Position numbers and translations under genes: made by a program
Virus record (IMG/VR): IMGVR_UViG_3300033073_001761
Location: 4,547 to 68,546 of that record
From: a virus
Lineage: Duplodnaviria > Caudoviricetes
Length of the DNA: 64,000 nucleotides
Strand: one strand, 5' to 3'
The notes under the pieces: model-generated
Seen by the model: the letters and a program-made list of their open reading frames with translations, nothing else
Databases searched by the model: none
What the model was told of the DNA's origin: nothing
Part shown: positions 1 through 64,000 of the stretch, one piece after another
How the letters are laid out: each line of letters opens with the position of its first letter
Position numbering within the stretch: position 1 is the first letter of the stretch

Positions 1-2
1 CC

Positions 3-134
3 GATTTCAATGGACCGGCTTACATCTGGTATCAGATCGCGGTAGACACGCATCGTAGACGCTCGGATCACGCCGTCTCGAATAATCTCCGCGGCGGCAG
101 TGCTGTCGGTGTAGTGGTAGAGATTACGTGCCAC
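3..134 (-). CDS. Partial ORF truncated by the window edge; N-terminus resembles ADP-ribosyltransferase-like (HYD-type) domains
   Basis: Read manually: GTG start with AGGAG upstream, MARNLYHYTDSTAAAEIIRDGVIRAST...; LYHYT...I...G.I..S is a typical ART-fold start; only 44 codons visible. Confidence 0.4.
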   Translation of the reverse strand, partial: MARNLYHYTDSTAAAEIIRDGVIRASTMRVYRDLIPDVSRSIEI

Positions 135-375
135 TGTCGTTGCTCCTAGTATTCGGCTGTTTGAACCACCACGGGTATAGTTCATCGACACGCTTGATTA
201 TTCTGGCCTTGGCCTTGCGGCACAAAACGTGTTGATCGGTATAAATCTTGCGCATCCAATCGTATACCCATATTGTCTTATCCCTCTGAACCCAACACGC
301 CACCGAAGATATCCCCCTACCCTCGAATGCTTTCACCCTAGCCGTTACGTACATCGCATTATTCGGGTCAAACAT
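124..375 (-). CDS. Hypothetical phage protein
   Basis: ATG with purine-rich RBS (GAAGAAAGG); co-oriented with neighbours. Confidence 0.6.
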   Translation of the reverse strand: MFDPNNAMYVTARVKAFEGRGISSVACWVQRDKTIWVYDWMRKIYTDQHVLCRKAKARIIKRVDELYPWWFKQPNTRSNDSGT

Positions 376-436
376 ACTTTACCTTTCTTCCCTTATTGCT
401 CTTTCTCGCCAATAGCTGCGCAGACATTCGTCACCC

Positions 437-1075
437 TTACCTCTCGTAATCAGCTTTGCCGCAAGCCATGCACCAGTCGTCACCGCCGAGCGTCCACTGG
501 TTGCAGTGCCGACACCGGACGTGATCGCTTGACGGCCGCACGCTATTCGGGTCGTTCTTCAGCCGGTCCACGAACCGCCGCATCCCGCCCAGCGTTTGGT
601 ACTCAGTCCGCTCGTGTCGGCCGTATCCGTAGCTAACGGTCCGCGGCTCGTATCGCTTTACCACTTCGGCAACATCATCGTTGGCGGATTCGCCAGGACG
701 CGTACAGTGTACCCAGAAATCCAGGGTGCCGGCAAGGTCAGTCAGGCGGCACTTGTATTCGCCGCTTTTCGTCTCGCCAACCCAGATTGCGTAGTAGGTC
801 TTGCCCTTGTACTTGACCTTGGCGACGATCTTAGTGTCGTCGGGTAGTTGCTTCTTAACGTCGCCGCTTTCGCTTTTGTCAGTAGCAGCTGGAGCAGCGG
901 TCAGATCCGAGATCAACTTTTCGGCCTCGGCAACCTTTCCCGTTCCTACCCACCAAGCACGCCGGGCAGGATCCCAGTGTCCGCCGAGAGCCTTGATATC
1001 GTCTTTAATCGCGTAGGTGTCGCCGATAAAGTAGACGCGGCGAGCTTCCTTTTCCAGGGTGATAGACTTTGACAC
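437..1075 (-). CDS. Hypothetical phage protein with C-terminal Zn-ribbon (CxxC...CxxC)
   Basis: TAAGGAG RBS; YAIKDDIKALGGHWDPARRAWW phage-type N-terminus; CRHC/CMAC at the C-terminus. Confidence 0.75.
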   Translation of the reverse strand: MSKSITLEKEARRVYFIGDTYAIKDDIKALGGHWDPARRAWWVGTGKVAEAEKLISDLTAAPAATDKSESGDVKKQLPDDTKIVAKVKYKGKTYYAIWVGETKSGEYKCRLTDLAGTLDFWVHCTRPGESANDDVAEVVKRYEPRTVSYGYGRHERTEYQTLGGMRRFVDRLKNDPNSVRPSSDHVRCRHCNQWTLGGDDWCMACGKADYER

Positions 1076-1093
1076 TTGATCGCTCCTTAAAAC

Positions 1094-1156
1094 TTAGCCT
1101 GCCATCTTCAGTACCAGCTAGGCTAACAGCTGGTAGACGCCCGAAGGCGTTTCGGC
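1094..1156 (-). ncRNA. Type II hammerhead ribozyme 1
   Basis: Minus strand: GCC-GAAA-CGCC(TTCG)GGCG-TC-[TACCAGC/GCTGGTA stem I]-CTGAAGA-T-GGC; stem I loop TTAGCCT pairs with downstream AGGCTAA (pseudoknot); predicted cleavage after GUC between 1136 and 1135. Confidence 0.88.
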
Positions 1157-1282
1157 TTATCGACCGCGACTCGTGTAATAATCGAAACCAAGCATCCCGA
1201 TTGCGAGAAACAAGCTGATGTACCCAAACACCACATTTCCGACCGCAAACTGAACAGCCGCGTTGATTAGATTGATAGTCAT
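1157..1282 (-). CDS. 41-aa hydrophobic peptide, not in the ORF track
   Basis: AGGAG RBS; MTINLINAAVQFAVGNVVFGYISLFLAIGMLGFDYYTSRGR; stop abuts ribozyme 1. Confidence 0.6.
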   Translation of the reverse strand: MTINLINAAVQFAVGNVVFGYISLFLAIGMLGFDYYTSRGR

Positions 1283-1336
1283 TTTCGATTCTCCTAACTT
1301 CCCTGCTTCACCATTCCAAACCACTACCGCAACTGC

Positions 1337-1438
1337 TTACCGACGATCGTTCCGGGCATCGGCCATGGCCTGCGACCAGACCACTTCGCTAGCGACAACC
1401 GAGGCAACCAATGCGGCGATTACGATGATCACTTCCAC
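1337..1438 (-). CDS. 33-aa single-TM peptide (true start of track ORF 1337..1600)
   Basis: GGAG 8 nt before GTG; MEVIIVIAALVASVVASEVVWSQAMADARNDRR. Confidence 0.55.
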   Translation of the reverse strand: MEVIIVIAALVASVVASEVVWSQAMADARNDRR

Positions 1439-1453
1439 TTCGAGCACTCCATT

Positions 1454-1515
1454 TAGCCTGCCATCATCAGTGGTCACCCGGCTACTGGTGACCAGACGCC
1501 CGAGGGCGTTTCGGC
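1454..1515 (-). ncRNA. Type II hammerhead ribozyme 2
   Basis: Minus strand: GCC-GAAA-CGCC(CTCG)GGCG-TC-[TGGTCACC/GGTGACCA stem I]-CTGATGA-T-GGC; loop TAGCC pairs with downstream GGCTA; predicted cleavage between 1495 and 1494. Confidence 0.9.
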
Positions 1516-1517
1516 GA

Positions 1518-1604
1518 TTAGTGATACCGTCGCTCGCGTCGCAGATCCAAGTGGCACCGATAGGCCACGAAGCTGATAAACGCGAGTAGTACGATTTCAT
1601 CCAT
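1518..1604 (-). CDS. 28-aa hydrophobic/basic peptide, not in the ORF track
   Basis: TAAGGAG RBS; MDEIVLLAFISFVAYRCHLDLRRERRYH; stop abuts ribozyme 2. Confidence 0.55.
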   Translation of the reverse strand: MDEIVLLAFISFVAYRCHLDLRRERRYH

Positions 1605-1670
1605 GACTAGCTCCTTAGATCGCTACTACCATCACCCCTACATTACAGTATTCGCTCGCCGTATCTAATA

Positions 1671-1686
1671 TTGGCGAATCCGCCAA
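1671..1686. promoter_or_regulatory. Palindromic operator candidate TTGGCG-N4-CGCCAA, copy 1
   Basis: Perfect 6-bp inverted repeat in an AT-rich intergenic region; second copy at 2196-2211. Confidence 0.55.
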
Positions 1687-1768
1687 ATTATTTCAAAATA
1701 ATTTTCTTGGCGATATTACATTCCCAAGCAGGTCGGGCCAATCCCTCGCTCGATAGACTCGGGAGTAG

Positions 1769-2125
1769 TCAGCGGGCGACCGCAGCGGCCGCAGCGGCCT
1801 CGATTGCGTCGCCCTCGCCGGCGAAAATGCGGTAGAGTGTGCGGGTCAGTAGCTTCCAGGGCCACGAAGTTTCCGGGAGCGACGACTTAGCGGTCCGCCA
1901 AACTTCGCCATTCGGTCCGAGCTTGCCGACGTAAGTGTAATCGCTGGTGTTATCGGGACCGGTGAGGATCGAAACAAAGTAGCATTCGTCGTACTTGTCC
2001 GTCTTAGCTTTGTGGCAGACCTTGAACGTGTAATGTGACGTGCCGAGGTGCTGGTATTGTTCCGGAACCTCGATCGTGAAAATCGCCTTGCCCGCGGTGA
2101 TGAATTCTTTGGTAACCATAATCAC
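1769..2125 (-). CDS. Conserved-type hypothetical phage protein
   Basis: AAAGGG RBS; FITAGKAIFTI...HYTFKV...LTGPDN pattern typical of phage early proteins. Confidence 0.7.
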   Translation of the reverse strand: MIMVTKEFITAGKAIFTIEVPEQYQHLGTSHYTFKVCHKAKTDKYDECYFVSILTGPDNTSDYTYVGKLGPNGEVWRTAKSSLPETSWPWKLLTRTLYRIFAGEGDAIEAAAAAAVAR

Positions 2126-2195
2126 TGCCCTTTCTCAATCATCTGCAATCCTGCGATCATCCGCACATAACGGTATTCGCGACCGGAAAGCAATA

Positions 2196-2211
2196 TTGGC
2201 GGATTCGCCAA
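2196..2211. promoter_or_regulatory. Palindromic operator candidate TTGGCG-N4-CGCCAA, copy 2
   Basis: Exact reverse complement of 1671-1686; same AATA 5' flank and shared GTATTCGC upstream. Confidence 0.55.
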
Positions 2212-2213
2212 CA

Positions 2214-2516
2214 TTATTCTGGAGAATATTCCTCGCATCGGTAGCAGTGCTCACGCGGGCGGACGCGGCGACCAAGTAGCTCGCATTCGCGGGGCCAGGA
2301 GAAAGGACAGGAGCCGGGTTTGCGCGAACCTGGATCGACTAGCTGGCCGAGGTGCTCGCAAGGTCGAGCGGCAAAATTGTTGGCGCGGATAGGGCCGACG
2401 GGAGAAGATACCTGGGGAGCTTCGGCCCTAATCTGGGGAGCTTCGGCCCTTGCCTGGGGAGCTTCGGCCCTTGCAGCCGATTTTGCGAGATCAAACAACC
2501 GAGAACTCGAGCGCAT
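2214..2516 (-). CDS. Small Cys-rich hypothetical protein with RAEAPQ repeats
   Basis: C-terminal part of track ORF 2214..2591: PCEHLG...C...C...CYRCEEY; start inferred at ATG 2516. Confidence 0.45.
   Translation of the reverse strand: MRSSSRLFDLAKSAARAEAPQARAEAPQIRAEAPQVSSPVGPIRANNFAARPCEHLGQLVDPGSRKPGSCPFSWPRECELLGRRVRPREHCYRCEEYSPE
2412..2474. repeat. 21-bp tandem repeat x3 (CTGGGGAGCTTCGGCCCTTGC)
   Basis: Three direct copies with no spacers. Confidence 0.95.
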
Positions 2517-3546
2517 CGATCGCACCTGGCTTGTCAATAGTGATGCAACCACCAGCCGGGCCAACAAACGGCAACGCCGCGGCGATCGCAATATCGGGGA
2601 AATCTGGATCGTTACCCGGCCAGTCGTCCTCGAATCTTACGCGACCTACCCACTGCTGCGATCCAAACTCGGGGTCGGCACGATCGTAAAACGCGTCGGC
2701 CCAAAGCACCCGAACGTCGGCAGCTGGAGCCAGCCCATTGACGTGACCTAAAGAATTGCTCACCGAATCCAACCAGACCAGCGGCACGTGCGGCCGGCAC
2801 CAATTGACGCCACCGAGGTCACCGCCGTGATTCGGGCCTCGGCAGGTATTTGCGATCGTCGCTGGCGAGTAAACGTAGCGGTCGATTTCGACGCCGAAAC
2901 TCACGGACGGCTGCACGGCGCTCGAGTAATTCCCCTGGAGCAGCGTATCACAATCGCGGCTATCGTTCGGCAGGTTGCTAATCGTCGCGGTCACCGAGTT
3001 TGGCTTGCTCGCGGCCAGCCAGCGGGCGAGGGTGACAAAGGGCACCAAGGCAAACGTTTCGCCGGCGAGCCCAGATTCCGACCGTGGGCAGATTTTGCGT
3101 CGGCCGGCTTCTAGGGATTCGTCGACGACAGATACTAGGTTGTCGGCCTCGGCATCATAGACGTAATTCGCGTAGTAGTCGTCGTCCCAGAGTGAAAGGT
3201 CAATGCCGTGCTGCAGTGTTTCGCCGACCGTAGCCTTGCGAATTCTTAGCACCGCGCCAATTCCGTCACCTTCATCGTCACGTGTGTAATACCAAGCGTC
3301 CGTGTCTTGCGACAAGTATTTGACAACGAGCCCCGGAACGCCGGCATAACCGGGATTCGGGATTCTCGCACCAGTCGGCACGCCGTTTAGATTCGCGTAC
3401 GTTTCGATGAGTATTAGCGTGTTTTGCCAGGGAGCTTCGCCGAGGATTCGCTGCGTGCGATCGACGGAAGCCGTGCGGGCCGACAGGTAGGGTCGCTTGA
3501 TTCGGCAGTCGGTCTGACAGCAGCAAAAGCCAAGTCCGAAGCCCAT
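2491..3546 (-). CDS. Hypothetical, probable virion/tail protein
   Basis: 351 aa; N-terminal CCC motif; end of the late minus-strand operon. Confidence 0.6.
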   Translation of the reverse strand: MGFGLGFCCCQTDCRIKRPYLSARTASVDRTQRILGEAPWQNTLILIETYANLNGVPTGARIPNPGYAGVPGLVVKYLSQDTDAWYYTRDDEGDGIGAVLRIRKATVGETLQHGIDLSLWDDDYYANYVYDAEADNLVSVVDESLEAGRRKICPRSESGLAGETFALVPFVTLARWLAASKPNSVTATISNLPNDSRDCDTLLQGNYSSAVQPSVSFGVEIDRYVYSPATIANTCRGPNHGGDLGGVNWCRPHVPLVWLDSVSNSLGHVNGLAPAADVRVLWADAFYDRADPEFGSQQWVGRVRFEDDWPGNDPDFPDIAIAAALPFVGPAGGCITIDKPGAIDALEFSVV

Positions 3547-3575
3547 AGCTACCTTCTCCCGCTGGCCTGGACTGC

Positions 3576-5063
3576 CTACTCGCCCGCCTGCTCGCAGTTG
3601 TACGCGATCACAACACCGTCAACCGCTGCAATCGTCGTCGCCGCCGGCAGCACCTGCGACGTCGCTAATAGCCCGGCATCAGAAACGACTGTCCCGCCTG
3701 CGGTCGTCGCGGTTCCCTGGCTCACCAGTTCCTCGGTCAGAGTGCTGACATACAGGCCACCAGTTTCGGTCTGGTGTCGGATCGGTGGAGCGATGACCGG
3801 TAGCTCGCGGCGAATCAAAGTAGTTGTCAAACTGTTCTCGATCAATTTGAAAATGGCATCAGTCACCGCCGAACCGTCGACGTTGATTTCTAATCCAGCG
3901 GCGTAAACCCTCCGCATCGGTGAGGCCGCGGCCGCGGATCGATCGAAGTATCTTGCGGCGATGTCGGCCCAAGGATCGGCAACGTCGTCTCGGCCTGGCA
4001 GCGAATCTTGTACCCGCGGCACTTGCACCCGCGCTGTCGTTTCGCGGACCACTTGCTCGGCGGTTCGGCCGGAATCCACCGTCGCCGGCGACCACGGTTG
4101 CGGGTCGTCGTGGTCAACTGGCCGGCGGGAGAAGAGGTCAACCCGCTCAACCTCAAACGCACCTCGGAATATCAGCGGGCGAGCGTCGTAGATCAAATAG
4201 CCGGCAATTTTGCTCTCGATCCCGTCGTCGTTGTTGATCGTCGTATTACCCTTAAACGACAGCGAGTTGCCGTCAATCCTCTTGATCGCCCAGCCCTTGG
4301 TCGCGAAATCCCAGCCGATCACACAGTGTGCGTAGTCAACCAGCTCGCAGATCGCACGCCAGATTGACCGTTGCTCGAACCGCAAGTTTTCCGGCGTCCA
4401 AGTCGGCGCGTCGGGCCAGGCCGGCGGGGAAGTGAGCCCGTCGCCGCCCGGTTGCGTTGTGAACGGTAGTCGCGACCAGAGATCAGCCAGAATCTGCGAC
4501 CACGTCCACGGTTGCCCGCTCCGCAGTGTCGCAGCCTTGTAGTTTCGGGTATCACCAGTGCCGTTGCTTGCCCAGACATTGTAAGCCGCGGCGGGCCACT
4601 CGCTCGGTCGGGCACCTGCTCCCGCCGGCCCTCCGATCCCAGGACCAGTCGACGTACGTAGCCACCACCAGCGAGGGTCGACGACGCGACACGCGACGAC
4701 GGATTCGCTGCCGAGCGTTTCACCGTCTTCGGTTGTCAATTCGCGGACGGTTCGGCCGAAATACTCATACGCTTCGATAATTGTTAGATTGTGAATCTCG
4801 ACTGCCCAAGGTAGATTCGCAGCGTAGGGCGTGTTGTGGAATCGCAATGGCTTTAACTTGTCGACCATTGCAAGGTCATGATACTGTTTGACGGTTGAGC
4901 GAGGCAAGAGTATCCAGCCTTCGCCGTGATCCAGGCCGACCGGTAAGCGGAAAGTGCCGATTGGCAGGTCGGTGCGAACAATCGTCCCCTCGGCCTGGAG
5001 TTGCCGGGCTTGGGCGGTAGGTAGTCGCAGGCAGGGCCAGTCGCCGAAGGTGAGGCCGGGCAT
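3576..5063 (-). CDS. Hypothetical, probable tail/baseplate-hub-like virion protein
   Basis: 495 aa, coupled to the upstream ORF; function inferred from context only. Confidence 0.55.
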   Translation of the reverse strand: MPGLTFGDWPCLRLPTAQARQLQAEGTIVRTDLPIGTFRLPVGLDHGEGWILLPRSTVKQYHDLAMVDKLKPLRFHNTPYAANLPWAVEIHNLTIIEAYEYFGRTVRELTTEDGETLGSESVVACRVVDPRWWWLRTSTGPGIGGPAGAGARPSEWPAAAYNVWASNGTGDTRNYKAATLRSGQPWTWSQILADLWSRLPFTTQPGGDGLTSPPAWPDAPTWTPENLRFEQRSIWRAICELVDYAHCVIGWDFATKGWAIKRIDGNSLSFKGNTTINNDDGIESKIAGYLIYDARPLIFRGAFEVERVDLFSRRPVDHDDPQPWSPATVDSGRTAEQVVRETTARVQVPRVQDSLPGRDDVADPWADIAARYFDRSAAAASPMRRVYAAGLEINVDGSAVTDAIFKLIENSLTTTLIRRELPVIAPPIRHQTETGGLYVSTLTEELVSQGTATTAGGTVVSDAGLLATSQVLPAATTIAAVDGVVIAYNCEQAGE

Positions 5064-6919
5064 TAGTGCTTACCAAACAGAGTTAATAGACTGGAAAATG
5101 CTTGTGTCACTGCTTGTTGGAACGCGAGGTTTTCCATCGCGTCGACTATGGCGCCGGCACCCGAAAATGAACGATCGGTAGCTTTTTTGCTTGAATCTGT
5201 CCCACTAGAATCTTTCGCCGACGGGTGAGGCAGCTTTTTGCCAATCACTCGCTCAAGTAGCCTTTTCTGTCGAATGATCGTTGGTTCACTCGGATCATAC
5301 TGCACGCCGATAAGGTCCAAGGCGTGATTCAAATCTTGATCCACCATCTGCCTGACACCAGTTTCTTGAGTGGACAAGTAGCTAGGCAGTCGCCGATTGG
5401 AACCAGAGAACGACGGCGAATTACTTTTCGTCGATTTCTCTTCCTTAGCCTTCGATTGCTTTTGCAGTTTCTGTTTTTGCTGTCCCTTCCCTTTTGTCAC
5501 GTCCTTGACTTCGCCTTCGATTCCGTACTTTCGCCGATATTTCTCAGCCTGCTCTCGGCTCGGGAACCACCTCTTTGTTCCTTCGATCCGAAATCCCATT
5601 CGCCGCTTACCGCTAGACGCAGACGTCGGAATCCCTCGCGATTGCAATTCCGCTCGCGACGCCGCACGCACCGGCCGATTCTGCAACCGTCCACTGGTCC
5701 CCAGGTCAGGAAGCGGGAACGCGGAACCACCTTTACCTTTATCCGTCCCGAACAGCCACGGCCAGGCCAAAGCTAAGCCGTCGCCCGTGTCACTCTTCCC
5801 GCCGATCAAATAAGGTAGCCCACTTGCAAAATCCTTACCCGCAGCGTGCAGCGGGCCGAGCGCCCAGGCGACGGTCGCGATACCGCCGAGGATTCCGACA
5901 CCGATTGCAATTCCTGGCGCGCCCACAGCCATCATTGCCCCGACGGCCAGCATTGTACCCTTGCCCAGCCCGTACGCTGCAGACCCGGCGATTGCAAGTT
6001 TAACCGCTCGGCGGCCTAGCTCGGCCACTCCCTTGGTATAATTGCTTACCGCTCGGCTAACGATACGACCGGTGAGCCAATCACCTGCGTCGAGAGTCTC
6101 CCACATGACCCGGCTCAGGTTCTTTGCGAGGGCCATGGCCGCGAGGCCGACGCCGCGAGGGTCTTTCGCCTTGTCGGCCCGTTTCGATAAGTTTTCGACA
6201 ATTCCGCGAACACCTTCGGCGAGATCTGCGGCTGATTTGGACTTCGTCAAGACCGCCGCGACCATCCCCTGCATCGCATTGAACGCGCCAGCGTCCAGCC
6301 CGTCGATTACTGGTGGCTGAGCCTTAGTGACCGCGTCCGTTAGCCGCTGTCGAATCCGCTGCGTGTGATTTTTTCTCGCGGCGACGACGTCAGGGTCTTT
6401 CGCAAGCCGTGCTACTTGGTCGGCAATCCCATCGAAATCGGCTTCGGCGTCAGCGAAAGCGGTGGCGACAATAGATTCTGGAGATTCTGGGCCAGCGCCC
6501 TCGCCTTCGCTATCGCCACCCTCGCTTGCACCTGCGCCGCCACTTCTCCCGCCGGCCTCGGTCTTATTGCCATCGGCGAACGCGGCCGTTTCCTCGGCTT
6601 TAGCCTCTTGCCGTTCGCCATACTCAGCCGCTGCATCGCTGGTCGCACGATCTTCGCCGAGTTCGCCGCCGCCGCTCCGGCCGGAGCGAGTTTCGAGCAC
6701 CTTGCCTCCGGTCCGCTTCGCGACGACCGCGGCCTCTTCGGGCTCCAGTCCGTATCTCGGCGGGCGACCGTCTTGGTAGGCGACCTTGACACCCATGCGG
6801 CGATAGCTGGGATTCGTGTAATAGACCTTGGCCTGGTCCCTGAGAGTCTTCTTATACTCCGGAAATAATTGGAGTATTGTTCGCCGGGTGCTAGGCGATA
6901 GGTTAGCAAATGCAAGCAT
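5063..6919 (-). CDS. Putative head-cargo/ejection protein with two RMG modules and a hydrophobic hairpin
   Basis: RRMGVKV... and RRMGFRIEGTKRWF... modules; Gly/Ala-rich TM hairpin; paralogous to 7290..8288 and 23428..24357. Confidence 0.65.
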   Translation of the reverse strand: MLAFANLSPSTRRTILQLFPEYKKTLRDQAKVYYTNPSYRRMGVKVAYQDGRPPRYGLEPEEAAVVAKRTGGKVLETRSGRSGGGELGEDRATSDAAAEYGERQEAKAEETAAFADGNKTEAGGRSGGAGASEGGDSEGEGAGPESPESIVATAFADAEADFDGIADQVARLAKDPDVVAARKNHTQRIRQRLTDAVTKAQPPVIDGLDAGAFNAMQGMVAAVLTKSKSAADLAEGVRGIVENLSKRADKAKDPRGVGLAAMALAKNLSRVMWETLDAGDWLTGRIVSRAVSNYTKGVAELGRRAVKLAIAGSAAYGLGKGTMLAVGAMMAVGAPGIAIGVGILGGIATVAWALGPLHAAGKDFASGLPYLIGGKSDTGDGLALAWPWLFGTDKGKGGSAFPLPDLGTSGRLQNRPVRAASRAELQSRGIPTSASSGKRRMGFRIEGTKRWFPSREQAEKYRRKYGIEGEVKDVTKGKGQQKQKLQKQSKAKEEKSTKSNSPSFSGSNRRLPSYLSTQETGVRQMVDQDLNHALDLIGVQYDPSEPTIIRQKRLLERVIGKKLPHPSAKDSSGTDSSKKATDRSFSGAGAIVDAMENLAFQQAVTQAFSSLLTLFGKH

Positions 6920-6963
6920 GGGAAAGTTCTCGCTGTCAAAGATTCGGTAGACTGTTCAGCTTT

Positions 6964-7293
6964 TCACCGCATCACGATCAAATCACCTCGGATACCTGAT
7001 CCGCCGGCAGCGAGTGTGATCACAACCTTGCTCTTGCCGTCGAAAGGTAGTCCTGCAGGCGGGTTCGAAAACTCGAACTCGTGTGGTCCACCAGTGACGA
7101 TCGGGAGTGTAAACACGACTCGCTCAAGCTCGTCCGCCGCCGAATATTCGGCAACGGTGATCCTGCCACCGGTTGGCGTTGCCGAGTATCCGCACCAGAT
7201 TTTCGAGATCGTCACCCGATAGGGATCGATCGGAATCGTAATCACGACGTCAGTGTTGGTTTCATTATCAAGAGCAATTGAACGTAAGATCAT
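6964..7293 (-). CDS. Hypothetical beta-rich protein
   Basis: 109 aa, ATGA overlap with the upstream ORF. Confidence 0.65.
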   Translation of the reverse strand: MILRSIALDNETNTDVVITIPIDPYRVTISKIWCGYSATPTGGRITVAEYSAADELERVVFTLPIVTGGPHEFEFSNPPAGLPFDGKSKVVITLAAGGSGIRGDLIVMR

Positions 7294-8288
7294 CGGAAAG
7301 TCCTCGCTTGTTTCTTGCCGCGTCGCGGTGGCAACGCAAACGGGAACGGCGATCCGCCCCGATTTTTGTCAGACGAAAATAAGAACGTCCAAGCGAATCG
7401 GATCGGAGCACGCGGGCCAAGGTAGTCGAGCCCGTCCTTGCTACCGCCGAGACGGAATAGCGATTGCAGTAAATCTTGGTGAGCAGCCGCCCATGGGCCG
7501 AGCGTCCAGAGGGCACCAGCGACCATCGAGCCGAGGAAAACCTTACTCGCGACCGCTGAGCCCATAATCCCCGCGAAAATCACTGGTGACGCGAAGGAAA
7601 AGCCGATCACGCCGAGCACGCCCCAAGCAATGCCGACCATCACTGATCGCTTATACACGTCATAGATTCTGGTTCCCTGGAACTGTCTCGCTCCGTTGGC
7701 GATTTGCCGGCCGAGAAACCGAGCAGCCTTGCCGAGCGTCGATTGCTCTTGCGGTCCTTGTTCGGAGTATTCGCGGAGCTGTCGGACACCGCCGTAGTAA
7801 GCATCGTGCCACTGCTCGGCTGTCTGGGCACCGAGCATGCCGCGGATCATGCTGCCCGCGATTTGGCCGGCGGGTGAAGGGTGCTGTTGGCCGGTGATGT
7901 AAGGGTCGGATCGGTCCCAGACTGGTTGCGGGACCGATTGCAGGATCGGGCCGGTCTGCCGGGCAAGCTGCTCATGCTGGGCGTAGATTGCTTCCGGCGA
8001 TAAGGCTTCGTGGTACGATTGGTGCTGCGATTGCTGCGATTGCGAATATTGAACTGGCTGCCCAAACTGGTCGTAACCGCCGTGATTTTGGCCGCTTTGG
8101 CGAGGTTCGTAGACTTCGCCACCGTGATGTTGGGCGTAGCGATGCGCAGATTGTTCGTCGTCGAAGTAGTAGCGATCGCCGGAATGAGTCAGAACGGCTG
8201 TCTGGGCCATCCGAAAGAATCGACGGCCAGCGGCGGGCGATGGCAGCGACAAGATTTGGTCAATCAGTGTTGCTGCTGCTGCTGCCAT
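7290..8288 (-). CDS. Putative head-cargo membrane protein with RMA module
   Basis: FRMAQ...YYFDDEQSAHRYAQHHGGEVYE module; hydrophobic hairpin; C-terminus FAWTFLFSSDKNRGGSPFP matches LAWPWLFGTDKGKGGSAFP of 5063..6919. Confidence 0.65.
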   Translation of the reverse strand: MAAAAATLIDQILSLPSPAAGRRFFRMAQTAVLTHSGDRYYFDDEQSAHRYAQHHGGEVYEPRQSGQNHGGYDQFGQPVQYSQSQQSQHQSYHEALSPEAIYAQHEQLARQTGPILQSVPQPVWDRSDPYITGQQHPSPAGQIAGSMIRGMLGAQTAEQWHDAYYGGVRQLREYSEQGPQEQSTLGKAARFLGRQIANGARQFQGTRIYDVYKRSVMVGIAWGVLGVIGFSFASPVIFAGIMGSAVASKVFLGSMVAGALWTLGPWAAAHQDLLQSLFRLGGSKDGLDYLGPRAPIRFAWTFLFSSDKNRGGSPFPFALPPRRGKKQARTFR

Positions 8289-8387
8289 TGGCGGTAAATC
8301 CTGTCGGTCGCGTCGCGGTCTGCTTTTCGGCCAGTAATCCGGTCAGGCTAATATTTTCGCGACCGACAGGATAATCTGCTGACGCGA

Positions 8388-9452
8388 TTACCAAGGTTGG
8401 GCAGTTCGCAGTAGCGAGTTCTTTTGCTGAATCCGAAAGCCCATCTTTATGCCGGCGGGAGAAGGTGCCATCGCCCTCGCCCCCATCAACTCACGAATCG
8501 GCGTCAGCCCCATCGCGACAAACCCTTGCCCCTGCTTCAGCAATTTTCGCGGCGGGGCTTGCATGCGGAAGGGATTCTTCGGCGGTTGGCCAGTCTTTAG
8601 CCACTCTTCCGCCTCGCCGACGCCAAGTTTCGCAGCATCCTTGATCGTCAAAGGAAAGACGTTACAACGACAATTGAAGTGTCTGACGGGTTTCAATTTC
8701 GCGTAAACAGGATCGTCCGCTCGATAAACTGACGTGCCATCAATCCCGGCCGTCGCGAAATACTGGCATAACTTCGTTCGCCGGCCATCCGCAATCGACG
8801 AATCGTACAGATACGGAAACGCCTCGCCGACAATCGGATCGTCTAATACTCGCTCCAGTCCGTCGTGGTAGCTTTGGTTGACGGCCACTCGGTACACTGT
8901 CTCCAGGTGCGCGTCAGACAGTGGAGAACCTTCGCCGGCGACAGCTTCGGCGATCATTTCTTTGGCTTTCGCGATCGACGGACCCTCGGCCAAAATCTCG
9001 GTAATTGCCGTCTGGATTCGCTCGATCACGTCTTCGGAGTGTTGGCCCGAAACGGTGAAGTGCTTGTCTCGCTGCTCCGAATCCAGAGCATAGAACTCTT
9101 CGGCGGTCAGGATGCCGCGATTGCTCAACGCCTGAATCGCGGCCGCAGTTTTCGGAAACTTCGCGACCTCGGCCAAGTCGGTCATTTCACGGCCGCTGAA
9201 TCGTCTTGCCGGAATAGACGCGGCCGCATCGCCGGCGGAACGGAGATACGCTTGCAAAGCCGTGTCGGCAACCTGGTCGCTAAAAATCCCCTCATATTCC
9301 GTGAGAATCTCAGTTACTCGCCGGTCGAGTTCTTCGGGCGGCAATACCTTTGGATCGCCGATACGCGAGTTGAGCTCACCGATCAGCGACTGGACAATCG
9401 CAGAGTGCTGAGTAATCGCGTCGTTGATTAGCCGGCGGTAATCTGGGGTCAT
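8388..9452 (-). CDS. Phage Mu F-like minor head (morphogenesis) protein
   Basis: HLETVYRVAVNQSYHDG; DGRRTKLC; PVRHFNCRC (MuF P.HxNCRC motif). Confidence 0.85.
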   Translation of the reverse strand: MTPDYRRLINDAITQHSAIVQSLIGELNSRIGDPKVLPPEELDRRVTEILTEYEGIFSDQVADTALQAYLRSAGDAAASIPARRFSGREMTDLAEVAKFPKTAAAIQALSNRGILTAEEFYALDSEQRDKHFTVSGQHSEDVIERIQTAITEILAEGPSIAKAKEMIAEAVAGEGSPLSDAHLETVYRVAVNQSYHDGLERVLDDPIVGEAFPYLYDSSIADGRRTKLCQYFATAGIDGTSVYRADDPVYAKLKPVRHFNCRCNVFPLTIKDAAKLGVGEAEEWLKTGQPPKNPFRMQAPPRKLLKQGQGFVAMGLTPIRELMGARAMAPSPAGIKMGFRIQQKNSLLRTAQPW

Positions 9453-9480
9453 GGGTTAAGCTCGCTGCTGCTGCTGCTAA

Positions 9481-12400
9481 TTACCAACCACGTCCACGAC
9501 GGCGGTTCATCCGATCTTCAATCGCCTTTATCAGCCGCAGCATTTGATTGTCGTTCAAACCACCCTGGAAACCAGCGAACAACACCCTGGCTCCGATTTC
9601 AGATTGTCCGAACTTACCGCCTTTCGCGTAGGCGGTTCGGTACTCTCGCCTTTGCTCCTCCTCGGACAGCTTGTCAAACTGCCGCCAAGCATGGGCAAGA
9701 TTTCGATACTTGTCGGAACGCGAGTAATCGCCGCCGACGGCATCGAAAACGGCACCAGAGAATTCGAGTTCGGTTGGCAAACCAGGGCCAGCTTTAGCCT
9801 CGGCCTTCAGTGTTTCGTCGCGATCGTACTCTTCCTGAGTGGCCGGACGATTGCCGCTCGGTTGTTTCTCGCCCGTGCGGGACTTGCGAGGGTCATACGC
9901 TTTAGTCAGCAAGTGCATGATCAGCTTTGCCTGTCGCCGATTTCTTACCTCGCCGCCAACAAAGTCGATCCCCAATTCGTCGAGCAAACCATTCAATTCA
10001 TTGTCAGAGAGTGCCGTAATATCGTTTCCGACAGCGTAAGCTTCGTCGAAGGTAAATCGATCACGATTGGCGAGTTTCCGGATACGGTCGATATTTGCCG
10101 GAGCCTTTTCAGGAGCCTTCGTTGGCTTGCCTTTTCCTTTTTCTTCGCCGATTACAATTCCGGCCTTCTCGACGATATTCTTATGATCAAACGCTAATTC
10201 CATGTCACCCAGCTTGTCAACGTCGATCCACTGAGCGTCGCTTGCGTCGTCCGACCCGCGAACGTCGTCAAGATTGGCGGCGGTTGTGCTAGGAATGTGC
10301 AACTGGAACGCCGTCGAAACTGCCCAGGCTTTCGGGTTGTCTCGCGGATCGCGGCCGCTCGGCTTTTTCTTATCGCCAAAGACGCCAACCTTGGCCATGT
10401 TGGCTTTAATCGTCTTTACGTCCAGGCCGGTTTCCTCGGCAAGCTCGCGAATCGCCGCGTCTTCGACGGATTCTCGGCCCGGCTTCCAGCGTTGGCCCTT
10501 GGGAGCGTCGGTATCATGGAACCCGCCAGGCAGAGCCCACTTACCGTTTTCCCATTTGCCCTTGCGTTTGATCAGCAGTATCTGCTTTTTCCCGTTCTTT
10601 CCGTCGCGAGTAATCACAGTATCAACCGTCGGATTAGGACCGGGCCGGTAATACGGTTGCTTTTCCGTGCCCCAGTCGCCTGGTTCCGAATCTTCTTTGG
10701 CCTTGGCCTTGGCCTTGGTTTTGGTGGTTGCGGCTTTAGTTGCTGTTGCCTTTTTGCTACCACCACCACCAGGCTTCCTGGTCACATCCCTGACCTGGCC
10801 CTCAATCCCATATTTCGTTCGATATTTCTCGGCCTGTTCTCGGTTCGGGAACCAGCGTTTTGTACCCTCGACGCGAAAGCCCATTTGCCGAGTTGGCGAC
10901 TTCTGGCTACCCTTACCTGCTCGTTTTGATTTCGATCGCTTAACCAAGTGCCGAACGATCCGCGAGACAATTTGCGAATCCTTTTCGGTTCGCTTGGCAG
11001 GTAATCCAAGCTTCGCAGATAGATCGATCAAATCGTCGAGGTGCAAGTTCTGGTAAAGACTTTGGCCGGCTTCTCTGATCTGCTTGACGCTGCCGCCATC
11101 TCTTGCGAGTAACCTCGCCGCACGCATAATCTCGTATTTTTCGGCATGCGCGTCGGCAAGTCCTTTGGCCTCGACGTGATCGTGGAGTCCAGTACCGCGA
11201 TAGTGATAGTACAGTTTCCGAAAATTGCGGGACCGAGCACTATTGTCGGTTGGCCACTCATCTTCCTCGCCCGCTTCCTCGAACTCCGGCGGTACCATCT
11301 CAAGCCATTCGTCTTCATCAGGCTTCCGGGTCACATCGACTACCTCGCCACCCGATTGCTGCGCGAATTCGCTCGCCGCGGCTTGGTCAGCAAACCAGCG
11401 ATCACCGACCTTGAAGCCCATGCGGTGCTTCTTACGTTCTTCGTAACGTTGGTTTTCTCGCACACGTTCGGCAAAATCGAAAGCATCGCCACCCATGAGC
11501 AGGTTTTCGATCCCGGCATCCAAAACGCCATCAATAGTGTCGCCCAGGTCGTCGGATGGCTCAGGCTTAGTGACAGGTGGCTGAGGTTTCTTGGCTGGCC
11601 CTTCAGCGGGCTTTCCGACTTTCGCGGCAACTTTCTCGGAGAACCTTTTCTTTCCTTGACCCTGACGGCTCACATCACGCACTTCGCCGCCGGACGCGGT
11701 CGCGTAAGCCTCCGCCTTGGCGCGATCACCAAACCATCTTTTGCCGACCTTGAAGCCCATGCGTCGAAGCGGATACCAGGTTGCCTCGACCGCGTGTTGC
11801 ACATTCCCCCGCCGGCGAGTAATTCGCGACCAGAGGGACATTCGTATCTCGTGCGTTGCCTCTGGCTGTGACCGAAAAGCGTACCGCAGAACTTTTGCAG
11901 CGGTCTCTTTCGCAGCCATAGAAATATCGGGGTGCTGGCCGCGCAAGTGTCGCAAACGATCACCGAGCCCAACAGCTGAAATCGCGGTGTCCGGGTGTCC
12001 GATCCCACCGCGAGCAATATCGAGAGCGACTTGCCCGGCTGCTTGCGCGGCCTGCAACGCGACAATCTGCGGGTGTTCTTCCGGCGTGCCGCTCTGCGTG
12101 AGCCGCTGCCGCGTAACGGCAAGATCGCGAACCGCAGCTTCGATCTCACTTGCCGGCACGCGACCGGGCCGAACGCCAGCTTCGCGGATCAATCGTAGTG
12201 CCAGCAACGGCCGCTGATCGGCCTTTTGCCCGCCAAGCGAAAACGTCGATCGTTGCCGAATCGTTAGTATTTCCTGCTCCGCGTCGTCAAGGGACGCAGC
12301 GACGGTGGCCTGCAACCGCTGGTGTGGTGCCATTCGGCTCAAGGTCAAGCCAATCACACCAGGCCAAGCACCGTGGACGACACCCGAGGCGATCGCGTGC

Positions 12401-14358
12401 GCCATCTGGACATCGCCCATCGCTGCGATGGAATCGGCGCTGTCCATCCAGGATTGGTCGCTGTGCCAATCGCGGTCGGCCAATCGATCGGCGCGGTCAG
12501 CGGTAAACGGCTGCGAGTAGGCTGGGCTGGGCATCGGGCCAAGTCCAGGGCCGGCGGGAGAAGGTGCCTTCGGCGCGGCCGGTAGGTCGTCGATTAGCTC
12601 GGCTCGGTGCCCAGGCGATCGTGGCGGCGGTGGAGCCATTAGATCGACGGGCATCGGTGCAGGTGCGATCGCCGGTAATTCGGGTGACAGATAATCGACG
12701 TTTGGAACTGGTCCAGGTGGTGGTGGCGATTGCATTTTCGGTTGTGGACCAGGGCCAGGACCAAGATTAGGACGGCCGGCGGGAGAAGGTGCCCCACCAG
12801 GCGATCCTTTCGCTGCAGCCACCAGTGTCCGGGTAATCGCCTGCAGCAGCAACGGCCGCGTCGCTTTCTTTCCGTCGCCACTGCCAATATCTGCGCCCAA
12901 GCCCTCGGCCACGGCCTGGATCACCGGCACCGGTGCTTTCTCGATCACCGCGAGCTCGGCACGTGCTTCAGCCGGTGGCAGTGTCCGCACTCGCTCGACC
13001 AGTTTTTTCGCTTCGGGCACTGTCCGGATTGGCTTCGGCGGCTTCGCATTTTTCGCGATCTCGGCGGCTAGCATCTGCTGAACGCCCGGTTGAGCCCGTC
13101 GTGAGAGATACCGTTTCAACGCCTCTTTTTGGTCCACCGGTATTCCGCCCGGCGCCGTGTCCAGGCCGACTTCCGCCATGGCTGCGCGAGCCTCGGCGCC
13201 GGTCATCGAATCGATATCGCGGATCATTTGAATCGCGACTTCGGGCGGCGAAACGCCGATTTGGTCGACCGCCGAGCGGTACCGTTGAGCCGCCGACTCC
13301 CGTTGCTTTTTCCGTGTGCCTGCCTTGTCGGTGAGTGCAAATAACGCCTCGGTCGCTTGCTCGCGAGTGATCACGCCCGCGGCCAGGTCGGTCGTGATCT
13401 TGTCAATCGCCTCCTGGTCGACCATTCGCGATTTCGAGACGCTCTTGCCCTTGGCGCCCTTGCCTTTGCTCTTCCCGCCGGCCTCTTCATCGGGCGTTCC
13501 GGTCGCGAGTTCGTCGATGCCCTCCATGATCTGGTCGACAGCTTCGGTGAGCGGCTTGTCGCCGATTAGCAGATCGCGGACAATTCGGCCGATCGCACCG
13601 TGCATCGTGTTAGGCTCGACGTTGTGGAAGTGTCGAACCTTCGCGCCCTTTTTCTTCTGGTTGAGCTCCATCGCGACGCCAACTAAGTGGCTCACTGCGA
13701 TATACGGATGAATCTTGCCCTCAACCGCATCTTGGGCAATTTGGCCAACAGTCGCTACTACCTGGTCACGGCCGACCGGGCCACCGAAGTAAATCTGGCC
13801 ACTAGGCACATCTTCCGGCTGAATATCGTCAGGCCAGCCGATCGCCTTTTCGATCTCGTTTCGCCGCTTGGTCTTTGCTCGGTCAGCGGCCTGCTTTTGC
13901 TTGCTTGCCTCTTCCTTGCTCAGGAAATCGTCATACTCTCGCTCTTCGCTGAGAATGCTCTGATACACCGGATTGGACGCACGCTCCGTTGCGTCGTCGA
14001 CCTTCTTTCGGCCGAGCGCGCTTATCATTGACTGGCCAGCCAAAGGATCGGTTTCGTCGGTTTCAAACACCGTAAACCGGCCCGACCGACGAACATATTG
14101 AGGCAGATCATCTGGATGCACTTCAATCGTGTTGCCGGTTCGCTCCGAGACGTATCTTGCGCGAGCGGCCATACGCCGCATCGTCGTACCGGCCTTGGCA
14201 ACCGTGCGACGATATTGCCGATCAGGGATGACCTGTCGGCCAGCCTGAGCAAGCAAAGTCGTCGCGATTGCCGAAGGGTCGGCACCCGATCGCATGATTG
14301 CCAAAATCTGGTGGCCACCTAGCGGTCGCTGCTTGGCGTTGTCTTTAGTTTTGCCCAT
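9481..14358 (-). CDS. Giant modular (polyvalent-type) virion protein with Nudix hydrolase domain
   Basis: Nudix box GGF...GRESVEDAAIRELAEETGL; three RMGF modules; start placed at ATG 14358 (TGATG overlap with the upstream stop). Confidence 0.8.
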   Translation of the reverse strand: MGKTKDNAKQRPLGGHQILAIMRSGADPSAIATTLLAQAGRQVIPDRQYRRTVAKAGTTMRRMAARARYVSERTGNTIEVHPDDLPQYVRRSGRFTVFETDETDPLAGQSMISALGRKKVDDATERASNPVYQSILSEEREYDDFLSKEEASKQKQAADRAKTKRRNEIEKAIGWPDDIQPEDVPSGQIYFGGPVGRDQVVATVGQIAQDAVEGKIHPYIAVSHLVGVAMELNQKKKGAKVRHFHNVEPNTMHGAIGRIVRDLLIGDKPLTEAVDQIMEGIDELATGTPDEEAGGKSKGKGAKGKSVSKSRMVDQEAIDKITTDLAAGVITREQATEALFALTDKAGTRKKQRESAAQRYRSAVDQIGVSPPEVAIQMIRDIDSMTGAEARAAMAEVGLDTAPGGIPVDQKEALKRYLSRRAQPGVQQMLAAEIAKNAKPPKPIRTVPEAKKLVERVRTLPPAEARAELAVIEKAPVPVIQAVAEGLGADIGSGDGKKATRPLLLQAITRTLVAAAKGSPGGAPSPAGRPNLGPGPGPQPKMQSPPPPGPVPNVDYLSPELPAIAPAPMPVDLMAPPPPRSPGHRAELIDDLPAAPKAPSPAGPGLGPMPSPAYSQPFTADRADRLADRDWHSDQSWMDSADSIAAMGDVQMAHAIASGVVHGAWPGVIGLTLSRMAPHQRLQATVAASLDDAEQEILTIRQRSTFSLGGQKADQRPLLALRLIREAGVRPGRVPASEIEAAVRDLAVTRQRLTQSGTPEEHPQIVALQAAQAAGQVALDIARGGIGHPDTAISAVGLGDRLRHLRGQHPDISMAAKETAAKVLRYAFRSQPEATHEIRMSLWSRITRRRGNVQHAVEATWYPLRRMGFKVGKRWFGDRAKAEAYATASGGEVRDVSRQGQGKKRFSEKVAAKVGKPAEGPAKKPQPPVTKPEPSDDLGDTIDGVLDAGIENLLMGGDAFDFAERVRENQRYEERKKHRMGFKVGDRWFADQAAASEFAQQSGGEVVDVTRKPDEDEWLEMVPPEFEEAGEEDEWPTDNSARSRNFRKLYYHYRGTGLHDHVEAKGLADAHAEKYEIMRAARLLARDGGSVKQIREAGQSLYQNLHLDDLIDLSAKLGLPAKRTEKDSQIVSRIVRHLVKRSKSKRAGKGSQKSPTRQMGFRVEGTKRWFPNREQAEKYRTKYGIEGQVRDVTRKPGGGGSKKATATKAATTKTKAKAKAKEDSEPGDWGTEKQPYYRPGPNPTVDTVITRDGKNGKKQILLIKRKGKWENGKWALPGGFHDTDAPKGQRWKPGRESVEDAAIRELAEETGLDVKTIKANMAKVGVFGDKKKPSGRDPRDNPKAWAVSTAFQLHIPSTTAANLDDVRGSDDASDAQWIDVDKLGDMELAFDHKNIVEKAGIVIGEEKGKGKPTKAPEKAPANIDRIRKLANRDRFTFDEAYAVGNDITALSDNELNGLLDELGIDFVGGEVRNRRQAKLIMHLLTKAYDPRKSRTGEKQPSGNRPATQEEYDRDETLKAEAKAGPGLPTELEFSGAVFDAVGGDYSRSDKYRNLAHAWRQFDKLSEEEQRREYRTAYAKGGKFGQSEIGARVLFAGFQGGLNDNQMLRLIKAIEDRMNRRRGRGW

Positions 14359-14762
14359 CAACCGCGACTCCCTGTAACTTGCTCGCCGACCCACGCTAGG
14401 ACCGCCGGGCTGGCGTGTCTCGCGGCAATCTCCAACGCAATTTGCGATTCTGTCGCTGTGAGCCCTGACGGCAATTGCCGACGGACCATTTCAGCGAGCA
14501 CCAACTTTCGCGGCGGCGTCTTGACCGCTCGCGACAGCGACATTTGGATCACTCGGCTGGTCGATCGCAACCGGTCACGGAGCGAAAAAGCCATCCGCCG
14601 CGACAGCGGAAACCCGCCGAGCGATCGCAGGATAGCTTGACCTTCCTTAGATCGTTCGGCCGCGGCGGCCTGGCGAATAATTGCCTTGCGGTCAGACTCG
14701 GGCAGCGTGTCGATCTCGCGAAACCGACGTCGCAGCAGGATTGCGAATTTCGAGGAATCCAT
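14358..14762 (-). CDS. Small basic hypothetical protein
   Basis: 134 aa directly downstream of the portal; contains RRMAF and QMSL motifs. Confidence 0.65.
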   Translation of the reverse strand: MDSSKFAILLRRRFREIDTLPESDRKAIIRQAAAAERSKEGQAILRSLGGFPLSRRMAFSLRDRLRSTSRVIQMSLSRAVKTPPRKLVLAEMVRRQLPSGLTATESQIALEIAARHASPAVLAWVGEQVTGSRG

Positions 14763-14765
14763 GGT

Positions 14766-16028
14766 TTACCCGCCTCCGCCAAGCAACGCCGCTAACGGAT
14801 TGCCGCCGCCACCTGGACCCGGCATTCCTCCCGCCGGCCCCATCGGAGCACTCGCTTGCATCGCTGCCTGCTGTGCTTGTGGGTTCGGCAGCAAGTTATC
14901 GGGTTTGATCTCGAAATCGGCGGCGTTCTTGCCAAACTCTGCGAAAACCATCCACTCTAAGATTTGCTTTTTGATCGCTGAGCAGACCATGCGAACGTGT
15001 TTGTTGAGCGATTGGTAGAACATCAGTTGTGGAACACGCCGACCGGCCAGAGCACCCGTAGATTCTTGAGCCTCGATCACCTCGGGCGAAATCTCCATCG
15101 CCTTCAGGATTCGCGATTCAAGATACTCGCAATGCTCGATGAACATTTGACCGTTGCCGAACATTTGCGGCGATTCTAGTTCCCACTCCGGTTTTCCGTT
15201 GGAATCTTTGGTGTTCGGCAACTGCACTGACCCGTTGGTGGCGAGTGCGTCGATCACCTCGCGGGCGTAATCGATCGCCTGGAGTTTCCGCCCGTCGGCA
15301 AGGGTGACGGTGCCTTCGGGGTAGCGGATCATGTGGGCGAGCGACGCGCACTTGTAGTACCAGACTCGCCGATTTTCCGTGGCGCCGTCTTCGCCATGGA
15401 GTTCCAGAAATGGTACGTGCGCCCCGAACAAATGGGACAGCCCGTAATATGGATCTTCGTCGGCACGGTAGATGACGTGCAGGAACTTGCCGCGAGTCTT
15501 GATTTCGCCGGTCTTGCTAACACCCTGGTTGCGATCGATTTTGATGCCGGCGATTCGGCCACTTTTCTTGTAGGTCAGGATTCGCACAGTCTCAGGTGGC
15601 CACCAGACCAGCCGGCGGTAGGCGATTTCGCCATCGCGGATTTCGTACTCCACTTCCGAGGTTGAAAATCCGTGAGCGATTGCTTTCAGGATTAGGTGCA
15701 AATCTTGCGACCAGAGCCGCTGAAGGTTCTTGGCCACAAACGCGGCAACTTCGTCGTCTTCCGATTCGACACGAAGGTAGTAGTTCGCCGGCAACGGCTG
15801 CTCATCCGGCTGCAAAACCTGCATCTGCTCGATCGGTGCAAGGATATAACCGAGCCCAATTCGAACGGTCGGCTCGACCCAGATCATTCGGTAGCACTGA
15901 GTCCAAGACCAGGCAGGCAAATCCCAGGAAGCGAGCCGAAACCGAGTGTACGACGTGATGGGCACCCGCACGCCGCTGGAGCGCACAAGATCAGATTTGA
16001 CGTCGTCGGGGTCGAGTGACTTGGCCAT
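14766..16028 (-). CDS. Portal protein (Mu gp29/DUF935-like)
   Basis: 420 aa; ILKAIAHGFSTSEVEY, DPYYGLSHL, IRYPEG patterns; lies upstream of MuF. Confidence 0.72.
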   Translation of the reverse strand: MAKSLDPDDVKSDLVRSSGVRVPITSYTRFRLASWDLPAWSWTQCYRMIWVEPTVRIGLGYILAPIEQMQVLQPDEQPLPANYYLRVESEDDEVAAFVAKNLQRLWSQDLHLILKAIAHGFSTSEVEYEIRDGEIAYRRLVWWPPETVRILTYKKSGRIAGIKIDRNQGVSKTGEIKTRGKFLHVIYRADEDPYYGLSHLFGAHVPFLELHGEDGATENRRVWYYKCASLAHMIRYPEGTVTLADGRKLQAIDYAREVIDALATNGSVQLPNTKDSNGKPEWELESPQMFGNGQMFIEHCEYLESRILKAMEISPEVIEAQESTGALAGRRVPQLMFYQSLNKHVRMVCSAIKKQILEWMVFAEFGKNAADFEIKPDNLLPNPQAQQAAMQASAPMGPAGGMPGPGGGGNPLAALLGGGG

Positions 16029-16069
16029 ATCCGGGATTATCCGGGTCGGCCAGAATTATTTGCGAGGGA

Positions 16070-16489
16070 TTATTCGTCAGGTAGAGTTGGATTGGCAAAG
16101 CATAAATAAGGTGCGAAAGCACGATGCAAAGGGGATGGGCCATAATGCGAGTCTTCGTCGCTGCGGTGTTCGTCGATCGAGAGCAACATCGCGAGAGTCA
16201 GCCTCTCAGTCTGCAACGAGTTCGGTTTCCGCAATCGCCTGCGTCGCCAAAATGACGCCAGGTTCTCAATGAGCGTCTTGGATATTCGTTGCTGAGATGC
16301 CTCATTTAAGAGTGCAAGGGTTTCCCCGTACTGTCGCCACGCTGCTGCCCAGGAATCGCAGCCCTTTTCCTCCAGCCAGTCGGCATAGACCAACGCCGCG
16401 TTTTTTGCGGCCTCCGCATCGCTCTTGGCTAACTCGCCAACAATCTTCTCGACAAAGTGCCGCCCGGTCAGGTTTTCCGCCACTTGCAA
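16070..16489 (-). CDS. TIGR02996-like domain protein
   Basis: ALVYADWLEEKG matches the TIGR02996 core RLVYADWLEE. Confidence 0.55.
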   Translation of the reverse strand: MQVAENLTGRHFVEKIVGELAKSDAEAAKNAALVYADWLEEKGCDSWAAAWRQYGETLALLNEASQQRISKTLIENLASFWRRRRLRKPNSLQTERLTLAMLLSIDEHRSDEDSHYGPSPLHRAFAPYLCFANPTLPDE

Positions 16490-16579
16490 CCCCTTGCCGA
16501 TCTTGCTTACACTATTTCGGTCGGCCAGTCGTTGGGACCAGCGACCAATTATACTCTTGCCCCGGATGAAAGCAGCACA

Positions 16580-17221
16580 ATGGCCAAAATCAAGCGGCGG
16601 ATCGGTAACGCCGGTCGCCCCCGCAAATCTGACCTAATCCACGACGAACGCCCGCAGGCCACGGAAAATCTGGTCTGGCTAATGCGCCAAGCTGGAGACA
16701 CACCCAAAACGCTCTCGGAAAAGATCAACAGCAGCGGGCTGACCAAACAGCGGGTGACCCGCCAGCAGATCGCGCAACTAATCCACCGGATGCCATTGAA
16801 GCGCACCGCTCGCCCCGAAATCGCCGCGATTGCAAGGTATTACGGGTACACGATGGATCAAATCTACGGCGAGGATTTGGCCGGCGGGGGAAGGATGCCC
16901 ACGGCTCAGGCAGCAGCGATGATTGCCGCGCGAACGGTAGCGATGGCAAGAGAAGCGAAGGAGCCGAAAGAAGCGAAGGAAGCGACGCTCTTTGATGAGC
17001 CAGATACTGCTGCCGCTGCGACCACGGCTACTGTCGCTGCGACCGCGGCACCTTCTCCCGCCGGCCCTAACTCCGAGATTGACCAATTCTTGGCAACCGC
17101 GCGAAAACTGGCAACACTTTCGGCCGTGGCAAGCGGTGCAGCTGCCGAATCAGGGCCAGATCGGGCGTGGTTGAGTCGGGCGGAACAGTTGGCCGAGGCG
17201 TTTCGAGGGCTAGTGCGATGA
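16580..17221 (+). CDS. XRE-type HTH transcriptional regulator
   Basis: NLVWLMRQAG...TLSEKI...VTRQQIAQLI...IAAIARYYGYTMDQI; start moved to ATG 16580. Confidence 0.7.
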   Translation: MAKIKRRIGNAGRPRKSDLIHDERPQATENLVWLMRQAGDTPKTLSEKINSSGLTKQRVTRQQIAQLIHRMPLKRTARPEIAAIARYYGYTMDQIYGEDLAGGGRMPTAQAAAMIAARTVAMAREAKEPKEAKEATLFDEPDTAAAATTATVAATAAPSPAGPNSEIDQFLATARKLATLSAVASGAAAESGPDRAWLSRAEQLAEAFRGLVR

Positions 17222-17946
17222 GTTTTCCACATCAGCAGTTTGCGAGGTACATTCAGCAGCAATGCGACAGCAAGCAAGATATCGACCAGAACGGGCTCGA
17301 TGAGCGTGGCGGGCTTTACCCGATCATGCAAGATTTTCTCGGCTACCATTATCCGATGAACCAATTTGTATTTGAGCGTGAGAAGTTCCGGCCTGTTGAG
17401 TTTGGTGGAAAGTCGGCTATCGACTTCTCGATCTATCCCAACCAAGGCGGCGACAGCAAGAGAATCATGATCGCCGAAGCAAAGTTCATGCGTGATCCAA
17501 AACGCGCGTGGGGCGAAGAAATCTTGAACGACATTTTCCGCGTCGCTTGCGTTAGACGCGACGTGACGAACAATGCGGAAAGACTGGTAGTTGTCGCTGG
17601 CCAAGAGCAATGCTGGAATAAGGCACTTTCTCAAGAGTATCGGCTAATGCGGCTGATTTGCCCTCTCGATCGGCCCGTCAAAGGTGAACCAGCTCCGCCA
17701 CTTTCCTTCCCTATCAAATTGCAGAAGGAACTTGATCCGGCATTCCTGCAAGATCACTTCGGATTTAACTTAAGGAATGAAATCCATGACAAGCTCCCAG
17801 AGTCAATGGAAATTGTGTGCGTTGGCTGCGTCCGATCCAGCCGAGCTATGGACGACAACCCGCAGCAAGGGATATCGGTACTGATCTGGAAGATTGATCC
17901 GAAGTTCAGCAAGAATGATTCAAGTGAATTACCGTTGCGAGATTAA
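17218..17946 (+). CDS. PD-(D/E)XK nuclease-like moron protein
   Basis: E...IDFSI...MIAEAK motif; ATGA coupling to the HTH gene; opposite strand; looks lower in GC. Confidence 0.55.
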   Translation: MSFPHQQFARYIQQQCDSKQDIDQNGLDERGGLYPIMQDFLGYHYPMNQFVFEREKFRPVEFGGKSAIDFSIYPNQGGDSKRIMIAEAKFMRDPKRAWGEEILNDIFRVACVRRDVTNNAERLVVVAGQEQCWNKALSQEYRLMRLICPLDRPVKGEPAPPLSFPIKLQKELDPAFLQDHFGFNLRNEIHDKLPESMEIVCVGCVRSSRAMDDNPQQGISVLIWKIDPKFSKNDSSELPLRD

Positions 17947-17948
17947 AC

Positions 17949-18491
17949 ATGGGACGCCCTAAGAAACCAAAGCAACCGACACCACCGTCTGATCCATTTG
18001 GCGATGGCGGTGATCATGAACCGCTTGATTTATCCGCGGAAAACGAAAGCGTTAACATTGACATTCCTGAAACCCAGGAACCAAAGTTGGCCGTGCCTTT
18101 GTCGCCTTCGCCACCATTGGACACCAAGTTCTGCAGCGAATGCGGCGAGAAGATTCGTCGAAAAGCGGAGATTTGCCCGAAATGCGGGTGTAGGCAGGGC
18201 AGCGAGGAACCGACAGCTTCAATCAAACCGGTAGGCCGAGAGTTCGAGAATCGCCGACTTATGACTGGTGGACTTTGCTTGTTTCTTGGTGCCCTCGGCA
18301 CCCACCATTTCTACAGAGGAAGCTACATCCTCGGAGCTATTTACTTGGCGATCACACTTCTTGACAACACCGTTGGGAATGAACGATATACCCGAGCAGT
18401 TGTGGCTATATGTATGGCCGAGTCTGTTTTTTACTTCACCATGTCGTCAAAGTACTTTGCCGAAAACATTTGGCTAAGAGAAAGCGATTAG
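17949..18491 (+). CDS. Zn-ribbon plus TM2-domain membrane protein
   Basis: KFCSECG...CPKCG double ribbon; LCLFLGALGTHHFYRG TM2 motif. Confidence 0.8.
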   Translation: MGRPKKPKQPTPPSDPFGDGGDHEPLDLSAENESVNIDIPETQEPKLAVPLSPSPPLDTKFCSECGEKIRRKAEICPKCGCRQGSEEPTASIKPVGREFENRRLMTGGLCLFLGALGTHHFYRGSYILGAIYLAITLLDNTVGNERYTRAVVAICMAESVFYFTMSSKYFAENIWLRESD

Positions 18492-20347
18492 CTTTCTTCC
18501 TCTACTGTCGCTGCTTCCAGCCCGATATCGTTTTCTTCCAGTGACGTTCCTGTCGTCGCTGGCGTCAAGTGAGCCGGCGGGAGAGGTATCGTTGCGATTG
18601 CCTCAGTGGTTTGGTATTCAATCATCCATTTGAGAGTGTGAATGTCCATACCACTTTCAGTCTGTCCTCGCTTGCCCCGCGCGATCATGTGTCGCTTGAC
18701 CAAGACAACTTGCTTGCCTTCGATCGATTTCAGTTCGGGCACTGGGATTGGGTATTTGACTCGTTCGGCGGCTCCAATGAGAAACAGCCTTTTGGCTGAC
18801 GAATTCAATCTTTGTACGATTGCCGGTTTGGCCTCGCCCGTCGGATCATGCAAGCGGGCTACCGAAATATTCGTCGGCGACAGCGTACCCGAATCAAGAT
18901 CATCATCGCCACGCCCGCCCGAAGACTCCGGAGCCGCAATGTCGATGACAACGGCTCGTCGACTGGTATCGCTCGCCACGATACGCAGGTCATGCTTGAC
19001 CCACGATGTTTCTGGCGTCAGCTTTGCGGATTGATCCCCAAAATAAGCGAGTTCGTCGGTCACTGTTGGGCTGGCGGTTGTCTCAACGTAATAAGGCTTG
19101 CTTGTCGCATCGTCGAGACAAAGATCAACCAAGGCTTCGTCTTGCGGTCGCCAAACTAAGCCAGAAATGCCGTCAGGCTTGCGAGCATCAGCGACAGAAT
19201 CAGCCCATTGTTGCCAGGAGTAATCTAGGCTCTTCCAGATGGCCGACTTTTCGAGAATCTTGTCAAATCTGGTAGTTATGCGGTAACTGATCGATATCGA
19301 AACGTTCATGTCTGAAAGCGAGGTAGAAATCGAGAGACGTTTGATCAATCGCAAGCCGTCATTGGTCGCCAACCCGTCGCCAATCCCTTTTTGTCGCATG
19401 ATGTTTTCGAAGATTGACCACGCGATAGCCTTACCTTCTCGCTTAAAGATTCGGAAAGAAACAGATAGATTGCACTCCCACTCAGCACCCCAGACATTCC
19501 CTGAAACGGAATGGCTACCGTCAAACCGAACAACTCGATTTGGCCAACCCCAAGTGGTGCTTCGCTCGCTATCAGTGATAGAGAATTGCAACTGAGTTCG
19601 ATCGGGCGAAAAAGTTGTTGAAACTCGCCGCTCAAAGTCTGGCAGCGGTTTGAAAATCTCGTTGAGCCGTCGTTTCCATAAATCGCCCGCGTTTGGCGAT
19701 TTTCGCCAGTCTTCCGGCCAAGCAAATCCACCATCCGGCACAATCTCGCCGTTTCCATCGGTCGTCAATCCGCCGGCGGGGAAGATGGCCGTACCACTAA
19801 TCAACCGTGTCACCAATCCAGAATCGTCTACCGAGTGCGACACTGAATAACCGATACCAAGCAGCCGGTTGCCAAACACTGGTTGACCATCTTCGGTAGT
19901 GCTGTCAAATGTAAAGCACCCCTGGACGCGGAATCGAATCGACAGCGAAATTGCCGCCGCTGATTTGCCGGCAATTCGCGTGATTCGCAGGCCGGCGGGA
20001 TGAGGGCCGTTGCTCATCTCAGGATGCGTGACACCATCTTCGCCGTTGGTACCGATCACCCATTTGCCGACCGCCGCATCTTCGATCGAGAGCTTGAGTT
20101 TCTTGCGTTTCAGCGTCGATTTGGCAGCAAGAATCGCCTCGTCAATCGAAGTTCCGTCGACGGCGACCAAGGTATCTTGAATCTGCAAGGTCACGTCGGT
20201 GTACATCGTCGACCGATTACTCGGATCGGCAACAAAATCCATCGAAAGCTGATGCCGTGCAACACCGCTAAACTCCCACGAGCCGTAGGACACTTTGGCG
20301 ATGACGTCGAGTAGTCCGAGTTTCTGGAGCGGGATTTCGGTAGCCAT
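18488..20347 (-). CDS. Hypothetical tail-associated protein
   Basis: 619 aa directly downstream of the tape-measure-like gene. Confidence 0.6.
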   Translation of the reverse strand: MATEIPLQKLGLLDVIAKVSYGSWEFSGVARHQLSMDFVADPSNRSTMYTDVTLQIQDTLVAVDGTSIDEAILAAKSTLKRKKLKLSIEDAAVGKWVIGTNGEDGVTHPEMSNGPHPAGLRITRIAGKSAAAISLSIRFRVQGCFTFDSTTEDGQPVFGNRLLGIGYSVSHSVDDSGLVTRLISGTAIFPAGGLTTDGNGEIVPDGGFAWPEDWRKSPNAGDLWKRRLNEIFKPLPDFERRVSTTFSPDRTQLQFSITDSERSTTWGWPNRVVRFDGSHSVSGNVWGAEWECNLSVSFRIFKREGKAIAWSIFENIMRQKGIGDGLATNDGLRLIKRLSISTSLSDMNVSISISYRITTRFDKILEKSAIWKSLDYSWQQWADSVADARKPDGISGLVWRPQDEALVDLCLDDATSKPYYVETTASPTVTDELAYFGDQSAKLTPETSWVKHDLRIVASDTSRRAVVIDIAAPESSGGRGDDDLDSGTLSPTNISVARLHDPTGEAKPAIVQRLNSSAKRLFLIGAAERVKYPIPVPELKSIEGKQVVLVKRHMIARGKRGQTESGMDIHTLKWMIEYQTTEAIATIPLPPAHLTPATTGTSLEENDIGLEAATVEEES

Positions 20348-21702
20348 CAGTCAAACGTTCCCATCGTCTTGTTCCAGCCTTCTCTACCTTCATCAACAGC
20401 CTTTTGTAGTGGTGCAAGGAATCCCTCCTCTTGACCAACAACGTCCGGCATCACATTTGTCTGACCGGTGATGAACCGCTCCATATCATTGACAAAATCG
20501 CCGCTTTCCTGTTTTACTTTCTCTTGCTCGATACCGTACCAGTAGTTAATGAACGCTTTCGCCCATTCGACTGGGTTAACTACTTTCACAATATCGATTA
20601 AACGTTCAATGATAAATTGAATGAGCGAAGTTATAAATCGCAAAATCTCGATCAACATTTTGACGGCTTCCAGAGTGCCAGCAATGAAAGGCATGAGCGA
20701 ATCAACAAGCCTTCGACCAGTCTCGGTTATGCCTAAGTTGATATCGGTCAATTTTTCCGTCATCTCCGCCAGACCACTGGTTAGATTCTCATTCTTCGCC
20801 GCCCTCACGTCCGCCATCATCGTCCTCGCCTCGCCGACGCTCTGAGCCGCGCTAATCTCCGGCGAATATTGCGAGAGCCGATTGGCGGTCTGGTTCGCCG
20901 CGTAGCCGAGAGCGGCAATTGATCCGACTGTCGCTGCAATCGCGACGCCCAGCGGCCCCAATTTGCTCGCTACACCGACCGCCGCTTCAGATACCGCAGC
21001 TAACCCTGCCGCAGTAGAGCCGCCAACACCCTCGCCAGCCGCGGTAACTCTGGCCGCCAGCGTTCCTGCTTGCGAGACACCAGCGACGATCGACGATGAC
21101 AGACTGCTCGTGGTCGATGTTGGCGACGGGCCGCTTTGGCTGCTGTTATCTGCACCTTTTGCTTGCCCCGCAGTGGCCGTTGACTCGGTTGCAGTTGGCT
21201 TCGCCGCCGCAGCAGCAGAATCTCCTGCACTCCCACCAACCCGCACCGCCGCCGTATTCCGATCCAGCGCCGCAACCAACCGCTCGATCGCCGGAACCGC
21301 CGCGACGAACCCTTCTCCCGTCGGCCCTTCTCGCCGCTGTTCGTCGGCCTCGGCGATCGAGTCGTAGCCACTCTGTGATTTGCCGTCGCCGCTGTCCTTG
21401 TCGGTCCCTGGCCGCGGCACGATCACACGCAGATCGTTGTTTGCGAGCAACCTGTCCGAGGCGAGAGTACCAGCACGGACCGCCGCGGCCGCACCAGCGA
21501 GAAAGCTGTCAGGGATAGCAGTTGGTGAGCCCGGAAGATTTTGGCCGGCGGGAGAAGGGTTCCCACTTCCGGGACTTCCGGGCCTGCTTCCCGAACCGCC
21601 GCTGGTCCCGGGACTTCCGCCAACGTTGACACCCGTACCGTCGTCCAAGACGATCCGCAGCACCACGTCATTCTGGCTATTGCTAGGCCCGCCGCCGATC
21701 AT
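20347..21702 (-). CDS. Tape-measure-like protein (short)
   Basis: Ala/Gly-rich helical protein with amphipathic FITSLIQFIIERLIDIVK segment, after tube and chaperone genes. Confidence 0.55.
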   Translation of the reverse strand: MIGGGPSNSQNDVVLRIVLDDGTGVNVGGSPGTSGGSGSRPGSPGSGNPSPAGQNLPGSPTAIPDSFLAGAAAAVRAGTLASDRLLANNDLRVIVPRPGTDKDSGDGKSQSGYDSIAEADEQRREGPTGEGFVAAVPAIERLVAALDRNTAAVRVGGSAGDSAAAAAKPTATESTATAGQAKGADNSSQSGPSPTSTTSSLSSSIVAGVSQAGTLAARVTAAGEGVGGSTAAGLAAVSEAAVGVASKLGPLGVAIAATVGSIAALGYAANQTANRLSQYSPEISAAQSVGEARTMMADVRAAKNENLTSGLAEMTEKLTDINLGITETGRRLVDSLMPFIAGTLEAVKMLIEILRFITSLIQFIIERLIDIVKVVNPVEWAKAFINYWYGIEQEKVKQESGDFVNDMERFITGQTNVMPDVVGQEEGFLAPLQKAVDEGREGWNKTMGTFD

Positions 21703-21717
21703 CCGGTACCTCTGTCA

Positions 21718-21990
21718 CTACAGTTTGCCGCTGCGAATCGCGGCATCTTGATCGGCTCGAATCGCCGCGAGCACAATATCGTCGGCAGAATCTCGATCCA
21801 TCGTCGCGGCCAAGGCCAGCCGCCTCAGGTCGTCGTAATCACCCCACTTGCCGGCCGCGACCCGCTCACCCGCTTCAATTCGGCCGAGCAGGCTCGACAG
21901 CAGCGTTTGCTCCGTCGCTGACGCTCGCCACGGATTGACCCCGGGGAACGCCTTAGCTATCTTGGCCAGCCGAAAGATACCTCCGTTCAA
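21718..21990 (-). CDS. Probable tail assembly chaperone, downstream part
   Basis: Position; overlaps the previous ORF by 38 nt with no strong start. Confidence 0.4.
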   Translation of the reverse strand: MNGGIFRLAKIAKAFPGVNPWRASATEQTLLSSLLGRIEAGERVAAGKWGDYDDLRRLALAATMDRDSADDIVLAAIRADQDAAIRSGKL

Positions 21991-22273
21991 GTCGCTGCCA
22001 GTCGGTGAGCACCTTCGCCCGAATCAGCGTCGCGTGGCTGCTAGTCAGCGACAGCGGCGGCTGCTCAGGATCGGCAGGCTGCAACAATCCTTGGAGAACC
22101 GGAATAATTGCGGCTGCGTCGTCAGCGTTGAACGGTCGGCGTTCGTCGATCTTTCGCGACTGCTCAAAATTGGAAATCGCGAGCAAAAGGTCACCGAGCT
22201 CCGCGGAATATTCGTGCCCGTGTTGCCGGACTACCGTTCGCGTCTCTTCGAGGTCGAGGATTTGATTAACCAT
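21953..22273 (-). CDS. Probable tail assembly chaperone
   Basis: Between tail tube and tape measure genes. Confidence 0.45.
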   Translation of the reverse strand: MVNQILDLEETRTVVRQHGHEYSAELGDLLLAISNFEQSRKIDERRPFNADDAAAIIPVLQGLLQPADPEQPPLSLTSSHATLIRAKVLTDWQRLERRYLSAGQDS

Positions 22274-22335
22274 GGTTCTCTAATACTCTTTCGCTGCTAA
22301 GAATGTCTAACTATTGAAACTGCTATCGGATCAGA

Positions 22336-22851
22336 TCAGCTATTCGTGTAAAAAATCGGCTTCCCATCCGGACCGGGATAAGGGTACAGAACAAACATCA
22401 CCGGGATAATTCGCAGCTGCGAATTCAAGGCATACCGAACACCCTGATCAACGGCCAGCGTCGCGAAATTCGCGGTGTAGACATCGCCCAGCGAATCGGT
22501 TGCGGCCAAGGAATCAGACCATTGCGGCGTCAAGATTAGCTGCTTGGTCTTGTTTGAATCACCCGCCACCGACGTACCCGGGACAGCCATTCGGCCGCGA
22601 GTACCGCACCAAGAGGTTAGCAACGCTCGAATGCCTGGCGAATCAGCTTCGAGGAAGTTAGCGCGAATCATCACCGACTGGCCGATCTCGATATCGTCGA
22701 TCCGTGTTTGCGGACCGTATTGGTCGCTCTGGATCGGTTGTCGGCCGACTTGCTTGATGATTTCGAAGCCGCTCTGGTCGGTCAGGCCGCAATTCAGATT
22801 GCCCCAAGTGCAAGTGTAGGGGCCGGCAATCGGTTCGGTTAAGAAAGACAT
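22336..22851 (-). CDS. Probable tail tube protein
   Basis: 171 aa, beta-rich; GPYTCTWG...GLT...GFEI pattern; position. Confidence 0.55.
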   Translation of the reverse strand: MSFLTEPIAGPYTCTWGNLNCGLTDQSGFEIIKQVGRQPIQSDQYGPQTRIDDIEIGQSVMIRANFLEADSPGIRALLTSWCGTRGRMAVPGTSVAGDSNKTKQLILTPQWSDSLAATDSLGDVYTANFATLAVDQGVRYALNSQLRIIPVMFVLYPYPGPDGKPIFYTNS

Positions 22852-22873
22852 GGTTCGCTAATCCCCTAATCAA

Positions 22874-23419
22874 TTAAATCTCGGCCCCGCCAAATGACAG
22901 CACCCGCATGATTCCCGATCGCGATTCCGGCTCCGAGTTCCAGGTGCTGCCGTCAATTTCTCTCGCGGGCGACGTCGACGACCAATAAAGCGGCCGATAA
23001 TACTTCCGACCACCGATTATCGTCATCGCCCGTGAAATCACCTGGTAATTCGCGTGGAGCAAATTGCGAACCTCTTGGACCCGCGGGTTGAATTCGTGTT
23101 TCAGGTAGTACACGCCTGTCTTTTCCGGTGGCCGTGCATTCAATCGCCCGATTAGCGCGATCGACACCGAAAACTGAATCCCCAACTGCGGCAACACCTG
23201 CGAATTAATCCGTTCGCCGTCTGAATACACCGCGTAAAACCAGTCGCCCGAACCCGGAAAAGCGTAAGGGCCGAGCGTAATTTCGGCCCCGTGAATCCCT
23301 CGCGGTATCCGCAACGTTTCGCAGATTACTTGAGTAACAGCCTCAGTGAGAGCATCTTCTTCGCTAAGCGGCCGGGATAGCCGCGAGGCAACATCGCTCA
23401 CCTGTGTTTCGCTGGCCAT
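22874..23419 (-). CDS. Probable tail completion/terminator protein
   Basis: 181 aa directly upstream of the tube gene. Confidence 0.45.
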   Translation of the reverse strand: MASETQVSDVASRLSRPLSEEDALTEAVTQVICETLRIPRGIHGAEITLGPYAFPGSGDWFYAVYSDGERINSQVLPQLGIQFSVSIALIGRLNARPPEKTGVYYLKHEFNPRVQEVRNLLHANYQVISRAMTIIGGRKYYRPLYWSSTSPAREIDGSTWNSEPESRSGIMRVLSFGGAEI

Positions 23420-23427
23420 GGAACCTC

Positions 23428-24357
23428 TCAGATCAAGTAACGCTCGCGCAACTCGGCCACGCCTCGCTTGTGCTTTCGCGCCGTCGACTCGGCCCAGTTC
23501 GCGAAGATTGTGCCCGCGGTGCCGCCGACCAAGCCAATCAATCCCAGGGTCATACCCAGAATCGGCACCCAGAGCGGCATTGAAGGGATTGCGACACCAG
23601 CAATAATCAAAGCGCCCGTCCCCTTGGATAGCCCCATCAAAGCGGAAAAGCCTGCAGCAGCGCCGGCCAGCTCAACCAATGACCACGATGTATTTGCAAT
23701 CGTCGCCGCAGCACCACCAATATCCACGGCCCGCTCAGAATACTTATCCACGGCGATCGCGAGCCGGTGAGCCAGGACTTTCGCCGCCTTCAGGACATGC
23801 GGCGGCAATTTACTCGGCAGCTTCGACTTGTCGGCATGCTGGTCTTCGTATTTCTGCAGCGTGTCACGCAGCTTCGCGAGCGGGTCGTCAGCGTCCAGCC
23901 AGGGCCGCAGATCCTTGAGCACTTGCCGCGGCGGTCGCTTTGTCAGCCGCCGTTCTGCGGTCAAGATAGCTGGCATCCAGCCCGCGCCGAGGCCAGGAAC
24001 TGCGGCCAAAACCTCGCGGGCCGACGATCGGGTCGGACCAGCTTTGACGTCAATCACCTCGCCGCGGCGTGCCGATCGCGATTTTCCCGCGTCGCCACTT
24101 CTCCCGCCGGCCTTACCTCGCTTTGTCTCTCGGACTTCGCCGCCGCTAGCCTTGGCAATCGCCGCCGCAGCCTCACGATCGCCGCCGGTGTACCGCACTC
24201 GGCCGTCGGGGAGCGTGACCTTCCACCCCATGCGACGGATCGCGACCGGCGCCGTAATCCGATCGGCGATCAGCAACTGCCGAAGACGGCCGGCGGGAGA
24301 AGGTGCCGACCCAAGCAGTCCGTCGCCGAGCAATGCCTGAACCTGCACCTGCACCAT
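23428..24357 (-). CDS. Putative head-cargo membrane protein with RMG module
   Basis: RRMGWKV...IAKASGGEVRETKRGKAGGRSG; C-terminal hydrophobic hairpin; paralog of 5063..6919. Confidence 0.65.
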   Translation of the reverse strand: MVQVQVQALLGDGLLGSAPSPAGRLRQLLIADRITAPVAIRRMGWKVTLPDGRVRYTGGDREAAAAIAKASGGEVRETKRGKAGGRSGDAGKSRSARRGEVIDVKAGPTRSSAREVLAAVPGLGAGWMPAILTAERRLTKRPPRQVLKDLRPWLDADDPLAKLRDTLQKYEDQHADKSKLPSKLPPHVLKAAKVLAHRLAIAVDKYSERAVDIGGAAATIANTSWSLVELAGAAAGFSALMGLSKGTGALIIAGVAIPSMPLWVPILGMTLGLIGLVGGTAGTIFANWAESTARKHKRGVAELRERYLI

Positions 24358-24359
24358 TA

Positions 24360-24713
24360 TTACGATCCTAAGAGCGTGCTAGCGATAATATCCCAGCCGG
24401 GAAAGCCGCCGAAGTTGCGATCGTCGATATAGACGTCGGCGTAGGCTTTTCGGCGGATCGGTTCGTCGCGGAATTCGTACTTTTCGGGTGTTTCGTTCAC
24501 GCCGTCCCACTCGATCCCGTGTGCTTGCGACCACCGGATCGCCGCGTCGAGGTACTTACCCTCACGACACGTCCAGATGATCAGTATCCAGCCAGCGGCC
24601 TTGAGTTTCCGCAGCGTCTCGATTGCACCAGGCAGCGGCTCGTCAATTTCCGGCCACTGGTGCTTGCAGACCGTGCCGTCGAAATCTACCGCTACAATTT
24701 TCGACCTACTCAT
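24360..24713 (-). CDS. HAD-superfamily hydrolase (phage phosphatase type)
   Basis: IVAVDFDGTV, IIWTCR, ADVYIDDR motifs; start placed at ATG 24713. Confidence 0.85.
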   Translation of the reverse strand: MSRSKIVAVDFDGTVCKHQWPEIDEPLPGAIETLRKLKAAGWILIIWTCREGKYLDAAIRWSQAHGIEWDGVNETPEKYEFRDEPIRRKAYADVYIDDRNFGGFPGWDIIASTLLGS

Positions 24714-24729
24714 AACCCATGGCCCATAT

Positions 24730-25509
24730 TCAAACAGCATCCTGGATAGCAATCGCAATTCCTTCTCGCACCGAATCGGCAACCTCGCGCTGCCAATCGA
24801 TCGGCATGCGTCGTGGCCAGAGCGGCCGTTTCCCTTCACCGTGTCGACCGTGATGGTAAATTGCATACGGAACTTGCGTGCCGACAGAAATGGTACCACG
24901 GCTGATATCAAATAATTGGTCGCGAGCACCTGACGGCAGGGCTAGTGACTCAATACCCGGCGTGAAGGAGTTGAAAAGCACGCCAGTATCACGCAGGATC
25001 TGCACCTTACGCCGGCCAAAAACATCAAGTTTCGTACGCGCACCCTCGGATTTCAAAATCGACCACGCCGTTTTGCCGGCTGTTGCGGCCGCTTCTCCCG
25101 CCGGCACACCGCGATTGATCAGCCTCGCCTTCGTTGTCGCGAAAATCGCGTTCCATTTCTTTTGCTCGGCCGCGGTGAGCAACCCGCCTTTGCCGGCCAC
25201 GCCGCGATTTTGCCGTCGACTATTGACGCCCGCCTGCCGCTTGAGTTCTGCTTGCTCGCCCGGACCAAAGCGACGGGAATACGCTTTGGTCTTCGGGGAA
25301 AGATCGGGCCAACGAGTGCCATCGACGCCCGGTTGGCCATCGGCAAGCTTGACAAAGTTCTGCTGGATCAGCGATAGCAGCCTGATCCCGCCGCGTGTGC
25401 GAATTCTTGCCCCGATTCCGTTGTTGTCCGGGCCCGTGCCGATCACTGCGGCAACAATTTCTTGCGTCCGCTGGACAAGCTGATCGCGATTGAGCCGATG
25501 GCCGGGCAT
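24730..25509 (-). CDS. Virion morphogenesis protein (Mu gpG-like)
   Basis: TRWPDLSPKT...ILRDTGVLFNS...VGTQVPYAIYH pattern. Confidence 0.8.
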   Translation of the reverse strand: MPGHRLNRDQLVQRTQEIVAAVIGTGPDNNGIGARIRTRGGIRLLSLIQQNFVKLADGQPGVDGTRWPDLSPKTKAYSRRFGPGEQAELKRQAGVNSRRQNRGVAGKGGLLTAAEQKKWNAIFATTKARLINRGVPAGEAAATAGKTAWSILKSEGARTKLDVFGRRKVQILRDTGVLFNSFTPGIESLALPSGARDQLFDISRGTISVGTQVPYAIYHHGRHGEGKRPLWPRRMPIDWQREVADSVREGIAIAIQDAV

Positions 25510-25510
25510 C

Positions 25511-26062
25511 TTAGTAATCCCAGAGCGTGGAATAGAGCATCGACCGATAGTCGACCACTCGCGGCAGCGAGCTCGGCCCGCCCGTGCTCTGATGGATCTT
25601 CACCCGGATCGGTCGAGCTCGGCCTGGCCGCACCGTAAATCGGGTCACCGTCGGCACCGGCTTCGACAATTCCGGGACACCAGGCAGCGGCGACTGGTTG
25701 GCTTTGATCGCTTCGAGCGTCTGGTTGATCACCTCAATCTCGGCGATCAAGTTTTGCGGTGCCGGGTTGCCGCCTCGGGTCAGAAGTCGCCACGCCGCAA
25801 TCGTTGTCGCTGCGATATTGACCCAGCGAGCACCTTCATAGTCCTGGACGTTGAGCAGATCCTGCCCGTTGTACCGCTCGACGGTGTACTGGCTGATATG
25901 CCGAGACGCATAATTGATGCAGTAGGCGTAGACAGCGTCGGCGTCTTCGTGCTCTGAAGAATAGTGATAGTCGTCGGCGTGCGACTGGGCGCCGATGTAT
26001 TTGAGTAGCATCTGGATATCAGCGGCCGTGCAAAATTGCTCGCCAGGGTAAGTTGTCGGCAT
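25511..26062 (-). CDS. Head-tail adaptor (Mu gp36/DUF1320-like)
   Basis: FCTAADI N-terminus; ASRHISQY; EVINQTLEAIK. Confidence 0.7.
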   Translation of the reverse strand: MPTTYPGEQFCTAADIQMLLKYIGAQSHADDYHYSSEHEDADAVYAYCINYASRHISQYTVERYNGQDLLNVQDYEGARWVNIAATTIAAWRLLTRGGNPAPQNLIAEIEVINQTLEAIKANQSPLPGVPELSKPVPTVTRFTVRPGRARPIRVKIHQSTGGPSSLPRVVDYRSMLYSTLWDY

Positions 26063-26064
26063 TC

Positions 26065-27048
26065 TTACGCTCCTTTAGATATCTGTTTGTCAGTCCACGG
26101 ATCGTGAACCTTTGGCGTCAGTCTTCCCGTCGGCAATTTGTGTCGCTTTGCGATAGCCGCGGCCGCATTTGCCGCGATTAGTCGAGCGGCCTGGCCTCGG
26201 TCCGTGTGCGTCAAACCGTCGTAATAAGCTTGGACAATCGGCAGGCCGTCGCGGTCAACAAGCCAATCCTCGGCGAATCTTGCGGGCGATTCGCGACGGT
26301 CAGACTTTTCCCAGTCGTCCATGATCGCCGCGATCACCGCTCGCTCGTTGGCGCGGAGCTCGAACGGTTGTTGGCGGTATAATCTCTCGATCTTCGCATC
26401 GTCGACCACCCGGTCGAGCCCATCTACCGATTCGAGATACTGTTGCCGATAATCGCCTTCGTCGTGGATCTCGGCATCGTCAAGGTGCGCGAGCTCGTGA
26501 AGCGCGACATCTCTGGCCGCTCCAAGGATGTAGTCAGGCCTGATCGATCGGTGATCGTCGCCGAATCTGCTGGGGCTCACGATCTCAATTTTCGCGTTGC
26601 CAGTGCCGCCAGGCTCGAACGTGATCAGGCCGTCTGTTCGGTCAGCGGTGCCTACCGGCCGAACGGCGTTTAGGACCACTTTTCGGCCGTCGCGCATCGT
26701 GACCTCGAACGGCCTCCAGTTGTCGCCACGACTCCCTGCTGCTCGCTGAACTTCGCGATACCGTTCCAGGGATTTCGTGGCCGCGCTAACCGTGTCGTTC
26801 GATCCTCGCTTGTCGCGACGCTCGTTTCGCTCTTCGCGAGTGACGTCGATAATCTTGCCGGTCAGTCCAGATTGCTCAGCGGCTTTGCGTGTCGGAAACC
26901 AGCGTTTGCTACCCTCGACGCGAAAACCCATCCGGATTCGGCCGGCGGGAGAAGGTGCCGCAATACGCAGCAGCAATCTTGCGGTCTGGCTCGGCGACAG
27001 GCCACGATCTAAGGCTCGGCTGATCTTTTGTCGGGTCGTCGTCGCCAT
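26065..27048 (-). CDS. Putative head-cargo protein with RMG module and zincin-like HExxH metallopeptidase
   Basis: IRMGFRVEGSKRWF...; VALHELAHLD...QQPFELRA. Confidence 0.7.
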   Translation of the reverse strand: MATTTRQKISRALDRGLSPSQTARLLLRIAAPSPAGRIRMGFRVEGSKRWFPTRKAAEQSGLTGKIIDVTREERNERRDKRGSNDTVSAATKSLERYREVQRAAGSRGDNWRPFEVTMRDGRKVVLNAVRPVGTADRTDGLITFEPGGTGNAKIEIVSPSRFGDDHRSIRPDYILGAARDVALHELAHLDDAEIHDEGDYRQQYLESVDGLDRVVDDAKIERLYRQQPFELRANERAVIAAIMDDWEKSDRRESPARFAEDWLVDRDGLPIVQAYYDGLTHTDRGQAARLIAANAAAAIAKRHKLPTGRLTPKVHDPWTDKQISKGA

Positions 27049-27060
27049 CAGGTATTCCAG

Positions 27061-27103
27061 AAAAGTAAAACCGGCGGGAGAGTATTTTCAACTCGCCCGC
27101 CGG
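27061..27103 (-). terminator. Intrinsic terminator after the major capsid gene
   Basis: CCGGCGGG...CCCGCCGG hairpin followed by TTTTACTTTT on the minus strand. Confidence 0.75.
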
Positions 27104-27170
27104 CTCGGTCCCCACCGGCAGCGATTCGGTGGATCGTCAAATATTCGTTGCAAGATCGATCTTAGTAGTA

Positions 27171-28412
27171 TTAGTACACACGCACCCACATGTGGCACTT
27201 GGGCACGACGACCGCGGGCAGGAAGTTGTCACCCACGTGGATTTTGATTCGAGCCGGATCGTGGAGCCGCTCCGACCAAGCGTAGATGCCGATCTTCTCG
27301 GCCTCTACGACGTTCGGACCTTCTTGGACCCACTCGCGGCCCTCGATCCCCTTGAAGGTTTGGCCGCGGCCACCGGTCGGATTCGGGCCGCACCAGATGT
27401 AGCCGTTCGGGATTTGGTTGACCAACGGACCGCCGGGAACCTGCTGGATCATTTCGTCGTTGATGCGGAATTCGACCCATGGCAGGCCGGCCAAGACACC
27501 CTTGAACGACGTGATTTTCTTGCCGTTCACGTCCTCGCTGTTGTCTCGCGACCAGCTTTCCCAAGGCCGATTCACCGAACCGGCGAGATTGCGGATCGAC
27601 TGGTTCGCGAGCACGTGCGTCCAGGTCGTCGAGTTGAGAATCACGACTTCCAAGTTGCCACCATACAGCGCGTGGAACCGGGAATTGATTGTCGTCAGAT
27701 GCTGGTCGATCCGCGCTGTGTCGGTCGTCCAGGGCACATTGATAATACTCTCACCCAGACCGAGCGGGTCGAGCGGTTGCAAGCTTCCGCGGTCACCGTA
27801 CGCACCGACGAAATTGCTGCGAGAGCCAGTCGGCATGTCGTAATCGATCACCTCGGCAGGCAAACCGTCGTCGGTCGGGTCGCTGAGGTAAATCTGATCG
27901 CCCTTGTCGCCGCGATACCGGGCCCAGAGCTTGCCGCGCATCATACCCAGAATCAGCATCGTCCGCCAAGCAGCGAGCGTTTCGCCGAGGCGTGCCTGCT
28001 CCATTGCGATTCGCTTTTCGCCCGCCTCATCGAATTGATCGAGTTGGCCACCGTGACGACGATAGCGGTTGAGCTCGTTGATGTCCAACCGAACGTGAAC
28101 AGCGGTGCGCGGAGTCAAGAATCGACGGTTGCCGATCGGCGATCGGGTAAGCTCGACGGACGGCGAGTCATACGCGACGATCGGGGCCGGCGATCGCACC
28201 GATTCGAAGGTATCCCAGGCACCTTCGCGACCGTGAATGGTCGGCTCAAGATTCGGGCCTCGTTCGGTCTTCGGCTCGCCACCTTCGGTGACGCGAACCA
28301 TGCCCATCCCGAAGAAAGTAGGTAGCTCTTGCGATACCGCGAACACTTGCTGCACGGTATCTTGGATTGCTTGGGACGCAAAAATCGTGGAAGTTGCGGC
28401 GTAAGTTGGCAT
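27171..28412 (-). CDS. Major capsid protein (lambda gpE-like)
   Basis: 413 aa; downstream of protease and decoration genes; RLGETLAAWRTMLILGMMRGK segment; own terminator. Confidence 0.8.
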   Translation of the reverse strand: MPTYAATSTIFASQAIQDTVQQVFAVSQELPTFFGMGMVRVTEGGEPKTERGPNLEPTIHGREGAWDTFESVRSPAPIVAYDSPSVELTRSPIGNRRFLTPRTAVHVRLDINELNRYRRHGGQLDQFDEAGEKRIAMEQARLGETLAAWRTMLILGMMRGKLWARYRGDKGDQIYLSDPTDDGLPAEVIDYDMPTGSRSNFVGAYGDRGSLQPLDPLGLGESIINVPWTTDTARIDQHLTTINSRFHALYGGNLEVVILNSTTWTHVLANQSIRNLAGSVNRPWESWSRDNSEDVNGKKITSFKGVLAGLPWVEFRINDEMIQQVPGGPLVNQIPNGYIWCGPNPTGGRGQTFKGIEGREWVQEGPNVVEAEKIGIYAWSERLHDPARIKIHVGDNFLPAVVVPKCHMWVRVY

Positions 28413-28563
28413 TGGCCAGACCCTTATAAGGTGCCTAATGCCCCTGGACCGCTGGGCGAGATTGACCGCAACAAGAAAGTCAAGCGGGCGGCGGGCCAGG
28501 CGGTCGCTGGCGTTCGGCGGCCAAACCTAGCCGCCCGCTTAATTCACAAACAAGGACTGACGA

Positions 28564-29361
28564 TTAACGGAGCGTTTGATCGTAAACGTGCCACTTGCCG
28601 CCGACGGCCTCGAAACGGAGCTTCGTGCCGATCTTTTCATCGGTCGTCGTTACAGCGATCGAGGTAGCGGCGGCGTTGTTAAACGTGACAATATTGTCCG
28701 AACCGGCAGCTGCGACCGTGACGCTTTGATTGGCGATCACGGAAACCCAATAGGTAGTCCCATTGATGCCGGCGGTGGAGAGTGCCGGCAGCGTCAAAGT
28801 GATCGCACCAGTCGCACCGGTGTTGGTGAATTCCGTGCCGTGCTCGGTGGCCAAGATTGTGTAATTGGCCGTCTTGTGCGAGCGGCCGCGGGGCCGAACA
28901 GCCATATAGGTGCCGATCGGATCGAGGGCACCGTTGGAGTAAAATCCGAAGATAAACCCTCGCTCGGACAGCGACGCACGCGCGGCTTGATCGAAGCCAA
29001 ACAGAGCGTCAGGCCGAATCTGACCAGCAACGATCATTCGGGTCGGCCGATCGACGTTGGAGCCCTCGGTGTCGGTCATTTTCAGTTCGATCGGCAAGAT
29101 GCCGGCCGCGATTCCCTTGGCGCCACTCGCCGTCGGATCGTAGACATGCCAACGCATATCTGAAGCGTCGAAGGACATGACCAAACCCGATCGCAAGTGC
29201 CAGGTGCGATCGGTATGGGATGCATCGCGAGCAGAGCCGGCAACGTAAGCCGGAATAGAAACATCCGAGCCGTAAAAGCCGCCCCACCACGGCGAAGATT
29301 CGATCGTCTCAATCACCGCGCGGACGCCGGGCATGGACTGGCCGTACATACTGTCGAGCAT
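28564..29361 (-). CDS. Head decoration protein (gpD-like) with C-terminal extension
   Basis: ARDASHT...LRSGLVM...GIL pattern; directly upstream of the capsid gene. Confidence 0.65.
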   Translation of the reverse strand: MLDSMYGQSMPGVRAVIETIESSPWWGGFYGSDVSIPAYVAGSARDASHTDRTWHLRSGLVMSFDASDMRWHVYDPTASGAKGIAAGILPIELKMTDTEGSNVDRPTRMIVAGQIRPDALFGFDQAARASLSERGFIFGFYSNGALDPIGTYMAVRPRGRSHKTANYTILATEHGTEFTNTGATGAITLTLPALSTAGINGTTYWVSVIANQSVTVAAAGSDNIVTFNNAAATSIAVTTTDEKIGTKLRFEAVGGKWHVYDQTLR

Positions 29362-29448
29362 TGGAGGTTCCCTGTATCCGTGACCCGTGATCTAAGGTCG
29401 ATTCGAAATCCTGTAAAGCTACACTCGCGACCGAAAACTTAACCTCGC

Positions 29449-31818
29449 TTAACCTCGCGAAACCGGAGCGATCCCTAGGTAACGCAGGTTATTTGCGACG
29501 ACCTTAGAGACCTCGGCCTTGTTTGGTCCCTTCTTCTCGCGGCTCAAGCCCATCCGCACCGAGTGCTTGCCGAGATTTTGTTCTTGCTCTTCGGTTTCGT
29601 CGCCGACCTCATCGTCATCGCGAACGTAATCGCCGAAGGTGCCCTGCGGCGTCCGAGAGATCGTTCGCAACCGCTGATCGATCGACGTTTCGCGAACTCG
29701 GCCGGTACGCGGGTCACGAGACATGCGGAAGTGCGGATTGAGCAGCTCGCTGACAATTTCCTCGGTCGTCTGCTTGTCGCAGCGTCCCTCTTGAAAAAAT
29801 CGGGTCGCGAGCTCGATTCGCTTTTTGCGGAGCCGCTCGGAATCGGCCTTGACCACCGCGGTTACTTCGGCAGGGACGCCGCCAACGTTTCTTAAACCCA
29901 TCCCTACACTCCCACCGCTAAGCTGCGGCTGCATTTCCGTTTCGTCGTCTTCTTCGGCGTCGTCAGGTCCGCCGCCACCAAAATCAAAATTAAAATCACT
30001 GAGATCATCTTCCTCGGCCGAGTCAAAAAGACCCGACGAATCTTCCGAATTACCAGAGGTACCAAGATCACCGCCGGCAGTATCGCCACCGTCGGAAATA
30101 AACTTGGTCCGAGCGGCTGAAACAAAGTGCTCCAGCATTTCCACCGGGTCGGAAATATCGTCGTCGATCACAATTTTGAGGTCGCGAGCAGCTTGGCGTG
30201 CCTTAGTCATGGCTCGGGTATTGCGATCGGAGCCAGAGGTGTTAGCTGACGATTCGTCGCCTTCGTCAGGACCTTCCTGAAATGCGTCGTCAACGATTTC
30301 CTCTTCGTCGTAATCAGCCGTATCGTCTTCGAGTTCGTCGAAATCGTCGGTCTCAAAATCGTCGTCGAGCTCATCGAAGTCGTCGCCGATGCTATCGGTT
30401 TCGAGATCATCACCATCGCTCGGTTCATCAGTTTCGAAATCATCGCCGTCAATCGGTTCGTCGGCTTCGACCTCGGCTTCGTCGAGTAAATCTTCGTCCT
30501 CGATATCGTCATCAACGCTGTCTTCGATGGCCATTTTCCGCGTTTTCTTGGTCATCATCGTGCGATTTTCCTTGCGTTTTTTGACAGCGGCATCAGCGGC
30601 ATCTTGCGCTACTTTGTCGGCAGTGTGACTATTCACGCCGCGACGGCGAGCACCGTCGAAGTGCTTGTCGTAAGCGGCATCTTCAGCGTCGAGATCACCG
30701 ATTTCGGTGCGGTAGTGATCGTCGTTGATTAAGCTCTGGAGCTTCCTTTTGCGATCGGAGCCAGTTTTGCCGGCGACACCGAAATCGTTTGGACCAGCGG
30801 CCATAGAACGCTTGGCTTTTGGGAGTTTGACGCCACCGCGTTTTGTGAAATCGTTGAATCGCTTGATTTTTTGACCTCGTCGCTGATCACCAATAGTAGC
30901 TCGGGCTCCGCGACCGGCATTACGTTCTTCGGCGGATAGGTGACTGTCATCATCCATCAGTTCACGCGCTCGGCCCCAAGGCCGACGAAGCGTAGCAGGC
31001 GTAAGCTTTCTTTTGGGGTCGTAGGCTTGTTTGCGATTGCGACGATATTCGGGGTTCGGAACTTCTCGCTGGACACGCGAATCCATATTTGGATTGACCG
31101 GTTGATCAGCGGCAGCCGCTTTTTTTGCCCCTTCTTTCGCAGCTACCGAATCTACCCCATGCTCGCCGCCGGCCCTTTTCTTGTAGTCGTCGAGTCCGGC
31201 CATAGACCGCTTCTTGCCGTTGTTTTTGTTGCCATGGCTACTCATCGCGACACCCTTATACGGCTTCAATCCGCCACTAAAATCGGCACGGCGCAGCCCC
31301 ATTGCGATTGCGGCAGGGAACTCTTTCACCCTCGGTCGTTTCTCGCCCAAGATTTCGACCTGCTGGCCAGATTCATCGAGCACGCGGAAGTTATCCTGTG
31401 CCGGCTCGACCGGATAAGTGACCAAGCCAACTTGGATCATGAACGGCGAGTAAACGCGATCTAGACCATCCTCGAACTCGCGGATAAAGACGCCGGAAAC
31501 TCCGCGAACAGTCTTGCCGATCCGGCTCGCATCCTCATCTCGCGGAATATCGAAAACGCCGCGTAGCAAGCCGTTTCGCAGTACTTTCAGGTCGTCGACG
31601 AACCCGGCAACGTACTTGTTTTGCCAGTACTCGACGTCGTCCTCATCATTCGCATAAGCAGGTGTGTGGCCCCAGGCGACCGGTACCAGGATTCCGTTTT
31701 TCTTAGCGCGGTGAAATTGCCGAACGATGGACTCTTTAAACGGCACTGTAAGTCGGATTTTGCCGTCGGGGCTGCTGTAGAGCCCGTCCGCGCCGAAATC
31801 CTTGACGAAGAGTGCCAC
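29449..31818 (-). CDS. Head maturation protease/scaffold polyprotein (Mu gpI-like N-terminus)
   Basis: VPVAWGH, RGVSGVF, VGLVTYP in the first ~150 aa; long acidic tract; position. Confidence 0.7.
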   Translation of the reverse strand: MALFVKDFGADGLYSSPDGKIRLTVPFKESIVRQFHRAKKNGILVPVAWGHTPAYANDEDDVEYWQNKYVAGFVDDLKVLRNGLLRGVFDIPRDEDASRIGKTVRGVSGVFIREFEDGLDRVYSPFMIQVGLVTYPVEPAQDNFRVLDESGQQVEILGEKRPRVKEFPAAIAMGLRRADFSGGLKPYKGVAMSSHGNKNNGKKRSMAGLDDYKKRAGGEHGVDSVAAKEGAKKAAAADQPVNPNMDSRVQREVPNPEYRRNRKQAYDPKRKLTPATLRRPWGRARELMDDDSHLSAEERNAGRGARATIGDQRRGQKIKRFNDFTKRGGVKLPKAKRSMAAGPNDFGVAGKTGSDRKRKLQSLINDDHYRTEIGDLDAEDAAYDKHFDGARRRGVNSHTADKVAQDAADAAVKKRKENRTMMTKKTRKMAIEDSVDDDIEDEDLLDEAEVEADEPIDGDDFETDEPSDGDDLETDSIGDDFDELDDDFETDDFDELEDDTADYDEEEIVDDAFQEGPDEGDESSANTSGSDRNTRAMTKARQAARDLKIVIDDDISDPVEMLEHFVSAARTKFISDGGDTAGGDLGTSGNSEDSSGLFDSAEEDDLSDFNFDFGGGGPDDAEEDDETEMQPQLSGGSVGMGLRNVGGVPAEVTAVVKADSERLRKKRIELATRFFQEGRCDKQTTEEIVSELLNPHFRMSRDPRTGRVRETSIDQRLRTISRTPQGTFGDYVRDDDEVGDETEEQEQNLGKHSVRMGLSREKKGPNKAEVSKVVANNLRYLGIAPVSRG

Positions 31819-31877
31819 TGGTTAGATTCCTGGGAAGTATGCGTATGCGTAATTTAACGACGAACTTCAAATGAACT

Positions 31878-32420
31878 TCAAATACACTTGAAAATGCAAA
31901 CCCGTTTCGGCTGGCCATCCTCGCCGACCAACGAACTCTCGCTTGAAAACGCGGCACCTGTCACCGCGTCGTAAATGTCGGCGTTGTCGACCATCTCGAC
32001 GCTCGTGGCGACTGAGCCGAAAATGGACACAACAATCGTGCGGACCAACAGCGATCGACGATTCGTCGCGCCAGCGTACGGAATAGGCGAGAATCGGCTG
32101 ACTTCAGTGCGAACGGTGCCCCAGCTGTATTTCGTCTCGCTGACAGGATTCCAAACGGCGCCGACGTGCGATTCGGGGATAAACGAAAGCTCGGGGCCAT
32201 CGTTGTGAGATTGCGTTTGATAGCCGTCGAATCCAGTAAGCTCGTGGCCGTTAATTGCAGGCGAAGCTGCGGACATGGATTCTGCGGACATGGATTCTTC
32301 AATCTCAGCCGCAGCTTTCTTTGGTCGTCCACGTTTTTTTGCCGGCGGGAGAGCAGCCGCAGTCGCCTCGGCAGCACCAGTTTCGACTTCGTTCACCTCA
32401 AGAGTCGCCGAATCAGACAT
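31878..32420 (-). CDS. Hypothetical protein with AT-hook-like KKRGRPKK
   Basis: 180 aa, GAGGG RBS. Confidence 0.6.
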   Translation of the reverse strand: MSDSATLEVNEVETGAAEATAAALPPAKKRGRPKKAAAEIEESMSAESMSAASPAINGHELTGFDGYQTQSHNDGPELSFIPESHVGAVWNPVSETKYSWGTVRTEVSRFSPIPYAGATNRRSLLVRTIVVSIFGSVATSVEMVDNADIYDAVTGAAFSSESSLVGEDGQPKRVCIFKCI

Positions 32421-32425
32421 AAAAC

Positions 32426-32499
32426 CCTCGCTGCAGAAATTGCTCGCTAAATATCACGTCCGATTAAGGGTATTTTGCTGCGAGCAATTTCTGCCGAGG
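32426..32499 (-). promoter_or_regulatory. Long intergenic hairpin covering the RBS of 31878..32420
   Basis: Perfect 15-bp inverted repeat GCAGAAATTGCTCGC (32433-47 / 32480-94) plus CCTCG/CGAGG extension. Confidence 0.6.
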
Positions 32500-32512
32500 C
32501 AAGAAAGGAAAA

Positions 32513-34156
32513 TTAGCTCAACCGCCTTCGAGGCGATCGCATCCCGAGATTGACGCCGGTGCCAAACTTTCGGCCAGAGCCCGGAAGCGAGAGCGACGTC
32601 GGCGTCGAGGAATTCACCGCGCCCAAGCTCTTTCGCGGGCCGACTTCGCTCGGAGTGCCACCGACGTTGATAATCCGGTCTTTAGCAATCTCATCGGCAA
32701 TCTTGTCGGCATAGACCGCAGCGTCGATCTGGTCGGCCGTCTGAGTATCCAAACCTTTCCAGACGCTATGCTCTGAGACAAAATCGTCAACCCAGGCGAA
32801 ATCGCCGCGTGGCAGGTAAATCGATCCACTCCTAACGCGGATTCGATAGCCGTAGGCGCGTGTCAATTTATCTTGGCCCATAGGCTTCATCGGCCGAACA
32901 TTCACGCCAACCTCTTTTGCTCGTGACGCCACTGGGATGCCGAGCCCGTGGTCCTCGATCCCAATAAACTGCAGGTCACGACGGAGCCACCAGTCCATGA
33001 TTTCGGCGTGCAAACGATCAGATTTGCACTGCTCTCTCCATTGGTCGATAAGCAGCCGCTTCGGCCCGCTCAAAGTTTCCAGGATCACCCATTCTTGCAG
33101 CACACAATACGATTTCTTGGCATGCTGCTCTTCGGCTTTGGCTTCCTGGCTGCTACCGGCCGGATCGCACATTGCGTAGTGAGCAAGCACCTTCTCCGGG
33201 CCGAGGATTTCCGCGATCGAGCCATCTTTATTGAGCAAGTAGTAATTCGCTTGGATCGAATCCGACGACCGCATGTAATACTTGAAGTCGCTCGACGCGA
33301 AAATCCCACCGTCAAAATCACGCCAATCGCCGTCCCAGAGCCTAGTTAGCTCATCTTGCTCGACCGAATCGATCATCGACTGCCGATAATCTTCGACGTC
33401 CAGGCCGGGGTTCTCGACGGCCAGTGACGGAATGAAAACTCTGCTACCCTTGAGATACATCGGGGCAGTGGATTCGCGCGCGGAAACGTAATCGTTCGGG
33501 ATAAACAGTTTTTTGACAAAGTCGTGACCGATCGAGCCGGGGTTCGACGTCGCACGAACTCGCGTTGGCCACCAAGTATCTGCTCGCTTTCTCAGTCGCG
33601 TGAGCAAGTAGCTGTAGATCGGGAAAACAAACTGCGTGAGCTCATCGAACCCGATAAAGTGGAAACCGCCGCCCTGATAGTCTTCTTTGTTTGCGACGTG
33701 TTGGACGTGTCCGAACTCGATTGTTGCGCCACTAGGAAAGGTCCACACAAGGTCGGTACCGTTCCAATGGGCTAGCGGTTTGCCATCTGCTCCCCGACGG
33801 CCAAACCACTCTTTGGAGATCGACAGAATACCTTCGCCCTTGCGTAGCTGCTTGGTGGTACGTCGCAAAATCAACGCCCGATAGCCCGGCTCCGTGACAT
33901 ACTGAGCCGCGGCCATAAGTAGCGCGACCGACTTAGAACCGCCGACCGCACCGCCGAAAAGCACCTCTTTATGCGGCAGCGCGCAAAACAACGCCTGTTT
34001 GGGGTAAGGCTTCCACGGAATATACGGATTCTCGTATATTGTCTTGATTATTAGACCGATGGACGCCTGAACCATCGACTCGACGTCGGCCGCGGAAACG
34101 CTTTGGCCAGCGGGAGAAGGTGCCCCGGTAAGTAGCGATGGCCCAGCGATTGTCAT
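32513..34156 (-). CDS. terL: Terminase large subunit
   Basis: Walker A LFGGAVGGSKS, Walker B FIGFDELTQF, RATSNPG, nuclease DPAG and DQIDA. Confidence 0.95.
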   Translation of the reverse strand: MTIAGPSLLTGAPSPAGQSVSAADVESMVQASIGLIIKTIYENPYIPWKPYPKQALFCALPHKEVLFGGAVGGSKSVALLMAAAQYVTEPGYRALILRRTTKQLRKGEGILSISKEWFGRRGADGKPLAHWNGTDLVWTFPSGATIEFGHVQHVANKEDYQGGGFHFIGFDELTQFVFPIYSYLLTRLRKRADTWWPTRVRATSNPGSIGHDFVKKLFIPNDYVSARESTAPMYLKGSRVFIPSLAVENPGLDVEDYRQSMIDSVEQDELTRLWDGDWRDFDGGIFASSDFKYYMRSSDSIQANYYLLNKDGSIAEILGPEKVLAHYAMCDPAGSSQEAKAEEQHAKKSYCVLQEWVILETLSGPKRLLIDQWREQCKSDRLHAEIMDWWLRRDLQFIGIEDHGLGIPVASRAKEVGVNVRPMKPMGQDKLTRAYGYRIRVRSGSIYLPRGDFAWVDDFVSEHSVWKGLDTQTADQIDAAVYADKIADEIAKDRIINVGGTPSEVGPRKSLGAVNSSTPTSLSLPGSGRKFGTGVNLGMRSPRRRLS

Positions 34157-34641
34157 CGTCTCTTCTTCGGCTTTGCTTTGGGCGCCTTTGCCTTAGTCGC
34201 TTTGCCAGCCTTGACCATCTCTGCGCTCACGTCTCGGCCATCAGGTAAGTACATTCGGCCAAGCACCCGCTGCATCGTGATCGCCTGGCCAAAATCCTGG
34301 ACCGGCACGTCGCGATCGTCGCCGTCAATCTGCAGGTAGACTTCGGAACCTTCGGGCAGCAGCGATTGCAGGTACGCCGCGGCAACTTCTCCCGCCGGCC
34401 GCTCTTCGCCCTTGGTTTCCGGCGCCCAGCAATCAAGCAGGCGGATGTCGAGCTCGCGGCTGATCCGGACTCGGCACGTGTCACCATCTTTGACGCGGAC
34501 AATTGAAGCACGGACGCCAAGGCCGAGATGGATCGGCGGAGTTAGTCGTTTTGCCCTTGTCGATCTCTTGGTCGATTGCTTAGTCGTCGGATTGGTCAAA
34601 GTCGGCGCTCCCCTGAATCTCAACTTCAAAGCGTGTACCAC
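34153..34641 (-). CDS. Thermonuclease (SNase-like)
   Basis: VRVKDGDTC...IRLLDCWAPE...RVLG...DVSAEMVKAG. Confidence 0.88.
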   Translation of the reverse strand: MVHALKLRFRGAPTLTNPTTKQSTKRSTRAKRLTPPIHLGLGVRASIVRVKDGDTCRVRISRELDIRLLDCWAPETKGEERPAGEVAAAYLQSLLPEGSEVYLQIDGDDRDVPVQDFGQAITMQRVLGRMYLPDGRDVSAEMVKAGKATKAKAPKAKPKKRR

Positions 34642-34852
34642 AATAGCCGCAGATCACTGTATCGGGAGTGATGTAGAATACGGTATTAGCGTTTGATGGA
34701 TCATTGAAATCTATTTCGGCCAAATTGCAGTTAATTAAGTCGCTTTCGGTCGCCTCGCGATTGTGGCCGTAATTATCGCGACCGCAACTGTCGCACGTCC
34801 ACCAGAACGCAGATCGTAGTTCTACTTTCGCCATAGGTCCGTCATCATTCAT
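34580..34852 (-). CDS. Small Zn-finger protein
   Basis: WTCDSCG ... VICGYCG. Confidence 0.6.
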   Translation of the reverse strand: MNDDGPMAKVELRSAFWWTCDSCGRDNYGHNREATESDLINCNLAEIDFNDPSNANTVFYITPDTVICGYCGTRFEVEIQGSADFDQSDD

Positions 34853-35405
34853 CTTGATCCTCCTGCTGTTGTCCGCTACCCATCACCCCTGACGCCGCGA
34901 TAGATTCCCACGCAGCCCGGAAAATCGCAATAAACGCCTCTGGCTTGTACTTATCCGCGGGCGATTCGGTCTTGATTGACTCGCCGGCGGGAGTGAGTAG
35001 TTCGTTGCGCGTAGTCCGCGTGTAACCGAACCGCGTGGCCAGCAAGAACTCGCCCGCCTTCCGGATCTCAGCGACTGGGATTACGTTTTTCCCGGCCTTT
35101 ATCTCACTGGTGGCGAGTTGCACGTAATTACGCAGGATTTTCTCTTGGAGTGCCGCGGAGCTCTTTTCGAACTCATCTTGGAAATACTTTCGGAGCGTTG
35201 GTCGTGTGATCCCGATGGCCTCGGCGATCGCGTCTTGTGTAAATCCTAGCTCAGCGAGCACTCTAACACGAATCCGCGTCTCTTCGGTGATTACATACGG
35301 CGGCGGTCCAGCTTTGAGCGGCGAGCCGTCCGGCCGTGTCTTTGCCCGTGCCGGCGGGGAAGATTTCGTGATCGGGAGTGCCGGCGATTTCTTACCTTTG
35401 GCCAT
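34845..35405 (-). CDS. Probable terminase small subunit
   Basis: HTH GFTQDAIAEAIGITRPTLRKYF; FLLATRFGY; upstream of terL. Confidence 0.7.
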   Translation of the reverse strand: MAKGKKSPALPITKSSPPARAKTRPDGSPLKAGPPPYVITEETRIRVRVLAELGFTQDAIAEAIGITRPTLRKYFQDEFEKSSAALQEKILRNYVQLATSEIKAGKNVIPVAEIRKAGEFLLATRFGYTRTTRNELLTPAGESIKTESPADKYKPEAFIAIFRAAWESIAASGVMGSGQQQEDQDE

Positions 35406-35407
35406 GG

Positions 35408-36682
35408 CTAGACGACTCCCTGACTGTAATCTCGTTTCGGCGGCTTAGAAATCCGGTAGCTAACGCCGAAGTAGTAATTTACGTTGTTGCCGCTGATTAG
35501 TAGGTGGTGCCGAGGATCTTTGGCGGCAACAATCGCAATAGATTCGCCGTGATACGATTTCACTGCCGCCGCGACTTCTCGTGGATCGATTTGCAATCTC
35601 ACGGGCTCAAGATCGCCGCTGATGATCCCACGCTCGGCAGACAAATCGAACTCGCATGTCCCGGTTGCCGGGTTCGAGGCCGAAAATGTCACGCGGTTAC
35701 CGGTGATTTCGAGGGTCAGCAGCGAGTAATCGGGATTCGAGAAATCCAAGTAGGACGACAGATAAGCTAATCCTCGCTTGAGCGTCGCCGTATCGACCCT
35801 GGCCGCCGGATGCCGAGGCACAGTTGGCAGAAACCTCGGCTTTGGACGCTCCAATCGTCTGACAGTTATCTCGGGATTCCCTGACCTCGGCGAAGGGACA
35901 CGAAATTGAGCGAAATTAATCGCCGTCCAGATAGGTAGCTCTGCAGATTCGGCAGCCGCGACATGATCGGCAACCAGTGAAGCAGCCTGCGGCGAGATCA
36001 CTAACGCCGGAAACTTACGCGGGTCTGATTGCAGGTGGAATCGTGAATAGGCCGCGGCGAACGAACCGATTGCGACAGCGGATACATAAGTGTTCTCGGA
36101 TCCGGAGCCTATGGCACCTTCTCGCGCCGGCTCAGGCATTAGACCGATAGTTGCTTCACCGGCGCCGGCCGTTCGCCTAGCTGCCCAAAGCACCTGCTTA
36201 ATCGCGGCGGCAAGCGTCGGTGCGTCGGCAACGTGCGCCGCATCGCCCCATCTTGCGAGGTACTGTGGCCAAATTGCGGTCCCGACGTGCAGCGTTGAGT
36301 CGATCCGCGGCTGCACGTGCTGGCTCGTGATATGGACCTGCCGCGACCGTGACCGCGTTTCGGAGAGTTGCAAGATAGCATCTTCTCGCCCGCTGGCTGA
36401 TGCAACCGTCGCCGCTGCAAGGAGCGGTCGAAACGGTAAGACCCACGAGCCTTTGACCTCGGTTTCGGCTCCTGGCACTTCGCAGGATATCGTTTTTTCG
36501 ATATCCACACTTTCGACGATAACTTTGCTTAGGCTGCGATCGAGGCCAGGTTGTGTCGTGAGCCTAATCCGACCTGCGAGACCCGGATTTATCCCCTGGT
36601 CGGTGACAACAGAGCCTATTCTGGTCAGCGCCGCACGTAATTGGATTGCAGGAGCCGCCACTATTTCACGACTATTGCTCAC
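35408..36682 (-). CDS. Divergent DNA polymerase III beta-clamp-like protein
   Basis: LRAALTRIGSVV...NPGL...VESVDIEKTI N-terminus and a clamp-like C-terminal domain; 424 aa. Confidence 0.65.
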   Translation of the reverse strand: MSNSREIVAAPAIQLRAALTRIGSVVTDQGINPGLAGRIRLTTQPGLDRSLSKVIVESVDIEKTISCEVPGAETEVKGSWVLPFRPLLAAATVASASGREDAILQLSETRSRSRQVHITSQHVQPRIDSTLHVGTAIWPQYLARWGDAAHVADAPTLAAAIKQVLWAARRTAGAGEATIGLMPEPAREGAIGSGSENTYVSAVAIGSFAAAYSRFHLQSDPRKFPALVISPQAASLVADHVAAAESAELPIWTAINFAQFRVPSPRSGNPEITVRRLERPKPRFLPTVPRHPAARVDTATLKRGLAYLSSYLDFSNPDYSLLTLEITGNRVTFSASNPATGTCEFDLSAERGIISGDLEPVRLQIDPREVAAAVKSYHGESIAIVAAKDPRHHLLISGNNVNYYFGVSYRISKPPKRDYSQGVV

Positions 36683-37142
36683 GACGGCCCTGCCTCTCGT
36701 AGGTGCCGCCGGAGTAGCGAGCGATCAGCGAGATCGTTTTCGGGTCGAGCAGGGTCGATCGTCGCTTCTGTCTGTGCTGGTTGAACGCGAGCGGGTTACC
36801 TTCGATCGGGATTCGCCGCACCCCTGAATCCTGTCGTCGAGTCTCCGCTTCGCGGATGATTCCCGGTCCGTCAGGGCCGAAAAAATGAGTAAGCCACGAC
36901 GTCTGAACCAAGTACTCGGTATCTTCTTGACCAAGAACTCTTTTCGACTCGGAAATTAAATTCGCAAAAGCAGCGACGCCAGCACGCAGCTTTTGCGCCT
37001 GATCGCGTCGGCGATTGAATCGAGATTGCACGAGCGGCGATTCTTCGGCGGGCATGTCGCTGCGTCCCTCCGTTGACAATTTGAAATCCGAGATTGCAGG
37101 GAAAATCCATTTCCGCGAATTGTATCGGAAATGGCTCAGCAA
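36672..37142 (-). CDS. Hypothetical protein (probable start at ATG 37057)
   Basis: GGAGGG RBS before MPAEESP. Confidence 0.5.
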   Translation of the reverse strand: MLSHFRYNSRKWIFPAISDFKLSTEGRSDMPAEESPLVQSRFNRRRDQAQKLRAGVAAFANLISESKRVLGQEDTEYLVQTSWLTHFFGPDGPGIIREAETRRQDSGVRRIPIEGNPLAFNQHRQKRRSTLLDPKTISLIARYSGGTYERQGRREQ

Positions 37143-37155
37143 TTCAGGTCGTAAT

Positions 37156-37539
37156 TCAGATCAGCACGTCCAATCGCACTAATCCGTCGATCTGGCGACC
37201 GGTACTGCTGGTGATCCGAGCAATAATTCGGTAGCGAGTGCCGGCAACGCCACCCTGAAAAGTGAAGAGCACCGATTTATTGAGGTGAATGCCCGTACCA
37301 CCGATCGTATGCGTGCTGATAACGATTTCATCGGTGACGATGGGAGAGATGGCGTCGTAATCAGATGGGGTTCGCCAGATTCCGATCTTCTCGACAGTAA
37401 TGGAAGCCGCGGAAATGGTCTCGGATCGCCGCAAGGCGAAAACGAATTGAATTTCACCAGTGGCCGCGGCTCCGGCTCGAATACGCCGGAGCTCGCGGGC
37501 ATTGATGTAAGGATCGGAGATCGTTGGATCGGCAGACAT
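37156..37539 (-). CDS. Fibre-tail adaptor-like protein
   Basis: ETISAASITV...FTFQGGVAGTRYRIIARITSSTGR pattern. Confidence 0.6.
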   Translation of the reverse strand: MSADPTISDPYINARELRRIRAGAAATGEIQFVFALRRSETISAASITVEKIGIWRTPSDYDAISPIVTDEIVISTHTIGGTGIHLNKSVLFTFQGGVAGTRYRIIARITSSTGRQIDGLVRLDVLI

Positions 37540-38288
37540 TATCGCGTCTGGCCTTTACCCTTAAAAGTGATCTTATTCAAAACTGGTGAATCGCCCGCAT
37601 CAAGCGTCAACCGCAACCAGACGCCGATTGCCTCACCGGCGAGCAGATTGCCAGTCGGCACCGACGCATCGGACGTGCCAAAGGTCACGCCAGCGGGAGC
37701 AGTGAGCCGATTTGTCGTCGTACCCGAATCGTCTTTCGACGTCGCGAGGCCGAATGCTAGCTTGGATGTCGGGTCCGTCATCTGCACGGCAGCGTTGATT
37801 AGTGCCGAAACGTCGTCGGTATTCTTGAGGAAAATCTTTTCGTAGAAAATCTTTTGCGAGCCGCCGGATTCCTCGGAGTACGCCTCCAGAAAAATTCCTC
37901 GCCACGACGTTTTGCCTGCTGGGATAACGAAAATCGTATCCGAACCGCCGCTGAGCTCGCGAACGGTAATATTGCCGGTCGTAGTGCCCGACAACGTAGC
38001 TTTGGTGACATGTTTGAACGCCGTCGTAAACTCAACGTCGGTCGTACCGTTGAGCGTCTTTGCCTCGGACGCCGCGACGCCGGAAGCCAAAAATCCGTAA
38101 ATCGTCAACGTTTGCGTTGTATCGCCGGCCGCCGACGATACTGCCTCGACAGTGCCGGTCGGGCTCACGAGATTCGTCAGCGCGACCACGCCGTTATTGT
38201 TGATCGCACCGCCGACCGATCCCGTGCCATCGGCCTCGGGCATCACGGCGGATTGCAGGAAAATTAGGTCAGTACTAAGTAAAGCCAT
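37539..38288 (-). CDS. Hypothetical virion protein
   Basis: 249 aa, Thr/Gly/Ala-rich beta protein in the fibre cluster. Confidence 0.65.
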   Translation of the reverse strand: MALLSTDLIFLQSAVMPEADGTGSVGGAINNNGVVALTNLVSPTGTVEAVSSAAGDTTQTLTIYGFLASGVAASEAKTLNGTTDVEFTTAFKHVTKATLSGTTTGNITVRELSGGSDTIFVIPAGKTSWRGIFLEAYSEESGGSQKIFYEKIFLKNTDDVSALINAAVQMTDPTSKLAFGLATSKDDSGTTTNRLTAPAGVTFGTSDASVPTGNLLAGEAIGVWLRLTLDAGDSPVLNKITFKGKGQTR

Positions 38289-38307
38289 GGTCGGGCGACT
38301 CTCTGTA

Positions 38308-40374
38308 TTAGTCGACCCGCCAAGCTCCCTCGACCGTCCAAATCTGCCAGACTAGCCCAGGTAGCAAGTTTGCCGGGTCGAATCCATCGGGCAGCGCAAA
38401 AACTGCGACCGCCGCCGAAATCGACACTTGACTACCAGTGTCTACAGCGAGCCCAATTTCAGCCGACACTCGAAAATAAGTGGTCAGGGCGAGATCGTAA
38501 TTTGCGTCGATATTTCGCGAGGTTGCTAATGCCAAGGAAGGACTGATGGCAACTCGATAGTCGGTTGCCAGGCCGAAATCTGCAGACGCGACTCGCTCTT
38601 GGTAAGTCGCCGCGGCAATCCCGATCGTTTGCGTAGCCTCATGACTGGTGCTCAAGCCAAGGCCATGGTCGATTTCAATCTCACGATGGGTGTTGATCGC
38701 GAAAGAGCCAGTGATTCCGGTGATCTCCGTCGAACTAATTGGAAGTTCGCACTCTTGTTCGACAACCAGGGCTGTCGAGTAGGCAACGTCAATCGTATTC
38801 CCAGCGAAACTGGTCGACGCTATCGCAAGGCCGGCGGGAGAAGTGACGTACCCGAGCGACGCAATTGCAGCCAGTTCTGCACGGGTGACGCCTTGGTTGG
38901 TTGCGGCACCCATGTCAACGGATTTGCTCAACCCGGCAAGCGTGCCAAGGTCGAGCCCAGCAACAACAGAGATCGCGGAGTCAGTACCTAAGGCGATGCC
39001 GGCCGTTGCAGCGAAATACTGCGTCGTTGCGACAACGACGTCGACCGACCGCGAAACGCTGATAGCGCTGCTGATTGCGACGTCGAACGACTTACTCACT
39101 GGTCCGATGGCTGCAAGACTGGTGTCAGCGATTGCCGATATACCTTGCCGTGTAGCCAAAACGACGTCGAAATCGACTTCAATGGGCCGGCCGGTGCCCC
39201 AGTCGGGGTCAGCGTCTTCCATCCACAAGATCAAGAATTGCAGCGGGAAGTATCTGGAATTCACCGAGATCACGGTCTCGGACGACCGCGCGAATAAAGA
39301 CAGGTCGACGTCGCCAAAAATTCCGCCGAAAGTCGCGAGCGAAGCGTCGGCGGATTGGCTGGCTGAGATCGCAGTTTCGAGCGAAACGTCGACAGATTGG
39401 CCGAGGTGGCTAGTCGTCGAGATCGCGAATTCCATCTCGCCGGCAACCGGGCCAGCAGTGCCGATGGCTAGGTCAGTTTCGCCAAAAATTCCACCACCGA
39501 AGGTCGCGAGCGAAACGTCGATCGATTGGCCGAGGTAGCCGCCCAAAGAAGCGACGGCCAGTTCCGAATCTTGGGCCAGACCACCTAGGCTCGCGAGATA
39601 TAGGTCGGCCTCGGCCGGCACGAGAGTCAACGCCGAGGCCAAGGCTAGGTCGGCAGATTCTTCAACTCGGCCGGTTGCTCCGAGGGCTAGATCCGCTTGG
39701 CCAAAAATTCCACCAAAGGTCGCAAGCGAAACGTCTATCGAAAGCTCGACGATCGCGAGTAGCTCCCACGAGATCGCGACGTCGGCGGACGCAGAAACCT
39801 CGAGCGCCGACACAAGGCCAACGTCGGCAACGACCTCGACCTGACCCATCGGCGAGAGTGCGAGGTCGACTTGGCCAACGACATTTTGCTGTGAGGCCAT
39901 AGCAAGATCGGCGGACGCTGAAGCATCGGTCGCCGAGGCAAGGGAGAAATCCGAGGTTACAGAAACCTCGAGCGCCGAGGCCAGAGCAAGGCCGGCGGAA
40001 ACGGAAGCCTCGAGCGCCGAAGCCAAGCCGAGATCGGCGGACTGGCTCACGTCGAGAGCAGAGGCGAAAGCAGCGTCGGCGGACCGGCTCACGTCGAGCG
40101 ATGAGGCCAGGGCGAGATCGGCGGACGCAATAACCTCGATCGCCGAGGCCAAGCTGAGATCGGCGGACCAAGAAACATCGAGCGCCGAGGCCAGGCCAGT
40201 ATCAACGCTAGCACCAAGAATCTGAATCGTCGAAAGGCCGAGATCAGCAAATTTGCTCACGTCCAGCGACGTCGCCAAACTGATTCCGATCTCGACCTCG
40301 ACAGGCCGCAAGCTCCCATCGTCGTCTTCGAGCCAGATCGGCAGCAATTGGATAGGCAGCACAGCCACGGCCAA
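38308..40374 (-). CDS. Low-complexity repeat virion protein (13-aa SADLxLASALEVS repeats)
   Basis: Tandem 39-bp repeats at ~39960-40200; three SIDVSLATFGGIFG copies. Confidence 0.7.
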   Translation of the reverse strand: MAVAVLPIQLLPIWLEDDDGSLRPVEVEIGISLATSLDVSKFADLGLSTIQILGASVDTGLASALDVSWSADLSLASAIEVIASADLALASSLDVSRSADAAFASALDVSQSADLGLASALEASVSAGLALASALEVSVTSDFSLASATDASASADLAMASQQNVVGQVDLALSPMGQVEVVADVGLVSALEVSASADVAISWELLAIVELSIDVSLATFGGIFGQADLALGATGRVEESADLALASALTLVPAEADLYLASLGGLAQDSELAVASLGGYLGQSIDVSLATFGGGIFGETDLAIGTAGPVAGEMEFAISTTSHLGQSVDVSLETAISASQSADASLATFGGIFGDVDLSLFARSSETVISVNSRYFPLQFLILWMEDADPDWGTGRPIEVDFDVVLATRQGISAIADTSLAAIGPVSKSFDVAISSAISVSRSVDVVVATTQYFAATAGIALGTDSAISVVAGLDLGTLAGLSKSVDMGAATNQGVTRAELAAIASLGYVTSPAGLAIASTSFAGNTIDVAYSTALVVEQECELPISSTEITGITGSFAINTHREIEIDHGLGLSTSHEATQTIGIAAATYQERVASADFGLATDYRVAISPSLALATSRNIDANYDLALTTYFRVSAEIGLAVDTGSQVSISAAVAVFALPDGFDPANLLPGLVWQIWTVEGAWRVD

Positions 40375-40439
40375 ACTCTCCTAGGCCGGCGGGAGAAGGT
40401 GACACCCGGACCAGCCCGCGCGGCATGTGCAGTTGCAAA

Positions 40440-41063
40440 TTAGCGCTGGTACGTGTGACCACCGCTCGGACCACGAGCAGCGCCGTCAGCCGTCCAATTG
40501 ACCTCGATTCCGTAGCTCGGCCCGAAGGTCGTCAAACTGCTGGTCTCGGTGTACTCCCAAGTCGCCGTCGAGCCGTCTTGCGACATTGAAGCGGCGTTGA
40601 TCAGCGTCGTATTATTGGCCTGGTCGCGCACCGTAATCGTAACCGAAGACACGCCGCTCTTGAGTAGCTGCTGGTCGCGATAAAAGGTTACGCGGTAATA
40701 GTCGTTGCCGGCCACTTGCGACACCGAGACACGGCACCAGTAGAGCCGGGCCAGCCCGAAGACTGCAGTCGCATTGCTGATGATCGTGATCACTTCCGCG
40801 TAGGCGAAGACGCTGTTCACGTAATAACTGACCAGAACTCGCGGAACCGAGCCGATCGCCGCAACTTCGGGCTGTCCAATCCAACGGCCGATATTCTTGC
40901 CCGTGCCCTCAGTGAGCGTAATTTCTGTGTTCGCCTCGGTCGGTGAAGCTGACCAGGTCTCGTTGACGTCGTCCCAAAGGTTATTTGTGTCCAGGTCCTG
41001 CAGCACCACTTTGACGGTCGCGCCGGAGACGCTCGGGCCAGAAAATACTAACGGTACGCTCAT
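40440..41063 (-). CDS. Hypothetical virion protein
   Basis: 207 aa, beta-rich, fibre cluster. Confidence 0.6.
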   Translation of the reverse strand: MSVPLVFSGPSVSGATVKVVLQDLDTNNLWDDVNETWSASPTEANTEITLTEGTGKNIGRWIGQPEVAAIGSVPRVLVSYYVNSVFAYAEVITIISNATAVFGLARLYWCRVSVSQVAGNDYYRVTFYRDQQLLKSGVSSVTITVRDQANNTTLINAASMSQDGSTATWEYTETSSLTTFGPSYGIEVNWTADGAARGPSGGHTYQR

Positions 41064-41076
41064 CGTCTAACCTTTG

Positions 41077-41529
41077 TTATTGGGCACGAATTACGGCTAA
41101 TGCGGTACGTAACACGGCATCAGCATCGCGCACCGGCAAATCGGCATTAAGGCCAGCATTGACCGCCTGTTTTAACGCGGCGACCTCGGGCAGGATAATC
41201 GCGAGCAGCAATTGCAGCGAACATAGTGTTGCCCGCAATGTTGGCAGCAATTCAGCTGGAATATTGGCCGGGCGTTGGCCTTGCCAGGTCGATCTTGCGG
41301 TCGCCTCGTACAATGTGGCCAGGTGATAAAGGTACGGATCAATCGCGGCGATCTCGGCCTCAGTTGGAGCGGGGCCAAATCCCTCAGGCCAGGGCGCCAC
41401 CACCCCTTCGACGATTGACATTTCCACGTCGTCAAGGGATGCAAGTTGCGCCGCAGTAGGCCCATCGGGGCGAGCGATGGCAACAGATTGCGCCTGGCGG
41501 TTAAGTAGTGCCATTAGCCGGGCTCCCAC
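41077..41529 (-). CDS. Hypothetical protein (XkdW-like position next to a fibre gene)
   Basis: IVEGVVAPWPEGFGPAPTEAEI segment; context. Confidence 0.5.
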   Translation of the reverse strand: MGARLMALLNRQAQSVAIARPDGPTAAQLASLDDVEMSIVEGVVAPWPEGFGPAPTEAEIAAIDPYLYHLATLYEATARSTWQGQRPANIPAELLPTLRATLCSLQLLLAIILPEVAALKQAVNAGLNADLPVRDADAVLRTALAVIRAQ

Positions 41530-42512
41530 GACGTACCATAAATTGACACCAACTTATTGTTAATTTGCGTCCATCGCCACTTGATAGTTGTGCCGCTTGG
41601 TTGCCCCGAGACAGTAACCACCGCGCCAACCAACTTTTGGTTACCCGTGACCGTGCCAAGGTCCACCAGGGTGACGGTCGACCAGTTTGAGCCGTTGTTG
41701 CGGGATACCTCTAGCGTCAGATCGGTGTTTAGGGTCGCGGAACCGAGATCGACGATACCTACGATGTAGATTTGACTTGGCGCCGACGACACTGTGTAAG
41801 CGATTGAAGGTACCGAAAGTTCGTAATCGCCGACCACCTCAATCAAGCTCACCGCCACACCATTAACGCCCGAATTGGTACTGTAGCCTGTCGCGTTTTG
41901 CGTTGCCGCGTCTGACCCAGCCTTGGCGTACGAACTGCCTGCGGACGCGAAAAATTTCGTGGTAACAGTGCCGGACTGATAGACCGAGATCACGTGATCT
42001 TTTGTTTCATCAAGCGTAAAGTTAATCACATCTGACACAATTGCGCCATTAATCGTCGCGACCGAGCTTGATCCACCGTTAAAGGTGATCCGTGTCGGCG
42101 TCGTCTCGAAGTCGTAAGCGTCGCCGCTACTTGCTTTTTGCCCAAAAAATACGTCGTTAATCGTACCCGCGGCGTGTCCCTGCAGCGTGAGGCGTATCTT
42201 TGACCCAGAGACAGTGATTGCACTGGCGGCGATCACAAAGCGGAACGTCGTATTACTACCAGCACTATTGCTGCCGAGCGTTACCGAGTAGGAAGTTGTC
42301 GCAGGGGTTTGCGACGTGAACACCTTCGCGCCGTAGCTTCCCGAGGTTTGGCCAGTCACGCCATCTGCGGTACCGAAACCATCGATCACACCACCGCGAG
42401 CAGTCCGGTAGTATGGTCCGCTAGCAATATTCAATAGCCATGTAGCATTCCATAGGCGATTACGCATAATCACGTCGCCGAGAAATTCGCCACCAATAAC
42501 GTAACCTGCCAT
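41514..42512 (-). CDS. Probable tail-fibre/receptor-binding-type protein
   Basis: Ser/Thr/Gly-rich beta protein; fibre cluster. Confidence 0.55.
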   Translation of the reverse strand: MAGYVIGGEFLGDVIMRNRLWNATWLLNIASGPYYRTARGGVIDGFGTADGVTGQTSGSYGAKVFTSQTPATTSYSVTLGSNSAGSNTTFRFVIAASAITVSGSKIRLTLQGHAAGTINDVFFGQKASSGDAYDFETTPTRITFNGGSSSVATINGAIVSDVINFTLDETKDHVISVYQSGTVTTKFFASAGSSYAKAGSDAATQNATGYSTNSGVNGVAVSLIEVVGDYELSVPSIAYTVSSAPSQIYIVGIVDLGSATLNTDLTLEVSRNNGSNWSTVTLVDLGTVTGNQKLVGAVVTVSGQPSGTTIKWRWTQINNKLVSIYGTSWEPG

Positions 42513-42551
42513 GGAGATGTGACCTTATAGCAACAAAAGCAGCGATAAAGA

Positions 42552-42986
42552 TTACCGAATCACAGTCACGTTGATATTGTTTCGCGGACCAAATACGCGA
42601 CGACCAATCACCTCTAGTATTCCAAAACCTCGCCGAAAGTTGTTGTTCTGGATCACTACTGTCGGCTGCTGCACGAATACCTGTTGCTGGCGGAATACTC
42701 GCTGTTGCTGCACGACGACAGGAGCCGCTTGCCGCACAAACACCCGCTGCTGGCGAACCGATTGCACGACGACAGGCTGCTGAAAGACCGCCTGTTGCTG
42801 AAAATAGACCGGAGCAGCAGCCTGGATCGCCTGTACCTGCACTGCCGGCTGAACCTGGATCACCGCTTGGGCACCGAAACCACCGAAACCACCAGCTTCG
42901 GCCGACGGGAGAAATGCCGCCAGACTGACCGCAACCGCAATTGCCGCAGCAATTACCGCCGCCCGAGTTTCTTGCAAAGATCGCAT
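42552..42986 (-). CDS. Secreted Gln/Val-rich low-complexity protein
   Basis: Signal peptide ...AFLPSAEA; QQxVF repeats; start placed at ATG 42986. Confidence 0.65.
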   Translation of the reverse strand: MRSLQETRAAVIAAAIAVAVSLAAFLPSAEAGGFGGFGAQAVIQVQPAVQVQAIQAAAPVYFQQQAVFQQPVVVQSVRQQRVFVRQAAPVVVQQQRVFRQQQVFVQQPTVVIQNNNFRRGFGILEVIGRRVFGPRNNINVTVIR

Positions 42987-43104
42987 TTCGACACCTCTTT
43001 TCGTGGACGAAACAAAAGCTGGATAAAGACAATAGTCGCGACAACCAGGATCACGGCCGGCAAATCCGACCGCCAAAAGAAGTCATCGTGCCAGATTTCC
43101 GAGA

Positions 43105-43794
43105 TCACTTGGCTTCCCCTGCTGCTCCCGTGGTCGCCATCGCGGTCGACGTGCTCTTGAGCAGGTACGCGCCGAGATTTTTCGCGTCGATCGGCGACAG
43201 CGGGCCGTTTTTCGGCATCATGCCGGACATAATCGCGAGCACGCTAGCGTTGCGAGACTCTTCCGTGAGTGTTGATAGATCCAAGCCGCCCGAGGGATTC
43301 TCGCCGGCGTGGCACGACAGACATCTAGTTTTGAAAACCGCCTCACCAGGGTGAGCCAGCGATTGCACCTGGAGCGACTGGATATTGACCGCGGCAGCCG
43401 AGGTGCTGATTCCAGCGGCAACCAACTGCTGAGAAAACGTCTGCTGGTTCGCGAGCAATTGCAGCATCACCTGCTGGTTGGCCTGCTGGTTCGACTGAGC
43501 TTGGGCGAGTAATTGCAGTAGCGCCGCGTTCTGCTGTCCAAGCGAACCGTCGTGCGAACTGGTCGCGTAAACCGCCTGCGGGGAAAGGTGGCCATGGGCA
43601 ACGACCGCCGCAGGAGCGGTCACAACAACCCGCTGGCCACCGTACTGGTCGACCTGTACCGCTGTTTGCACGGCGACCGCAGGCTCGACGATAACTTTCT
43701 GCTGGACGACTTTGGCGGCAGGCAGACAGACGCCGGAAACGCAATCGGTCGAAGTCGCCGCGACAGCGAGAATCAGAATTGGTGAAAAAATCAT
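43105..43794 (-). CDS. Secreted protein with c-type heme motif (planctomycete cytochrome c-like)
   Basis: Signal peptide; VFKTRCLSCHAGENPSGGLDL ... MPK. Confidence 0.8.
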   Translation of the reverse strand: MIFSPILILAVAATSTDCVSGVCLPAAKVVQQKVIVEPAVAVQTAVQVDQYGGQRVVVTAPAAVVAHGHLSPQAVYATSSHDGSLGQQNAALLQLLAQAQSNQQANQQVMLQLLANQQTFSQQLVAAGISTSAAAVNIQSLQVQSLAHPGEAVFKTRCLSCHAGENPSGGLDLSTLTEESRNASVLAIMSGMMPKNGPLSPIDAKNLGAYLLKSTSTAMATTGAAGEAK

Positions 43795-43964
43795 GGTCGC
43801 TGCCCTCCTTTACCGGGAGAGCTTAACCGAGGACGGGCAATTTCTGCGGATTGGATTATCGGGCGAAAATAAAATCGGGCTGGAGTTGGGCGAATCACTC
43901 CAGCCCGACGCGGCGCGGGGCAAAGAAAGGCATGGGCCTGAGGAAACAACAGGCATGGGGGAGT

Positions 43965-44309
43965 CTAGCTTTTTGCAATCGACTTGTCAACGGTCCGTTT
44001 ATCAACAACGGTCCGTTTATCAATCCGCTTCTGCTCGCGAACTTGATGCACCCAAGCAATGCCAGGCAGTGTCAGCTTGACAGTACGCGATTGCAGATGA
44101 TGGGTAGTAACCAATCCTTTGGCTTCGAGTGATCGCAGGTGGCACGCGGCGGCGTAAGATCGAAAACCGAAAGCCTTGGCAATTTCGGCGTGCGATGGCG
44201 ACGTTGCAAGATTGTTGCCGTGCTTGTAGGCCAGGATGAAATCGAGGATTTCAATCTGACGTTTTGTCGGCGGTTTCGGTGGTTTTGGTGGCTTCGGTGG
44301 TTTCTTCAT
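43965..44309 (-). CDS. LexA-type DNA-binding-domain protein (no peptidase domain)
   Basis: TKRQIEILDFI...SPSHAEIAKAFG...CHLRSLEAKG; start placed at ATG 44309. Confidence 0.85.
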   Translation of the reverse strand: MKKPPKPPKPPKPPTKRQIEILDFILAYKHGNNLATSPSHAEIAKAFGFRSYAAACHLRSLEAKGLVTTHHLQSRTVKLTLPGIAWVHQVREQKRIDKRTVVDKRTVDKSIAKS

Positions 44310-44495
44310 AGTTTCGCTTTCGCCGCTCATTTCGCTGCTGCTCGAACTTCTGATATTCATCCCAATATTCTTGGTAATGGTGGCTGTCGATTGGAAAGTG
44401 GATTAGAAAATGCGTGCGGACGATAACATAGTTGCCATACTCGGTGACTACCTCGAATAGTGGTTCAAGCTTCAGGGGTTTCATCTAACCGCCCC

Positions 44496-44909
44496 TTATC
44501 CCATGTGCTCGCTCAGGTATTCCTCGACCACATCAGGCGTCAACCAACATGGTTTTGGTGGTCCAGATGGTTGATTGGCGAGAACAGTGTCCAAGAACAC
44601 CCGAACCACACTAAGAGCGATGGCGACGCTAAAACTAGGGTCATTGTAAGACATATCCGCAGCGAAATAACGACCTGGAATAACCGAAAAAAATACCGAC
44701 TCGTCGTCAATCTCTAACGAAGCAAGATCGTCCTTGAACCGCCATTCTAAGTACACACCTGTACTGATCGGCGATACTTGCGGCAAAATGTCACAAGGTT
44801 GCAAGGAGTCTAGAAAATCAATCGCGAAGTCTACTGCTACCTGTGGTAATTTCGTGAACCCCCTGATCTCTTCTTGCAAGAGACTACGAACGGAATGCCA
44901 GTCACCCAT
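44496..44909 (-). CDS. Hypothetical protein
   Basis: 137 aa in-line ORF, looks lower in GC. Confidence 0.55.
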   Translation of the reverse strand: MGDWHSVRSLLQEEIRGFTKLPQVAVDFAIDFLDSLQPCDILPQVSPISTGVYLEWRFKDDLASLEIDDESVFFSVIPGRYFAADMSYNDPSFSVAIALSVVRVFLDTVLANQPSGPPKPCWLTPDVVEEYLSEHMG

Positions 44910-44912
44910 ATC

Positions 44913-46337
44913 TCACTGCCCCTCTTGCAACACGATCCGGCTGCTGGTCCCTTCCCAGCTTGTCCGGTCGATCTCTTTGCCCAATCGCAACAGGATCAGA
45001 TTCCCGTCGTTGCTCGCCTCAGCTAATTTGCGAAACCGCTCCGCATCAAGCCCCAGTTCCCTGGCCGCACGTTCCGCACCTACCGGCGCCCAGTAATCAC
45101 GATGCACCGCGGCGACCGCTGCAGCTAACCGGCTGGCCGCGCCCGCAGGTGTCAGCGCTTGGTCCTCGTGTTTGGCGATCGGCTCGGCGACCGCATATGC
45201 CGATCGCAAATACCGTTCGTGATCGCTGGCCAGGTGGTCCAACGCTCGCGATCGATAATCGTCTTCAATCTGCTGAACCTGCTCGATATCCTTAGCAACG
45301 ATCTTGACGCCGCTTTCGAGCATCTCTTCGACAAAGTTAGCCGGCGGGAGAATGTACCCGCTCGCATGGCAGTCTAGGCAATTATTGATCCGAATCGTCG
45401 GGTCAGGGCTCGGCCGCGCAAAATGGCTCACGACGTTGGCTGGTGCCTCGGTTACTAAATCACCCTTGCCGTTGACCAAGAGGTACCCGAAAAGCCCGTT
45501 CGGCAGCGAGTAGATAATCTCCCCGCCGGCCGGTTTCAGATCGTCGATCACGAACGTTCTCGCCGGGTCGTTTTCTTCCTGGAAATGGTCCGCAAAGTCG
45601 AGCGTTTCCCAGACTTCGTTCCAATCTCCGGACCGCCGAAGTAGTATCCGCTTCTTGTGGTTGCCGACCTCTGATTTCAAAACCGCGGCGGCTCGCCTAG
45701 CTTCTTTCTTGGTCGGATCGACCCCGAGGTTCTGGGCGTAGATTTCGTCGCGGGTCTTGCCCGTGTGGCCGAGGAATTCGTCGTAGGCAGGCGGTTGCAT
45801 CCCGTAGACCAGGATCGTTTGCAATCGGACAATCGGGCGATCCTGGCCGGTGAGCGACTGCAGGGAAAGATAGTCGGGGCCGCAGGTATCGGGTGTAAGC
45901 ACCGCTTCCTTGGCGGACATAACTTGCCAACCGTTCGCCGGCGGGAAAGAAGGCTGTTTCTCGCTGGCCTTGGCTCCTTCTCCCGCCGGCTTCGAAAGTT
46001 CGACTACTCGGCCGAGGCTAAGTAGATCCAGGTAGTAGACCCGAAACGTTGGACCAGGGCCAGCGAGCGGCAGCGGATAATGGAGCGTTCCGCGAGTCGA
46101 GATGGAATTCACGAGCAAATTGCCCGCCAGCGCCGCATCAATACGAGCGTCGTCGGGGAGATCGTAGTCGGTGTAATAGCGCGCCACGCGGGCGAGTTCA
46201 GGCGGCAAGGTCCGGGCGTGCTCGTGAGCGATCTTGCAGACCAGAGCCGGCGAATATAGCTGCTGTTGCGGCTGAGCCTGAGCAGCGACCGCAGCGACAG
46301 CAAACAAAAGCAGGGCTACTAACCACGACACTTGCAA
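44913..46337 (-). CDS. Secreted protein with CxxCH heme motif
   Basis: Signal peptide ...AVAAQA; NNCLDCH; GGEIIYSLPNGL..YLL. Confidence 0.7.
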   Translation of the reverse strand: MQVSWLVALLLFAVAAVAAQAQPQQQLYSPALVCKIAHEHARTLPPELARVARYYTDYDLPDDARIDAALAGNLLVNSISTRGTLHYPLPLAGPGPTFRVYYLDLLSLGRVVELSKPAGEGAKASEKQPSFPPANGWQVMSAKEAVLTPDTCGPDYLSLQSLTGQDRPIVRLQTILVYGMQPPAYDEFLGHTGKTRDEIYAQNLGVDPTKKEARRAAAVLKSEVGNHKKRILLRRSGDWNEVWETLDFADHFQEENDPARTFVIDDLKPAGGEIIYSLPNGLFGYLLVNGKGDLVTEAPANVVSHFARPSPDPTIRINNCLDCHASGYILPPANFVEEMLESGVKIVAKDIEQVQQIEDDYRSRALDHLASDHERYLRSAYAVAEPIAKHEDQALTPAGAASRLAAAVAAVHRDYWAPVGAERAARELGLDAERFRKLAEASNDGNLILLRLGKEIDRTSWEGTSSRIVLQEGQ

Positions 46338-46600
46338 TTTTCCGCCCCAAGCGTTGCGTAACCAGCGATGTCGGCCCAGGAATCCGTATAATTCGGATCG
46401 CCGTTCAGGATTCGGCCGACCTTATGCAAGATCATATCGATCGCCTCACGATGAGCGGGCGACAGCTTTTGCCACGATTCGCCGGCACGGAATCGCCGGC
46501 ATGACTCTTTCAGCGATTGTGTAATCGAAGCGTGATCGTGAAAATCTCCGTAGCGAGATCCGCGTTCGGCCAAGAGTGCGTCAGTATCTGTTTTGCTCAT
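46319..46600 (-). CDS. DUF6378-like phage protein
   Basis: LAERGSRYGDF...KVGRILNGDP..DSWADIAGYA. Confidence 0.8.
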   Translation of the reverse strand: MSKTDTDALLAERGSRYGDFHDHASITQSLKESCRRFRAGESWQKLSPAHREAIDMILHKVGRILNGDPNYTDSWADIAGYATLGAENCKCRG

Positions 46601-46631
46601 CTGTTTTTACTCGCTTTTCTCGCCTTCATCA

Positions 46632-48329
46632 TCAATTGTCTTGGCGAACTTCCTGGCCACGCCTGGCCGCTTCTCGCTCCAGTATTTTCAGGCCTTGATC
46701 GATCCTTGCAACGTCGCCCGCAAGCGTTGCATAATCGGGCTGGCTCCGCAGCCGCTCTTCGATTGCAGAGAGTTGGCGGGCCAGCGAGTGAATCGTCTTG
46801 GCGTGCTCTTGGATCTGGTATCGCTGTTCGTCGAGGCACTGGCCGTGATTTGCGATGATCTCGGCGAAGGTAACCGAGTTATCGTCGCGATCGTCGCCGT
46901 CATCGTCGTTCAGGTTATCCGCCTTTTTTGCACCCTTGTCGAGCGGCACGTACTGCATGTATTGCCGTAGGTTCGGAGATTCCGACCTAGCAAAGTGGAT
47001 TGCCTGTTTGATCGCTTCTGGCGATATCACTTCGCGAAACTTCGCGGGCGATAGCGAGGGCTCAACCTTTTCGAGTGCGCCAACCCCTAGATAGGCATCG
47101 CCTAGCGAATAATGGTACTGCTCCTGGGGATGATCCATATCCATCCCGCCAACCGGATCAATACCAGCGGCCCGATCTGCTACCTTCTCAAACAGCCAAG
47201 CGTTTTCATAGTGCATATCATCGCAGACAAACTTCCCTTGCGCGTCCTCGTAAACCAGCACCATTACTTTGCGATCGTCGCTCAGGTCGGCAACACGACT
47301 GATACGGCTCCCGATACGTTCGAGCCGGACATAATCGCCGACCACAAACGGAGGCCGCTCTACCTTAGGGGGCTCTGGCTTCGGCGGCTCTACCGGCTTC
47401 GCCGGGTCCGCTAACTCGATTCGCTCGCGTATCATACGTACGTCGATTATCCCATACCCCGATTCACGATCGTGGCCGGGAGCGCCAACATCGCGGGCTA
47501 GGTCTTTGAGCATCTTCATCACTTCGGGAACTTGGGGTAGCCGGCCATATCGCTCCTTAAACACCGCAAAAGCCAATGCCGCGACACCGGCAACGATAGG
47601 GCAAGCCATAGACGTGCCGCTCATACGGGCGTAACCGCCGCCGGGAACCGGAGCCAAGATATCCACACCAGGAGCCGCGATATCTACCTCGGGGCCGCGG
47701 CTACTGAAACCCGCGATCTTACCGGTTTGGTCGTGAGCCGCTACGCCGATTACAAGTGACGACGCGCCGGGCCATGTCACACCTTGGTCGCCGCTATTAC
47801 CGGCGGACACACAGATTAGGGGGGGAGACTCTAAAGACATCGCATACGCCAGGGCATCCCCAACGATTTTGGATTTTTGCGGCCCGCCAGCAGAGATTGA
47901 GATAATATTTGCGCCAACATTAGACGCCCAGCGGATACCGGCAGCCATCCAAGAATCATTACCCCGGCCTTGGTCGTCCAGGATCTTGCCGATTACCAAT
48001 GAACACTTCGTCGCGATCCCATAATATGGGCCTCGCCCGGCAATCGAGCCGGCGCAATGCGTACCGTGCCCTTGAACATCCCGTGTAATGCCCGATAGGC
48101 TTGTAAAGTTGTACGTGATAACACCCAAACTCAATGCCGGGTGCGTGCTATCAATACCGGTATCCAATACCGCAACCGTAACGCCCTTGCCGCCAAGCTC
48201 CCGCCAATCCTCGGGTATTCCGAGATACTTAGCCGCCCACGATTCCTGAGCGGCTAAGGCGGACACGGTCTCACTCGGCCGTATGTCTACTCGTTGGATT
48301 GGAGGCAGTTCGTAGGTGATGTCGGACAT
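46632..48329 (-). CDS. Subtilisin-like S8 serine protease with C-terminal extension
   Basis: Catalytic motifs VAVLDTG, HGTHCAG, SGTSMACP. Confidence 0.95.
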   Translation of the reverse strand: MSDITYELPPIQRVDIRPSETVSALAAQESWAAKYLGIPEDWRELGGKGVTVAVLDTGIDSTHPALSLGVITYNFTSLSGITRDVQGHGTHCAGSIAGRGPYYGIATKCSLVIGKILDDQGRGNDSWMAAGIRWASNVGANIISISAGGPQKSKIVGDALAYAMSLESPPLICVSAGNSGDQGVTWPGASSLVIGVAAHDQTGKIAGFSSRGPEVDIAAPGVDILAPVPGGGYARMSGTSMACPIVAGVAALAFAVFKERYGRLPQVPEVMKMLKDLARDVGAPGHDRESGYGIIDVRMIRERIELADPAKPVEPPKPEPPKVERPPFVVGDYVRLERIGSRISRVADLSDDRKVMVLVYEDAQGKFVCDDMHYENAWLFEKVADRAAGIDPVGGMDMDHPQEQYHYSLGDAYLGVGALEKVEPSLSPAKFREVISPEAIKQAIHFARSESPNLRQYMQYVPLDKGAKKADNLNDDDGDDRDDNSVTFAEIIANHGQCLDEQRYQIQEHAKTIHSLARQLSAIEERLRSQPDYATLAGDVARIDQGLKILEREAARRGQEVRQDN

Positions 48330-48405
48330 ATGATTTGGCCTTCCCTTCCTGTAATATGTGCCGGTCTCTCCCGGCTGTCACGTCTCCAGCGACGTTGGCA
48401 CCACG

Positions 48406-48783
48406 CTATTTCACAACTATCACTTGATGTTCCGATAACTCGCGACGAGTCAACGCGGCAGGCTCCGGCTTCTTTTCCACCGGCCACAAATGAATCTCGC
48501 CGGTTTTCGGATCGAGCTGATAACTGTATTCGCCTCGGTCGATCGCTTCACGAAGCAGCCATTTCGCTCGCGAGATGTACTCGCCATTCAACTCCGCCTT
48601 CAGCTTTTCGATCTTTGCTTCGGCCTCGGCGAGTTGCGATTCTGTCCGCTTCTCCAGACGCTCGTATTCGTCTTTGATACGCGAAGCCTCCAAGTAATAA
48701 GGAATCGCGACGCCGACACTGATGCAGAGCGTCAAGACAAGGCACGCAGCTAAGACGAAGTTTTTATTCTCAGACTGATTCAC
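48406..48783 (-). CDS. Membrane-anchored hypothetical protein
   Basis: N-terminal TM segment, then coiled coil. Confidence 0.65.
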   Translation of the reverse strand: MNQSENKNFVLAACLVLTLCISVGVAIPYYLEASRIKDEYERLEKRTESQLAEAEAKIEKLKAELNGEYISRAKWLLREAIDRGEYSYQLDPKTGEIHLWPVEKKPEPAALTRRELSEHQVIVVK

Positions 48784-49017
48784 TGTAATACCTCACCTAC
48801 CTTTTGGGCCTTTGCCGCGACAAAAAAAACTCTACCTTGGCTGGTGGATAATCCAGCACGATGGTCCAGAATGCGACCAGCCAAGGTAGTAGGAGCAAAT
48901 CTTCGGCAGCAGCCAGCCCAGCGGCCACCACCAAAGAAATCCGTCGAGATCGCTACCCTGCAGGATGTCGTGACGGAAGGCTGCAGGGAACTTAGTAACC
49001 GCTCATGCTGGTCACGA

Positions 49018-49935
49018 TTACCCTCGGCGGTCGACACCTTCCTTGTGGTCGTTCGCGAGAGAGGCAAGTATGCCTTCCATATATTGGTTCGCGAGAGAGG
49101 CAAGTATGCTCTCCGTATATTGGACGTGCCTGATTGCAATTTGAGTTGCCTCGACCCGATTCGTCAGTCGCTTCGAAATGATCGACAACAGAGTCTCGGT
49201 CGAAATTTCTCGGACACGCTCCGAAATAACCGACAACAGAGTCTCGGTCGAAATCCCTCGGATACGGTCACGAATTTCATCGCCCGTGAGTAATCGCGGG
49301 CCCTGTTGCGGTTGGGGCTCCTCGCCCTGATCTCCTTGGTCTTCGGCACGAATCAACCCCTCACGTCTCGCGTGCCGCCGCTGCAACCAAATCAAAGCGT
49401 CGATCACGCTGTCTTTTGCGTGGTCATTTTCTTCGCAGGGATGGTCGCCCTTCTGAAACCCCTCAAGCCGATCCAAGACAATCGCGAGCAAGACTTCATT
49501 GGTCAGACCAGTTGGCCAGTCGCCGCCGACGAATTTCAAGCGGTAATGATCATAACCGCCGTCCAAACGCACTGACGACGGGACCGAGACAAGATAGACG
49601 TTGCGAATCGGCCCATCATCCGGGCAGGATAAACTGATTTTTTCGTTGACGGCGTCACATTTATGGGTAGTGATTTTCCGGAAAGGCTGAAGCGATTCCT
49701 CTTGCGATGAATCCTCTTGCGATGAATTCTCTTGCGGTCCCGGTGGTTGTAATTTGTCCATGTCCAAATCGACTTCCAGGCATTCACCGGCCTTTGGGAC
49801 GGGAATACTAGTTAAGAAATCTCCGCCGTCCCACCAGCTGGCAATGCTATCGTGATACCCCTCGGGCCTTGTCAGCCACAATTTAATTCCGGGATTCGCG
49901 TGTGAATTCTTGTCTCGACTTACGTAACACTTCAT
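49018..49935 (-). CDS. Multi-domain protein with central Tad1-like anti-defence domain
   Basis: GLTNEVLLAIVLDRLEGFQKG..PCEEN..A...VIDALIWLQRR at aa ~143-190. Confidence 0.7.
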   Translation of the reverse strand: MKCYVSRDKNSHANPGIKLWLTRPEGYHDSIASWWDGGDFLTSIPVPKAGECLEVDLDMDKLQPPGPQENSSQEDSSQEESLQPFRKITTHKCDAVNEKISLSCPDDGPIRNVYLVSVPSSVRLDGGYDHYRLKFVGGDWPTGLTNEVLLAIVLDRLEGFQKGDHPCEENDHAKDSVIDALIWLQRRHARREGLIRAEDQGDQGEEPQPQQGPRLLTGDEIRDRIRGISTETLLSVISERVREISTETLLSIISKRLTNRVEATQIAIRHVQYTESILASLANQYMEGILASLANDHKEGVDRRG

Positions 49936-50017
49936 TTCTCTTGCCCCTCGCCCAAAATTGTGCCCTTCGATCTCAATTTCATCGCCGACTATACTGATTT
50001 TCCGCCAGTAAATCTAT

Positions 50018-50599
50018 TTATTCGACAATTTCTGGTAATTTCGCGTCAAATAATTCTTGGGCTATCCTTGGCCTAGAAACAACGTATTTTTGGCTGAAAT
50101 CTTTGCTGGAATCGCGATTTTCTGGCGAAATCGACCGCGACCCCAGTACTGATTTATTACCACGTCCGCTGTCCCGTAAAACCTCGATCGCAGAATCGCC
50201 GGGCGAAAGCTGTGACGGTGAAAATTCGACGTCGAGAAGCGCGCAATCGCGACGACGGCGAAACCCCAATGACTCGTGGATTGAGGTAGCGAGGATTAAG
50301 AGGGCGGCGGTTGCAGAATCCCGATCAGATCGAGGTGACCGCGGATCGTCGAGGATTGCGAGAGCGATGACCGCGGTCGGGTGGATCGGGAGCCAAGAGG
50401 CTGAGCGAGCATTGGTCACCTGGCAGCATTGGCCAGCGAACTGAATAGCGGGAAACAGGAATTCGGGGACGATCACCTCGGCGTCACGGTGCGGCGGCGA
50501 GGACAGGATAGCGCGCGCCAACGTCTCCGGATCAGGAAACCAGCAGGGCCAGGCGAGGTCAGGGTCGACGCCGATGCAAGAGGCGATGAGAGAGCTCAT
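50018..50599 (-). CDS. Hypothetical protein
   Basis: In-line ORF with RBS; no motif recognised. Confidence 0.5.
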   Translation of the reverse strand: MSSLIASCIGVDPDLAWPCWFPDPETLARAILSSPPHRDAEVIVPEFLFPAIQFAGQCCQVTNARSASWLPIHPTAVIALAILDDPRSPRSDRDSATAALLILATSIHESLGFRRRRDCALLDVEFSPSQLSPGDSAIEVLRDSGRGNKSVLGSRSISPENRDSSKDFSQKYVVSRPRIAQELFDAKLPEIVE

Positions 50600-50608
50600 G
50601 AGGGTCGG

Positions 50609-51127
50609 TCACCTTGGTTGCGATTGCAGTTGCAAGTACTCAGTCTGAAACAAGCCAGCCGCAGCTAACCCGCGAAAAAACTCGGCAACTTCCCAGTAGG
50701 ACGGATGAATCACCGATCGGTATTTCGGACTGAGGTAATCTGCGATCGAGTAGTAGTTATCCGAGACCCAGCCGAACTCTGGCGAGTTGCAATTACTGCA
50801 TGCGGGATTACGCCATGGCCGATTACAGCGGCTACAGACGGCCAAGAAGACGCGATCGCCTACCAGACGGATCAGATAGCCTTCTTGGTCGCGATCGTTT
50901 GCGGTAGCCTGGCTAGCGGCGATCGCAGGTGGAGCCTGGATCAGTCTGGCCAACGGGTGATTGTCAGGGCCGGCGGGTGAAGGTGCCGCGGTGGCCACTG
51001 GCTCGGCGATTCGGAACACCGCCCGCAAGGCGATCTCACCGCCGACCAGGTGATAAGCCCGACGCAAGCGGTTGCGGAAGCGATTGACCAGGCGGATTCG
51101 CGGATGCGGCTGCGGCTGCTGGTTCAT
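50609..51127 (-). CDS. Hypothetical Zn-ribbon protein
   Basis: CSRC...CSNC; start ATG 51127 overlaps the primase stop. Confidence 0.55.
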   Translation of the reverse strand: MNQQPQPHPRIRLVNRFRNRLRRAYHLVGGEIALRAVFRIAEPVATAAPSPAGPDNHPLARLIQAPPAIAASQATANDRDQEGYLIRLVGDRVFLAVCSRCNRPWRNPACSNCNSPEFGWVSDNYYSIADYLSPKYRSVIHPSYWEVAEFFRGLAAAGLFQTEYLQLQSQPR

Positions 51128-54126
51128 GGCGAACCCCCTTCCGATGCCGATGCCGAGATCACTCGCCGAACATGCTCGATACTCTGCCAACCGTTTGAGA
51201 ATGGCCATATCGCGTAACCGGTCGCGTCGGCGGGCAGATTGCCCCAGCGGATGCGGCTTGGGATTTCTCCCATCTGCGAGACAAACGCAATCTCGGTGTC
51301 GGTCGCAGGTGGCTTGGTCCAGAGCGGCGACGACAGCGGCGGTAGCGATGATGACGAAGCGTGATTTTCTTGGCGTGGTTCATCCACTGCAGGGACCGCA
51401 GGGACTTGCAGGGACTTTTTCTCTCCTACGCGAGGCGAAAAATTAAAATCATTAGATGTCGAATCGATCGATGAATTATGTTTTTGATTACTGTAATAGG
51501 GTTCACGAGTCCCTGCATGTCCCTGCAGTCCCTGCATGGGTTTGCCACGTGATTCGTCGCGATTTCTGGTGTATTGTGTTATTCTCCATTCCATCATTCT
51601 TTGCCGATTGAGGCGAGATACGATTTTGACACCGCCAATATTTTTTTCGCTGTGTTTCTTTAAGAACATGCCGAGTTTTCTTTGGACGTCTTTGCCATCT
51701 CCCCACTTCGATAAAATTAGATCCCTCATCGCCGGATACTCGTTTGCGGCAGACTGCTGTACTCTCCGTATAATATCGCTGACCGTGCCCCAATCGCCGC
51801 CAAGCACCTCGTCTAAGCCGTGAATCAGTTGTCGCTCTTCGCTGGCGTCCTCGGCGATCTCGGCGACGACTTCGGGCGCGTGCGGATCAGGCAGTCCGAG
51901 CCAGACGACGCACTGGCGGACGATGTCAGACCACAATTCGTAACTCCCGAACGATCGCAGCGGTTGCTGCGGGCAGCCGGCCAAGAAGTAGCCGCGAAGG
52001 ATCGTCAAGATAGCCGCGACATACTTTTCTCGGTTCTCTGCGACGTGTTTGAGGATGTTGGGGTAGCGGAACCCGCCGCGTTGTGACGGCGATTCGAGCG
52101 GCGACTCCAAGCGAATCCAGATCACGCGACGGGCGAAGTCGCCGCGGATCGTGATATTGTTGCCCGTCGCCATCCAGACGCTATCAACGCGCACTTCGTG
52201 GATTCGAGAGGTGCCCAATTCGCGATCAACAATCGAGCCGCAGGTCATCACCGAGTTAAGCACGTGACCGCCGATCGAACCGGCTACTTCGTCCAATTTG
52301 ATCACCGGCGGACAGGTCGATAGCCCCATCGCGACTACTCGTTTCCGCATCTCAGTTTCGTCGGGCGTGTAGGTCGTCGCGGGAACCGGTCGATTGATCG
52401 CGATTTGCCCGATGATGTCGATGAGCAGCCCTTTGCCAACGCCAGGCGAGTTGCCATCGATAAGGAAAAGCGGCGTGGTTCCACCATTTATTGCCGGCTT
52501 GGCGAACACGGTAAGCAGTGCGGCAATAATTCCTGATAAATCGCGATCGGTGGCAAACGGAAAATCGGAAAAGAGGTCGATTAACGATTCTTTAGCCTCA
52601 GAAATCGTTGTTTCATCAATACTCGTGGCGTCGCCAAGGCTATTTAATTTCCAATCTCGGTCGCTCGCCAGAAATAATTTCGAGGCTTCGTCGTAGCCCT
52701 GTGAGCAGCAAATCGACCCGTCGAGCCGAAGAAAAGGCGATTGCGTGAGTCCGAAAAGCACTCGGTATTTCGGGTATTTCGCAATCTGGATAATCGCCTT
52801 GCCCAGCCATTCAGGCGGCTGGACGGCGGTTGGATCACCTTTTTTGTTAGGCTTTAGCAACCGGGCGACGTTGCTGAGATACGCGTTGACAACCGTCGGC
52901 GAAATATCTTCCAGGCGACTAATTTTGCCACCCGGAACTTCCTGCTCAATCACTCGACAGAGCCGGCCGTTGCGGACGTAGATATCAGTGTGCTTTCTCA
53001 AACATTCGATCGATTCTTCGATGATTCGCATCTGCTCGTCGTCGACCAATATCTCTTCGCGAGGTACAGCCCCTTCGATGTCGACCAGATCGCCCCAGGT
53101 TAGGCCGGTGACGAAGTGGTCGCGTAGGTCGCGGCCGCGGCTCGGGGTGATCTCGCCGGGCGGACGCCGCATGTGGACGATTGTGTCGCCGACGCTCACC
53201 GCTTGGCCCGCGCGGATCTTAGCGCCACTGACGCCGGCAGTATCTGCGTCGCCGATGACGACGATTTCCTTGCCGCGAAGCAGTTCGGCCATCGCCGCCG
53301 AAGTGCCTTTTGCCGCACCTTTTGGCGACGTGACCGCGACCCAGCCGGCGGGAAGATGTGTGTACGCGGCGAGAGTGTCGCTAATGCCCTCGCACCAGAC
53401 AACCGTGGTCGCAAGTTTCAGGGCATCCGGGCCAGCTTTCCCGTCGACCTTGTTCCCGACAATCACAAACCCGTCATCGTTGCCCCAGATATGGTGGCCT
53501 CGCTCCGGTACGTATTGGCCCGATCGCGGGAATACTTTGGCCAGGGCTGAGAGCAACACATAGGTTCGTGGCTCTTCGTTCGGCGCGTGATAGACCGGGA
53601 AAGCGTACGCCTCGGTTTCGGTCGGCGTGTATTGAGCCGCGACGTAGCCGGCAGCTTCAATGGCCTCGGGCGTGATACCTGGCCGCCAGATTGCGACTAG
53701 ATTCATGAGATGCCGCGAGAATCGGTGGCTAATCAATCGCACCGACGCCGGCCGGCCGCGGCCATCCTTTTGCCGCTTCGTCGTATCTGGCAGTGCGACG
53801 CCAGTTTGCTCGGCGTAATGAGCGCGGGCCGCTCGCCAGTCCGGGAAGCGGCCGAGGGCGACTAATAGCTCCCAGAATGACAGCGGCTTCTGAGTTTTCG
53901 CCTGATCGCCGTAGCTGCCGCGACTCCGCATCCGCTCAATGCCAACGTAAACATGGCACGATGGGTTGGTTTCGTCACGGTCGATCGCCCAGCATTCAAC
54001 GAACCCAGACTCGTTCGGCTGAGTTCGCGAAAAACGTACATGCGATCTCAGTTCGCCGAGAATATCTACCTTGCCGAGGATCTCTTCCTCGACGGCCCTC
54101 CAGTTGACCTTGCCATCGCCCGCCAT
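51124..54126 (-). CDS. Toprim primase fused to ATPase/helicase (replication protein)
   Basis: WCEGISDTLAA and IGDADTAG Toprim motifs; Walker A GNSPGVGKG. Confidence 0.8.
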   Translation of the reverse strand: MAGDGKVNWRAVEEEILGKVDILGELRSHVRFSRTQPNESGFVECWAIDRDETNPSCHVYVGIERMRSRGSYGDQAKTQKPLSFWELLVALGRFPDWRAARAHYAEQTGVALPDTTKRQKDGRGRPASVRLISHRFSRHLMNLVAIWRPGITPEAIEAAGYVAAQYTPTETEAYAFPVYHAPNEEPRTYVLLSALAKVFPRSGQYVPERGHHIWGNDDGFVIVGNKVDGKAGPDALKLATTVVWCEGISDTLAAYTHLPAGWVAVTSPKGAAKGTSAAMAELLRGKEIVVIGDADTAGVSGAKIRAGQAVSVGDTIVHMRRPPGEITPSRGRDLRDHFVTGLTWGDLVDIEGAVPREEILVDDEQMRIIEESIECLRKHTDIYVRNGRLCRVIEQEVPGGKISRLEDISPTVVNAYLSNVARLLKPNKKGDPTAVQPPEWLGKAIIQIAKYPKYRVLFGLTQSPFLRLDGSICCSQGYDEASKLFLASDRDWKLNSLGDATSIDETTISEAKESLIDLFSDFPFATDRDLSGIIAALLTVFAKPAINGGTTPLFLIDGNSPGVGKGLLIDIIGQIAINRPVPATTYTPDETEMRKRVVAMGLSTCPPVIKLDEVAGSIGGHVLNSVMTCGSIVDRELGTSRIHEVRVDSVWMATGNNITIRGDFARRVIWIRLESPLESPSQRGGFRYPNILKHVAENREKYVAAILTILRGYFLAGCPQQPLRSFGSYELWSDIVRQCVVWLGLPDPHAPEVVAEIAEDASEERQLIHGLDEVLGGDWGTVSDIIRRVQQSAANEYPAMRDLILSKWGDGKDVQRKLGMFLKKHSEKNIGGVKIVSRLNRQRMMEWRITQYTRNRDESRGKPMQGLQGHAGTREPYYSNQKHNSSIDSTSNDFNFSPRVGEKKSLQVPAVPAVDEPRQENHASSSSLPPLSSPLWTKPPATDTEIAFVSQMGEIPSRIRWGNLPADATGYAIWPFSNGWQSIEHVRRVISASASEGGSP

Positions 54127-54175
54127 AGCTTGGAGACCTTTTTGCTAGATTAGACAATAGACCGAGATTTAGGAT

Positions 54176-54556
54176 TCAGTTATTCTTGAGAATGTTTTCA
54201 CGAACTCGCTTGTTGATACACTCGTTCGCGTATTCGCAGAGAGCCGGAAAGTAGGAATCCTTGAATTTCTGGGTAACTTCGAGCGTCACTTCGTTCACGT
54301 CGCTAGCACTGAAGTTGGCGGGCGAAACATGAAGTTCGTTCAGTCCCTTGATCACGATTCGAACGCAGAAAATGTGAAACGCTTTCGACATCGTCGCGGA
54401 ATCGACGATTCGTTTGTCTTTTTTCTCTTTGTCGACCATTCGTTTCATGGACGCTTGTATTACTCGGCCAATTCGATGCCCGATTTCCTCGAACTCTTTC
54501 TTTTCTTTGAGGTAGTTTTCGTAATTGCTGTCGCTCTTACTGCTATTCTCGCACAT
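54176..54556 (-). CDS. Hypothetical protein, AT-richer
   Basis: In-line 126-aa ORF. Confidence 0.55.
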   Translation of the reverse strand: MCENSSKSDSNYENYLKEKKEFEEIGHRIGRVIQASMKRMVDKEKKDKRIVDSATMSKAFHIFCVRIVIKGLNELHVSPANFSASDVNEVTLEVTQKFKDSYFPALCEYANECINKRVRENILKNN

Positions 54557-54558
54557 TC

Positions 54559-55017
54559 TTAGAACCCTTTAACTAAAGCCTTACTAACCTTCGCTTGATA
54601 ATCGAAATACTTCGACAACAGCCGGACAACCAACTCTTCCCCTTGGCTGCGATTGTCGGCAAACCACCAATGCACGTTTGGATATTTGATCGTCCAAGAA
54701 ATCACGGTCCCGGTGACCGAATGCACCGAGATTCGCCTGGCCCCGAACTCGCCGCTTAGGATCTTGGGCCAACCCATTTCGACGATCACGTGAGCCGACG
54801 GAATAGCTTGCAACCGCTCGAATTCGCGTTCGAAACGGTCCCGCTCGTGGGTGATCGAGTTGAGAAAATCTTCGCCCGATTTCCGCTCGATTACGATGTC
54901 GCCATGGCCGTCGACCGTGTAATCGCCGGTTGGGAGCCGTCGAAACTCACGCTCGACAGCATCAAATTCCGCGAAAAGGTAGGGAGCTTGTTCGCGGGTG
55001 TCGACGATGATTTTCAC
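54559..55017 (-). CDS. ERCC4-domain nuclease
   Basis: IIVDTREQ...LPTGDY...IERKSGEDF. Confidence 0.92.
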   Translation of the reverse strand: MKIIVDTREQAPYLFAEFDAVEREFRRLPTGDYTVDGHGDIVIERKSGEDFLNSITHERDRFEREFERLQAIPSAHVIVEMGWPKILSGEFGARRISVHSVTGTVISWTIKYPNVHWWFADNRSQGEELVVRLLSKYFDYQAKVSKALVKGF

Positions 55018-55019
55018 GG

Positions 55020-57380
55020 CTAAAATCCCTCCGCCATTGCCAACATCATTGACTGCTCAACCGACCGCTCGATCACTTCACGGAGCCCGGTTACTCGCTC
55101 ACCGATCGCTGTTTTTTTGCACTGCTGCTCAATTCGGTGAGCGACGCCGACGACCGCGCAATACTGTTTCGCTCGCGAGATCGCTGTGTAATGGAGCTCG
55201 CGAGTAGCTAGCCAATTGGCCGCGGGCGACGTGTCGGCGACATAGATCACGTAGGGCGATTCGCTGCCCTGCGATTTGTGGACGGTGATCGCATAGGCTA
55301 ACGACAAAACCGAGTTCGGGCCTGATACTGAGCAGCGGCAGAGCCGGCGGGGAGATTGCCACTCGACCTCGACGACAGACCGGTCAGCGCGAGTGATGTA
55401 TCCGATGTCACCGTTGCTCACGAACGTCACTCGTGATCGCCTGTCCTTGGTGCTCACTTCGACGTCATCGAGATCGCGACCCCAGGTCTGATGGTCCTCT
55501 TCCGACTCCAGGCAGACCATTCGCGTATTTTTCTGGCACATGACCTTATCCCCGAGGCGGAAACGCGACTTTCCAATATTCGGGCCAGGGTTTAATAATT
55601 GCTGGAGCCAATCGTTAAGCTGGTCCTTGCCGAGATCGCTTTTCTTGTTGGTGATGCAGAGCACTTGAACGCTCTTTACCGGGTCCCAGCCCGCAGCTTT
55701 CGCGCTCGCGATCAGCTCCAGGATCGTCTGTTTCGCCGAATCCGGCGTGGTCGCGGTCCAGTGTGCAAAATTGCTCTCGGGCTCCGCCTGACCAGGCCAG
55801 TACTTGCCCTTGCCGATTTCGTCGCATATTTCGACGATCTTGCCAGCGTTGCGACGTACTTCGGTCAAGTGGCCACGCGGTATCAGTTGGCTCTCGATCA
55901 GGTCACGAAACGGTGCCCCCTCGCCGACGGGGAGAAGTTGCCCAGGGTCGCCGACGAAGAGCACGTGGCTGCCAACTTGTACCGCCGAGAGCAGGGCTGC
56001 GAGCAACCGAGAATCGACCATCGATGATTCATCAACGATCAGGTAGCACGGCGGGAGCGGATTCGCGGCGTTGATCCCGAATCCATCCCCGACCCACATT
56101 AGTAGCCGATGGATCGTCTGCCCCTGAATACCAAGGCCAGCAGCGCCCATCTGCTCGGTGATTCGCACCGCCGCTTTGCCGGTTGGCGCGACGACGAAAA
56201 TTGGGACGATAGACTCGCGGCGAATCGCGGCGATCAAGCGGCAGAGTGTGTACGTTTTGCCAGTGCCTGGCCCGCCCGTGAAAAGGCCGACCGGCAGCGA
56301 CGTTGCCTCGGTGATTTGCTCGACTTGGTGATCGCTGAGTCCATCGCTTAGCCCGTCGTCATCAATCGTGACACCTTCTCCCGCCGGCCGGATACTGGGC
56401 CAGTGCGTCTCTCCGCGGAGCAATTGCGAGATTTTGTCGGCAATGATGCGTTCGGCGGCTGCAGACTCGGCTAGCGCGATCCGAGATCCGTGATCCGTGG
56501 CGAGATAGCCGGCTCGCAACCCGAGTTGAATAGCCTTGGTCAATCGCAGTTGCCCGCTGACTAACTTGCCAAGCTGCTCGCGGACCCAATCGAGCTCAAA
56601 CCAAGTGTGACCGTTGCCGTTGGTGTCGATCGCGTGACAGATGGCAAGTAGCTGCCGTCGCAATTTGTCCGGTCGGTAGCCGAGGTCCAGCGCGAGCAGG
56701 TCAGCACGCAGAAACCCAACTCCCGGGTACCGAAGTAGCAAATAGGGATTCCGGCGGACAGCAACTGCAGCTTCGTCGCCGTATTTTCTAACGATCTTCG
56801 GAATGAGCGATTTCGGAAACCCGCGGCCATGAAATAAGGTCATCAGCTCGACGACGGTACGCTCGCTCGCCTTTTTGCCGTTGAGTATCGCCGCGGCTTG
56901 CTTCGCGATCTCGCACCGTAGTCCCTGGATCTCTGACGCTACTTGATCGGGATTTTCGCGGAGCGTCTCGATTGCTTGATCGCCGTACTGTTCGACCAGT
57001 CGGGCCGCAATTTTGTCACCGATCCCCGGGCAATGGCGCTGCAGGTATTCAATCCGGCCGCGGCTGGTGTCGGGTAACTGCTCCTCGGCAAACTCAAACT
57101 GAAATTGCTTGCCGTACTGGGGATGCTCGACCCAAGAGCCGAAGAACCGGTATTCGTGCCCTTGTTTAAGCTCGCCTTCGCCGGCAAGCCCGGTGATTTT
57201 CTGCCCGCCGCGGAGTTTGGCGAGGAACCAGTCGTCGCGCTGGCAGATGACCGTTTGCACAATCCCGGTGATGCTCGTGGAATCGTCTTTCGGTGGTGGC
57301 GATTGCGGTTGCGGTTGCTTTTTCTTGGTACCGCCTTCGTAATCTTCCGGGTCGTAATACCCTTCGTCGGTGTAGCTCAT
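55020..57380 (-). CDS. recD2: RecD2-like SF1B DNA helicase
   Basis: GGPGTGKT, VDESSMVD, VGDPGQL, AYAITVHKSQGSE, YTAISRAK; N-terminal HhH (PGIGDKIA). Confidence 0.92.
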   Translation of the reverse strand: MSYTDEGYYDPEDYEGGTKKKQPQPQSPPPKDDSTSITGIVQTVICQRDDWFLAKLRGGQKITGLAGEGELKQGHEYRFFGSWVEHPQYGKQFQFEFAEEQLPDTSRGRIEYLQRHCPGIGDKIAARLVEQYGDQAIETLRENPDQVASEIQGLRCEIAKQAAAILNGKKASERTVVELMTLFHGRGFPKSLIPKIVRKYGDEAAVAVRRNPYLLLRYPGVGFLRADLLALDLGYRPDKLRRQLLAICHAIDTNGNGHTWFELDWVREQLGKLVSGQLRLTKAIQLGLRAGYLATDHGSRIALAESAAAERIIADKISQLLRGETHWPSIRPAGEGVTIDDDGLSDGLSDHQVEQITEATSLPVGLFTGGPGTGKTYTLCRLIAAIRRESIVPIFVVAPTGKAAVRITEQMGAAGLGIQGQTIHRLLMWVGDGFGINAANPLPPCYLIVDESSMVDSRLLAALLSAVQVGSHVLFVGDPGQLLPVGEGAPFRDLIESQLIPRGHLTEVRRNAGKIVEICDEIGKGKYWPGQAEPESNFAHWTATTPDSAKQTILELIASAKAAGWDPVKSVQVLCITNKKSDLGKDQLNDWLQQLLNPGPNIGKSRFRLGDKVMCQKNTRMVCLESEEDHQTWGRDLDDVEVSTKDRRSRVTFVSNGDIGYITRADRSVVEVEWQSPRRLCRCSVSGPNSVLSLAYAITVHKSQGSESPYVIYVADTSPAANWLATRELHYTAISRAKQYCAVVGVAHRIEQQCKKTAIGERVTGLREVIERSVEQSMMLAMAEGF

Positions 57381-57432
57381 TTCCCACGCCTTTCGCTGCT
57401 AGATGGGGGCTCTGATTGTCCGGTGAGGGCGT

Positions 57433-57468
57433 AAAAAAGGCCGGGCACGTGGACGCGAGTGCCCGGCC
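57433..57468 (-). terminator. Intrinsic terminator
   Basis: 10-bp stem GGCCGGGCAC/GTGCCCGGCC followed by T6 on the minus strand. Confidence 0.85.
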
Positions 57469-57519
57469 AATCAAAAGTCAAATTGTCGATGGAAATCAGA
57501 GTTTCAGGATCTCAGAACC

Positions 57520-58059
57520 TCAGAACCCTTGCTCGATTGCCTTAGTCGCTCCAAGCATCGTTTGATCCTTGGGTACGTTGGCCACATCGCGATCATCGAC
57601 TTGCCAGACCGAGCCGATATCAATCGAGTGGTAGGTCACCTTGTTGCCGTCCTTTTCGGCGTCCCGGGCCCTGATCCCGATCACGAGTTGCTTGCCGATT
57701 GCCGAGCTCCAGTCGAAATCAACCTCGCCCGCACGGTCAGCAATCGCCTGCAGCTTTTCCCATGTCGCAATTCCCTGGCCGCGGATCATCGCTCCGGCTT
57801 CGACCGCCAGCGTTGCGATTTGTCGCTGGTTAATCTCTCGAGCGCGATCGTTGTTCGGCTCGTGATTGAGCCGCTCGCGGTGAGTTTGACCGACACCGTC
57901 CGGATTCGTGCCAGCGTGAGCCACAAACACAAAGACGGTGTGCGGCTCTTTGTCTCGATCTCGCTCGCTGACGACCACGTCAGTCAACGTGACGTGATAC
58001 CGGCCGGCCGGTAAAGTCTGGATCGGTTGCGGCTTGCTCATTTTTCCTGTGACGCGCAT
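57520..58059 (-). CDS. DUF669-like (ssDNA-binding-type) protein
   Basis: LPAGRYHVTLTDV...IGKQLVIGI...; start placed at ATG 58059. Confidence 0.7.
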   Translation of the reverse strand: MRVTGKMSKPQPIQTLPAGRYHVTLTDVVVSERDRDKEPHTVFVFVAHAGTNPDGVGQTHRERLNHEPNNDRAREINQRQIATLAVEAGAMIRGQGIATWEKLQAIADRAGEVDFDWSSAIGKQLVIGIRARDAEKDGNKVTYHSIDIGSVWQVDDRDVANVPKDQTMLGATKAIEQGF

Positions 58060-58234
58060 TTCTAAACCTTTCTTTCTAATGATTGTGCAACCGTTTGCAC
58101 TTCTCTTGAAATCACCTCGGGCTCTTCGTCGTCCAAGACCCAGGTCGGCGGATAGCCCAGCACCGCCAACCCAGTCAGCCAGACCGCCGCGTCGCCGTAT
58201 CGCTGAATCAGCGGTCGGTACGCGGTCGGCCAAG

Positions 58235-59179
58235 TCAGTTTCCCAGCGTCGCAATCGTGCTGAGCAGCTCCAGTGCCTGCCGCTGCTTGAGCGCCGCTGC
58301 TGATTTTGCGCCGTAGCTGCCAAGTAGCGTCGACCACTGAGATTTGACGGCAGGATTCGCCCAAGCTTTTTGCAACCGGATCAAGGTTGCAGGGTTGACG
58401 GGTGCATCGTCTGGTTCGGATTCGGGCTCTTGGCCGGCGGGAGAAGGTGCCGATTCGACCACGGCGACCACCGCTGGTGCCGATTCCGATTCCGGGAACG
58501 CATCCTTCATCGCTTCGACCAATGTTGGGCCGAGTTGCTTGGGTGGAGCTGGGGCCGGAGCGGCAGTGTCAACAACCTCCGCGACCACCGATTTAGGTTG
58601 CGTCGCGGAGTCATCCTCGCCCACCGGCGGAATCTCCGAGATTTCGTAGATACCCGACAAGATATCTGGGAATTGGCGGCGGCAAGCTCGCGAAATTGCC
58701 CTCGCGTAGTGCATGTCCCGCGGATACTGCTTGTAGGTATCCTTGCTGTCCAGTTTGGCTTTTTTCGCGTCAGTCACGCCAAAAGACACGACAACATCAG
58801 GTTTCCCGGGTCGCTTGGCGGTAACCTTGCAGTAATCGTCGGTTTCTTCGATCACGAATTCACCGCCGGCTCGGGTGGCCAAAGCTTGCATCGTGGCCGC
58901 GCCAATCACGATTTTGCCGTTGTGGATACTGATGGTCTGCAAGCTCATCATCGGAGCGATACCGAGCTCCTGTCCCGCGAGCATAATCGTCAGCGCATCC
59001 TCAGGCGTTTTGGCATTGCCAATCCGATTCGCCGACTTGGCCGCGGCATTGGCAATTACCTGCAGTCGATCAATGAAGGCCAGGTATGCGGGCGGAGCGG
59101 CTGGAGCCAGCGTCGCGGTCGCAGCTGTCACTGGGTTTGCAATCTCGATTTCCGGATTCTGGGTTGTTGTCGCTGCCAT
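58235..59179 (-). CDS. RecT-like single-strand annealing protein
   Basis: MLAGQELGIAPMMSLQTISIHNGK; YPRDMHYARAISRACRRQFPD. Confidence 0.8.
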   Translation of the reverse strand: MAATTTQNPEIEIANPVTAATATLAPAAPPAYLAFIDRLQVIANAAAKSANRIGNAKTPEDALTIMLAGQELGIAPMMSLQTISIHNGKIVIGAATMQALATRAGGEFVIEETDDYCKVTAKRPGKPDVVVSFGVTDAKKAKLDSKDTYKQYPRDMHYARAISRACRRQFPDILSGIYEISEIPPVGEDDSATQPKSVVAEVVDTAAPAPAPPKQLGPTLVEAMKDAFPESESAPAVVAVVESAPSPAGQEPESEPDDAPVNPATLIRLQKAWANPAVKSQWSTLLGSYGAKSAAALKQRQALELLSTIATLGN

Positions 59180-59420
59180 GGCTTTCTTTCCCTTCTTTTC
59201 TTTTCTCGTTTCGTCGGATCTTGATTTCCCGCGGGCCTCTCATCATCAGCCTGACCCGCGAATCAGTACTGCGGGCAGCAATCGCAATCGTAATCGGCCC
59301 GTGGTCCGTTTCGATCACGATTTCGTTCTGCGAGTGCAACGTCAGTACTAGGTTCCCGTGACCACTTTCGGGCGGTTTTTCGATCCCAATCTCCGTCCCC
59401 CGCGTCGGCGGTTCGCCCAT
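59070..59420 (-). CDS. CsrA-like RNA-binding regulator
   Basis: LVLTLHSQNEIVI...ITI...VRLMMRGPREIKIRRNE resembles the CsrA pattern; boundaries uncertain. Confidence 0.6.
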   Translation of the reverse strand: MGEPPTRGTEIGIEKPPESGHGNLVLTLHSQNEIVIETDHGPITIAIAARSTDSRVRLMMRGPREIKIRRNEKRKEGKESHGSDNNPESGNRDCKPSDSCDRDAGSSRSARIPGLH

Positions 59421-59899
59421 TTTTCCATCTCCCTTTCGGTTTCTTCGACGTCCTTCATCCGTTCGGCAATCATTGCGTCCATCTGCTCGCCGAGCGGCTT
59501 CCCTCCGTGAGCGACGACATGTTTTTCCAGGGCCGCTCGCAGCGATTTCAGCTTCACATAATTCCGGTCACCGGCGTACGTCGTCCGCAAATCGCGACCG
59601 ACGGCGGCCAGCACGGCCTCGGCGAGGGTCGTACCGCCCGACCAGTATTCGGTCTGGAATTTGCGCAGATTGCCGTGATTGCGGCGGTAGATTGACCAGC
59701 CTTCGGAGTTGACGCCCAACTCGCGGTCGAAGGTGACTAGGTAATCGTGGACCTCGGCCGGGACTGATTCGGCTCGCGATCGCGGCGGTGGTTCGAAGAT
59801 CATGGATTCGCTCCTTTGGTTAGGGTTAATCACATCTGCGAAAGTGCGTAGAAGCCGACAGCAAATCGCATGAGCGAACCCGCAAGAATCGCCCAGCAA
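59348..59899 (-). CDS. Hypothetical protein (probable start MIFEPP)
   Basis: GGAG RBS before the internal ATG; AT-hook-like C-terminus. Confidence 0.55.
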   Translation of the reverse strand: MLGDSCGFAHAICCRLLRTFADVINPNQRSESMIFEPPPRSRAESVPAEVHDYLVTFDRELGVNSEGWSIYRRNHGNLRKFQTEYWSGGTTLAEAVLAAVGRDLRTTYAGDRNYVKLKSLRAALEKHVVAHGGKPLGEQMDAMIAERMKDVEETEREMEKWANRRRGGRRLGSKNRPKVVTGT

Positions 59900-60033
59900 G
59901 TTGCTGAAAATGCGTCAACCAGCTTGCCAACCAACGATTGATCGCAGGTTGCGGATATCACTGACAGCATGCTGAGTACCACTGAAATAATGGCGACCAT
60001 GCACGCCGAGAAAGAGACGACCAAATCAATCAT
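59830..60033 (-). CDS. Small membrane protein
   Basis: AAGGA RBS; two hydrophobic segments. Confidence 0.55.
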   Translation of the reverse strand: MIDLVVSFSACMVAIISVVLSMLSVISATCDQSLVGKLVDAFSATCWAILAGSLMRFAVGFYALSQM

Positions 60034-60123
60034 TCCTTGACTCCATCAGCTCGACTAGCTCCACTTGCTCAACTAAGTTTAGCCAAATCATCTTTTGGAG
60101 TCAACTAAATTTAACCTAAAAAG

Positions 60124-60152
60124 TTGACGGATGAACTTGAGGCGCGTACGAT
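60124..60152 (+). promoter_or_regulatory. Sigma70-type promoter with overlapping CAACT/AGTTG operator-like repeats
   Basis: TTGACG-17 nt-TACGAT; TCAACT...AGTTGA inverted repeat and further CAACTAA copies nearby. Confidence 0.75.
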
Positions 60153-60199
60153 AGTTGAGTCAGTGGAGATTAAGGAACTTGCGTTGAGAAGGGATAAAG

Positions 60200-60409
60200 A
60201 TGTTCGCGGGCGATGAATGGCTCACGCTGCCTACGGTTGCCGCAGCTATTGGGGTTGATCGCGAAACTATTCGACGACGATTGTCGCGAAGTGGCCGGAA
60301 GCTAAAGAAGTTGCGTTTTCGACGGGCAGGACCGTACGGCAATAGTCCAATATTACTTCATGAATCAGCGGTATCACAACTAAAGAAGGAATACGGAATC
60401 GGGACTTAG
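60200..60409 (+). CDS. Small HTH (Cro-like) protein
   Basis: LTLPTVAAAIGVDRETIRRRL. Confidence 0.75.
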   Translation: MFAGDEWLTLPTVAAAIGVDRETIRRRLSRSGRKLKKLRFRRAGPYGNSPILLHESAVSQLKKEYGIGT

Positions 60410-60425
60410 TTTAGTTAGATCGAGA

Positions 60426-61025
60426 TTACTGCTGATGTTTATCGAGCCAGTTTATCGCAATCAGCAAGTAGGGTCGTAAAGGGGTGTTAAGTATGGATTT
60501 AGCCCGAGCTACAGCTGCATCATCTGAAGTATTAATTGACCGGTTGATTGCAGACAGCAAATCAGTGAATGATGCTGCAGTTTCTATTTCGGATGATGTT
60601 TCCTTGATTTGCGTAGTTGGTTTGTCTTGCTTTCGTCTCTGGATGTGGTCAGATCTTAATATTGACTCTGGATCATCATATCCAAACAGATTCGCTAATG
60701 GGGCAAGGAACTGCCTATTAGGTTGCCGATACTGTCCGGTTACCCATCGCGAAAAGTTTTGCGCAGATGTTCCGATTTCTTTCGCAATATCGCTCTGCAA
60801 ACGACGGGAGTTATCTATTTCCCATCGCAAGTTCTTTGCGAATGTCGAAATCTCTGGTTCGGCTAACTGCTCTCTGATTACTGCCATCTCTGCAACCTCC
60901 GGGGAATCCAATCCCGCGGCTCGCAGACTGCGCCCGGGCCAGCCTACCTCAGCGGCAGCGGCCAACCCTCGATCACGAGGGCTCTCAGCAAATCGTCGCG
61001 ACTCTCGGCGCATCATCGGGCGCAA
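60426..61025 (-). CDS. XRE-family repressor-like HTH protein
   Basis: QSDIAKEIGTSAQNFSRWVTG..RQP...LAPLANLFG. Confidence 0.8.
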   Translation of the reverse strand: MRPMMRRESRRFAESPRDRGLAAAAEVGWPGRSLRAAGLDSPEVAEMAVIREQLAEPEISTFAKNLRWEIDNSRRLQSDIAKEIGTSAQNFSRWVTGQYRQPNRQFLAPLANLFGYDDPESILRSDHIQRRKQDKPTTQIKETSSEIETAASFTDLLSAINRSINTSDDAAVARAKSILNTPLRPYLLIAINWLDKHQQ

Positions 61026-61103
61026 TCCTCCGGTCCGTCACCCAAGTGTAGGTCACCTGGCCCACGGAAACAAGTTGAACGGCTTTATCGTCTAGGTAAT
61101 CTA

Positions 61104-61739
61104 GTGTACCCGTGTTCAGTAGTCAATAGGTGCCGAAAAGGCCAAATGGGGAACCAATCTATGGGTGATCGTAATCTCCGTGGGGCGTCGCCGGCGACAA
61201 TACCAGCGACACCTAGCCGATCAAACATCGAAGATCTGTACGTCCGCTGGATGCTGCTGCAGGATGGGCGTGAGGTCTATCGGATTGCGGCAGCAAGTGA
61301 CGTTGACCATGAATTTTTTGAGGAATGCTCATCGCTAGCGGAGAATAAGCCGCCGTTGTGGATGCGACCGACGAACCGCATCGGCATGGTTGCAGATAGC
61401 ATCGGCAGCAGTTGCGGCAGCTCGATATATGGGTTCATGATCTACGACTTGCTCCCTGGCGCAATCTGGCTCCGCCACTTCGCCGTTGATCCACCTTATC
61501 GCCGACTTGGGGTCGGCCGGGTGATGCTGGCGAGACTGCTCGGCAAACTGCTCAGCAAACTGTCCCACGAGCGGCGGAACAAGATCATGGTCACGGTCCG
61601 CGAAAGCAATTTGCCGGCCCAATTGTTCTTCCGCGAGCACGGCTTCCGGGTCCGCGCTATCAAGCGGGAGTACTACAACGACACCGGCGAGGATGGGTAT
61701 GAGATGCGGTTTACGTTGCGGAGGATAATGCATGACTAA
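61104..61739 (+). CDS. GNAT acetyltransferase (RimI-like)
   Basis: FAVDPPYRRLGVGRVML; VRESNLPAQLFFREHGF; YYNDTGEDGY. Confidence 0.9.
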   Translation: MYPCSVVNRCRKGQMGNQSMGDRNLRGASPATIPATPSRSNIEDLYVRWMLLQDGREVYRIAAASDVDHEFFEECSSLAENKPPLWMRPTNRIGMVADSIGSSCGSSIYGFMIYDLLPGAIWLRHFAVDPPYRRLGVGRVMLARLLGKLLSKLSHERRNKIMVTVRESNLPAQLFFREHGFRVRAIKREYYNDTGEDGYEMRFTLRRIMHD

Positions 61740-62796
61740 CACAGAAGCTGAAATTGAAACCGGCCTACTCGAAACTATTCTCGCCGAACCGTGGGATGAA
61801 GAAAACCGGCTGGTGTACGCCGATTGGCTTGAAGAGCACAGTAATAGTAAGGCAGCGGAACTACTGCGGCTACAGATTGATCTGTCTTACTGCGACGCCG
61901 AAGATAGGCTGGATCGAGAACGGCGATTGATCGAGATCGCCGACGATTGCGATTCCATACCGGCTATCACGATCACCAATTCGATCGGCACGGAATTCGT
62001 TCTAGTTTACCCAGGCGCTTTTTTGATGGGCTCGCCAGAATCCGAACTTGACCGATGGAAAGATGAGGGACCTCAGCATCCCGTATTAGTTGACCGACCT
62101 TTCTTGATTGGACGCTATCCTGTCACGCAAGCCGAATGGGAAGCCGTGATGGGAAATAATCCAAGTTCCTTCCTGGGCGAACGCCGACCAGTCGAACGTG
62201 TAAGTTGGACCGAAGCCCAACAATTTGTCGTGAAACTCAACGAACGGCAGGATGGTTTAGTCTACCGCTTACCCACCGAGGCGGAGTGGGAGTACTGCTG
62301 CCGGGCGGGAACTACGACACGCTGGAGTTGTGGCGATGACTTGTCCCGGCTCAGTGATTACGCCGTCTTTGACGCCTTTGAGACAGCTTCAGTGGGGAGC
62401 AAACGACCTAATCCTTGGGGCTTATTCGATATGCACGGGAACGTGTGGGAGTGGTGCCAGGATTCGTATGGCCCGTATGATATCAATGTCGATGCGAGCC
62501 TTCCTTACCGCGTGATCCGCGGGGGTAGTTGGCCCTACCTTTCCCAGTACTGCCGGTCGGCGATCCGCTCCAGGTATACTGGCGGACGGCTCAGCACTCT
62601 GGGGTTCCGATTGGCCGCGGAGCCGGTGGATGAGGGCGAATCTCCTGACCACGTAGTGCGCGGGGGTAGCTGGAAGTTCGATTCCCATCACTGTCGGTCG
62701 GCGCTCCGCATCTGGAGTACGCCAGACTTCCGGAACAACATTCTGGGATTCCGGATAGTCGCCGAGCCGGCAGCTGAGGGCGGGCAGAATGAGTGA
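61732..62796 (+). CDS. TIGR02996-like domain plus FGE-sulfatase (CLec-fold) protein with duplicated C-terminal variable-region-like motif
   Basis: RLVYADWLEE; FLMGS, YPVTQAEW, RLPTEAEWEY, NPWGLFDMHGNVWEWC; two RGGSW...RSA.R...GFR motifs. Confidence 0.92.
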   Translation: MTNTEAEIETGLLETILAEPWDEENRLVYADWLEEHSNSKAAELLRLQIDLSYCDAEDRLDRERRLIEIADDCDSIPAITITNSIGTEFVLVYPGAFLMGSPESELDRWKDEGPQHPVLVDRPFLIGRYPVTQAEWEAVMGNNPSSFLGERRPVERVSWTEAQQFVVKLNERQDGLVYRLPTEAEWEYCCRAGTTTRWSCGDDLSRLSDYAVFDAFETASVGSKRPNPWGLFDMHGNVWEWCQDSYGPYDINVDASLPYRVIRGGSWPYLSQYCRSAIRSRYTGGRLSTLGFRLAAEPVDEGESPDHVVRGGSWKFDSHHCRSALRIWSTPDFRNNILGFRIVAEPAAEGGQNE

Positions 62797-63043
62797 GTTC
62801 ATGAACCCCTCGCAAGCAGCGAAGCTGCTTGGAATTAGTAGATCCTCGGTGCTGCGTTTGATCGCTGCTGGTCTGCTCCCCGCGTATCGGCCGACGAAAC
62901 GGCGGGTTGTGATCTTGGTTTCGGATATCGACGATTACCGAGATGCTTGCCGAGTGGCGAGTAAGAAGCCGGCGGCCGCGGCAGCAGCAGAAGAGAAGTC
63001 CCGAAGGCGAGTAGCGACACAAAAGTTGAAGTATTTGGGCTAG
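62789..63043 (+). CDS. Excisionase-like HTH protein
   Basis: MNPSQAAKLLGISRSSVLRLIAAGLLPAYR. Confidence 0.85.
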   Translation: MSEFMNPSQAAKLLGISRSSVLRLIAAGLLPAYRPTKRRVVILVSDIDDYRDACRVASKKPAAAAAAEEKSRRRVATQKLKYLG

Positions 63044-63057
63044 GGAGAATTGATGGC

Positions 63058-63513
63058 ATGTGTTTCGTGAACGATTACGACTGGTTTGCTGAGATTTGCG
63101 AAATCACGACCGAGGAGTCAGACGGCACTATTCAGTGCTGTGAGTGCTGGGGCAAAATCCTAAAAGGCGATAAATATCAGCGGATCTACATGCAGGAGCA
63201 TGAGGAATGCTCCGAGTGCGACGGCGACTTGTCTGGCGACGAATGCGAGCACCATTACGGCGAATCAGTAATCGACAGTACCTGCCTTCGATGCGATGCC
63301 CTGCGAGAGGCGGTTAAGGCGGTAGAGCAGGCGGAGGGGTGCGCCCCGGAAGACTCTGAACCCTGCGTCGGCGAACTCTTTGAGGCAGTCGAGAGTATGG
63401 ATGGGTGGGCTGACTATGCCTTGCGGGCCAGGGCGAAGGGGCTGTCGGCCGAGGAGGACCGCCTTTGGACGATCCATGGGGAACGGGAACTGCAGAAGAT
63501 CAAGAATGGTTAA
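63058..63513 (+). CDS. Cys-rich hypothetical phage protein
   Basis: GGAG RBS; CCECWGKI, CSEC, CLRC motifs. Confidence 0.7.
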   Translation: MCFVNDYDWFAEICEITTEESDGTIQCCECWGKILKGDKYQRIYMQEHEECSECDGDLSGDECEHHYGESVIDSTCLRCDALREAVKAVEQAEGCAPEDSEPCVGELFEAVESMDGWADYALRARAKGLSAEEDRLWTIHGERELQKIKNG

Positions 63514-63842
63514 ATGGGCTAAGGATTCCAAAACACATCATTTTCAACTAGTCAGCTGCACGCAAATTCGCGACATATAGTGGCTGACGACCCACGAATT
63601 ACAACATCTTGTGAACATTGCGTTTTGCGTTTCAGGCAATCGCAGGTAGTATTATTCCGTGGTTGCTCACGCAGCCACGCTTAGCATGGATGCCGAGCCC
63701 TAACAGAATTAAGGAGGGTTAACTCCCAATCGTCAAAACTTTGAAGATTTCTTTGTCAGTAATCACTTAGTGCCACCAATATAATTGGTGGGGAAGAGTG
63801 AAAACAACACCCAGGTGGTTGACGCCACCTGGGTGCTTAAGA

Positions 63843-63915
63843 GACGCCGTAGCCAAGTGGCTAAGGCAACCGGCCTGGAAATCGGTGAACGCGGGTTCGA
63901 GTCCCGCCGGCGTCT
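63843..63915 (+). tRNA. Atypical tRNA, anticodon GGA (Ser-decoding), short variable loop, 8-nt anticodon loop
   Basis: GACGCCG/CGGCGTC acceptor; GCC/GGC D-stem with TGG; ACCGG/TCGGT anticodon stem; GCGGG-TTCGAGT-CCCGC T-arm; discriminator T; no encoded CCA. Confidence 0.75.
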
Positions 63916-63925
63916 AAATCACGAT

Positions 63926-64000
63926 GACCGGGGAACCCAGCTGGTGCTGGGGAGCGGTTGCTACCCGTTTGAAAAGGAGTTCGACTCTCCCCCCGGTCTC
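63926..64000 (+). tRNA. Non-canonical 8/4-fold tRNA, anticodon GCT, 3' end at the window edge
   Basis: 8-bp acceptor GACCGGGG/CCCCGGTC; 6-bp D-stem CCCAGC/GCTGGG with 4-nt loop; AGCGG/CCGTT stem with loop TTGCTAC; 4-bp T-stem GGAG/CTCC with loop TTCGACT. Confidence 0.78.

Follow-up and report, generated by a model that had tools for sequence, protein, structure and literature searches.

The window analysed here is a stretch of 64,000 nucleotides taken from an IMG/VR virus record of 68,546 bases that is 93% complete. On its minus strand, an open reading frame (ORF) of 28 amino acids is followed by a ribozyme (HHR2), ORFs of 33 and 41 amino acids, a second ribozyme (HHR1) and an ORF of 212 amino acids (Table 1). 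The two hammerheads have the same orientation and enclose the two small ORFs of 33 and 41 amino acids. An earlier, sequence-only reading of this DNA had described the same order, and it was reproduced here feature by feature. The stop codons of the 28-aa and 41-aa ORFs end 4 nt and 2 nt, respectively, before the CGAAAC of the adjoining ribozyme, and the TAA of the 41-aa ORF overlaps the first model position of HHR1. From the ribozyme core to the next start codon there are 25 nt at HHR2 and 29 nt at HHR1, an interval that also holds the Shine-Dalgarno (SD) site, so that each ribozyme does end just before the next ribosome binding site (RBS), as had been proposed.

The block is preceded by the last large structural-looking gene (2491..3546) and by a gene of 116/118 amino acids. 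Past it, genes on the same strand encode proteins of 83, 173 and 113 amino acids, a class 3 lipase and a PAS protein, and lead on to a thymidylate synthase and a tyrosine integrase (PF00589); the integrase lies about 4.5 kb further along, on the same strand as the ribozyme block. Because this run of genes leads to a tyrosine integrase, the phage is taken to be temperate. The block lies near the integrase end of the genome and reads as an operon of accessory or early type. The sequence-only reading had taken it for an early polycistron, but with late structural genes on one side, the integrase end on the other and a promoter-like site of its own, it may just as well be a moron or lysogenic-conversion operon. 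That site is the only sigma-70-like site in positions 1-3000, a weak distinction in that shuffled sequence yields as many, and its place upstream of the first ORF suggests that the transcript may start there. No intrinsic terminator was predicted on the minus strand between the ORFs, save a weak one within the 41-aa ORF.

Table 1. Features of the hammerhead block in window coordinates
Feature	Position	Strand	Details
Promoter-like site	1667..1696	-	TTGAAA, 18 nt, AATATT; within an AT-rich gap that precedes the 28-aa ORF
28-aa ORF	1518..1604	-	AAGGAG 6 nt before ATG; TAA stop; hydrophobic N-terminal stretch, basic tail
HHR2	1452..1516	-	41.4 bits; stem II 1515-1513/1462-1460; GAA 1512-1510; stem III 1509-1496; C17 1495; stem I hairpin 1494-1471; CUGAUGA 1470-1464; extra U 1463; pseudoknot tail 1459-1452
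33-aa ORF	1337..1438	-	GGAG 8 nt before GTG; very hydrophobic helix, charged tail
41-aa ORF	1157..1282	-	AGGAG 8 nt before ATG; transmembrane-like helix
HHR1	1093..1157	-	38.8 bits; stem II 1156-1154/1103-1101; GAA 1153-1151; stem III (UUCG loop) 1150-1137; C17 1136; stem I hairpin 1135-1112; CUGAAGA 1111-1105; extra U 1104; tail 1100-1093
212-aa ORF	437..1075	-	AAGGAG 7 nt before GTG; downstream of HHR1

Both ribozymes are matched over their full length by the Rfam type II hammerhead model (Hammerhead_II, RF02276; model positions 1-66 of 66). They were scored with cmscan at the gathering threshold of 37 bits, and the scores listed in Table 1 correspond to E-values of 5e-5 for HHR2 and 2.3e-4 for HHR1, or of 1.3e-8 and 5.9e-8 with the genome alone as search space. 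The claim that two type II hammerheads with the full catalytic core lie here was thus upheld by an Infernal search with both scores above the cut-off. Judged by their sequences, both are genuine type II hammerheads. Within the window and the remaining 4.5 kb of the record, Rfam returned no further hammerhead or other ribozyme at E≤1, which leaves HHR1 and HHR2 as the sole type II hammerheads of the 68.5-kb phage at that threshold. The idea that the phage carries additional degenerate hammerheads or other ribozymes was rejected on the same result.

The structure lines of the cmscan alignments give a three-helix topology in which stems I and III are capped by loops and stem II is open, with the 5' and 3' ends of the motif in stem II. 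As read from the sequence, stem II in both copies has 3 bp (GCC/GGC) and is followed by G12A13A14. Stem III has 5 bp in each, with A15.1-U16.1 as its closing pair, and its loop is CUCG in one copy and UUCG in the other. C17 comes next, then a stem I hairpin of 8 or 9 bp. The CUGANGA core strand, which differs between the copies at one base (Table 1), is accompanied in both by GAAA and the GUC triplet. Pair 10.1-11.1, expected to abut the core, is G-C in both copies, but both have one extra U between A9 and G10.1. Predicted cleavage falls between C1495 and U1494 in HHR2 and between C1136 and U1135 in HHR1, with 359 nt between the two cuts; U1494 and U1135 are the 5'-OH positions that the sequence-only reading had named.

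Stem I is where the two copies diverge. One copy has the strands UGGUCACC/GGUGACCA and the other UACCAGCUG/UAGCUGGUA; every pair differs between HHR1 and HHR2 and the pairing is intact in each, a covariation that can be seen directly in the sequence and that had been pointed out beforehand. The other structural feature claimed earlier, a conserved pseudoknot between loop I and the 3' tail, was likewise found in both copies. Loop I, UAGCC(U), pairs with (A)GGCUA of the tail, which reads AGGCUAA in both, and the pseudoknot has 5 bp with a duplex energy of -8.2 kcal/mol in HHR2 and 6-7 bp with -9.6 kcal/mol in HHR1. When set against the published type II hammerheads (RF02276; PMC3088659), the pair has the same core, the same open stem II and capped stems I and III, and the same loop I-tail pseudoknot. 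Nothing essential differs, and the extra U between A9 and G10.1 is a sub-variant that occurs in 40 of the 122 ribozymes of the family survey described below.

The minimum-energy fold of HHR2 is the canonical three-way junction, at -25.8 kcal/mol. For HHR1 it is an inactive alternative, at -25.6 kcal/mol versus -23.5 kcal/mol for the canonical fold with the pseudoknot uncounted; the canonical fold is thus 2.1 kcal/mol worse before the pseudoknot duplex of about -9.6 kcal/mol enters. In the alternative fold of HHR1 (window 1093-1160, minus strand), the stem III loop region CUUCGG pairs with CUGAAG of the core and masks the catalytic strand. HHR2 has no such masking alternative, and that of HHR1 may be a matter of chance.

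For comparison, type II hammerheads with the same stem III were collected from IMG/VR contigs, giving 116 loci and 122 distinct sequences, the window's two included. Of the 122, 100 have a stop codon that ends 0-4 nt ahead of CGAAAC (at 1 nt in 37 and at 2 nt in 35), as against some 4-5 stops per position at offsets beyond about 10 nt. The ORFs that end at these ribozymes have a median maximal length of 87 amino acids. On the other side, the next start codon lies a median of 27.5 nt past the CUGANGA core, and an SD-like motif is present in 93 of 116. The loop I-tail pairing has a run of at least 4 bp in 104 of the 122 ribozymes, and at least 14 loci have two to four copies, often 300-700 nt apart. 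The succession of stop codon, ribozyme and RBS is therefore a property of the whole family, of which the window's pair is typical. The layout that the sequence-only reading had pointed out is thus not special to the locus, the same arrangement being common across the surveyed family. Filling the gap between a stop codon and the next ribosome site has been known as the usual layout of phage hammerheads since 2011; the locus is a clean example of it and not a new system, and it adds no new principle.

Whether the small ORFs are genes was judged by codon usage and by hydropathy. Codon-usage log-odds trained on 28 long ORFs of the phage itself gave 0.234 bits per codon for the 33-aa ORF and 0.231 for the 41-aa ORF, both above the mean of chunks of true genes (0.211) and the 99th percentile of out-of-frame small ORFs (0.169); the 28-aa ORF, at 0.064, is ambiguous. 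Hydropathy over 15 residues peaks at 1.8, 2.93 and 2.35 in the 28-, 33- and 41-aa ORFs, respectively. Of 352 small ORFs in six frames that served as background, 4.5% reach 1.8, 1.7% reach 2.0 and none reaches 2.5. Three consecutive hydrophobic ORFs on one strand, each with an SD site, are unlikely to be due to chance. The three peptides are probably products of real genes, because they have SD sites, coding-like codons in two cases and a hydrophobicity that is rare among small ORFs. Further support for the 28-aa and the 41-aa ORF comes from their position, since in the family it is the rule for a real gene to stop right in front of the ribozyme. For all three, Pfam and PHROGs hold no matching family at E≤1 and exact-cluster look-ups return no cluster mates; the 41-aa peptide forms a singleton cluster and has nothing similar in the protein atlas.

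That standard annotation would miss the peptides had been predicted, and this proved correct in part. The IMG gene calls lack the 28- and 33-aa ORFs; the 41-aa ORF was called. In place of the first two, IMG has an 87-aa frame (1600..1337, minus strand) that runs straight through HHR2, and the 33-aa ORF appears there only as the C-terminal part of that frame. Were the 87-aa frame the real gene, the ribozyme-like stretch would be coding sequence, or the RNA would be cut within a coding region. The frame is open and has been called as a gene in the IMG-derived collection, and the codon score of its N-terminal 54 codons (0.093 per codon) is no worse than that of the 28-aa frame. An open frame through a ribozyme of this kind is, however, expected by chance: at least one sense frame is open through 117 of the 122 family ribozymes, and 40 can be read within an upstream-starting ORF of at least 60 amino acids. 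The 28-aa frame, in contrast, has its stop codon 4 nt before HHR2, within the range seen in 82% of the family, and encodes a hydrophobic helix with a basic tail that is rare among small ORFs, while the GGAG and GTG of the 33-aa ORF lie at a distance past the core that is near the family median. A cut inside the coding region would, moreover, yield non-stop messages. An 87-aa gene containing HHR2 is accordingly considered unlikely, and the 28- and 33-aa ORFs probably represent the correct reading of this region. The 40 family ribozymes just mentioned could be over-called in the same way. With the rule of stop codon, ribozyme and RBS as a guide, micro-ORFs can be located and gene calls that cross a ribozyme put right.

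Three consecutive ORFs with a hydrophobic helix and a charged tail, set among ribozymes, might suggest that the ribozymes are coupled to membrane peptides, for example in a module for toxicity, exclusion or the timing of lysis whose expression is set or gated by cleavage, somewhat as in the 3' processing of hok mRNA. Small membrane ORFs also adjoin type II hammerheads at five other loci of the survey (L023, L025, L031, L033 and L112). These, though, amount to only about 5 of 105 upstream ORFs in the relatives, most of the rest of which encode soluble proteins of 60-140 amino acids. This count led us to reject the idea that type II hammerheads are regularly partnered by membrane peptides, and the pairing of ribozyme and membrane peptide, which the sequence-only reading had singled out, lost its special standing. 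The peptides are better seen as the cargo found at this locus by happenstance than as a defining partner of the ribozymes. Nor do they match any family that would point to such a module. No close relative of the locus was found by a search of GenBank phage DNA, by a strict ribozyme pattern in IMG/VR or with the 212-aa protein alone as query.

The peptides of type I toxin-antitoxin systems (hok, tisB, fst) are about 30-40 amino acids long, combine one hydrophobic helix with a charged tail and come from mobile elements. The peptides of the window resemble them only in size, helix, tail and mobile-element setting, with no sequence similarity. For the antisense RNA of such a system, a crude consensus scan found no plus-strand promoter-like site in positions 1-3000, and there is no match to an sRNA of Rfam. 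The hydrophobic ORFs of a type I module are therefore present and its antisense RNA was not found, and the locus was not classed as such a module. Taken together, these points make functional coupling of the ribozymes to the membrane peptides improbable. Yet more specific, and quite improbable, is the proposal that the pair releases a hairpin-capped, two-gene message of 359 nt, possibly circularised by a host ligase, together with a one-gene message of about 166 nt, and that the three micro-peptides act together, for instance in superinfection exclusion or as a toxin-like module, with cleavage setting their amounts.

The 212-aa protein encoded downstream of HHR1 has a weakly DUF5710-like N-terminus and a C-terminal CxxC...CxxC motif, whose cysteine pairs look like a zinc ribbon. 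It belongs to an uncharacterised phage family known from at least 30 loci, in which H33-W34-D35 and W41-W42 are invariant (alignment A1). The best genome match to the family is an assembly of Schlesneria (Planctomycetota), at only 33% identity. Relatives were found at 30 other phage or metagenome loci, none of which (0 of 30) has a type II hammerhead beside the gene and none of which has comparable membrane micro-ORFs upstream of it. A tie of the ribozymes or the peptides to the 212-aa gene was rejected on these grounds, and the ribozymes appear dispensable for the gene, since its relatives are mostly without hammerheads.

Three of the 30 loci have type I hammerheads at other junctions (L120:3525-3573, L124:3391-3449 and L135:528-581). 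The L124 copy is matched by Rfam at 34.2 bits (L124:3389-3451) and begins 5 nt past the stop codon of the 212-aa homologue, so that related phages place a hammerhead of different topology at a different junction of the same gene. Those of L120 and L135 have intact cores and were found by a simple pattern finder; Rfam overlooked the L120 copy at E≤0.1 and the L135 copy at the gathering threshold. The L120 hammerhead starts right past a TAA stop codon. The same locus has, directly upstream of its 212-aa homologue, which is the position of HHR1 in the window, an 11-bp GC-rich hairpin with a 20-nt loop (L120:3919-3960). Given the type I copies at other junctions and this plain hairpin, hammerheads of either topology and plain hairpins appear to be interchangeable at junctions in these phages.

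Such turnover, with hammerheads that come and go and shift in type and position among relatives of the 212-aa gene, and with a plain hairpin in the place of HHR1 in one of them, is also what inactive or selfish leftovers without a role for the phage would produce. Against this, all core positions are intact in both copies of the window, stem I is fully covarying and the pseudoknot is kept in both, and the precision with which ribozymes across the family are fitted in between stop codon and RBS speaks for a layout under selection. That the ribozymes are leftovers is therefore very improbable.

We consider it likely that HHR1 and HHR2 are two ordinary type II hammerheads, probably active as predicted from their structure, that lie between the cistrons of an accessory operon of a temperate phage. 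A transcript that starts near position 1660, as placed from the promoter-like site, would contain the 28-aa ORF, HHR2, the 33- and 41-aa ORFs, HHR1 and the 212-aa ORF in turn, and would cut itself after C1495 and after C1136. Three messages would result, of about 166 nt, of 359 nt and the remainder. The ends of these messages follow from the type II topology, in which the cut falls between stem III and stem I. Each upstream product would have its stop codon and some 22 nt more, ending in the GC-rich hairpin of stem III with a 2',3'-cyclic phosphate; each downstream product would begin with the stem I hairpin, in which its 5'-OH end is base-paired, with the SD site and start codon within 25-29 nt of the core. 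About 22 nt past the stop codon should, by our own estimate of the ribosome footprint, suffice for a terminating ribosome. From what is generally known of bacterial mRNA decay, ends of this kind, hairpins on the one side and 5'-OH groups on the other, would be expected to protect against exonucleases and against RNases that depend on the 5' end. With hairpin-capped ends and an RBS context independent of the neighbouring genes, dosage and stability could differ from gene to gene. The anatomy of the locus fits the cutting of a polycistronic RNA into pieces; co-transcription, cleavage in vivo and stabilisation are inferred.

Comparable ideas have a history. Perreault and colleagues (2011; PMC3088659) showed that clustered hammerheads of prophages cleave polycistronic transcripts of about 2 kb in vitro, and for one set also in vivo, and they proposed processing into gene-length mRNAs. 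A review of 2019 (PMC6765202) repeats the idea that the pieces may differ in stability or translation efficiency. The separately stabilised mRNAs that the sequence-only reading had put forward thus restate a published hypothesis, and the best-supported reading here is the published one, self-cleavage of a polycistron into gene-length messages, perhaps with differing stability or translation. The clusters in Figure 3 of the 2011 paper, such as the ardA triple of Agrobacterium tumefaciens, share with the window copies in the same orientation, a short gene block, a temperate phage and an integrase a few kb off, and the integrase-near accessory context is that described there for bacterial hammerheads (PMC3088659). 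In contrast to those clusters, the genes flanked here are unusually small (28, 33 and 41 amino acids) and hydrophobic, with a spacing of 359 nt. The same hypothesis of processing would apply to the window's pair of predicted ribozymes.

Two other systems are instructive as analogies. In the early region of phage T7, RNase III of the host cuts double-stranded sites between cistrons, and the upstream mRNA ends in a protective 3' hairpin. These sites may be regarded as a functional analogue, in that cistrons become separate messages; T7, however, relies on a host enzyme, whereas the RNA of the window is predicted to cut itself and its downstream piece to gain a 5'-OH and a 5' hairpin. Insulators of the RiboJ type have a hammerhead just upstream of the RBS, which strips off the RNA that precedes it so that the message starts with a hairpin. 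RiboJ was engineered from a satellite-RNA hammerhead of different topology, and its likeness to the pair described here would be one of proposed working only, not of family membership.

A different fate for the released RNA, in which the 359-nt piece (1494..1136) is circularised or the outer pieces are spliced together, would suit the 5'-OH and 2',3'-cyclic phosphate ends, which are substrates for RtcB or for ligation by the hammerhead, and the identical stem II strands and tails of the two copies, which could form a chimeric hammerhead across the junction; it was raised by Perreault et al. 2011 (PMC3088659), but they looked for such products and detected none, stem II has only 3 bp with no flanking complementarity to join the ends, and the 359-nt fragment looks coding in content and is no more structured than its shuffles (z = -0.33), so that this fate is most unlikely. 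A structured non-coding RNA between the ribozymes was rejected on the same z-score.

The value of the locus under the reading of ordinary inter-cistronic hammerheads is mainly practical. Since the part that hammerheads play in bacteria and phages has still to be proven (PMC6765202), each clean and compact locus is a usable test case. With its pair of ribozymes, three tiny ORFs and predicted products that can be told apart by size, this one lends itself to simple experiments on cleavage and half-life. It also holds a lesson for annotation, given the two ORFs that were missed here and the frame that was called in their stead.

Several further elements were noted in the neighbourhood of the block. 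The promoter-like site overlaps the palindrome TTGGCGAATCCGCCAA (1671-1686). This 16-nt palindrome, TTGGCGRATYCGCCAA, occurs exactly at two sites and with one mismatch at a third (1671-1686, 2196-2211 and 681-696), where 0.06 occurrences are expected by chance. The two exact copies closely precede the 28-aa ORF and the 116/118-aa gene, and each is followed by TATT so that an AATATT hexamer resembling a -10 element is formed, and the palindrome may be an operator or promoter element shared by two successive transcription units. Directly past the stop codon of the 351-aa gene there are three head-to-tail repeats of 21 nt (GGGCCGAAGCTCCCCAG plus 4 variable nt; window 2408-2470, minus strand), which could be an iteron-like or regulator-binding array. 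Towards its right end the record has a tRNA (57 bits) and a second, tRNA-like match (38.6 bits with the tRNA-Sec model, below the cut-off), at window 63843-63915 and 63926-63998. At the left end, a tRNA-like fragment (L003:1107-1181; 23.8 bits, below the cut-off, and not called as a tRNA by ARAGORN) adjoins the integrase and is perhaps part of the attachment site.

Follow-up and report, generated by a model that had tools for sequence, protein, structure and literature searches.

A 20-nucleotide word dispersed over the genes of a temperate phage as a candidate DNA-level recognition site

To our knowledge, stoperators are the only dispersed recognition words of phages that are understood. In the Cluster A mycobacteriophages L5, Bxb1 and Trixie (PMC6550527, PMC9283540), these asymmetric repressor sites are dispersed in 20-30 copies per genome, predominantly in one orientation (PMC6550527). 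The genomes of Cluster O mycobacteriophages carry more than 30 copies of the 17-bp repeat TGTTCGGNNNCCGAACA, whose function is unknown (PMC4351075). The word analyzed in this work resembles stoperators in number and form, with 30 dispersed, asymmetric copies lacking an internal dyad. However, it shows no orientation bias: 17 copies run against transcription and 13 with it (P = 0.58), which counts against a recognition site of the stoperator type.

In the window, by which we mean the whole stretch of 64,000 nt that was analyzed, the core CCGGCGGGAGAAG occurs in 17 exact copies (10 on the plus and 7 on the minus strand), compared with a mean of 0.01 in dinucleotide shuffles. Our recount agreed with the initial annotation in both the number and the coordinates of these copies. 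Another 11 sites deviate by a single mismatch, where at least 10 had been claimed, giving 28 sites with at most one mismatch against 0.28 expected; the whole virus record (68.5 kb) contains 19 exact cores. The over-representation proposed initially was thus upheld, but the 19-mer on which it was based proved one base short: the full word is asymmetric and 20 nt long, GGCCGGCGGGAGAAGGTGCC, and a k-mer scan identified it as the only strongly over-represented k-mer of the genome. When up to four mismatches are allowed, the 68.5-kb record contains 30 copies of the 20-mer, and shuffled patterns give 0.07 (those in the window are listed in Table 1). Positions 2-15 are nearly invariant and constitute a 14-base core of ~22 bits, the flanks carry no information, and the edges are sharp and the same in all copies. 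Seven copies match one another at every one of the 20 bases. The information content of the word (Rsequence ~26 bits) is well above that required by its frequency (Rfrequency ~12 bits). Beyond the 30 copies, a halo of ~20 decayed forms, GCCGGCGGG[A/G][A/G]A, was observed.

Table 1. Copies of the word, capsid-gene terminator and candidate reader genes, in coordinates of the window
Position	Strand	Feature	Context
2393..2412	+	degenerate copy, 3 mismatches	
3548..3567	-	3 mismatches to 20-mer, 1 to core	ends 2 nt before ATG of gene 2491-3546
4120..4139	+	exact core	within gene 3576-5063(-)
4611..4630	-	1 mismatch, read GPAGAG	
6538..6557	-	exact core, 3' variant GAAGTGGC, read AGGRSG	
7865..7884	+	degenerate copy, 4 mismatches	
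8450..8469	+	1 mismatch, read APSPAG	close to C-terminus of MuF-like protein
11798..11817	-	degenerate copy, 4 mismatches	in gene of 1637-aa virion protein
12549..12568	+	perfect 20-mer, read APSPAG	in gene of 1637-aa protein; copy also in close relative
12774..12793	+	perfect 20-mer, read APSPAG	
16879..16898	+	degenerate copy, 4 mismatches	
17047..17066	-	perfect 20-mer, read APSPAG	in plus-strand gene; copy orientation flips with gene
21307..21326	-	degenerate copy, 4 mismatches	
21543..21562	+	exact core, read NPSPAG	
24093..24112	-	exact core, 3' variant GAAGTGGC, read AGGRSG	
24288..24307	+	perfect 20-mer, read APSPAG	
25087..25106	-	exact core, read VPAGEA	
26940..26959	+	perfect 20-mer, read APSPAG	21-nt in-frame insertion directly behind it in close relative
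~27060..27107	-	intrinsic-terminator-like hairpin followed by T-run	after major capsid gene; both stem arms motif-like
34105..34124	+	1 mismatch, read APSPAG	variable N-terminal tail of large terminase
34381..34400	-	1 mismatch, read RPAGEV	conserved block of SNase-like nuclease
34845..35405	-	candidate reader: 186-aa HTH protein	resembles small terminase
36113..36132	-	2 mismatches	in sliding-clamp gene
38829..38848	+	exact core, read TSPAG	
40384..40403	+	1 mismatch, intergenic	shortly 5' of ribosome-binding site of gene 38308-40374
43965..44360	-	candidate reader: 131-aa protein	LexA-type winged-helix DNA-binding domain only
45339..45358	+	degenerate copy, 3 mismatches	
45972..45991	-	exact core, read KPAGEG	
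50968..50987	+	1 mismatch, APSPAG-like reading	in ORF 50609-51208(-)
56370..56389	-	1 mismatch, read RPAGEG	linker preceding helicase core of RecD2-like helicase
58432..58451	+	perfect 20-mer, read APSPAG	in RecT-like gene
60200..60409	+	candidate reader: 69-aa HTH protein	AT-rich divergent region

The word lies inside genes in 27 of its 30 copies, and the three peptide readings claimed for it were confirmed in their frames at the listed copies: (A)PSPAG (8450, 12549, 12774, 17048, 24288, 26940 and 58432, as well as 34105, 21543, 38829 and 50968), PAGE(G/A/V) (25088, 34382, 45973 and 56371) and AGGRSG (6539 and 24094). The single (A)PSPAG frame accounts for 13 of the 30 copies, often beside G, P, S or N, as might be expected if a peptide, such as a linker or protease site, were the selected unit and the identity of the DNA a by-product. 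This reading is almost certainly wrong. When read from the opposite strand, the same DNA gives PAGEG or AGGRSG instead, and it occurs between genes as well. A single codon string encodes APSPAG in 7 of 8 cases, and conservation of the word has no 3-nt periodicity, third codon positions being as conserved as the others. Moreover, a synonymous-codon shuffle that keeps all proteins abolishes the enrichment, leaving a mean of 2.1 and a maximum of 4 exact cores against the 19 observed. Protein sequence does not account for the enrichment, a check suggested from the outset, and the shuffle, the shared codons and the lack of periodicity support the original proposal of selection on nucleic acid rather than on peptide.

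Alignment of the proteins with their homologs, also suggested at the outset as a search for insertions, revealed none in the SNase-like nuclease, the RecD2-like helicase or the large terminase, and these three alignments show that the word entered existing residues by substitution. In the nuclease, it falls without a gap on the conserved block E-x-K-P-x-G-[I/L] and places E where I or L is conserved, at a cost to the protein; this copy departs from the consensus only at position 16, where a T in place of G retains a hydrophobic V. In the helicase, the word occupies a linker without added length, and in the terminase it lies, again without a gap, in a naturally variable tail. Both AGGRSG copies carry one 3' variant that avoids Arg-Cys and leaves the core intact. 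A mobile mini-insertion (MITE-like cassette) was rejected on the basis of the gapless alignments and the flanks devoid of information. As for the sites outside reading frames, the intergenic copy reported earlier was confirmed at 40384, and the copy reported at a ribosome-binding site corresponds to a core with one mismatch that provides the Shine-Dalgarno-like stretch GGAGAAGG of gene 2491-3546. The motif is indeed part of the capsid-gene terminator, a palindrome of the CCTTCTCCC...GGGAGAAGG type, though not as one arm only, since both stem arms, CCGGCGGGCGAG and CTCTCCCGCCGG, are motif-like.

The copies (17 on the plus and 13 on the minus strand) alternate between strands in random order, the gaps between them are distributed as random (CV 0.92), and close pairs occur at chance frequency. 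The integrase end and the accessory-gene end, which together make up 13.7% of the genome, contain no copy (P = 0.012). The putative genetic switch, an AT-rich divergent region (59900-60484) whose promoters are unmapped, contains its own repeats and no copy of the word; this absence may count against a reading of the stoperator type. On the best reading, the copies would be bound by a sequence-specific factor that marks the block of lytic genes. The phage encodes a tyrosine integrase (Pfam PF00589, E = 1.6e-19), as expected of a temperate lifestyle, together with a 1000-aa primase/polymerase-like protein, a RecD2-like helicase, an ERCC4 nuclease, an SNase-like nuclease and RecT. Among its several small DNA-binding proteins are the candidate readers of Table 1 and, as a further candidate, an 84-aa HTH_17 protein (62789-63043). 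The 203-aa product of a divergent gene (60484-61095), likewise a candidate, gave no DNA-binding signal and a single remote match, which was a repeat protein, and the AlphaFold model of a 688-aa protein was unusable (pLDDT 32). Among the scanned proteins, of which several large ones have no assignment, neither an RNA polymerase family nor a transposase was found. Promoter and terminator scans remained at chance level, no Rfam family matched at the copies of the word, and the use of Shine-Dalgarno sequences in the phage is weak.

Elsewhere, the 19-mer was absent from IMG/VR. Across 596 Gb of genomes (185,579 species representatives), it gave 33 single hits, never more than one copy per hit and none with similarity to the phage. 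The 14-mer occurs at most three times per genome in 401 genomes of the phylum Planctomycetota, equal to the reversed control, and a metagenome scan gave one match, which was unrelated. None of the genomes searched thus carries the word as a host repeat: neither the density of a REP fragment, which the initial annotation had named as evidence against a phage-specific role, nor the hundreds of copies expected of an uptake sequence were found in these genomes. Relatives of the large terminase in IMG/VR have at most 46% identity and no such word, the best identity in a search of 5.8 billion proteins was 39%, and nothing comparable to the word was seen on three long contigs from distant relatives. 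The sole close relative found, a wastewater phage from another study that is ~90-95% identical and available in fragments only, keeps at least four copies (12549, 26940 and an inverted pair at the lipase gene). For this relative, a protein search with the 1637-aa protein gave no match, and the source contig is the sole record of the capsid protein. The integrase look-up for a host flank found nothing; the right-end contig and the virus record end at one shared tRNA. The lineage has no cultured relatives and possibly infects Planctomycetota. A signal of the host, be it an uptake sequence, a Chi-like recombination signal or a host REP fragment, is highly improbable. Uptake sequences have a frame bias towards harmless peptides, which that of the word resembles, and the host may be outside the databases. 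Against this stand the chance-level occurrence of both k-mers in the genomes searched, the single unrelated metagenome match, and a word without dyad symmetry or strand polarity that is far longer than Chi or KOPS.

The word could be the target of a DNA-acting enzyme rather than a passive binding site, namely a nick site, a start site of a primase-polymerase or a start of recombination-dependent replication. Site-specific nicks occur in T5, tf and phiKMV-type phages, and nick consensus sequences of ~9-20 nt are known on phage genomes. An asymmetric site in similar numbers on both strands would suit such an enzyme, and the phage encodes the replication, recombination and nuclease proteins listed above. 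However, known primase start signals are far shorter and no encoded nuclease could be linked to the word, and we regard this explanation as unlikely. Alternatively, a functionless word might be homogenized by short-patch gene conversion or annealing with RecT and kept where the peptide is harmless. The seven identical copies, the information in excess of site frequency, the halo of decayed forms, the concentration of copies in linkers and tails and the RecT-like annealing protein, whose own gene carries a copy, are consistent with this idea. On the other hand, conversion would act poorly on a 20-nt tract whose flanks are dissimilar, the edges are sharp in every copy, and we know of no mechanism for seeding new copies of such a word. 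In addition, drift alone should not fix the cost of displacing a conserved hydrophobic residue in the nuclease, and dispersed inverted repeats should be disfavored because they promote rearrangements. Conversion without function is improbable.

Action in RNA is very unlikely. Copies of opposite orientation would pair in one long leftward transcript, forming duplexes that mask ribosome-binding sites or create RNase III sites, and sense copies resemble Shine-Dalgarno sequences. At the lipase gene, two copies form a hairpin (-48 kcal/mol, z = -5) around the start codon, kept in the close relative with an identical 38-nt spacer; two sense copies directly precede start codons, and the stem of the capsid terminator is motif-like. 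Nevertheless, copies acting in RNA should either share one orientation or be placed in pairs. Neither pattern is observed: within 500 nt, most copies lack a partner, and close pairs do not exceed chance. The weak use of Shine-Dalgarno sequences also speaks against it. Three narrower ideas were discarded. A sigma-54 promoter reading of GGCAC...GC has a GG-to-GC spacing that is off by one and mixed orientation (judged by eye); a 10-nt stretch shared with the T-arm and acceptor stem of the tRNA that the phage carries at 63903 was judged to be chance; and the word contains no 4-base codon fitting quadruplet decoding by this odd tRNA.

Some 30 copies have been written at the level of DNA despite a cost to protein, which makes the docking site of a DNA-reading factor the most likely role. 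Judged from sequence, the word is probably a selected recognition site for some sequence-specific factor. We infer that a protein reads it, and likewise the identity of that protein and the effect of its binding. Selection would maintain the word at ~30 places in the lytic-gene block of a temperate phage, into whose existing codons it entered by substitution, in the frames with the best-tolerated peptides (APSPAG, PAGEG). The most likely reader would be a protein with sequence-specific, asymmetric binding, probably monomeric and with its gene probably on the phage genome. A phage factor of the kinds proposed initially, such as RecD2, an HTH protein or terminase, may bind the word. With ~22 bits, the core would suffice to label phage DNA while sparing nearly all of a host chromosome several megabases long. 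Binding would most likely serve genome-wide control of the lytic block, for example through stoperator-like silencing or a roadblock in the lysogen. As a whole, this explanation, a DNA-level recognition site with a probably phage-encoded reader and a role in lytic-block control, is the best available and is given tentatively, at slightly less than an even chance; that the word works as a stoperator-like repressor system is doubtful. The intragenic location of 27 copies, unlike that of most known operator-type sites, counts against the favored explanation, and the identity of seven copies over 20 bases exceeds the typical need of a protein site and would also fit copy-to-copy conversion or base-pairing recognition. 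A quite unlikely variant is an address label for phage DNA, read on both strands by a factor with a specificity of at least ~22 bits to tell it from host DNA, a label that might protect phage DNA against the helicase-nuclease set that the phage itself encodes, or seed replication or recombination along the genome; if true, it would be self-marking of a kind not described for phages without base modification.

Dispersed recognition words constitute a second code over phage genes that is strong enough to alter protein sequence. Identifying the reader would uncover a novel mode of prophage silencing or else a novel means by which a phage marks its own DNA, and with no cultured host for this phage, the question is approachable only in vitro for now. 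The word stands apart in being long, asymmetric, almost wholly intragenic and non-polar and in belonging to a lineage without cultured relatives. The initial annotation had likened it to Chi and KOPS, to parS and matS, and to one arm of a REP-type palindrome, and none of these analogies was supported. Chi and KOPS are polar signals of 5-8 nt, whereas the word has 20 nt and no strand polarity; parS and matS are palindromic sites for dimers, and the word is asymmetric. REP elements are likewise short and GC-rich, but they are hairpin-forming, extragenic, abundant in the host and accompanied by a RAYT gene, none of which applies to the word. T7-type promoters share with it a ~20-bp asymmetric sequence, ~17-30 copies and information well above the need set by site frequency, yet they are co-directional, mostly intergenic and read by a phage RNA polymerase, and a promoter set of this type was rejected given mixed orientation, intragenic position and the undetected polymerase gene. 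Similar to the DUS of Neisseria and the USS of Haemophilus, the word is laid over coding sequence in tolerated frames, with an exact core and softer flanks; uptake sequences, however, number hundreds to thousands of chromosomal copies and are read by the competence machinery, whereas the word is phage-borne and not enriched in the genomes searched. The Cluster O repeat is also dispersed, short and invariant and occurs between and inside genes, but it is a palindrome, suggesting a dimeric reader, and ~40% of its copies are intergenic. From stoperators, which have 13-14 bp and a preferred orientation, the word differs in length (20 bp, of which 14 are invariant), in its lack of preferred orientation, in being ~90% intragenic and in its absence from the putative switch region; the candidate HTH proteins of the phage have no detected similarity to Cluster A repressors. 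What the word and the stoperators have in common is a lineage-specific set of tens of copies of one asymmetric, near-invariant word in a temperate genome, with enough information per site to bypass the host chromosome.

Recounting in the window found 17 exact copies of the 13-base core CCGGCGGGAGAAG, 10 on the plus and 7 on the minus strand, versus 0.01 expected; this count agrees with the initial annotation, as do the coordinates and reading frames of all the copies it had listed. With one mismatch allowed, 28 copies (including the 17 exact ones) were found versus 0.28 expected, which bears out the earlier figure of at least 10 one-mismatch copies. The whole virus record (68,546 bp, rated 93% complete in IMG/VR, with the window as its bases 4547-68546) contains 19 exact cores. 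Alignment of the copies yielded a full word of 20 bases, GGCCGGCGGGAGAAGGTGCC, with nearly invariant positions 2-15 and softer positions 16-20; the flanking sequence carries zero information, and conservation within the word is free of three-base periodicity. The 20-mer occurs 30 times at up to 4 mismatches, versus 0.07 for shuffled patterns, and about 20 more decayed copies have the common sequence GCCGGCGGG. In a k-mer scan, the word was the sole strongly over-represented k-mer of the phage genome. The invariant core holds ~22 bits of information and the 20-mer ~26 bits; finding 30 sites in the phage alone needs 12 bits. The word is a real, statistically overwhelming DNA-level feature.

Selection was proposed to act on DNA or RNA rather than on peptide, and the tests speak against the peptide. 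When synonymous codons were permuted with each amino acid kept, a mean of 2.1 exact cores (maximum 4) was left versus 19 observed, so protein sequence does not account for the enrichment. The word is used in several frames: one codon string serves 7 of the 8 APSPAG cases and APSPAG is never spelled another way, and the opposite strand of the same DNA reads as PAGEG or AGGRSG. Finally, 3 copies are intergenic. The constraint on the word is at the level of DNA, and its reading as a peptide motif is largely excluded. The uneven use of frames (~13 copies as APSPAG, 6-7 as PAGE and 2-3 as AGGRSG) fits peptide tolerance, because the remaining three frames would encode GRREKV, GTFSRR and HLLPPA. The AGGRSG copies both carry one common 3' variant, which avoids Arg-Cys and leaves the core unchanged.

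Alignment to homologues, suggested earlier as a way to recognize motif peptides as insertions, revealed none in the three proteins compared. In the SNase-like nuclease, the word aligns gap-free to a block that five homologues conserve, E-x-K-P-x-G-[I/L]: the word-encoded Gly is the invariant Gly, the word-encoded Glu displaces the conserved Ile/Leu, and position 16, the sole site at which this copy deviates from consensus (G to T), gives Val at the expected hydrophobic site. At least once, the word was gained at the protein's expense. The copy in the RecD2-like helicase occupies the linker preceding the helicase core, where the phage protein is if anything shorter than Deinococcus RecD2, and that in the large terminase falls in a Ser/Pro-rich N-terminal tail, which is naturally variable across homologues. 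As these copies represent substitution, a mobile cassette is an unlikely origin of the word.

A 19-mer of the word was missing from the remaining 2.9 million IMG/VR contigs and gave 33 single, unrelated matches in 596 Gb of genomes and one unrelated match in JGI metagenomes. Matches of the 14-mer core in IMG/VR were all single. In 401 genomes of the phylum Planctomycetota, the 14-mer occurred at most 3 times per genome, not above the reversed control, and a comparable word was not found in distant relatives located via terminase. Across the genomes, IMG/VR and metagenomes searched, the word appears limited to one phage lineage. None of these genomes was enriched in the word, which speaks against its being equally dense in a host chromosome, and a host-related signal is largely excluded.

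A ~90-95% identical phage was present, in short contigs, in a sole other run (X2; wastewater, 2022, separate study). In it, the 12549 copy is retained, as are the two inverted copies at the lipase gene, separated by an identical spacer of 38 nt. A further X2 contig, 98% identical over 26821-27202, covers the copy at 26940 and has, immediately behind that copy, a 21-nt in-frame insertion (window 26959), which would place seven more residues (SADAATA) before APSPAG. Since the word occurs in this second phage, it is not an assembly artefact, and it appears to have outlasted some divergence between the two phages.

The spacing of copies cannot be told from random (CV 0.92 vs 0.95 for random), and the 30 copies are divided into 17 on the plus and 13 on the minus strand. 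No copy was found in the first 3.8 kb of the genome (integrase, PAS protein) or in the last 5.5 kb (plus-strand accessory genes, tRNAs); together these ends represent 13.7% of the genome (P = 0.012). The AT-rich divergent region, the probable genetic switch, has its own repeats and zero word copies. The stem arms of the capsid terminator are motif-like.

Features of the phage genome (window coordinates unless stated)
Feature	Position	Strand	Remarks
Inverted word copies	3836-3917, virus record numbering		0.65 kb left of window; flank class-3 lipase start codon; 38-nt spacer
Two type II hammerhead ribozymes	1093-1157, 1452-1516	-	Rfam 38.8 and 41.4 bits, gathering score 37; among tiny ORFs
Gene with word copy	2491-3546		Copy provides ribosome-binding site
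Cytochrome c (cbb3-type) domain protein	43105-43794	-	Unusual in phage
AT-rich divergent region	59900-60484
Short repeats in AT-rich region	60030-60200		Variants of TTAGTTTAG and CTAAATTTAAC; sigma-70-like hexamers
69-aa HTH ORF	60200-60409		After AT-rich divergent region
203-aa protein	60484-61095	+	Single relative (1096 aa) in 1.8 billion representatives
FGE-sulfatase / C-type-lectin fold gene	61732-62796	+
tRNA	63843-63915		Anticodon unassignable by ARAGORN
tRNA-like gene	63926-64000		End coincides exactly with record end

Nearly all genes are directed leftward. Structural and packaging assignments include the large terminase, a small-terminase-like HTH protein, major capsid, decoration, portal-like and MuF-like proteins, and a Nudix-domain virion protein of 1637 aa; those for replication and recombination include a sliding clamp, a primase/polymerase-like protein, the RecD2-like helicase, an ERCC4 nuclease, the SNase-like nuclease and a RecT-like protein. 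A tyrosine integrase is encoded at the left end, and the phage is therefore temperate. The small DNA-binding candidates are a 131-aa protein with a LexA-type domain only, the 69-aa HTH protein and an HTH_17 protein. The Gemmataceae label of one terminase relative and the encoded cytochrome c protein point weakly to a planctomycete host. An independent Logan contig also ends at the tRNA-like gene, and the coincident ends suggest an att site or genome end. No reverse transcriptase turned up among the proteins scanned. The 203-aa protein matches its relative in 11 stretches, and thus has a ~50-aa repeat unit.

The data fit a putative recognition site of a sequence-specific factor binding asymmetrically on double-stranded DNA. 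Rival explanations are an enzymatic site for nicking or priming, selfish homogenised repeats, and RNA duplex formation by word copies; the pair at the lipase gene, as RNA, is predicted to form a hairpin of -48 kcal/mol (z = -5).

For a recognition site, the core information would roughly equal the amount required to avoid a several-megabase host chromosome, a property shared with stoperators and T7 promoters. Among understood systems, the nearest is the stoperator network of Cluster A mycobacteriophages, in which each genome has 20-30 asymmetric repressor sites (PMC6550527). Like these phages, the source phage is temperate, has candidate small DNA-binding proteins and restricts its word to the lytic block. 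Unlike stoperators, the word has no single orientation relative to transcription (17 copies against, 13 with; P = 0.58). A copy at the early promoter, the other defining stoperator feature, was not seen in this phage; the word is therefore not classed as a stoperator system. Cluster O phages have another dispersed repeat, a 17-bp palindrome, which was published with its function unknown (PMC4351075). The word may belong with the known phage genome-wide recognition words, as a variant of that kind.

Follow-up and report, generated by a model that had tools for sequence, protein, structure and literature searches.

Phages T4 and P1 have short shared signals that can load unrelated proteins into their heads (PMC3012670, PMC9024508). 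In T4, the capsid targeting sequence (CTS) of IPI-III and Alt is a short terminal peptide that is removed by the prohead protease (PMC3012670). In P1, large anti-defence proteins of the DarB/Dar type are head-loaded via a signal at the N-terminus that is shorter than 30 residues, with membrane-less partners; the signal is carried by one protein, and loading is ordered and needs DarA and Hdf (PMC9024508). In the polyvalent phage proteins, effectors share one polypeptide with the MuF or portal domain itself, and their delivery with the DNA has been predicted (Iyer et al. 2017, PMC5512222), and virion-delivered proteins of the membrane-hairpin, Nudix and basic-tail types are found next to or fused with MuF (PMC5512222). 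The same principle, a portable tag on unrelated cargo that binds one shell or scaffold receptor, is seen in encapsulin tags and in the dockerin-cohesin pairs of cellulosomes. Encapsulin cargo-loading tags are short peptides at a protein terminus and have no structure of their own; dockerins, at about 70 residues, are domains that bind calcium.

We analyzed a repeated protein module in an uncultivated phage without detected relatives, represented by one metagenomic contig (IMG/VR record IMGVR_UViG_3300033073_001761; the window is a stretch of 64,000 nucleotides, positions 4,547 to 68,546 of the record). The module spans ∼40 residues, with the consensus R-R-M-G-F-K-V...R-W-F...A..F/Y...G-G-E-V-x-D-V-T-R, and occurs in eight copies in five minus-strand ORFs, here called carriers A to E (Table 1). 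The first-pass annotation, made from the letters of the DNA, had placed about eight copies in five ORFs, and the profile matches agree with it to within a few codons. When a profile of the copies was searched against the complete 68,546-bp genome translated in six frames, it returned eight matches, every one of them on the minus strand, and no ninth copy: the next best match has an E value of about 0.1. We also rebuilt the profile without each carrier in turn (database of 1,582 frames; noise from 0.1 to 1). Every copy was then the top match outside the training set, with E values of 6.7e-18 for A2, 3.5e-13 to 8e-9 for the C copies, 7.9e-10 for D and 1.3e-9 for E; the weakest were A1 (1.2e-3) and B (9.6e-4). 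In four of the five carriers (A, B, D, E), the first copy begins at residue 22-40, behind a short leader of 21-39 residues, while half of the copies (A2 and all three in C) are internal.

Table 1. Positions in the window of the module copies, their carriers and the neighbouring head genes.
Feature	Positions	Strand	Description
Module copy A2	5492..5614	-	Protein A residues ~438-478; profile E 1.8e-20
Module copy A1	6686..6814	-	Protein A residues ~39-80; long-hairpin subtype
Module copy B	8106..8231	-	Protein B residues ~22-62; most divergent; RMAQ replaces RMGF
Module copy C3	10774..10899	-	Protein C residues ~1168-1209; immediately upstream of Nudix domain
Module copy C2	11323..11436	-	Protein C residues ~989-1026
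Module copy C1	11662..11778	-	Protein C residues ~876-915
Module copy D	24118..24246	-	Protein D residues ~40-81; long-hairpin subtype
Module copy E	26833..26949	-	Protein E residues ~37-73
Carrier A	5063..6919	-	618 aa; two modules
Carrier B	7290..8288	-	332 aa; one module
Carrier C	9481..14358 (14394)	-	1,625 aa (1,637 aa from upstream GTG at 14394)
Nudix hydrolase domain of C	10168..10629	-	Pfam PF00293, 1.9e-14, 54.3 bits (cut-off 21.1)
Carrier D	23428..24357	-	309 aa; leader, module, basic region, membrane segments (residues 239-285)
Carrier E	26065..27048	-	327 aa; leader, module, basic linker, payload with HELAH
MuF-like minor head protein	8388..9452	-	phrog_220, 2.8e-24; Pfam Phage_Mu_F, 1.6e-4, below cut-off
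Portal protein (Mu type)	14766..16028	-	Pfam Portal_Mu, 6.4e-17
Probable major capsid protein	27171..28412	-	Pfam Phage_cap_E, 4.1e-4, below cut-off; GMGMVRV at residue 36
Scaffold-like protein	29449..31818	-	789 aa; long acidic tract; three MGL[RS] sites (residues 173, 640, 756)

The module is predicted to fold as a self-standing mini-domain with the order strand-strand-helix-strand (pLDDT 81.7 when modelled from the paralogue alignment); the E copy is predicted at pLDDT 77-80 without an alignment, inside a protein that is otherwise unmodelled. The Met at the start of the module is invariant and the Gly nearly so, and the last strand holds a conserved Glu and Asp. The net charge is +4 to +8 in six of the eight copies; B and C2 are neutral or acidic. 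For C1, C3, A2, D and E, the 30 residues that follow the copy likewise carry a net charge of +4 to +5, and they are lysine-rich after the first three of these. The closest pair, A2 and C3, shows 78% protein identity and 79% nucleotide identity (5496-5605 vs 10781-10890), with flanks that are 18-19% identical as protein; A1 and the D copy are 42% identical over 76-78 residues. A2 and C3, the copies at 5492 and 10778, had been singled out earlier as similar in nucleotide sequence. The likeness is real, but it reflects amino-acid conservation and not recent duplication (pS 0.77, pN 0.15): synonymous sites are saturated while the protein sequence has been kept, indicating old paralogues under purifying selection, and the unalignable flanks of the pair indicate that selection acts on the module itself.

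The module is an undescribed mini-domain, found together with its five carriers only on this one metagenomic contig. A search of 1.84 billion proteins with the module profile, a check of the kind that had been proposed for it, retrieved solely the five carriers, all singletons from this contig; the sequence searches, including this one, gave no relatives in which the module could be followed from one cargo to another. The first-pass annotation had not recognised it as a named family, and the searches agree, with nothing significant in Pfam, PDB sequences, Foldseek, VIA-align or ESM Atlas. NosL (PF05573) was rejected at 11.9-14.6 bits at best against a Pfam cut-off of 24, with only profile positions 103-123 covered. 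DUF7196 (PF23826) was rejected as well: it matches only the D copy, at 14.6-16.4 bits against a cut-off of 27 (Foldseek E 5.6), and control genomes score at the same level. DUF7211 (PF23847) gave no match at E <= 10 across the whole genome, and cell-wall-binding repeats (CW_binding_1 type) were set aside on their absence from the Pfam lists at that threshold and on the single hairpin in each module, where such repeats form tandem arrays of ~20-residue units.

The carriers join the module to different payloads. Carrier A runs from its leader and first module through an acidic low-complexity region, a membrane hairpin (residues 321-357), the second module and a basic tail to a C-terminal domain, and has no family in Pfam, PHROGs or NCBIfam. 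Carrier B consists of a leader, the module, a Q-rich region and a membrane hairpin (residues 214-255) that is a homologue of the one in A. The description of the carriers as otherwise different therefore needs qualifying: A and B have this hairpin domain in common (32-38% identity), and A and D about 76 residues. Carrier C begins with ∼870 residues for which no homologue was found, followed by the three modules, the Nudix domain and a C-terminal region. The Nudix box, ESVEDAAIRELAEETGL at residue 1308, is intact (E-x7-RE-x2-EE-x-G-L), and in NCBIfam the domain comes closest to the Nudix half of NadM-Nudix and to the NtrR ADP-ribose type. Both the Nudix payload and the hydrophobic hairpins of the first-pass annotation are confirmed, the latter as membrane segments in A, B and D; C and E have none. 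Its HExxH zincin in E fares less well: the motif HELAH is present (26485-26499, residue 184), but it lies in a region modelled below pLDDT 50, with no family or PDB match. Carrier E has no homologue; the ESM Atlas gives look-alikes that are phage proteins without names, 208-282 aa long (score 0.94), and the HELAH region yields only sub-threshold Atlas leads (SprT-like 0.86, LPD23 0.87, M56 TM 0.36).

The gene context fits A-E as proteins of the virion interior or ejection proteins. The carrier genes point the same way as those for the portal, MuF, capsid, decoration and neck-like proteins, and they adjoin or overlap these genes. The claim that all carriers lie among head genes is approximate. 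On either side of the MuF gene, behind the portal gene, lie C, B and A, with C between portal and MuF; E follows the capsid gene, and D lies between a weak neck-like gene and genes without assignment. The scaffold-like protein has no family in Pfam, PHROGs or NCBIfam, and Pfam, NCBIfam and other family searches recognised no prohead protease gene near the head genes.

The opening residues of the module also stand alone in other head proteins. Outside the modules, the head-assembly proteins (2,236 residues) contain M-G-hydrophobic six times (three in the scaffold-like protein, two in the MuF tail, one in the capsid N-arm), and the remaining 18,544 residues contain it three times, an enrichment with p of about 1e-4 in a test defined post hoc. 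The MuF sites are AMGLT (residue 314) and IKMGFRI (8430-8450). We rejected the latter as a ninth module, since it provides the first seven residues only and no other frame continues it.

What, then, might the module do? Our preferred reading, to which we give a probability of about 0.45, is that it is a lineage-specific, self-folding mini-domain of ∼40 residues and the shared handle by which internal virion (ejection) proteins dock or are incorporated. While the procapsid is being assembled, the basic module would bind one shared receptor, most likely the strongly acidic scaffold-like protein, or MuF or the portal. This binding would pull the hairpin-bearing A, B and D, the giant Nudix-bearing C, and E into the head, from which they would later exit together with the DNA. 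The x-M-G-hydrophobic-basic opening may double as a maturation-protease site, through which leaders would be trimmed and C and A cut into pieces. The analysis shows the repeat, the predicted fold, the selection on it, its uniqueness and its gene context; packaging, a receptor, any cleavage and ejection are inferred, the packaging and virion role of A-E from gene context and position. We count in favor of docking the pairing of mostly basic modules with the long acidic tract of the scaffold-like protein, payloads of virion-delivered kinds (membrane hairpins, Nudix, basic lysine/alanine-rich tails), and the concentration of M-G-hydrophobic in head-assembly proteins. Against it we count B and C2, which are not basic, the four internal copies, which are unexpected for a simple tag at the N-terminus, the failure to find a prohead protease, the post hoc definition of the enrichment test, and the confinement of the module and all five carriers to one contig.

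Like the T4 CTS, the module is a conserved element common to five ORFs of one phage with different payloads; four of the five carriers have it close to the N-terminus, their cargo is basic, and a link to cleavage is possible. Unlike the CTS, it is folded and longer, starts at residue 22-40 and not at the extreme N-terminus, and has no sequence similarity to it. The 'address tag plus effector' loading proposed earlier is retained in part: one module, varied payloads and a portal/MuF/capsid neighbourhood agree with it, while a T4-type, protease-removed tag fits imperfectly, given a folded domain, four of eight copies internal and no prohead protease found. The P1 DarB signal differs in that here a repeated domain is common to five proteins. 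Carrier C, a 1,625-aa protein encoded beside MuF and portal, may be akin to the polyvalent and MuF-linked proteins, but only one enzyme domain (Nudix) is recognisable in it; the HExxH protein E lies in the same gene block. In contrast to those proteins, MuF and portal are separate genes here, C has no MuF match, and the shared element is a different mini-domain. There is no homology to encapsulin tags or dockerins.

A somewhat unlikely alternative is that the module is a small DNA-binding domain, so that the carriers would be DNA-associated internal or non-virion proteins, packaged as a by-product of DNA binding and not through a capsid receptor. The charge of six of the eight modules, the histone-like basic stretches that adjoin them, the strand-strand-helix layout (the topology of zinc-finger-type DNA readers) and the avidity that several copies per protein would add are all consistent with this. 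The best structural rows are indeed such fingers and topoisomerase fragments, but they are non-significant (Z <= 4.0, with noise at 4 or below), two copies are neutral or acidic, and the last strand keeps its Glu and Asp. No DNA-binding family matched significantly by sequence or fold; a known nucleic-acid-binding domain was the outcome that had been named in advance as telling against packaging. We regard as very improbable a cargo-tethering scheme in which the mini-domain would read a 16-20-bp motif (core CCTTCTCCCGCCGGCC; about 30 scattered occurrences in this genome, abutting several module edges) and fix cargo at chromosome addresses, to be packaged along and released in set order at ejection. 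It is unlikely that the module is mainly a processing unit, with x-M-G-hydrophobic as the cut site of a head maturation protease, the folded part aiding recognition and the leaders acting as targeting signal, as in T4. The Met and Gly at the module start and the leaders of A, B, D and E agree with such a role, and the protein classes in which the tripeptide is concentrated (scaffold, MuF, capsid) are those cut by the maturation proteases of T4-like and giant phages (PMC5694885, PMC10052503). However, the family searches around the head genes turned up no protease gene, a cleavage site alone needs no 35 further conserved residues, copy B reads M-A-Q, and the enrichment test is post hoc. In lambda-type capsids the N-arm is not cleaved, and it is in the N-arm that the capsid site sits.

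It is improbable that the module works after ejection, at the cell envelope (e.g. peptidoglycan) or on a host target, or that it pairs copies and assembles A-E into a trans-envelope or internal-core complex. Three carriers have membrane hairpins, but C and E have no membrane segment; edge-to-edge pairing is possible for small exposed sheets. In its first hairpin, G-F-K-V-x-G-K-R-W-F, the module is similar to one cell-wall-binding repeat, and the only PDB sequence matches are repeat-rich clostridial toxins; yet these arise by summing weak stretches, each with E above 200, the Pfam cell-wall-repeat model is absent even at E <= 10, and a repeat solenoid is impossible with one hairpin. There is also little chance that the carriers are non-virion proteins of the membrane or cytoplasm, produced late in infection, which the module would recruit to another common partner. 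A-E match no family of known virion proteins in Pfam, PHROGs or NCBIfam, and many neighbour genes have no assigned function, but the tight one-strand coupling with portal, MuF, capsid and neck-like genes and the recurrence of the opening motif in the MuF tail argue for the virion.

If the module does load heads, it would, unlike the short T4 and P1 peptides, be a packaging domain that is both folded and portable, and would be useful for placing foreign proteins inside capsids. It would also offer a means of recognising injected effectors in phages whose hosts have been little studied, and would mean that a phage without detectable relatives reached the 'one tag, many cargoes' design independently.

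A profile of the module, a ~40-residue element, gave exactly eight matches when the genome was searched in six frames, with nothing further below E 0.09. These are the copies that the first-pass annotation had located, and they lie in five open reading frames, the carriers A to E: two in A (A1 and A2), one each in B, D and E, and three in C (C1 to C3). With profiles built by leaving out one carrier at a time, the copies of the omitted carrier remained the best matches outside the training set; the weakest were A1 (1.2e-3) and B (9.6e-4), against noise at 0.1–1. The consensus is xxxRRMGFKVxGxKRWFxDRExAExYAxxSGGEVxDVTRx, in which the Met, the Ala and two Gly are invariant. Translation might also start internally at the invariant Met; we found no ribosome-site signal there, but genuine gene starts in this genome equally lack one.

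The similarity between copies resides in the protein. The closest pair, A2 and C3, shares 78% protein identity, and 17 of the 32 codons for identical residues differ (pS 0.77, pN 0.15), while the flanks of these two copies are 18–19% identical; the remaining pairs have pS of 0.5–0.9. With synonymous sites saturated, the similarity cannot stem from a recent duplication or from repeated DNA, so the module is a protein element rather than a DNA repeat. Because pS is high in the other pairs as well, pN between A2 and C3 is low and the flanks have diverged, we conclude that the copies are old and have been held by selection at the peptide level.

When 1.84 billion representatives were searched exhaustively with the HMMER profile, the only proteins retrieved were the five carriers, which form singleton clusters all from this contig, and three artefacts: clostridial repeat toxins, whose score was a sum of hairpin matches, and two low-complexity proteins. 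Searches of Pfam (E ≤ 10), NCBIfam and PHROGs with the module and the carriers yielded no module family above cut-off, in keeping with the earlier impression of an unnamed family, and a PDB sequence search gave nothing significant. NosL, DUF7196 and DUF7211, all leads below threshold, were considered as the module family, and none of these models reached cut-off when run on the genome. No relative was found for protein E or for the N-terminal 870 residues of C, the best relative of the portal is only 27% identical, and neither the capsid protein nor MuF nor the portal yielded useful matches in scans of viral contigs. The module is a new domain, so far confined to one contig, of a phage without close relatives.

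With the eight paralogues as alignment, AlphaFold2 predicts a strand, strand, helix, strand mini-domain (pLDDT 81.7), and when E was modelled from its sequence alone, confidence in the N-terminal part was limited to the same 30 residues (pLDDT 77–80). Fold searches with this 42-residue model stayed at the noise level for its size (Foldseek, best E 5.5 against PDB and 1.2 against BFVD; VIA-align, best Z 4.0), the rows at that level being de novo EEHE mini-proteins and zinc-finger-like strand-strand-helix units. The best ESM Atlas score for the module, 0.84, was not significant.

The virus record (68,546 bp, linear, estimated 93% complete) is largely covered by the window. All carriers abut or overlap adjacent structural genes on the same strand (see table). 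The gene order is unusual: ~11 kb of unassigned genes and a plus-strand island lie between the terminase, scaffold-like, decoration and capsid genes on one side and the portal and MuF genes on the other. The scaffold-like protein has no family match in Pfam, NCBIfam or PHROGs. Outside the virion block lie genes for a subtilase, a RecD2-type helicase and an FGE-sulfatase-fold protein; the subtilase is the sole recognisable protease of the genome. Promoter and terminator scans gave chance-level matches only.

Carriers, head genes and other features discussed in the text, in window coordinates
Feature	Position	Strand	Remarks
Carrier A	5063-6919	minus	modules at residues 39 and 438
Hairpin domain of A	5666-5983	minus	
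Carrier B	7290-8288	minus	one module near N-terminus
Hairpin domain of B	7293-7646	minus	
MuF-like minor head protein	8388-9452	minus	M-G-hydrophobic at 314, 337 (C-terminus)
Carrier C	9481-14358/14394	minus	internal modules at residues 876, 989, 1168
Nudix domain of C	10168-10629	minus	
Mu-type portal	14766-16028	minus	
Island	about 16457-18491	plus	
Carrier D	23428-24357	minus	one module near N-terminus
Carrier E	26065-27048	minus	
Payload of E	26065-26750	minus	
Probable lambda-E-type capsid protein	27171-28412	minus	M-G-hydrophobic at 36 (N-arm)
Decoration-like protein	28564-29361	minus	
Scaffold-like protein, 789 residues	29449-31818	minus	expected scaffold position; very long acidic tract; MGL[RS] at 173, 640, 756
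Large terminase	32513-34156	minus	
Subtilase (S8)	46632-48329		
RecD2-type helicase	55020-57380		
FGE-sulfatase-fold protein	61732-62796		
DNA motif, examples	8450-8465, 12549-12564, 12774-12789, 24288-24303, 26940-26955, 58432-58447		

A short leader precedes the first module of A, B, D and E, which begins at residue 22–40. The two modules of A stand on either side of a membrane hairpin, B and D carry membrane segments near the C-terminus, and the third module of C directly precedes a Nudix domain whose catalytic box is intact; the hydrophobic hairpins and the Nudix payload of the first-pass annotation are thus both real features. Its description of the carriers as otherwise different holds for the payloads but not throughout, since A1 and D have about 76 residues in common, and a glycine-rich membrane-hairpin domain followed by a G-G-S-x-F-P motif is common to A and B (32–38% identity), a second element shared by the putative ejection proteins. 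For the proposed HExxH zincin, the motif is present in E as HELAH, but no family or fold assignment was obtained. ESM Atlas look-alikes of the payload of E are unnamed phage protein clusters of 208–282 residues (score 0.94), a lead from language-model features which suggests that this payload exists elsewhere without leader and module.

The M-G-hydrophobic start of the module core recurs in the head proteins. Apart from the modules themselves, the encoded proteins have nine occurrences of M-G-[FLWVMI], six in five head-assembly proteins (2,236 residues) and three in the other 18,544 residues (p about 1e-4, in a test defined after the data were seen). This concentration could be a maturation-protease cleavage code or a shared docking strand. 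A frameshifted complete module at the end of MuF was considered and rejected. A dispersed DNA motif with the core CCTTCTCCCGCCGGCC, often GGCACCTTCTCCCGCCGGCC, occurs 30 times genome-wide on both strands at ≤2 mismatches, where we take the chance expectation to be about 0.04. In sense orientation it almost always reads (A)PSPAG, in antisense mostly PAGEG or AGGRSG, and it directly adjoins module edges in E, the MuF tail and D. Searched for a host or relatives, it returned 0 viral contigs; the 33 matches in genomes were each single and at chance level, without any extended similarity, and in no viral contig or genome was the motif found repeated.

The context and payloads of the carriers fit internal or ejection proteins. 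The most economical reading, to which we give a probability of roughly 0.45, is that the module is a shared handle: a folded unit that would dock the carriers to one receptor in the procapsid. Six copies are basic (net +4 to +8), and five of these are directly followed by further basic segments (+4 to +5), lysine-rich after C1, C3 and A2; that the module binds DNA is nonetheless unlikely in our estimate. We regard a processing role as quite improbable; no head maturation protease gene was found with Pfam, NCBIfam or PHROGs, and Mu-like protease models run on the genome stayed below cut-off. Action after ejection, or in assembly of the carriers with one another, is very unlikely, and there is only a slim chance that the carriers, embedded as they are among structural genes, serve outside the virion.

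Shared loading signals have precedents in T4 and P1 (PMC3012670, PMC9024508), and enzyme cargo beside MuF in polyvalent proteins (PMC5512222). The module belongs to none of these systems: unlike the T4 and P1 signals, it is a domain rather than a terminal peptide, with half of its copies internal, and in contrast to polyvalent proteins, MuF is here unfused to cargo. Among the putative cargo, the Nudix domain of C has its nearest matches in the ADP-ribose pyrophosphatase halves of NadM-Nudix enzymes and in NtrR; it could function after injection as an enzyme that acts on defence signals derived from NAD or ADP-ribose.

Follow-up and report, generated by a model that had tools for sequence, protein, structure and literature searches.

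A lectin gene near the right end of a temperate phage record (61732..62796, plus strand) ends in two tandem, in-frame copies of a C-terminal module. We read these, with a probability of about one half, as frozen, host-derived DGR-type variable modules that were duplicated in tandem and were both kept by selection. The less usual feature is that the variable tip only is copied, with both copies under selection, and that this occurs in a phage lysogeny-region gene of most likely host origin. The window, that is, the whole stretch of DNA that was analysed, is the final 64,000 nt (record positions 4547-68546) of a linear 68,546-nt IMG/VR virus record, which CheckV estimates to be 93% complete. Coordinates below are those of the window unless they are given as record positions.

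The lectin gene encodes a 354-aa protein with a TIGR02996 domain, an FGE-sulfatase/C-type-lectin fold and the duplicated module. The TIGR02996-like N-terminus proposed in the preliminary description is borne out: this helical domain ('rpt_mate_G_obs'; 61756..61884, plus strand, residues 9-51) scores 52 bits in NCBIfam against a cut-off of 29.05. It is followed by a non-catalytic FGE-sulfatase/C-type-lectin-like domain (61990..62616, plus strand, residues 87-295) that spans positions 3-254 of the 255 in the Pfam profile and is modelled by AF2 with a pLDDT >90. The match to PF03781 is strong (E 1.5e-52; 179.3 bits versus a gathering score of 23.3). The protein itself is a singleton (one contig) in a collection of 5.8 billion proteins, where the next best match has 53% identity. 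Among solved structures the nearest is TvpA, a DGR variable protein (E 3.6e-28), with the PDB FGEs at ~1e-11. In the catalytic Cys segment after RGGS, where FGE 6MUJ has LCHDSYC, module 1 reads PYLSQYC and module 2 KFDSHHC; the FGE cysteine pair is incomplete in both modules, with one of the two present compared to 6MUJ. The product is most likely a non-catalytic binding protein.

The gene lies in a plus-strand operon that runs from a GNAT acetyltransferase gene through the lectin gene and an excisionase-like HTH_17 gene to a Cys-rich ORF; beyond it, at the right end of the record, are tRNAs. The GNAT gene (61104..61739, plus strand; Pfam PF00583, PHROG acetyltransferase) overlaps the start of the lectin gene, and the HTH_17 gene (62789..63043, plus strand; PF12728 E 8e-13, phrog_66) overlaps its stop. 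The Cys-rich ORF (63058..63513, plus strand) encodes an acidic 151-aa product that is not Avd-like, is without Pfam or PHROG matches and has no IMG/VR relatives. Nearby on the minus strand are replication and recombination genes (RecD-like helicase, RecT and primase-polymerase), and a tyrosine integrase occupies the record's left end (record 76-1470). The replication genes, the operon, the integrase and the tRNAs together mark the phage as temperate and the lectin gene as an accessory gene of its lysogeny region, as opposed to a tail gene. This agrees with the regulatory, non-tail setting described earlier, given the GNAT gene upstream, the HTH_17 gene downstream and the RecT, helicase and primase genes on the opposite strand. 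A search for phage relatives for locus comparison, made through the Cys-rich neighbour and the helicase, found none close.

Several other features of the record can be mentioned here. Beside the integrase, record positions 1-4546 (L132, outside the window) also carry genes for a thymidylate synthase, a class-3 lipase and a weak PAS-like protein, and elsewhere in the window are genes for a subtilase (46632-48329) and for a protein of 1637 aa that has a Nudix domain. ARAGORN reports a single odd tRNA whose anticodon is undetermined (63842-63916), and a second tRNA-like stretch (63926-64000) is interrupted by the record end; with the integrase at the opposite end of the record, this suggests a tRNA att site. 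A dispersed motif, GGCCGGCGGGAGAAGG, is present in at least 9 copies on both strands inside coding sequence (window 4120-58466; e.g. 12774, 24288, 40384 and 58432), and its copies fall in repeat families D3, D14, D15, D18 and D19. In addition, a 42-nt tandem-repeat array (39776-40279) lies within a minus-strand ORF of 688 aa (38308-40374).

The duplication holds as first described, with both copies in frame with the ORF 61732-62796. Module 1, the proximal copy (62509..62626, plus strand; RVIRGGSW...CRSA.R...LGFR...AEP), is one codon below canonical length, with TGG replacing TPD. An acidic linker, VDEGESPD (62627..62649, plus strand), separates it from the distal module 2 (62650..62770, plus strand; HVVRGGSW...CRSA.R..TPD.RNN.LGFR...AEP), which has the canonical length, matches the family profile better and keeps AAC AAC at canonical template positions. 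A repeat search aligns 62502-62579 with 62643-62720 at 73% nucleotide identity and a period of 141 nt. Each module corresponds to the last ~47 positions of the Pfam FGE-sulfatase profile: searched by itself, module 2 reaches 29.3 bits (E 8e-7, positions 208-254 of 255) and module 1 21.6 bits (positions 209-254). At the protein level the two are 51% identical, and 2 and 8 of 300 foreign modules score higher than the sister copy. Since the sister modules are no closer to each other than to a few foreign ones, module 2 could have been recombined in and not duplicated. An assembly artefact, in which two population variants were joined in tandem, was also considered and is ruled out: the linker between the copies is unique and keeps the reading frame, and the two scaffolds are not identical.

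How the copies differ depends on which codons are compared. The preliminary description listed ten codon pairs that differ at positions 1-2 and share position 3 (10 of 12 variable codons), with a caveat on synonymous scaffold differences and a one-codon indel. All ten pairs and the caveat are correct; the pattern stands for the canonical variable codons but not across the 40 aligned codons, where the differences number 11, 13 and 14 at positions 1, 2 and 3. To define variable codons independently, we used the AAC codons of the template in L043, a bona fide DGR locus, 13 of which can be compared between the copies. Of the first and second positions in these codons, 16/26 (62%, near saturation) are different between the copies, compared with 2/13 (15%) of the third positions (Fisher p=0.008). 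As many as 12 of the 13 positions differ between the copies, plus one indel. In the 18 scaffold codons, positions 1-2 differ at 3/36 sites and position 3 at 7/18, and only 2 of 18 scaffold residues within RGGSW..GFR are different. NNY is found at 21 of the 27 query variable codons compared with 53% in the remaining gene (p=0.008). All these query-specific statistics cover 13-27 codons only and were chosen partly post hoc. The modules contain 12-19% A, compared with 25% upstream, and A-ending codons in module 2 are near background.

Purifying selection acts on the motifs of both modules. Between the copies, none of the 28 sites at positions 1-2 of the 14 family-motif codons has changed, and 4 of the 14 third positions carry silent changes, a pattern that is improbable (P ~0.002) even with one copy alone drifting. 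Seven scaffold codons differ silently and one codon is an indel, which also shows that no single template has rewritten both modules for a long time. Nor can the shared third bases date or prove a shared template, because sharing is high among unrelated modules (mean 8.0/13, with at least 11 shared in 15% of unrelated pairs), although 0 of 60 foreign modules reach at least 11 with either query copy. The shared third base at variable codons is largely a family property and not specific to this pair.

One alternative is that the C-terminal module underwent a plain tandem duplication, or recombination with a paralogue, and that the copies then drifted in the ordinary way, with selection acting on exposed residues; no DGR would have taken part in this lineage. 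The resemblance to variable regions would then come from the shared fold and from surface-residue preferences. We regard such a history as somewhat unlikely, and it does have several results on its side. The differences over all aligned codons are spread evenly over the three positions; in a broader 'non-motif' codon set the excess at positions 1-2 versus position 3 is not significant (p=0.30); and the overall dN/dS between the copies is 0.81 (NG86, dN 0.39, dS 0.48). Likewise, each copy has matches among foreign modules that are about as good as its sister, and no RT or template repeat was found anywhere searched. On the other hand, the contrast at the 13 canonical codons, the low adenine content of the modules and a DGR protein as best structural relative all speak against it, as does the codon usage of the wider family.

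DGR writing turns AAC/AAT template codons into NNC/NNT. L043, which comes from an uncultured bacterium and served as a positive control, encodes a target 52% identical to the query, and all 22 of its 22 mismatches between variable region and template fall at template adenines. Its variable region lies at 260 and its template at 2077 and 6584, in a duplicated RT+template unit, with an RT within ~2 kb of the variable region. For the 14 canonical variable codons, the mean NNY fraction in 57-60 canonical-length homologous modules is 0.86, versus a background of 0.53. Four-fold codons at the family's variable positions end in C in 62% of cases (background 30%) and in A in 3% (background 18%; p=8e-17). 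This excess at four-fold degenerate codons is unexplained by amino-acid selection, and it is difficult to account for such a family-wide footprint without widespread DGR writing. The footprint describes many relatives and proves no rewriting of the query lineage: the query holds a weakened, eroded form of it, its 21/27 NNY lying in the lowest ~5% of the family. In line with DGR writing in the family, 9 of 80 genomic homologues have a DGR-type RT no more than 6 kb away. Among the 28 viral records that bear a homologue only 1 contains an RT, a count that favours a history without a DGR.

The positions that vary between the query copies are the AAC positions of real RT-adjacent templates, both in L043 and in three loci from Planctomycetota genomes (L124, L125 and L128). 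In these three, N-rich template-like copies (~1501-1600 in each; RGGSW NNN..CRSANRN.N.PDNRNNN.GFR) adjoin DGR-type RTs, which means that DGRs with FGE-type targets exist in the presumed host phylum. The claim of a DGR-type variable-region pattern therefore holds as to the kind of sequence, given TvpA as best PDB match, the template AAC positions and the NNY count, and is not supported as to a working system. One argument was dropped along the way: the Ser AGT/AGC adenine in RGGSW could be taken as a bar to DGR writing, and the real Planctomycetota template of L124 has AGC there.

The homologues also point to where the gene came from. TIGR02996 fused to a single-module FGE domain is found in Planctomycetota MAGs (L030, L031, L071 and L087) at 40-45% identity. 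Outside the query this architecture occurs only in Planctomycetota MAGs, Gemmatales and Fimbriiglobus included, which suggests that the phage infects a planctomycete and that the gene was captured from its host. On these grounds of domain architecture, the phage host is probably a planctomycete. The closest full-length homologues are at least four paralogues in one Planctomycetota MAG (L030:3510-4724 and 5959-6948; L031:2-673 and 1468-2643), with near-identical, slightly drifted ARVLRGGSW...GFRVAFRLD scaffolds around hypervariable, NNC-rich middles. No RT was detected in that MAG, and the set has the appearance of a family of DGR targets that was dispersed or retired.

The machinery for active rewriting was sought at several levels. 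In the whole 68,546-nt record there is no match to RVT_1 (PF00078), and tblastn with the L043 DGR RT, a query that recovered RTs in 9 homologue loci, likewise gives no hit there. An adenine-tolerant scan for a template repeat over both strands of the record returns only the two copies themselves. Neither copy is the template of the other, since of their 18 mismatches in 66 nt only 4-6 are at an adenine of the other copy and 12-14 are non-adenine. Among the neighbouring genes (GNAT, HTH_17 and the Cys-rich ORF without Pfam or PHROG match) there is no Avd or similar accessory gene. The only hairpin is a perfect 8-bp stem with a 3-nt loop (GAA) at 62813..62831 (plus strand), 17 nt past the stop codon and 43 nt past module 2, inside the start of the next ORF, and none follows module 1. 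Hairpins at phage DGR targets have a GC-rich stem of 7-10 bp and a 4-nt GRNA loop and lie 4-34 bp downstream of the variable region (PMC3240598). The hairpin seen here may instead regulate the excisionase-like ORF.

Outside the record, the best template among the collected loci has 19 non-adenine mismatches out of 32 against the query modules, compared with 0/22 in the L043 control, and the N-rich templates of L124, L125 and L128 show 19-22 non-adenine differences. BLAST of both modules against 401 + 267 Planctomycetota genomes (668) gave only short or ~70% matches and no cognate template; three of the matches are the N-rich templates of L124, L125 and L128. A scan for the scaffold pattern, made of the bases common to both modules, had 0 matches in IMG/VR and hit 4 contigs in JGI metagenomes, where every match is the coding end of an unrelated FGE gene and none is adenine-rich. 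In five Planctomycetota genomes with full-length homologues there are many RTs, a genome-wide count without bearing on the lectin gene. The preliminary description would have settled for simple duplication and drift if neither phage nor host had a template or an RT and reads showed no variation; the phage has neither template nor RT, and for the host this extends only as far as genomes were sampled.

An active DGR cassette is not supported: RT and template are missing from the record, the hairpin departs from the consensus, and in phage-associated DGRs the targets and the RT share a genome and lie within ~50 kb (PMC5758913). The idea of an active DGR, or of one acting in cis, thus finds no support in the record, nor in the Planctomycetota, metagenome and viral scans, which gave no cognate template. 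A variant in which rewriting is ongoing, through a host DGR acting in trans on the prophage (possibly with two templates, one per module) or through a cassette in an unassembled part of the phage, is in our judgement distinctly improbable. Trans action from a plasmid has been documented (PMC5758913), the phage is temperate by its integrase, and Planctomycetota do have FGE-type templates beside RTs. Two templates would, moreover, explain why scaffold third positions differ more than those of variable codons. However, every template in the collected loci carries at least 19 non-adenine mismatches, and the matches in the 668 genomes and the scaffold-pattern hits are of the kind described above. 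The one-genome habit of phage DGRs also weighs against it, as does the absence of a GRNA hairpin within 34 bp; and the record ends, formed by the integrase and the tRNAs, leave little room for a missing cassette.

With a phage that lacks RT and template, and with units that have drifted, the modules are better described as frozen variable regions than as a working hypermutation cassette. In the history that we favour, the phage would most likely have captured a lectin gene from a planctomycete host family of TIGR02996 plus FGE-type C-type-lectin proteins. The C-terminal unit of ~47 residues, presumably the ligand-contacting hypervariable face, would have been duplicated in tandem and in frame with the period given above. 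Both units may once have been written by a DGR, with AAC/AAT converted to NNC/NNT, of which an eroded footprint would remain; afterwards, they would have diverged through silent changes and a one-codon indel.

Which of the two tips is used is a separate matter. In the AF2 model of the query, module 1 is placed inside the fold and module 2 is unstructured (pLDDT 34-40). This choice is no evidence on which module is used, because MAFFT put all homologue C-termini against module 1 and the alignment thereby dictated the outcome. In the model of a viral protein with tandem tips (L013), ~50 residues are looped out and the distal copy completes the fold (pLDDT 95-97), which makes a distal tip in that role sterically plausible. 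Module 2, a bare 47-residue tip, cannot fold alone, and either module may be able to complete the fold of the query protein. From here one may go further and suppose that the tips are mutually exclusive fold-completing modules, which give two specificities per gene and are written during lysogeny by one or more host DGR templates; we consider this very improbable. If it were true, a prophage gene would be a remote target of a host hypermutation system, and tip-only tandem arrays would be a general phage means of stacking variable regions.

Tandem tips are rare among the 119 best protein matches and the ~109 homologous ORFs of the collected loci, and they recur in viral contigs. For example, a 377-aa viral protein (L003:9839-10972) has one FGE domain followed by three in-frame tandem tips with DPIEEGSDE linkers; its module scaffolds are near-identical at the nucleotide level, with differences of 8/11/3 and 12/16/6 by codon position and a GC3 of 88%. 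L027 likewise has three tandem tip modules, the first two degenerate. Four other viral FGE-type genes (L013:10594-10843, L016:8230-8480, L026:149-400 and L018:~2983) have two tandem variable-region copies 130 nt apart, with 100% identical scaffolds and differences confined almost entirely to codon positions 1-2. In each of them only the distal copy is read in the frame of the domain, the proximal one being out of frame and ending at a stop of its own, and a run of five Gs (G5) immediately precedes the pair. For L013 and L016 the differences by codon position are 9/10/2 and 10/13/2, which reads as a clean DGR signature. No RT was found in the viral records with tandem tips (L003, L027, L013, L016, L026 and L018), most of which are fragmentary.

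Like the query, L003, L027 and the L013/L016/L026 group place two to three tandem C-terminal modules after one FGE domain, and L003 and L027 also share its acidic (D/E)P..EG linker between modules. The query differs from L013 and L016 in that its copies are both in frame and have diverged at silent sites, whereas theirs combine an out-of-frame proximal copy with identical scaffolds. Together with the query, the tandem-tip contigs form a graded series from active-looking to frozen. The tip-only arrays, some with a clean DGR signature, suggest that variable-region modules can be units of duplication at the DNA level. Should the distal tip be able to take the place of the proximal one, a single gene could offer two binding surfaces. 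Such a gene would also provide a simple case for the tolerance of the C-type-lectin fold to exchange of its variable strand.

Finally, the query can be set against known systems. Orphan or frozen DGR targets are known, as are targets with several complete lectin domains, and FGE-sulfatase-type DGR targets can be far from an RT or left without one. TvpA of Treponema denticola (PDB 2Y3C) and other FGE-sulfatase-type DGR proteins have, like the query, the same fold, a C-terminal RGGSW...GFR variable region and no catalytic role. Compared with them, the query has no RT or template that could be found, a variable module that alone is duplicated in frame, a TIGR02996 N-terminus and a place in a phage lysogeny region. 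Formylglycine-generating enzyme (SUMF1/FGE) has the PF03781 fold too; the query differs from it by the incomplete catalytic cysteine pair in both modules, and PDB FGEs match it less well than TvpA does. The DGR of Bordetella phage BPP-1 (mtd VR, avd, TR, brt) likewise acts on a C-type-lectin-fold protein that is encoded by a phage and is hypervariable in its C-terminal module, but it has RT, Avd and TR beside its tail-fibre target and a GRNA hairpin 4-34 bp past the variable region (PMC3240598), all of which the query lacks. More than one variable region per gene is also found in published targets, such as one with three FGE-sulfatase/CLec domains in tandem (Wu et al. 2018, PMC5758913) and those of DGR 4/5 of Thiohalocapsa PB-PSB1 (PMC10907252). 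In these cases each variable region belongs to a complete CLec domain, whereas the query has a single domain (residues 87-295) and then a bare 47-residue tip. The repeated tip is, in this respect, a variant of the multi-VR theme.
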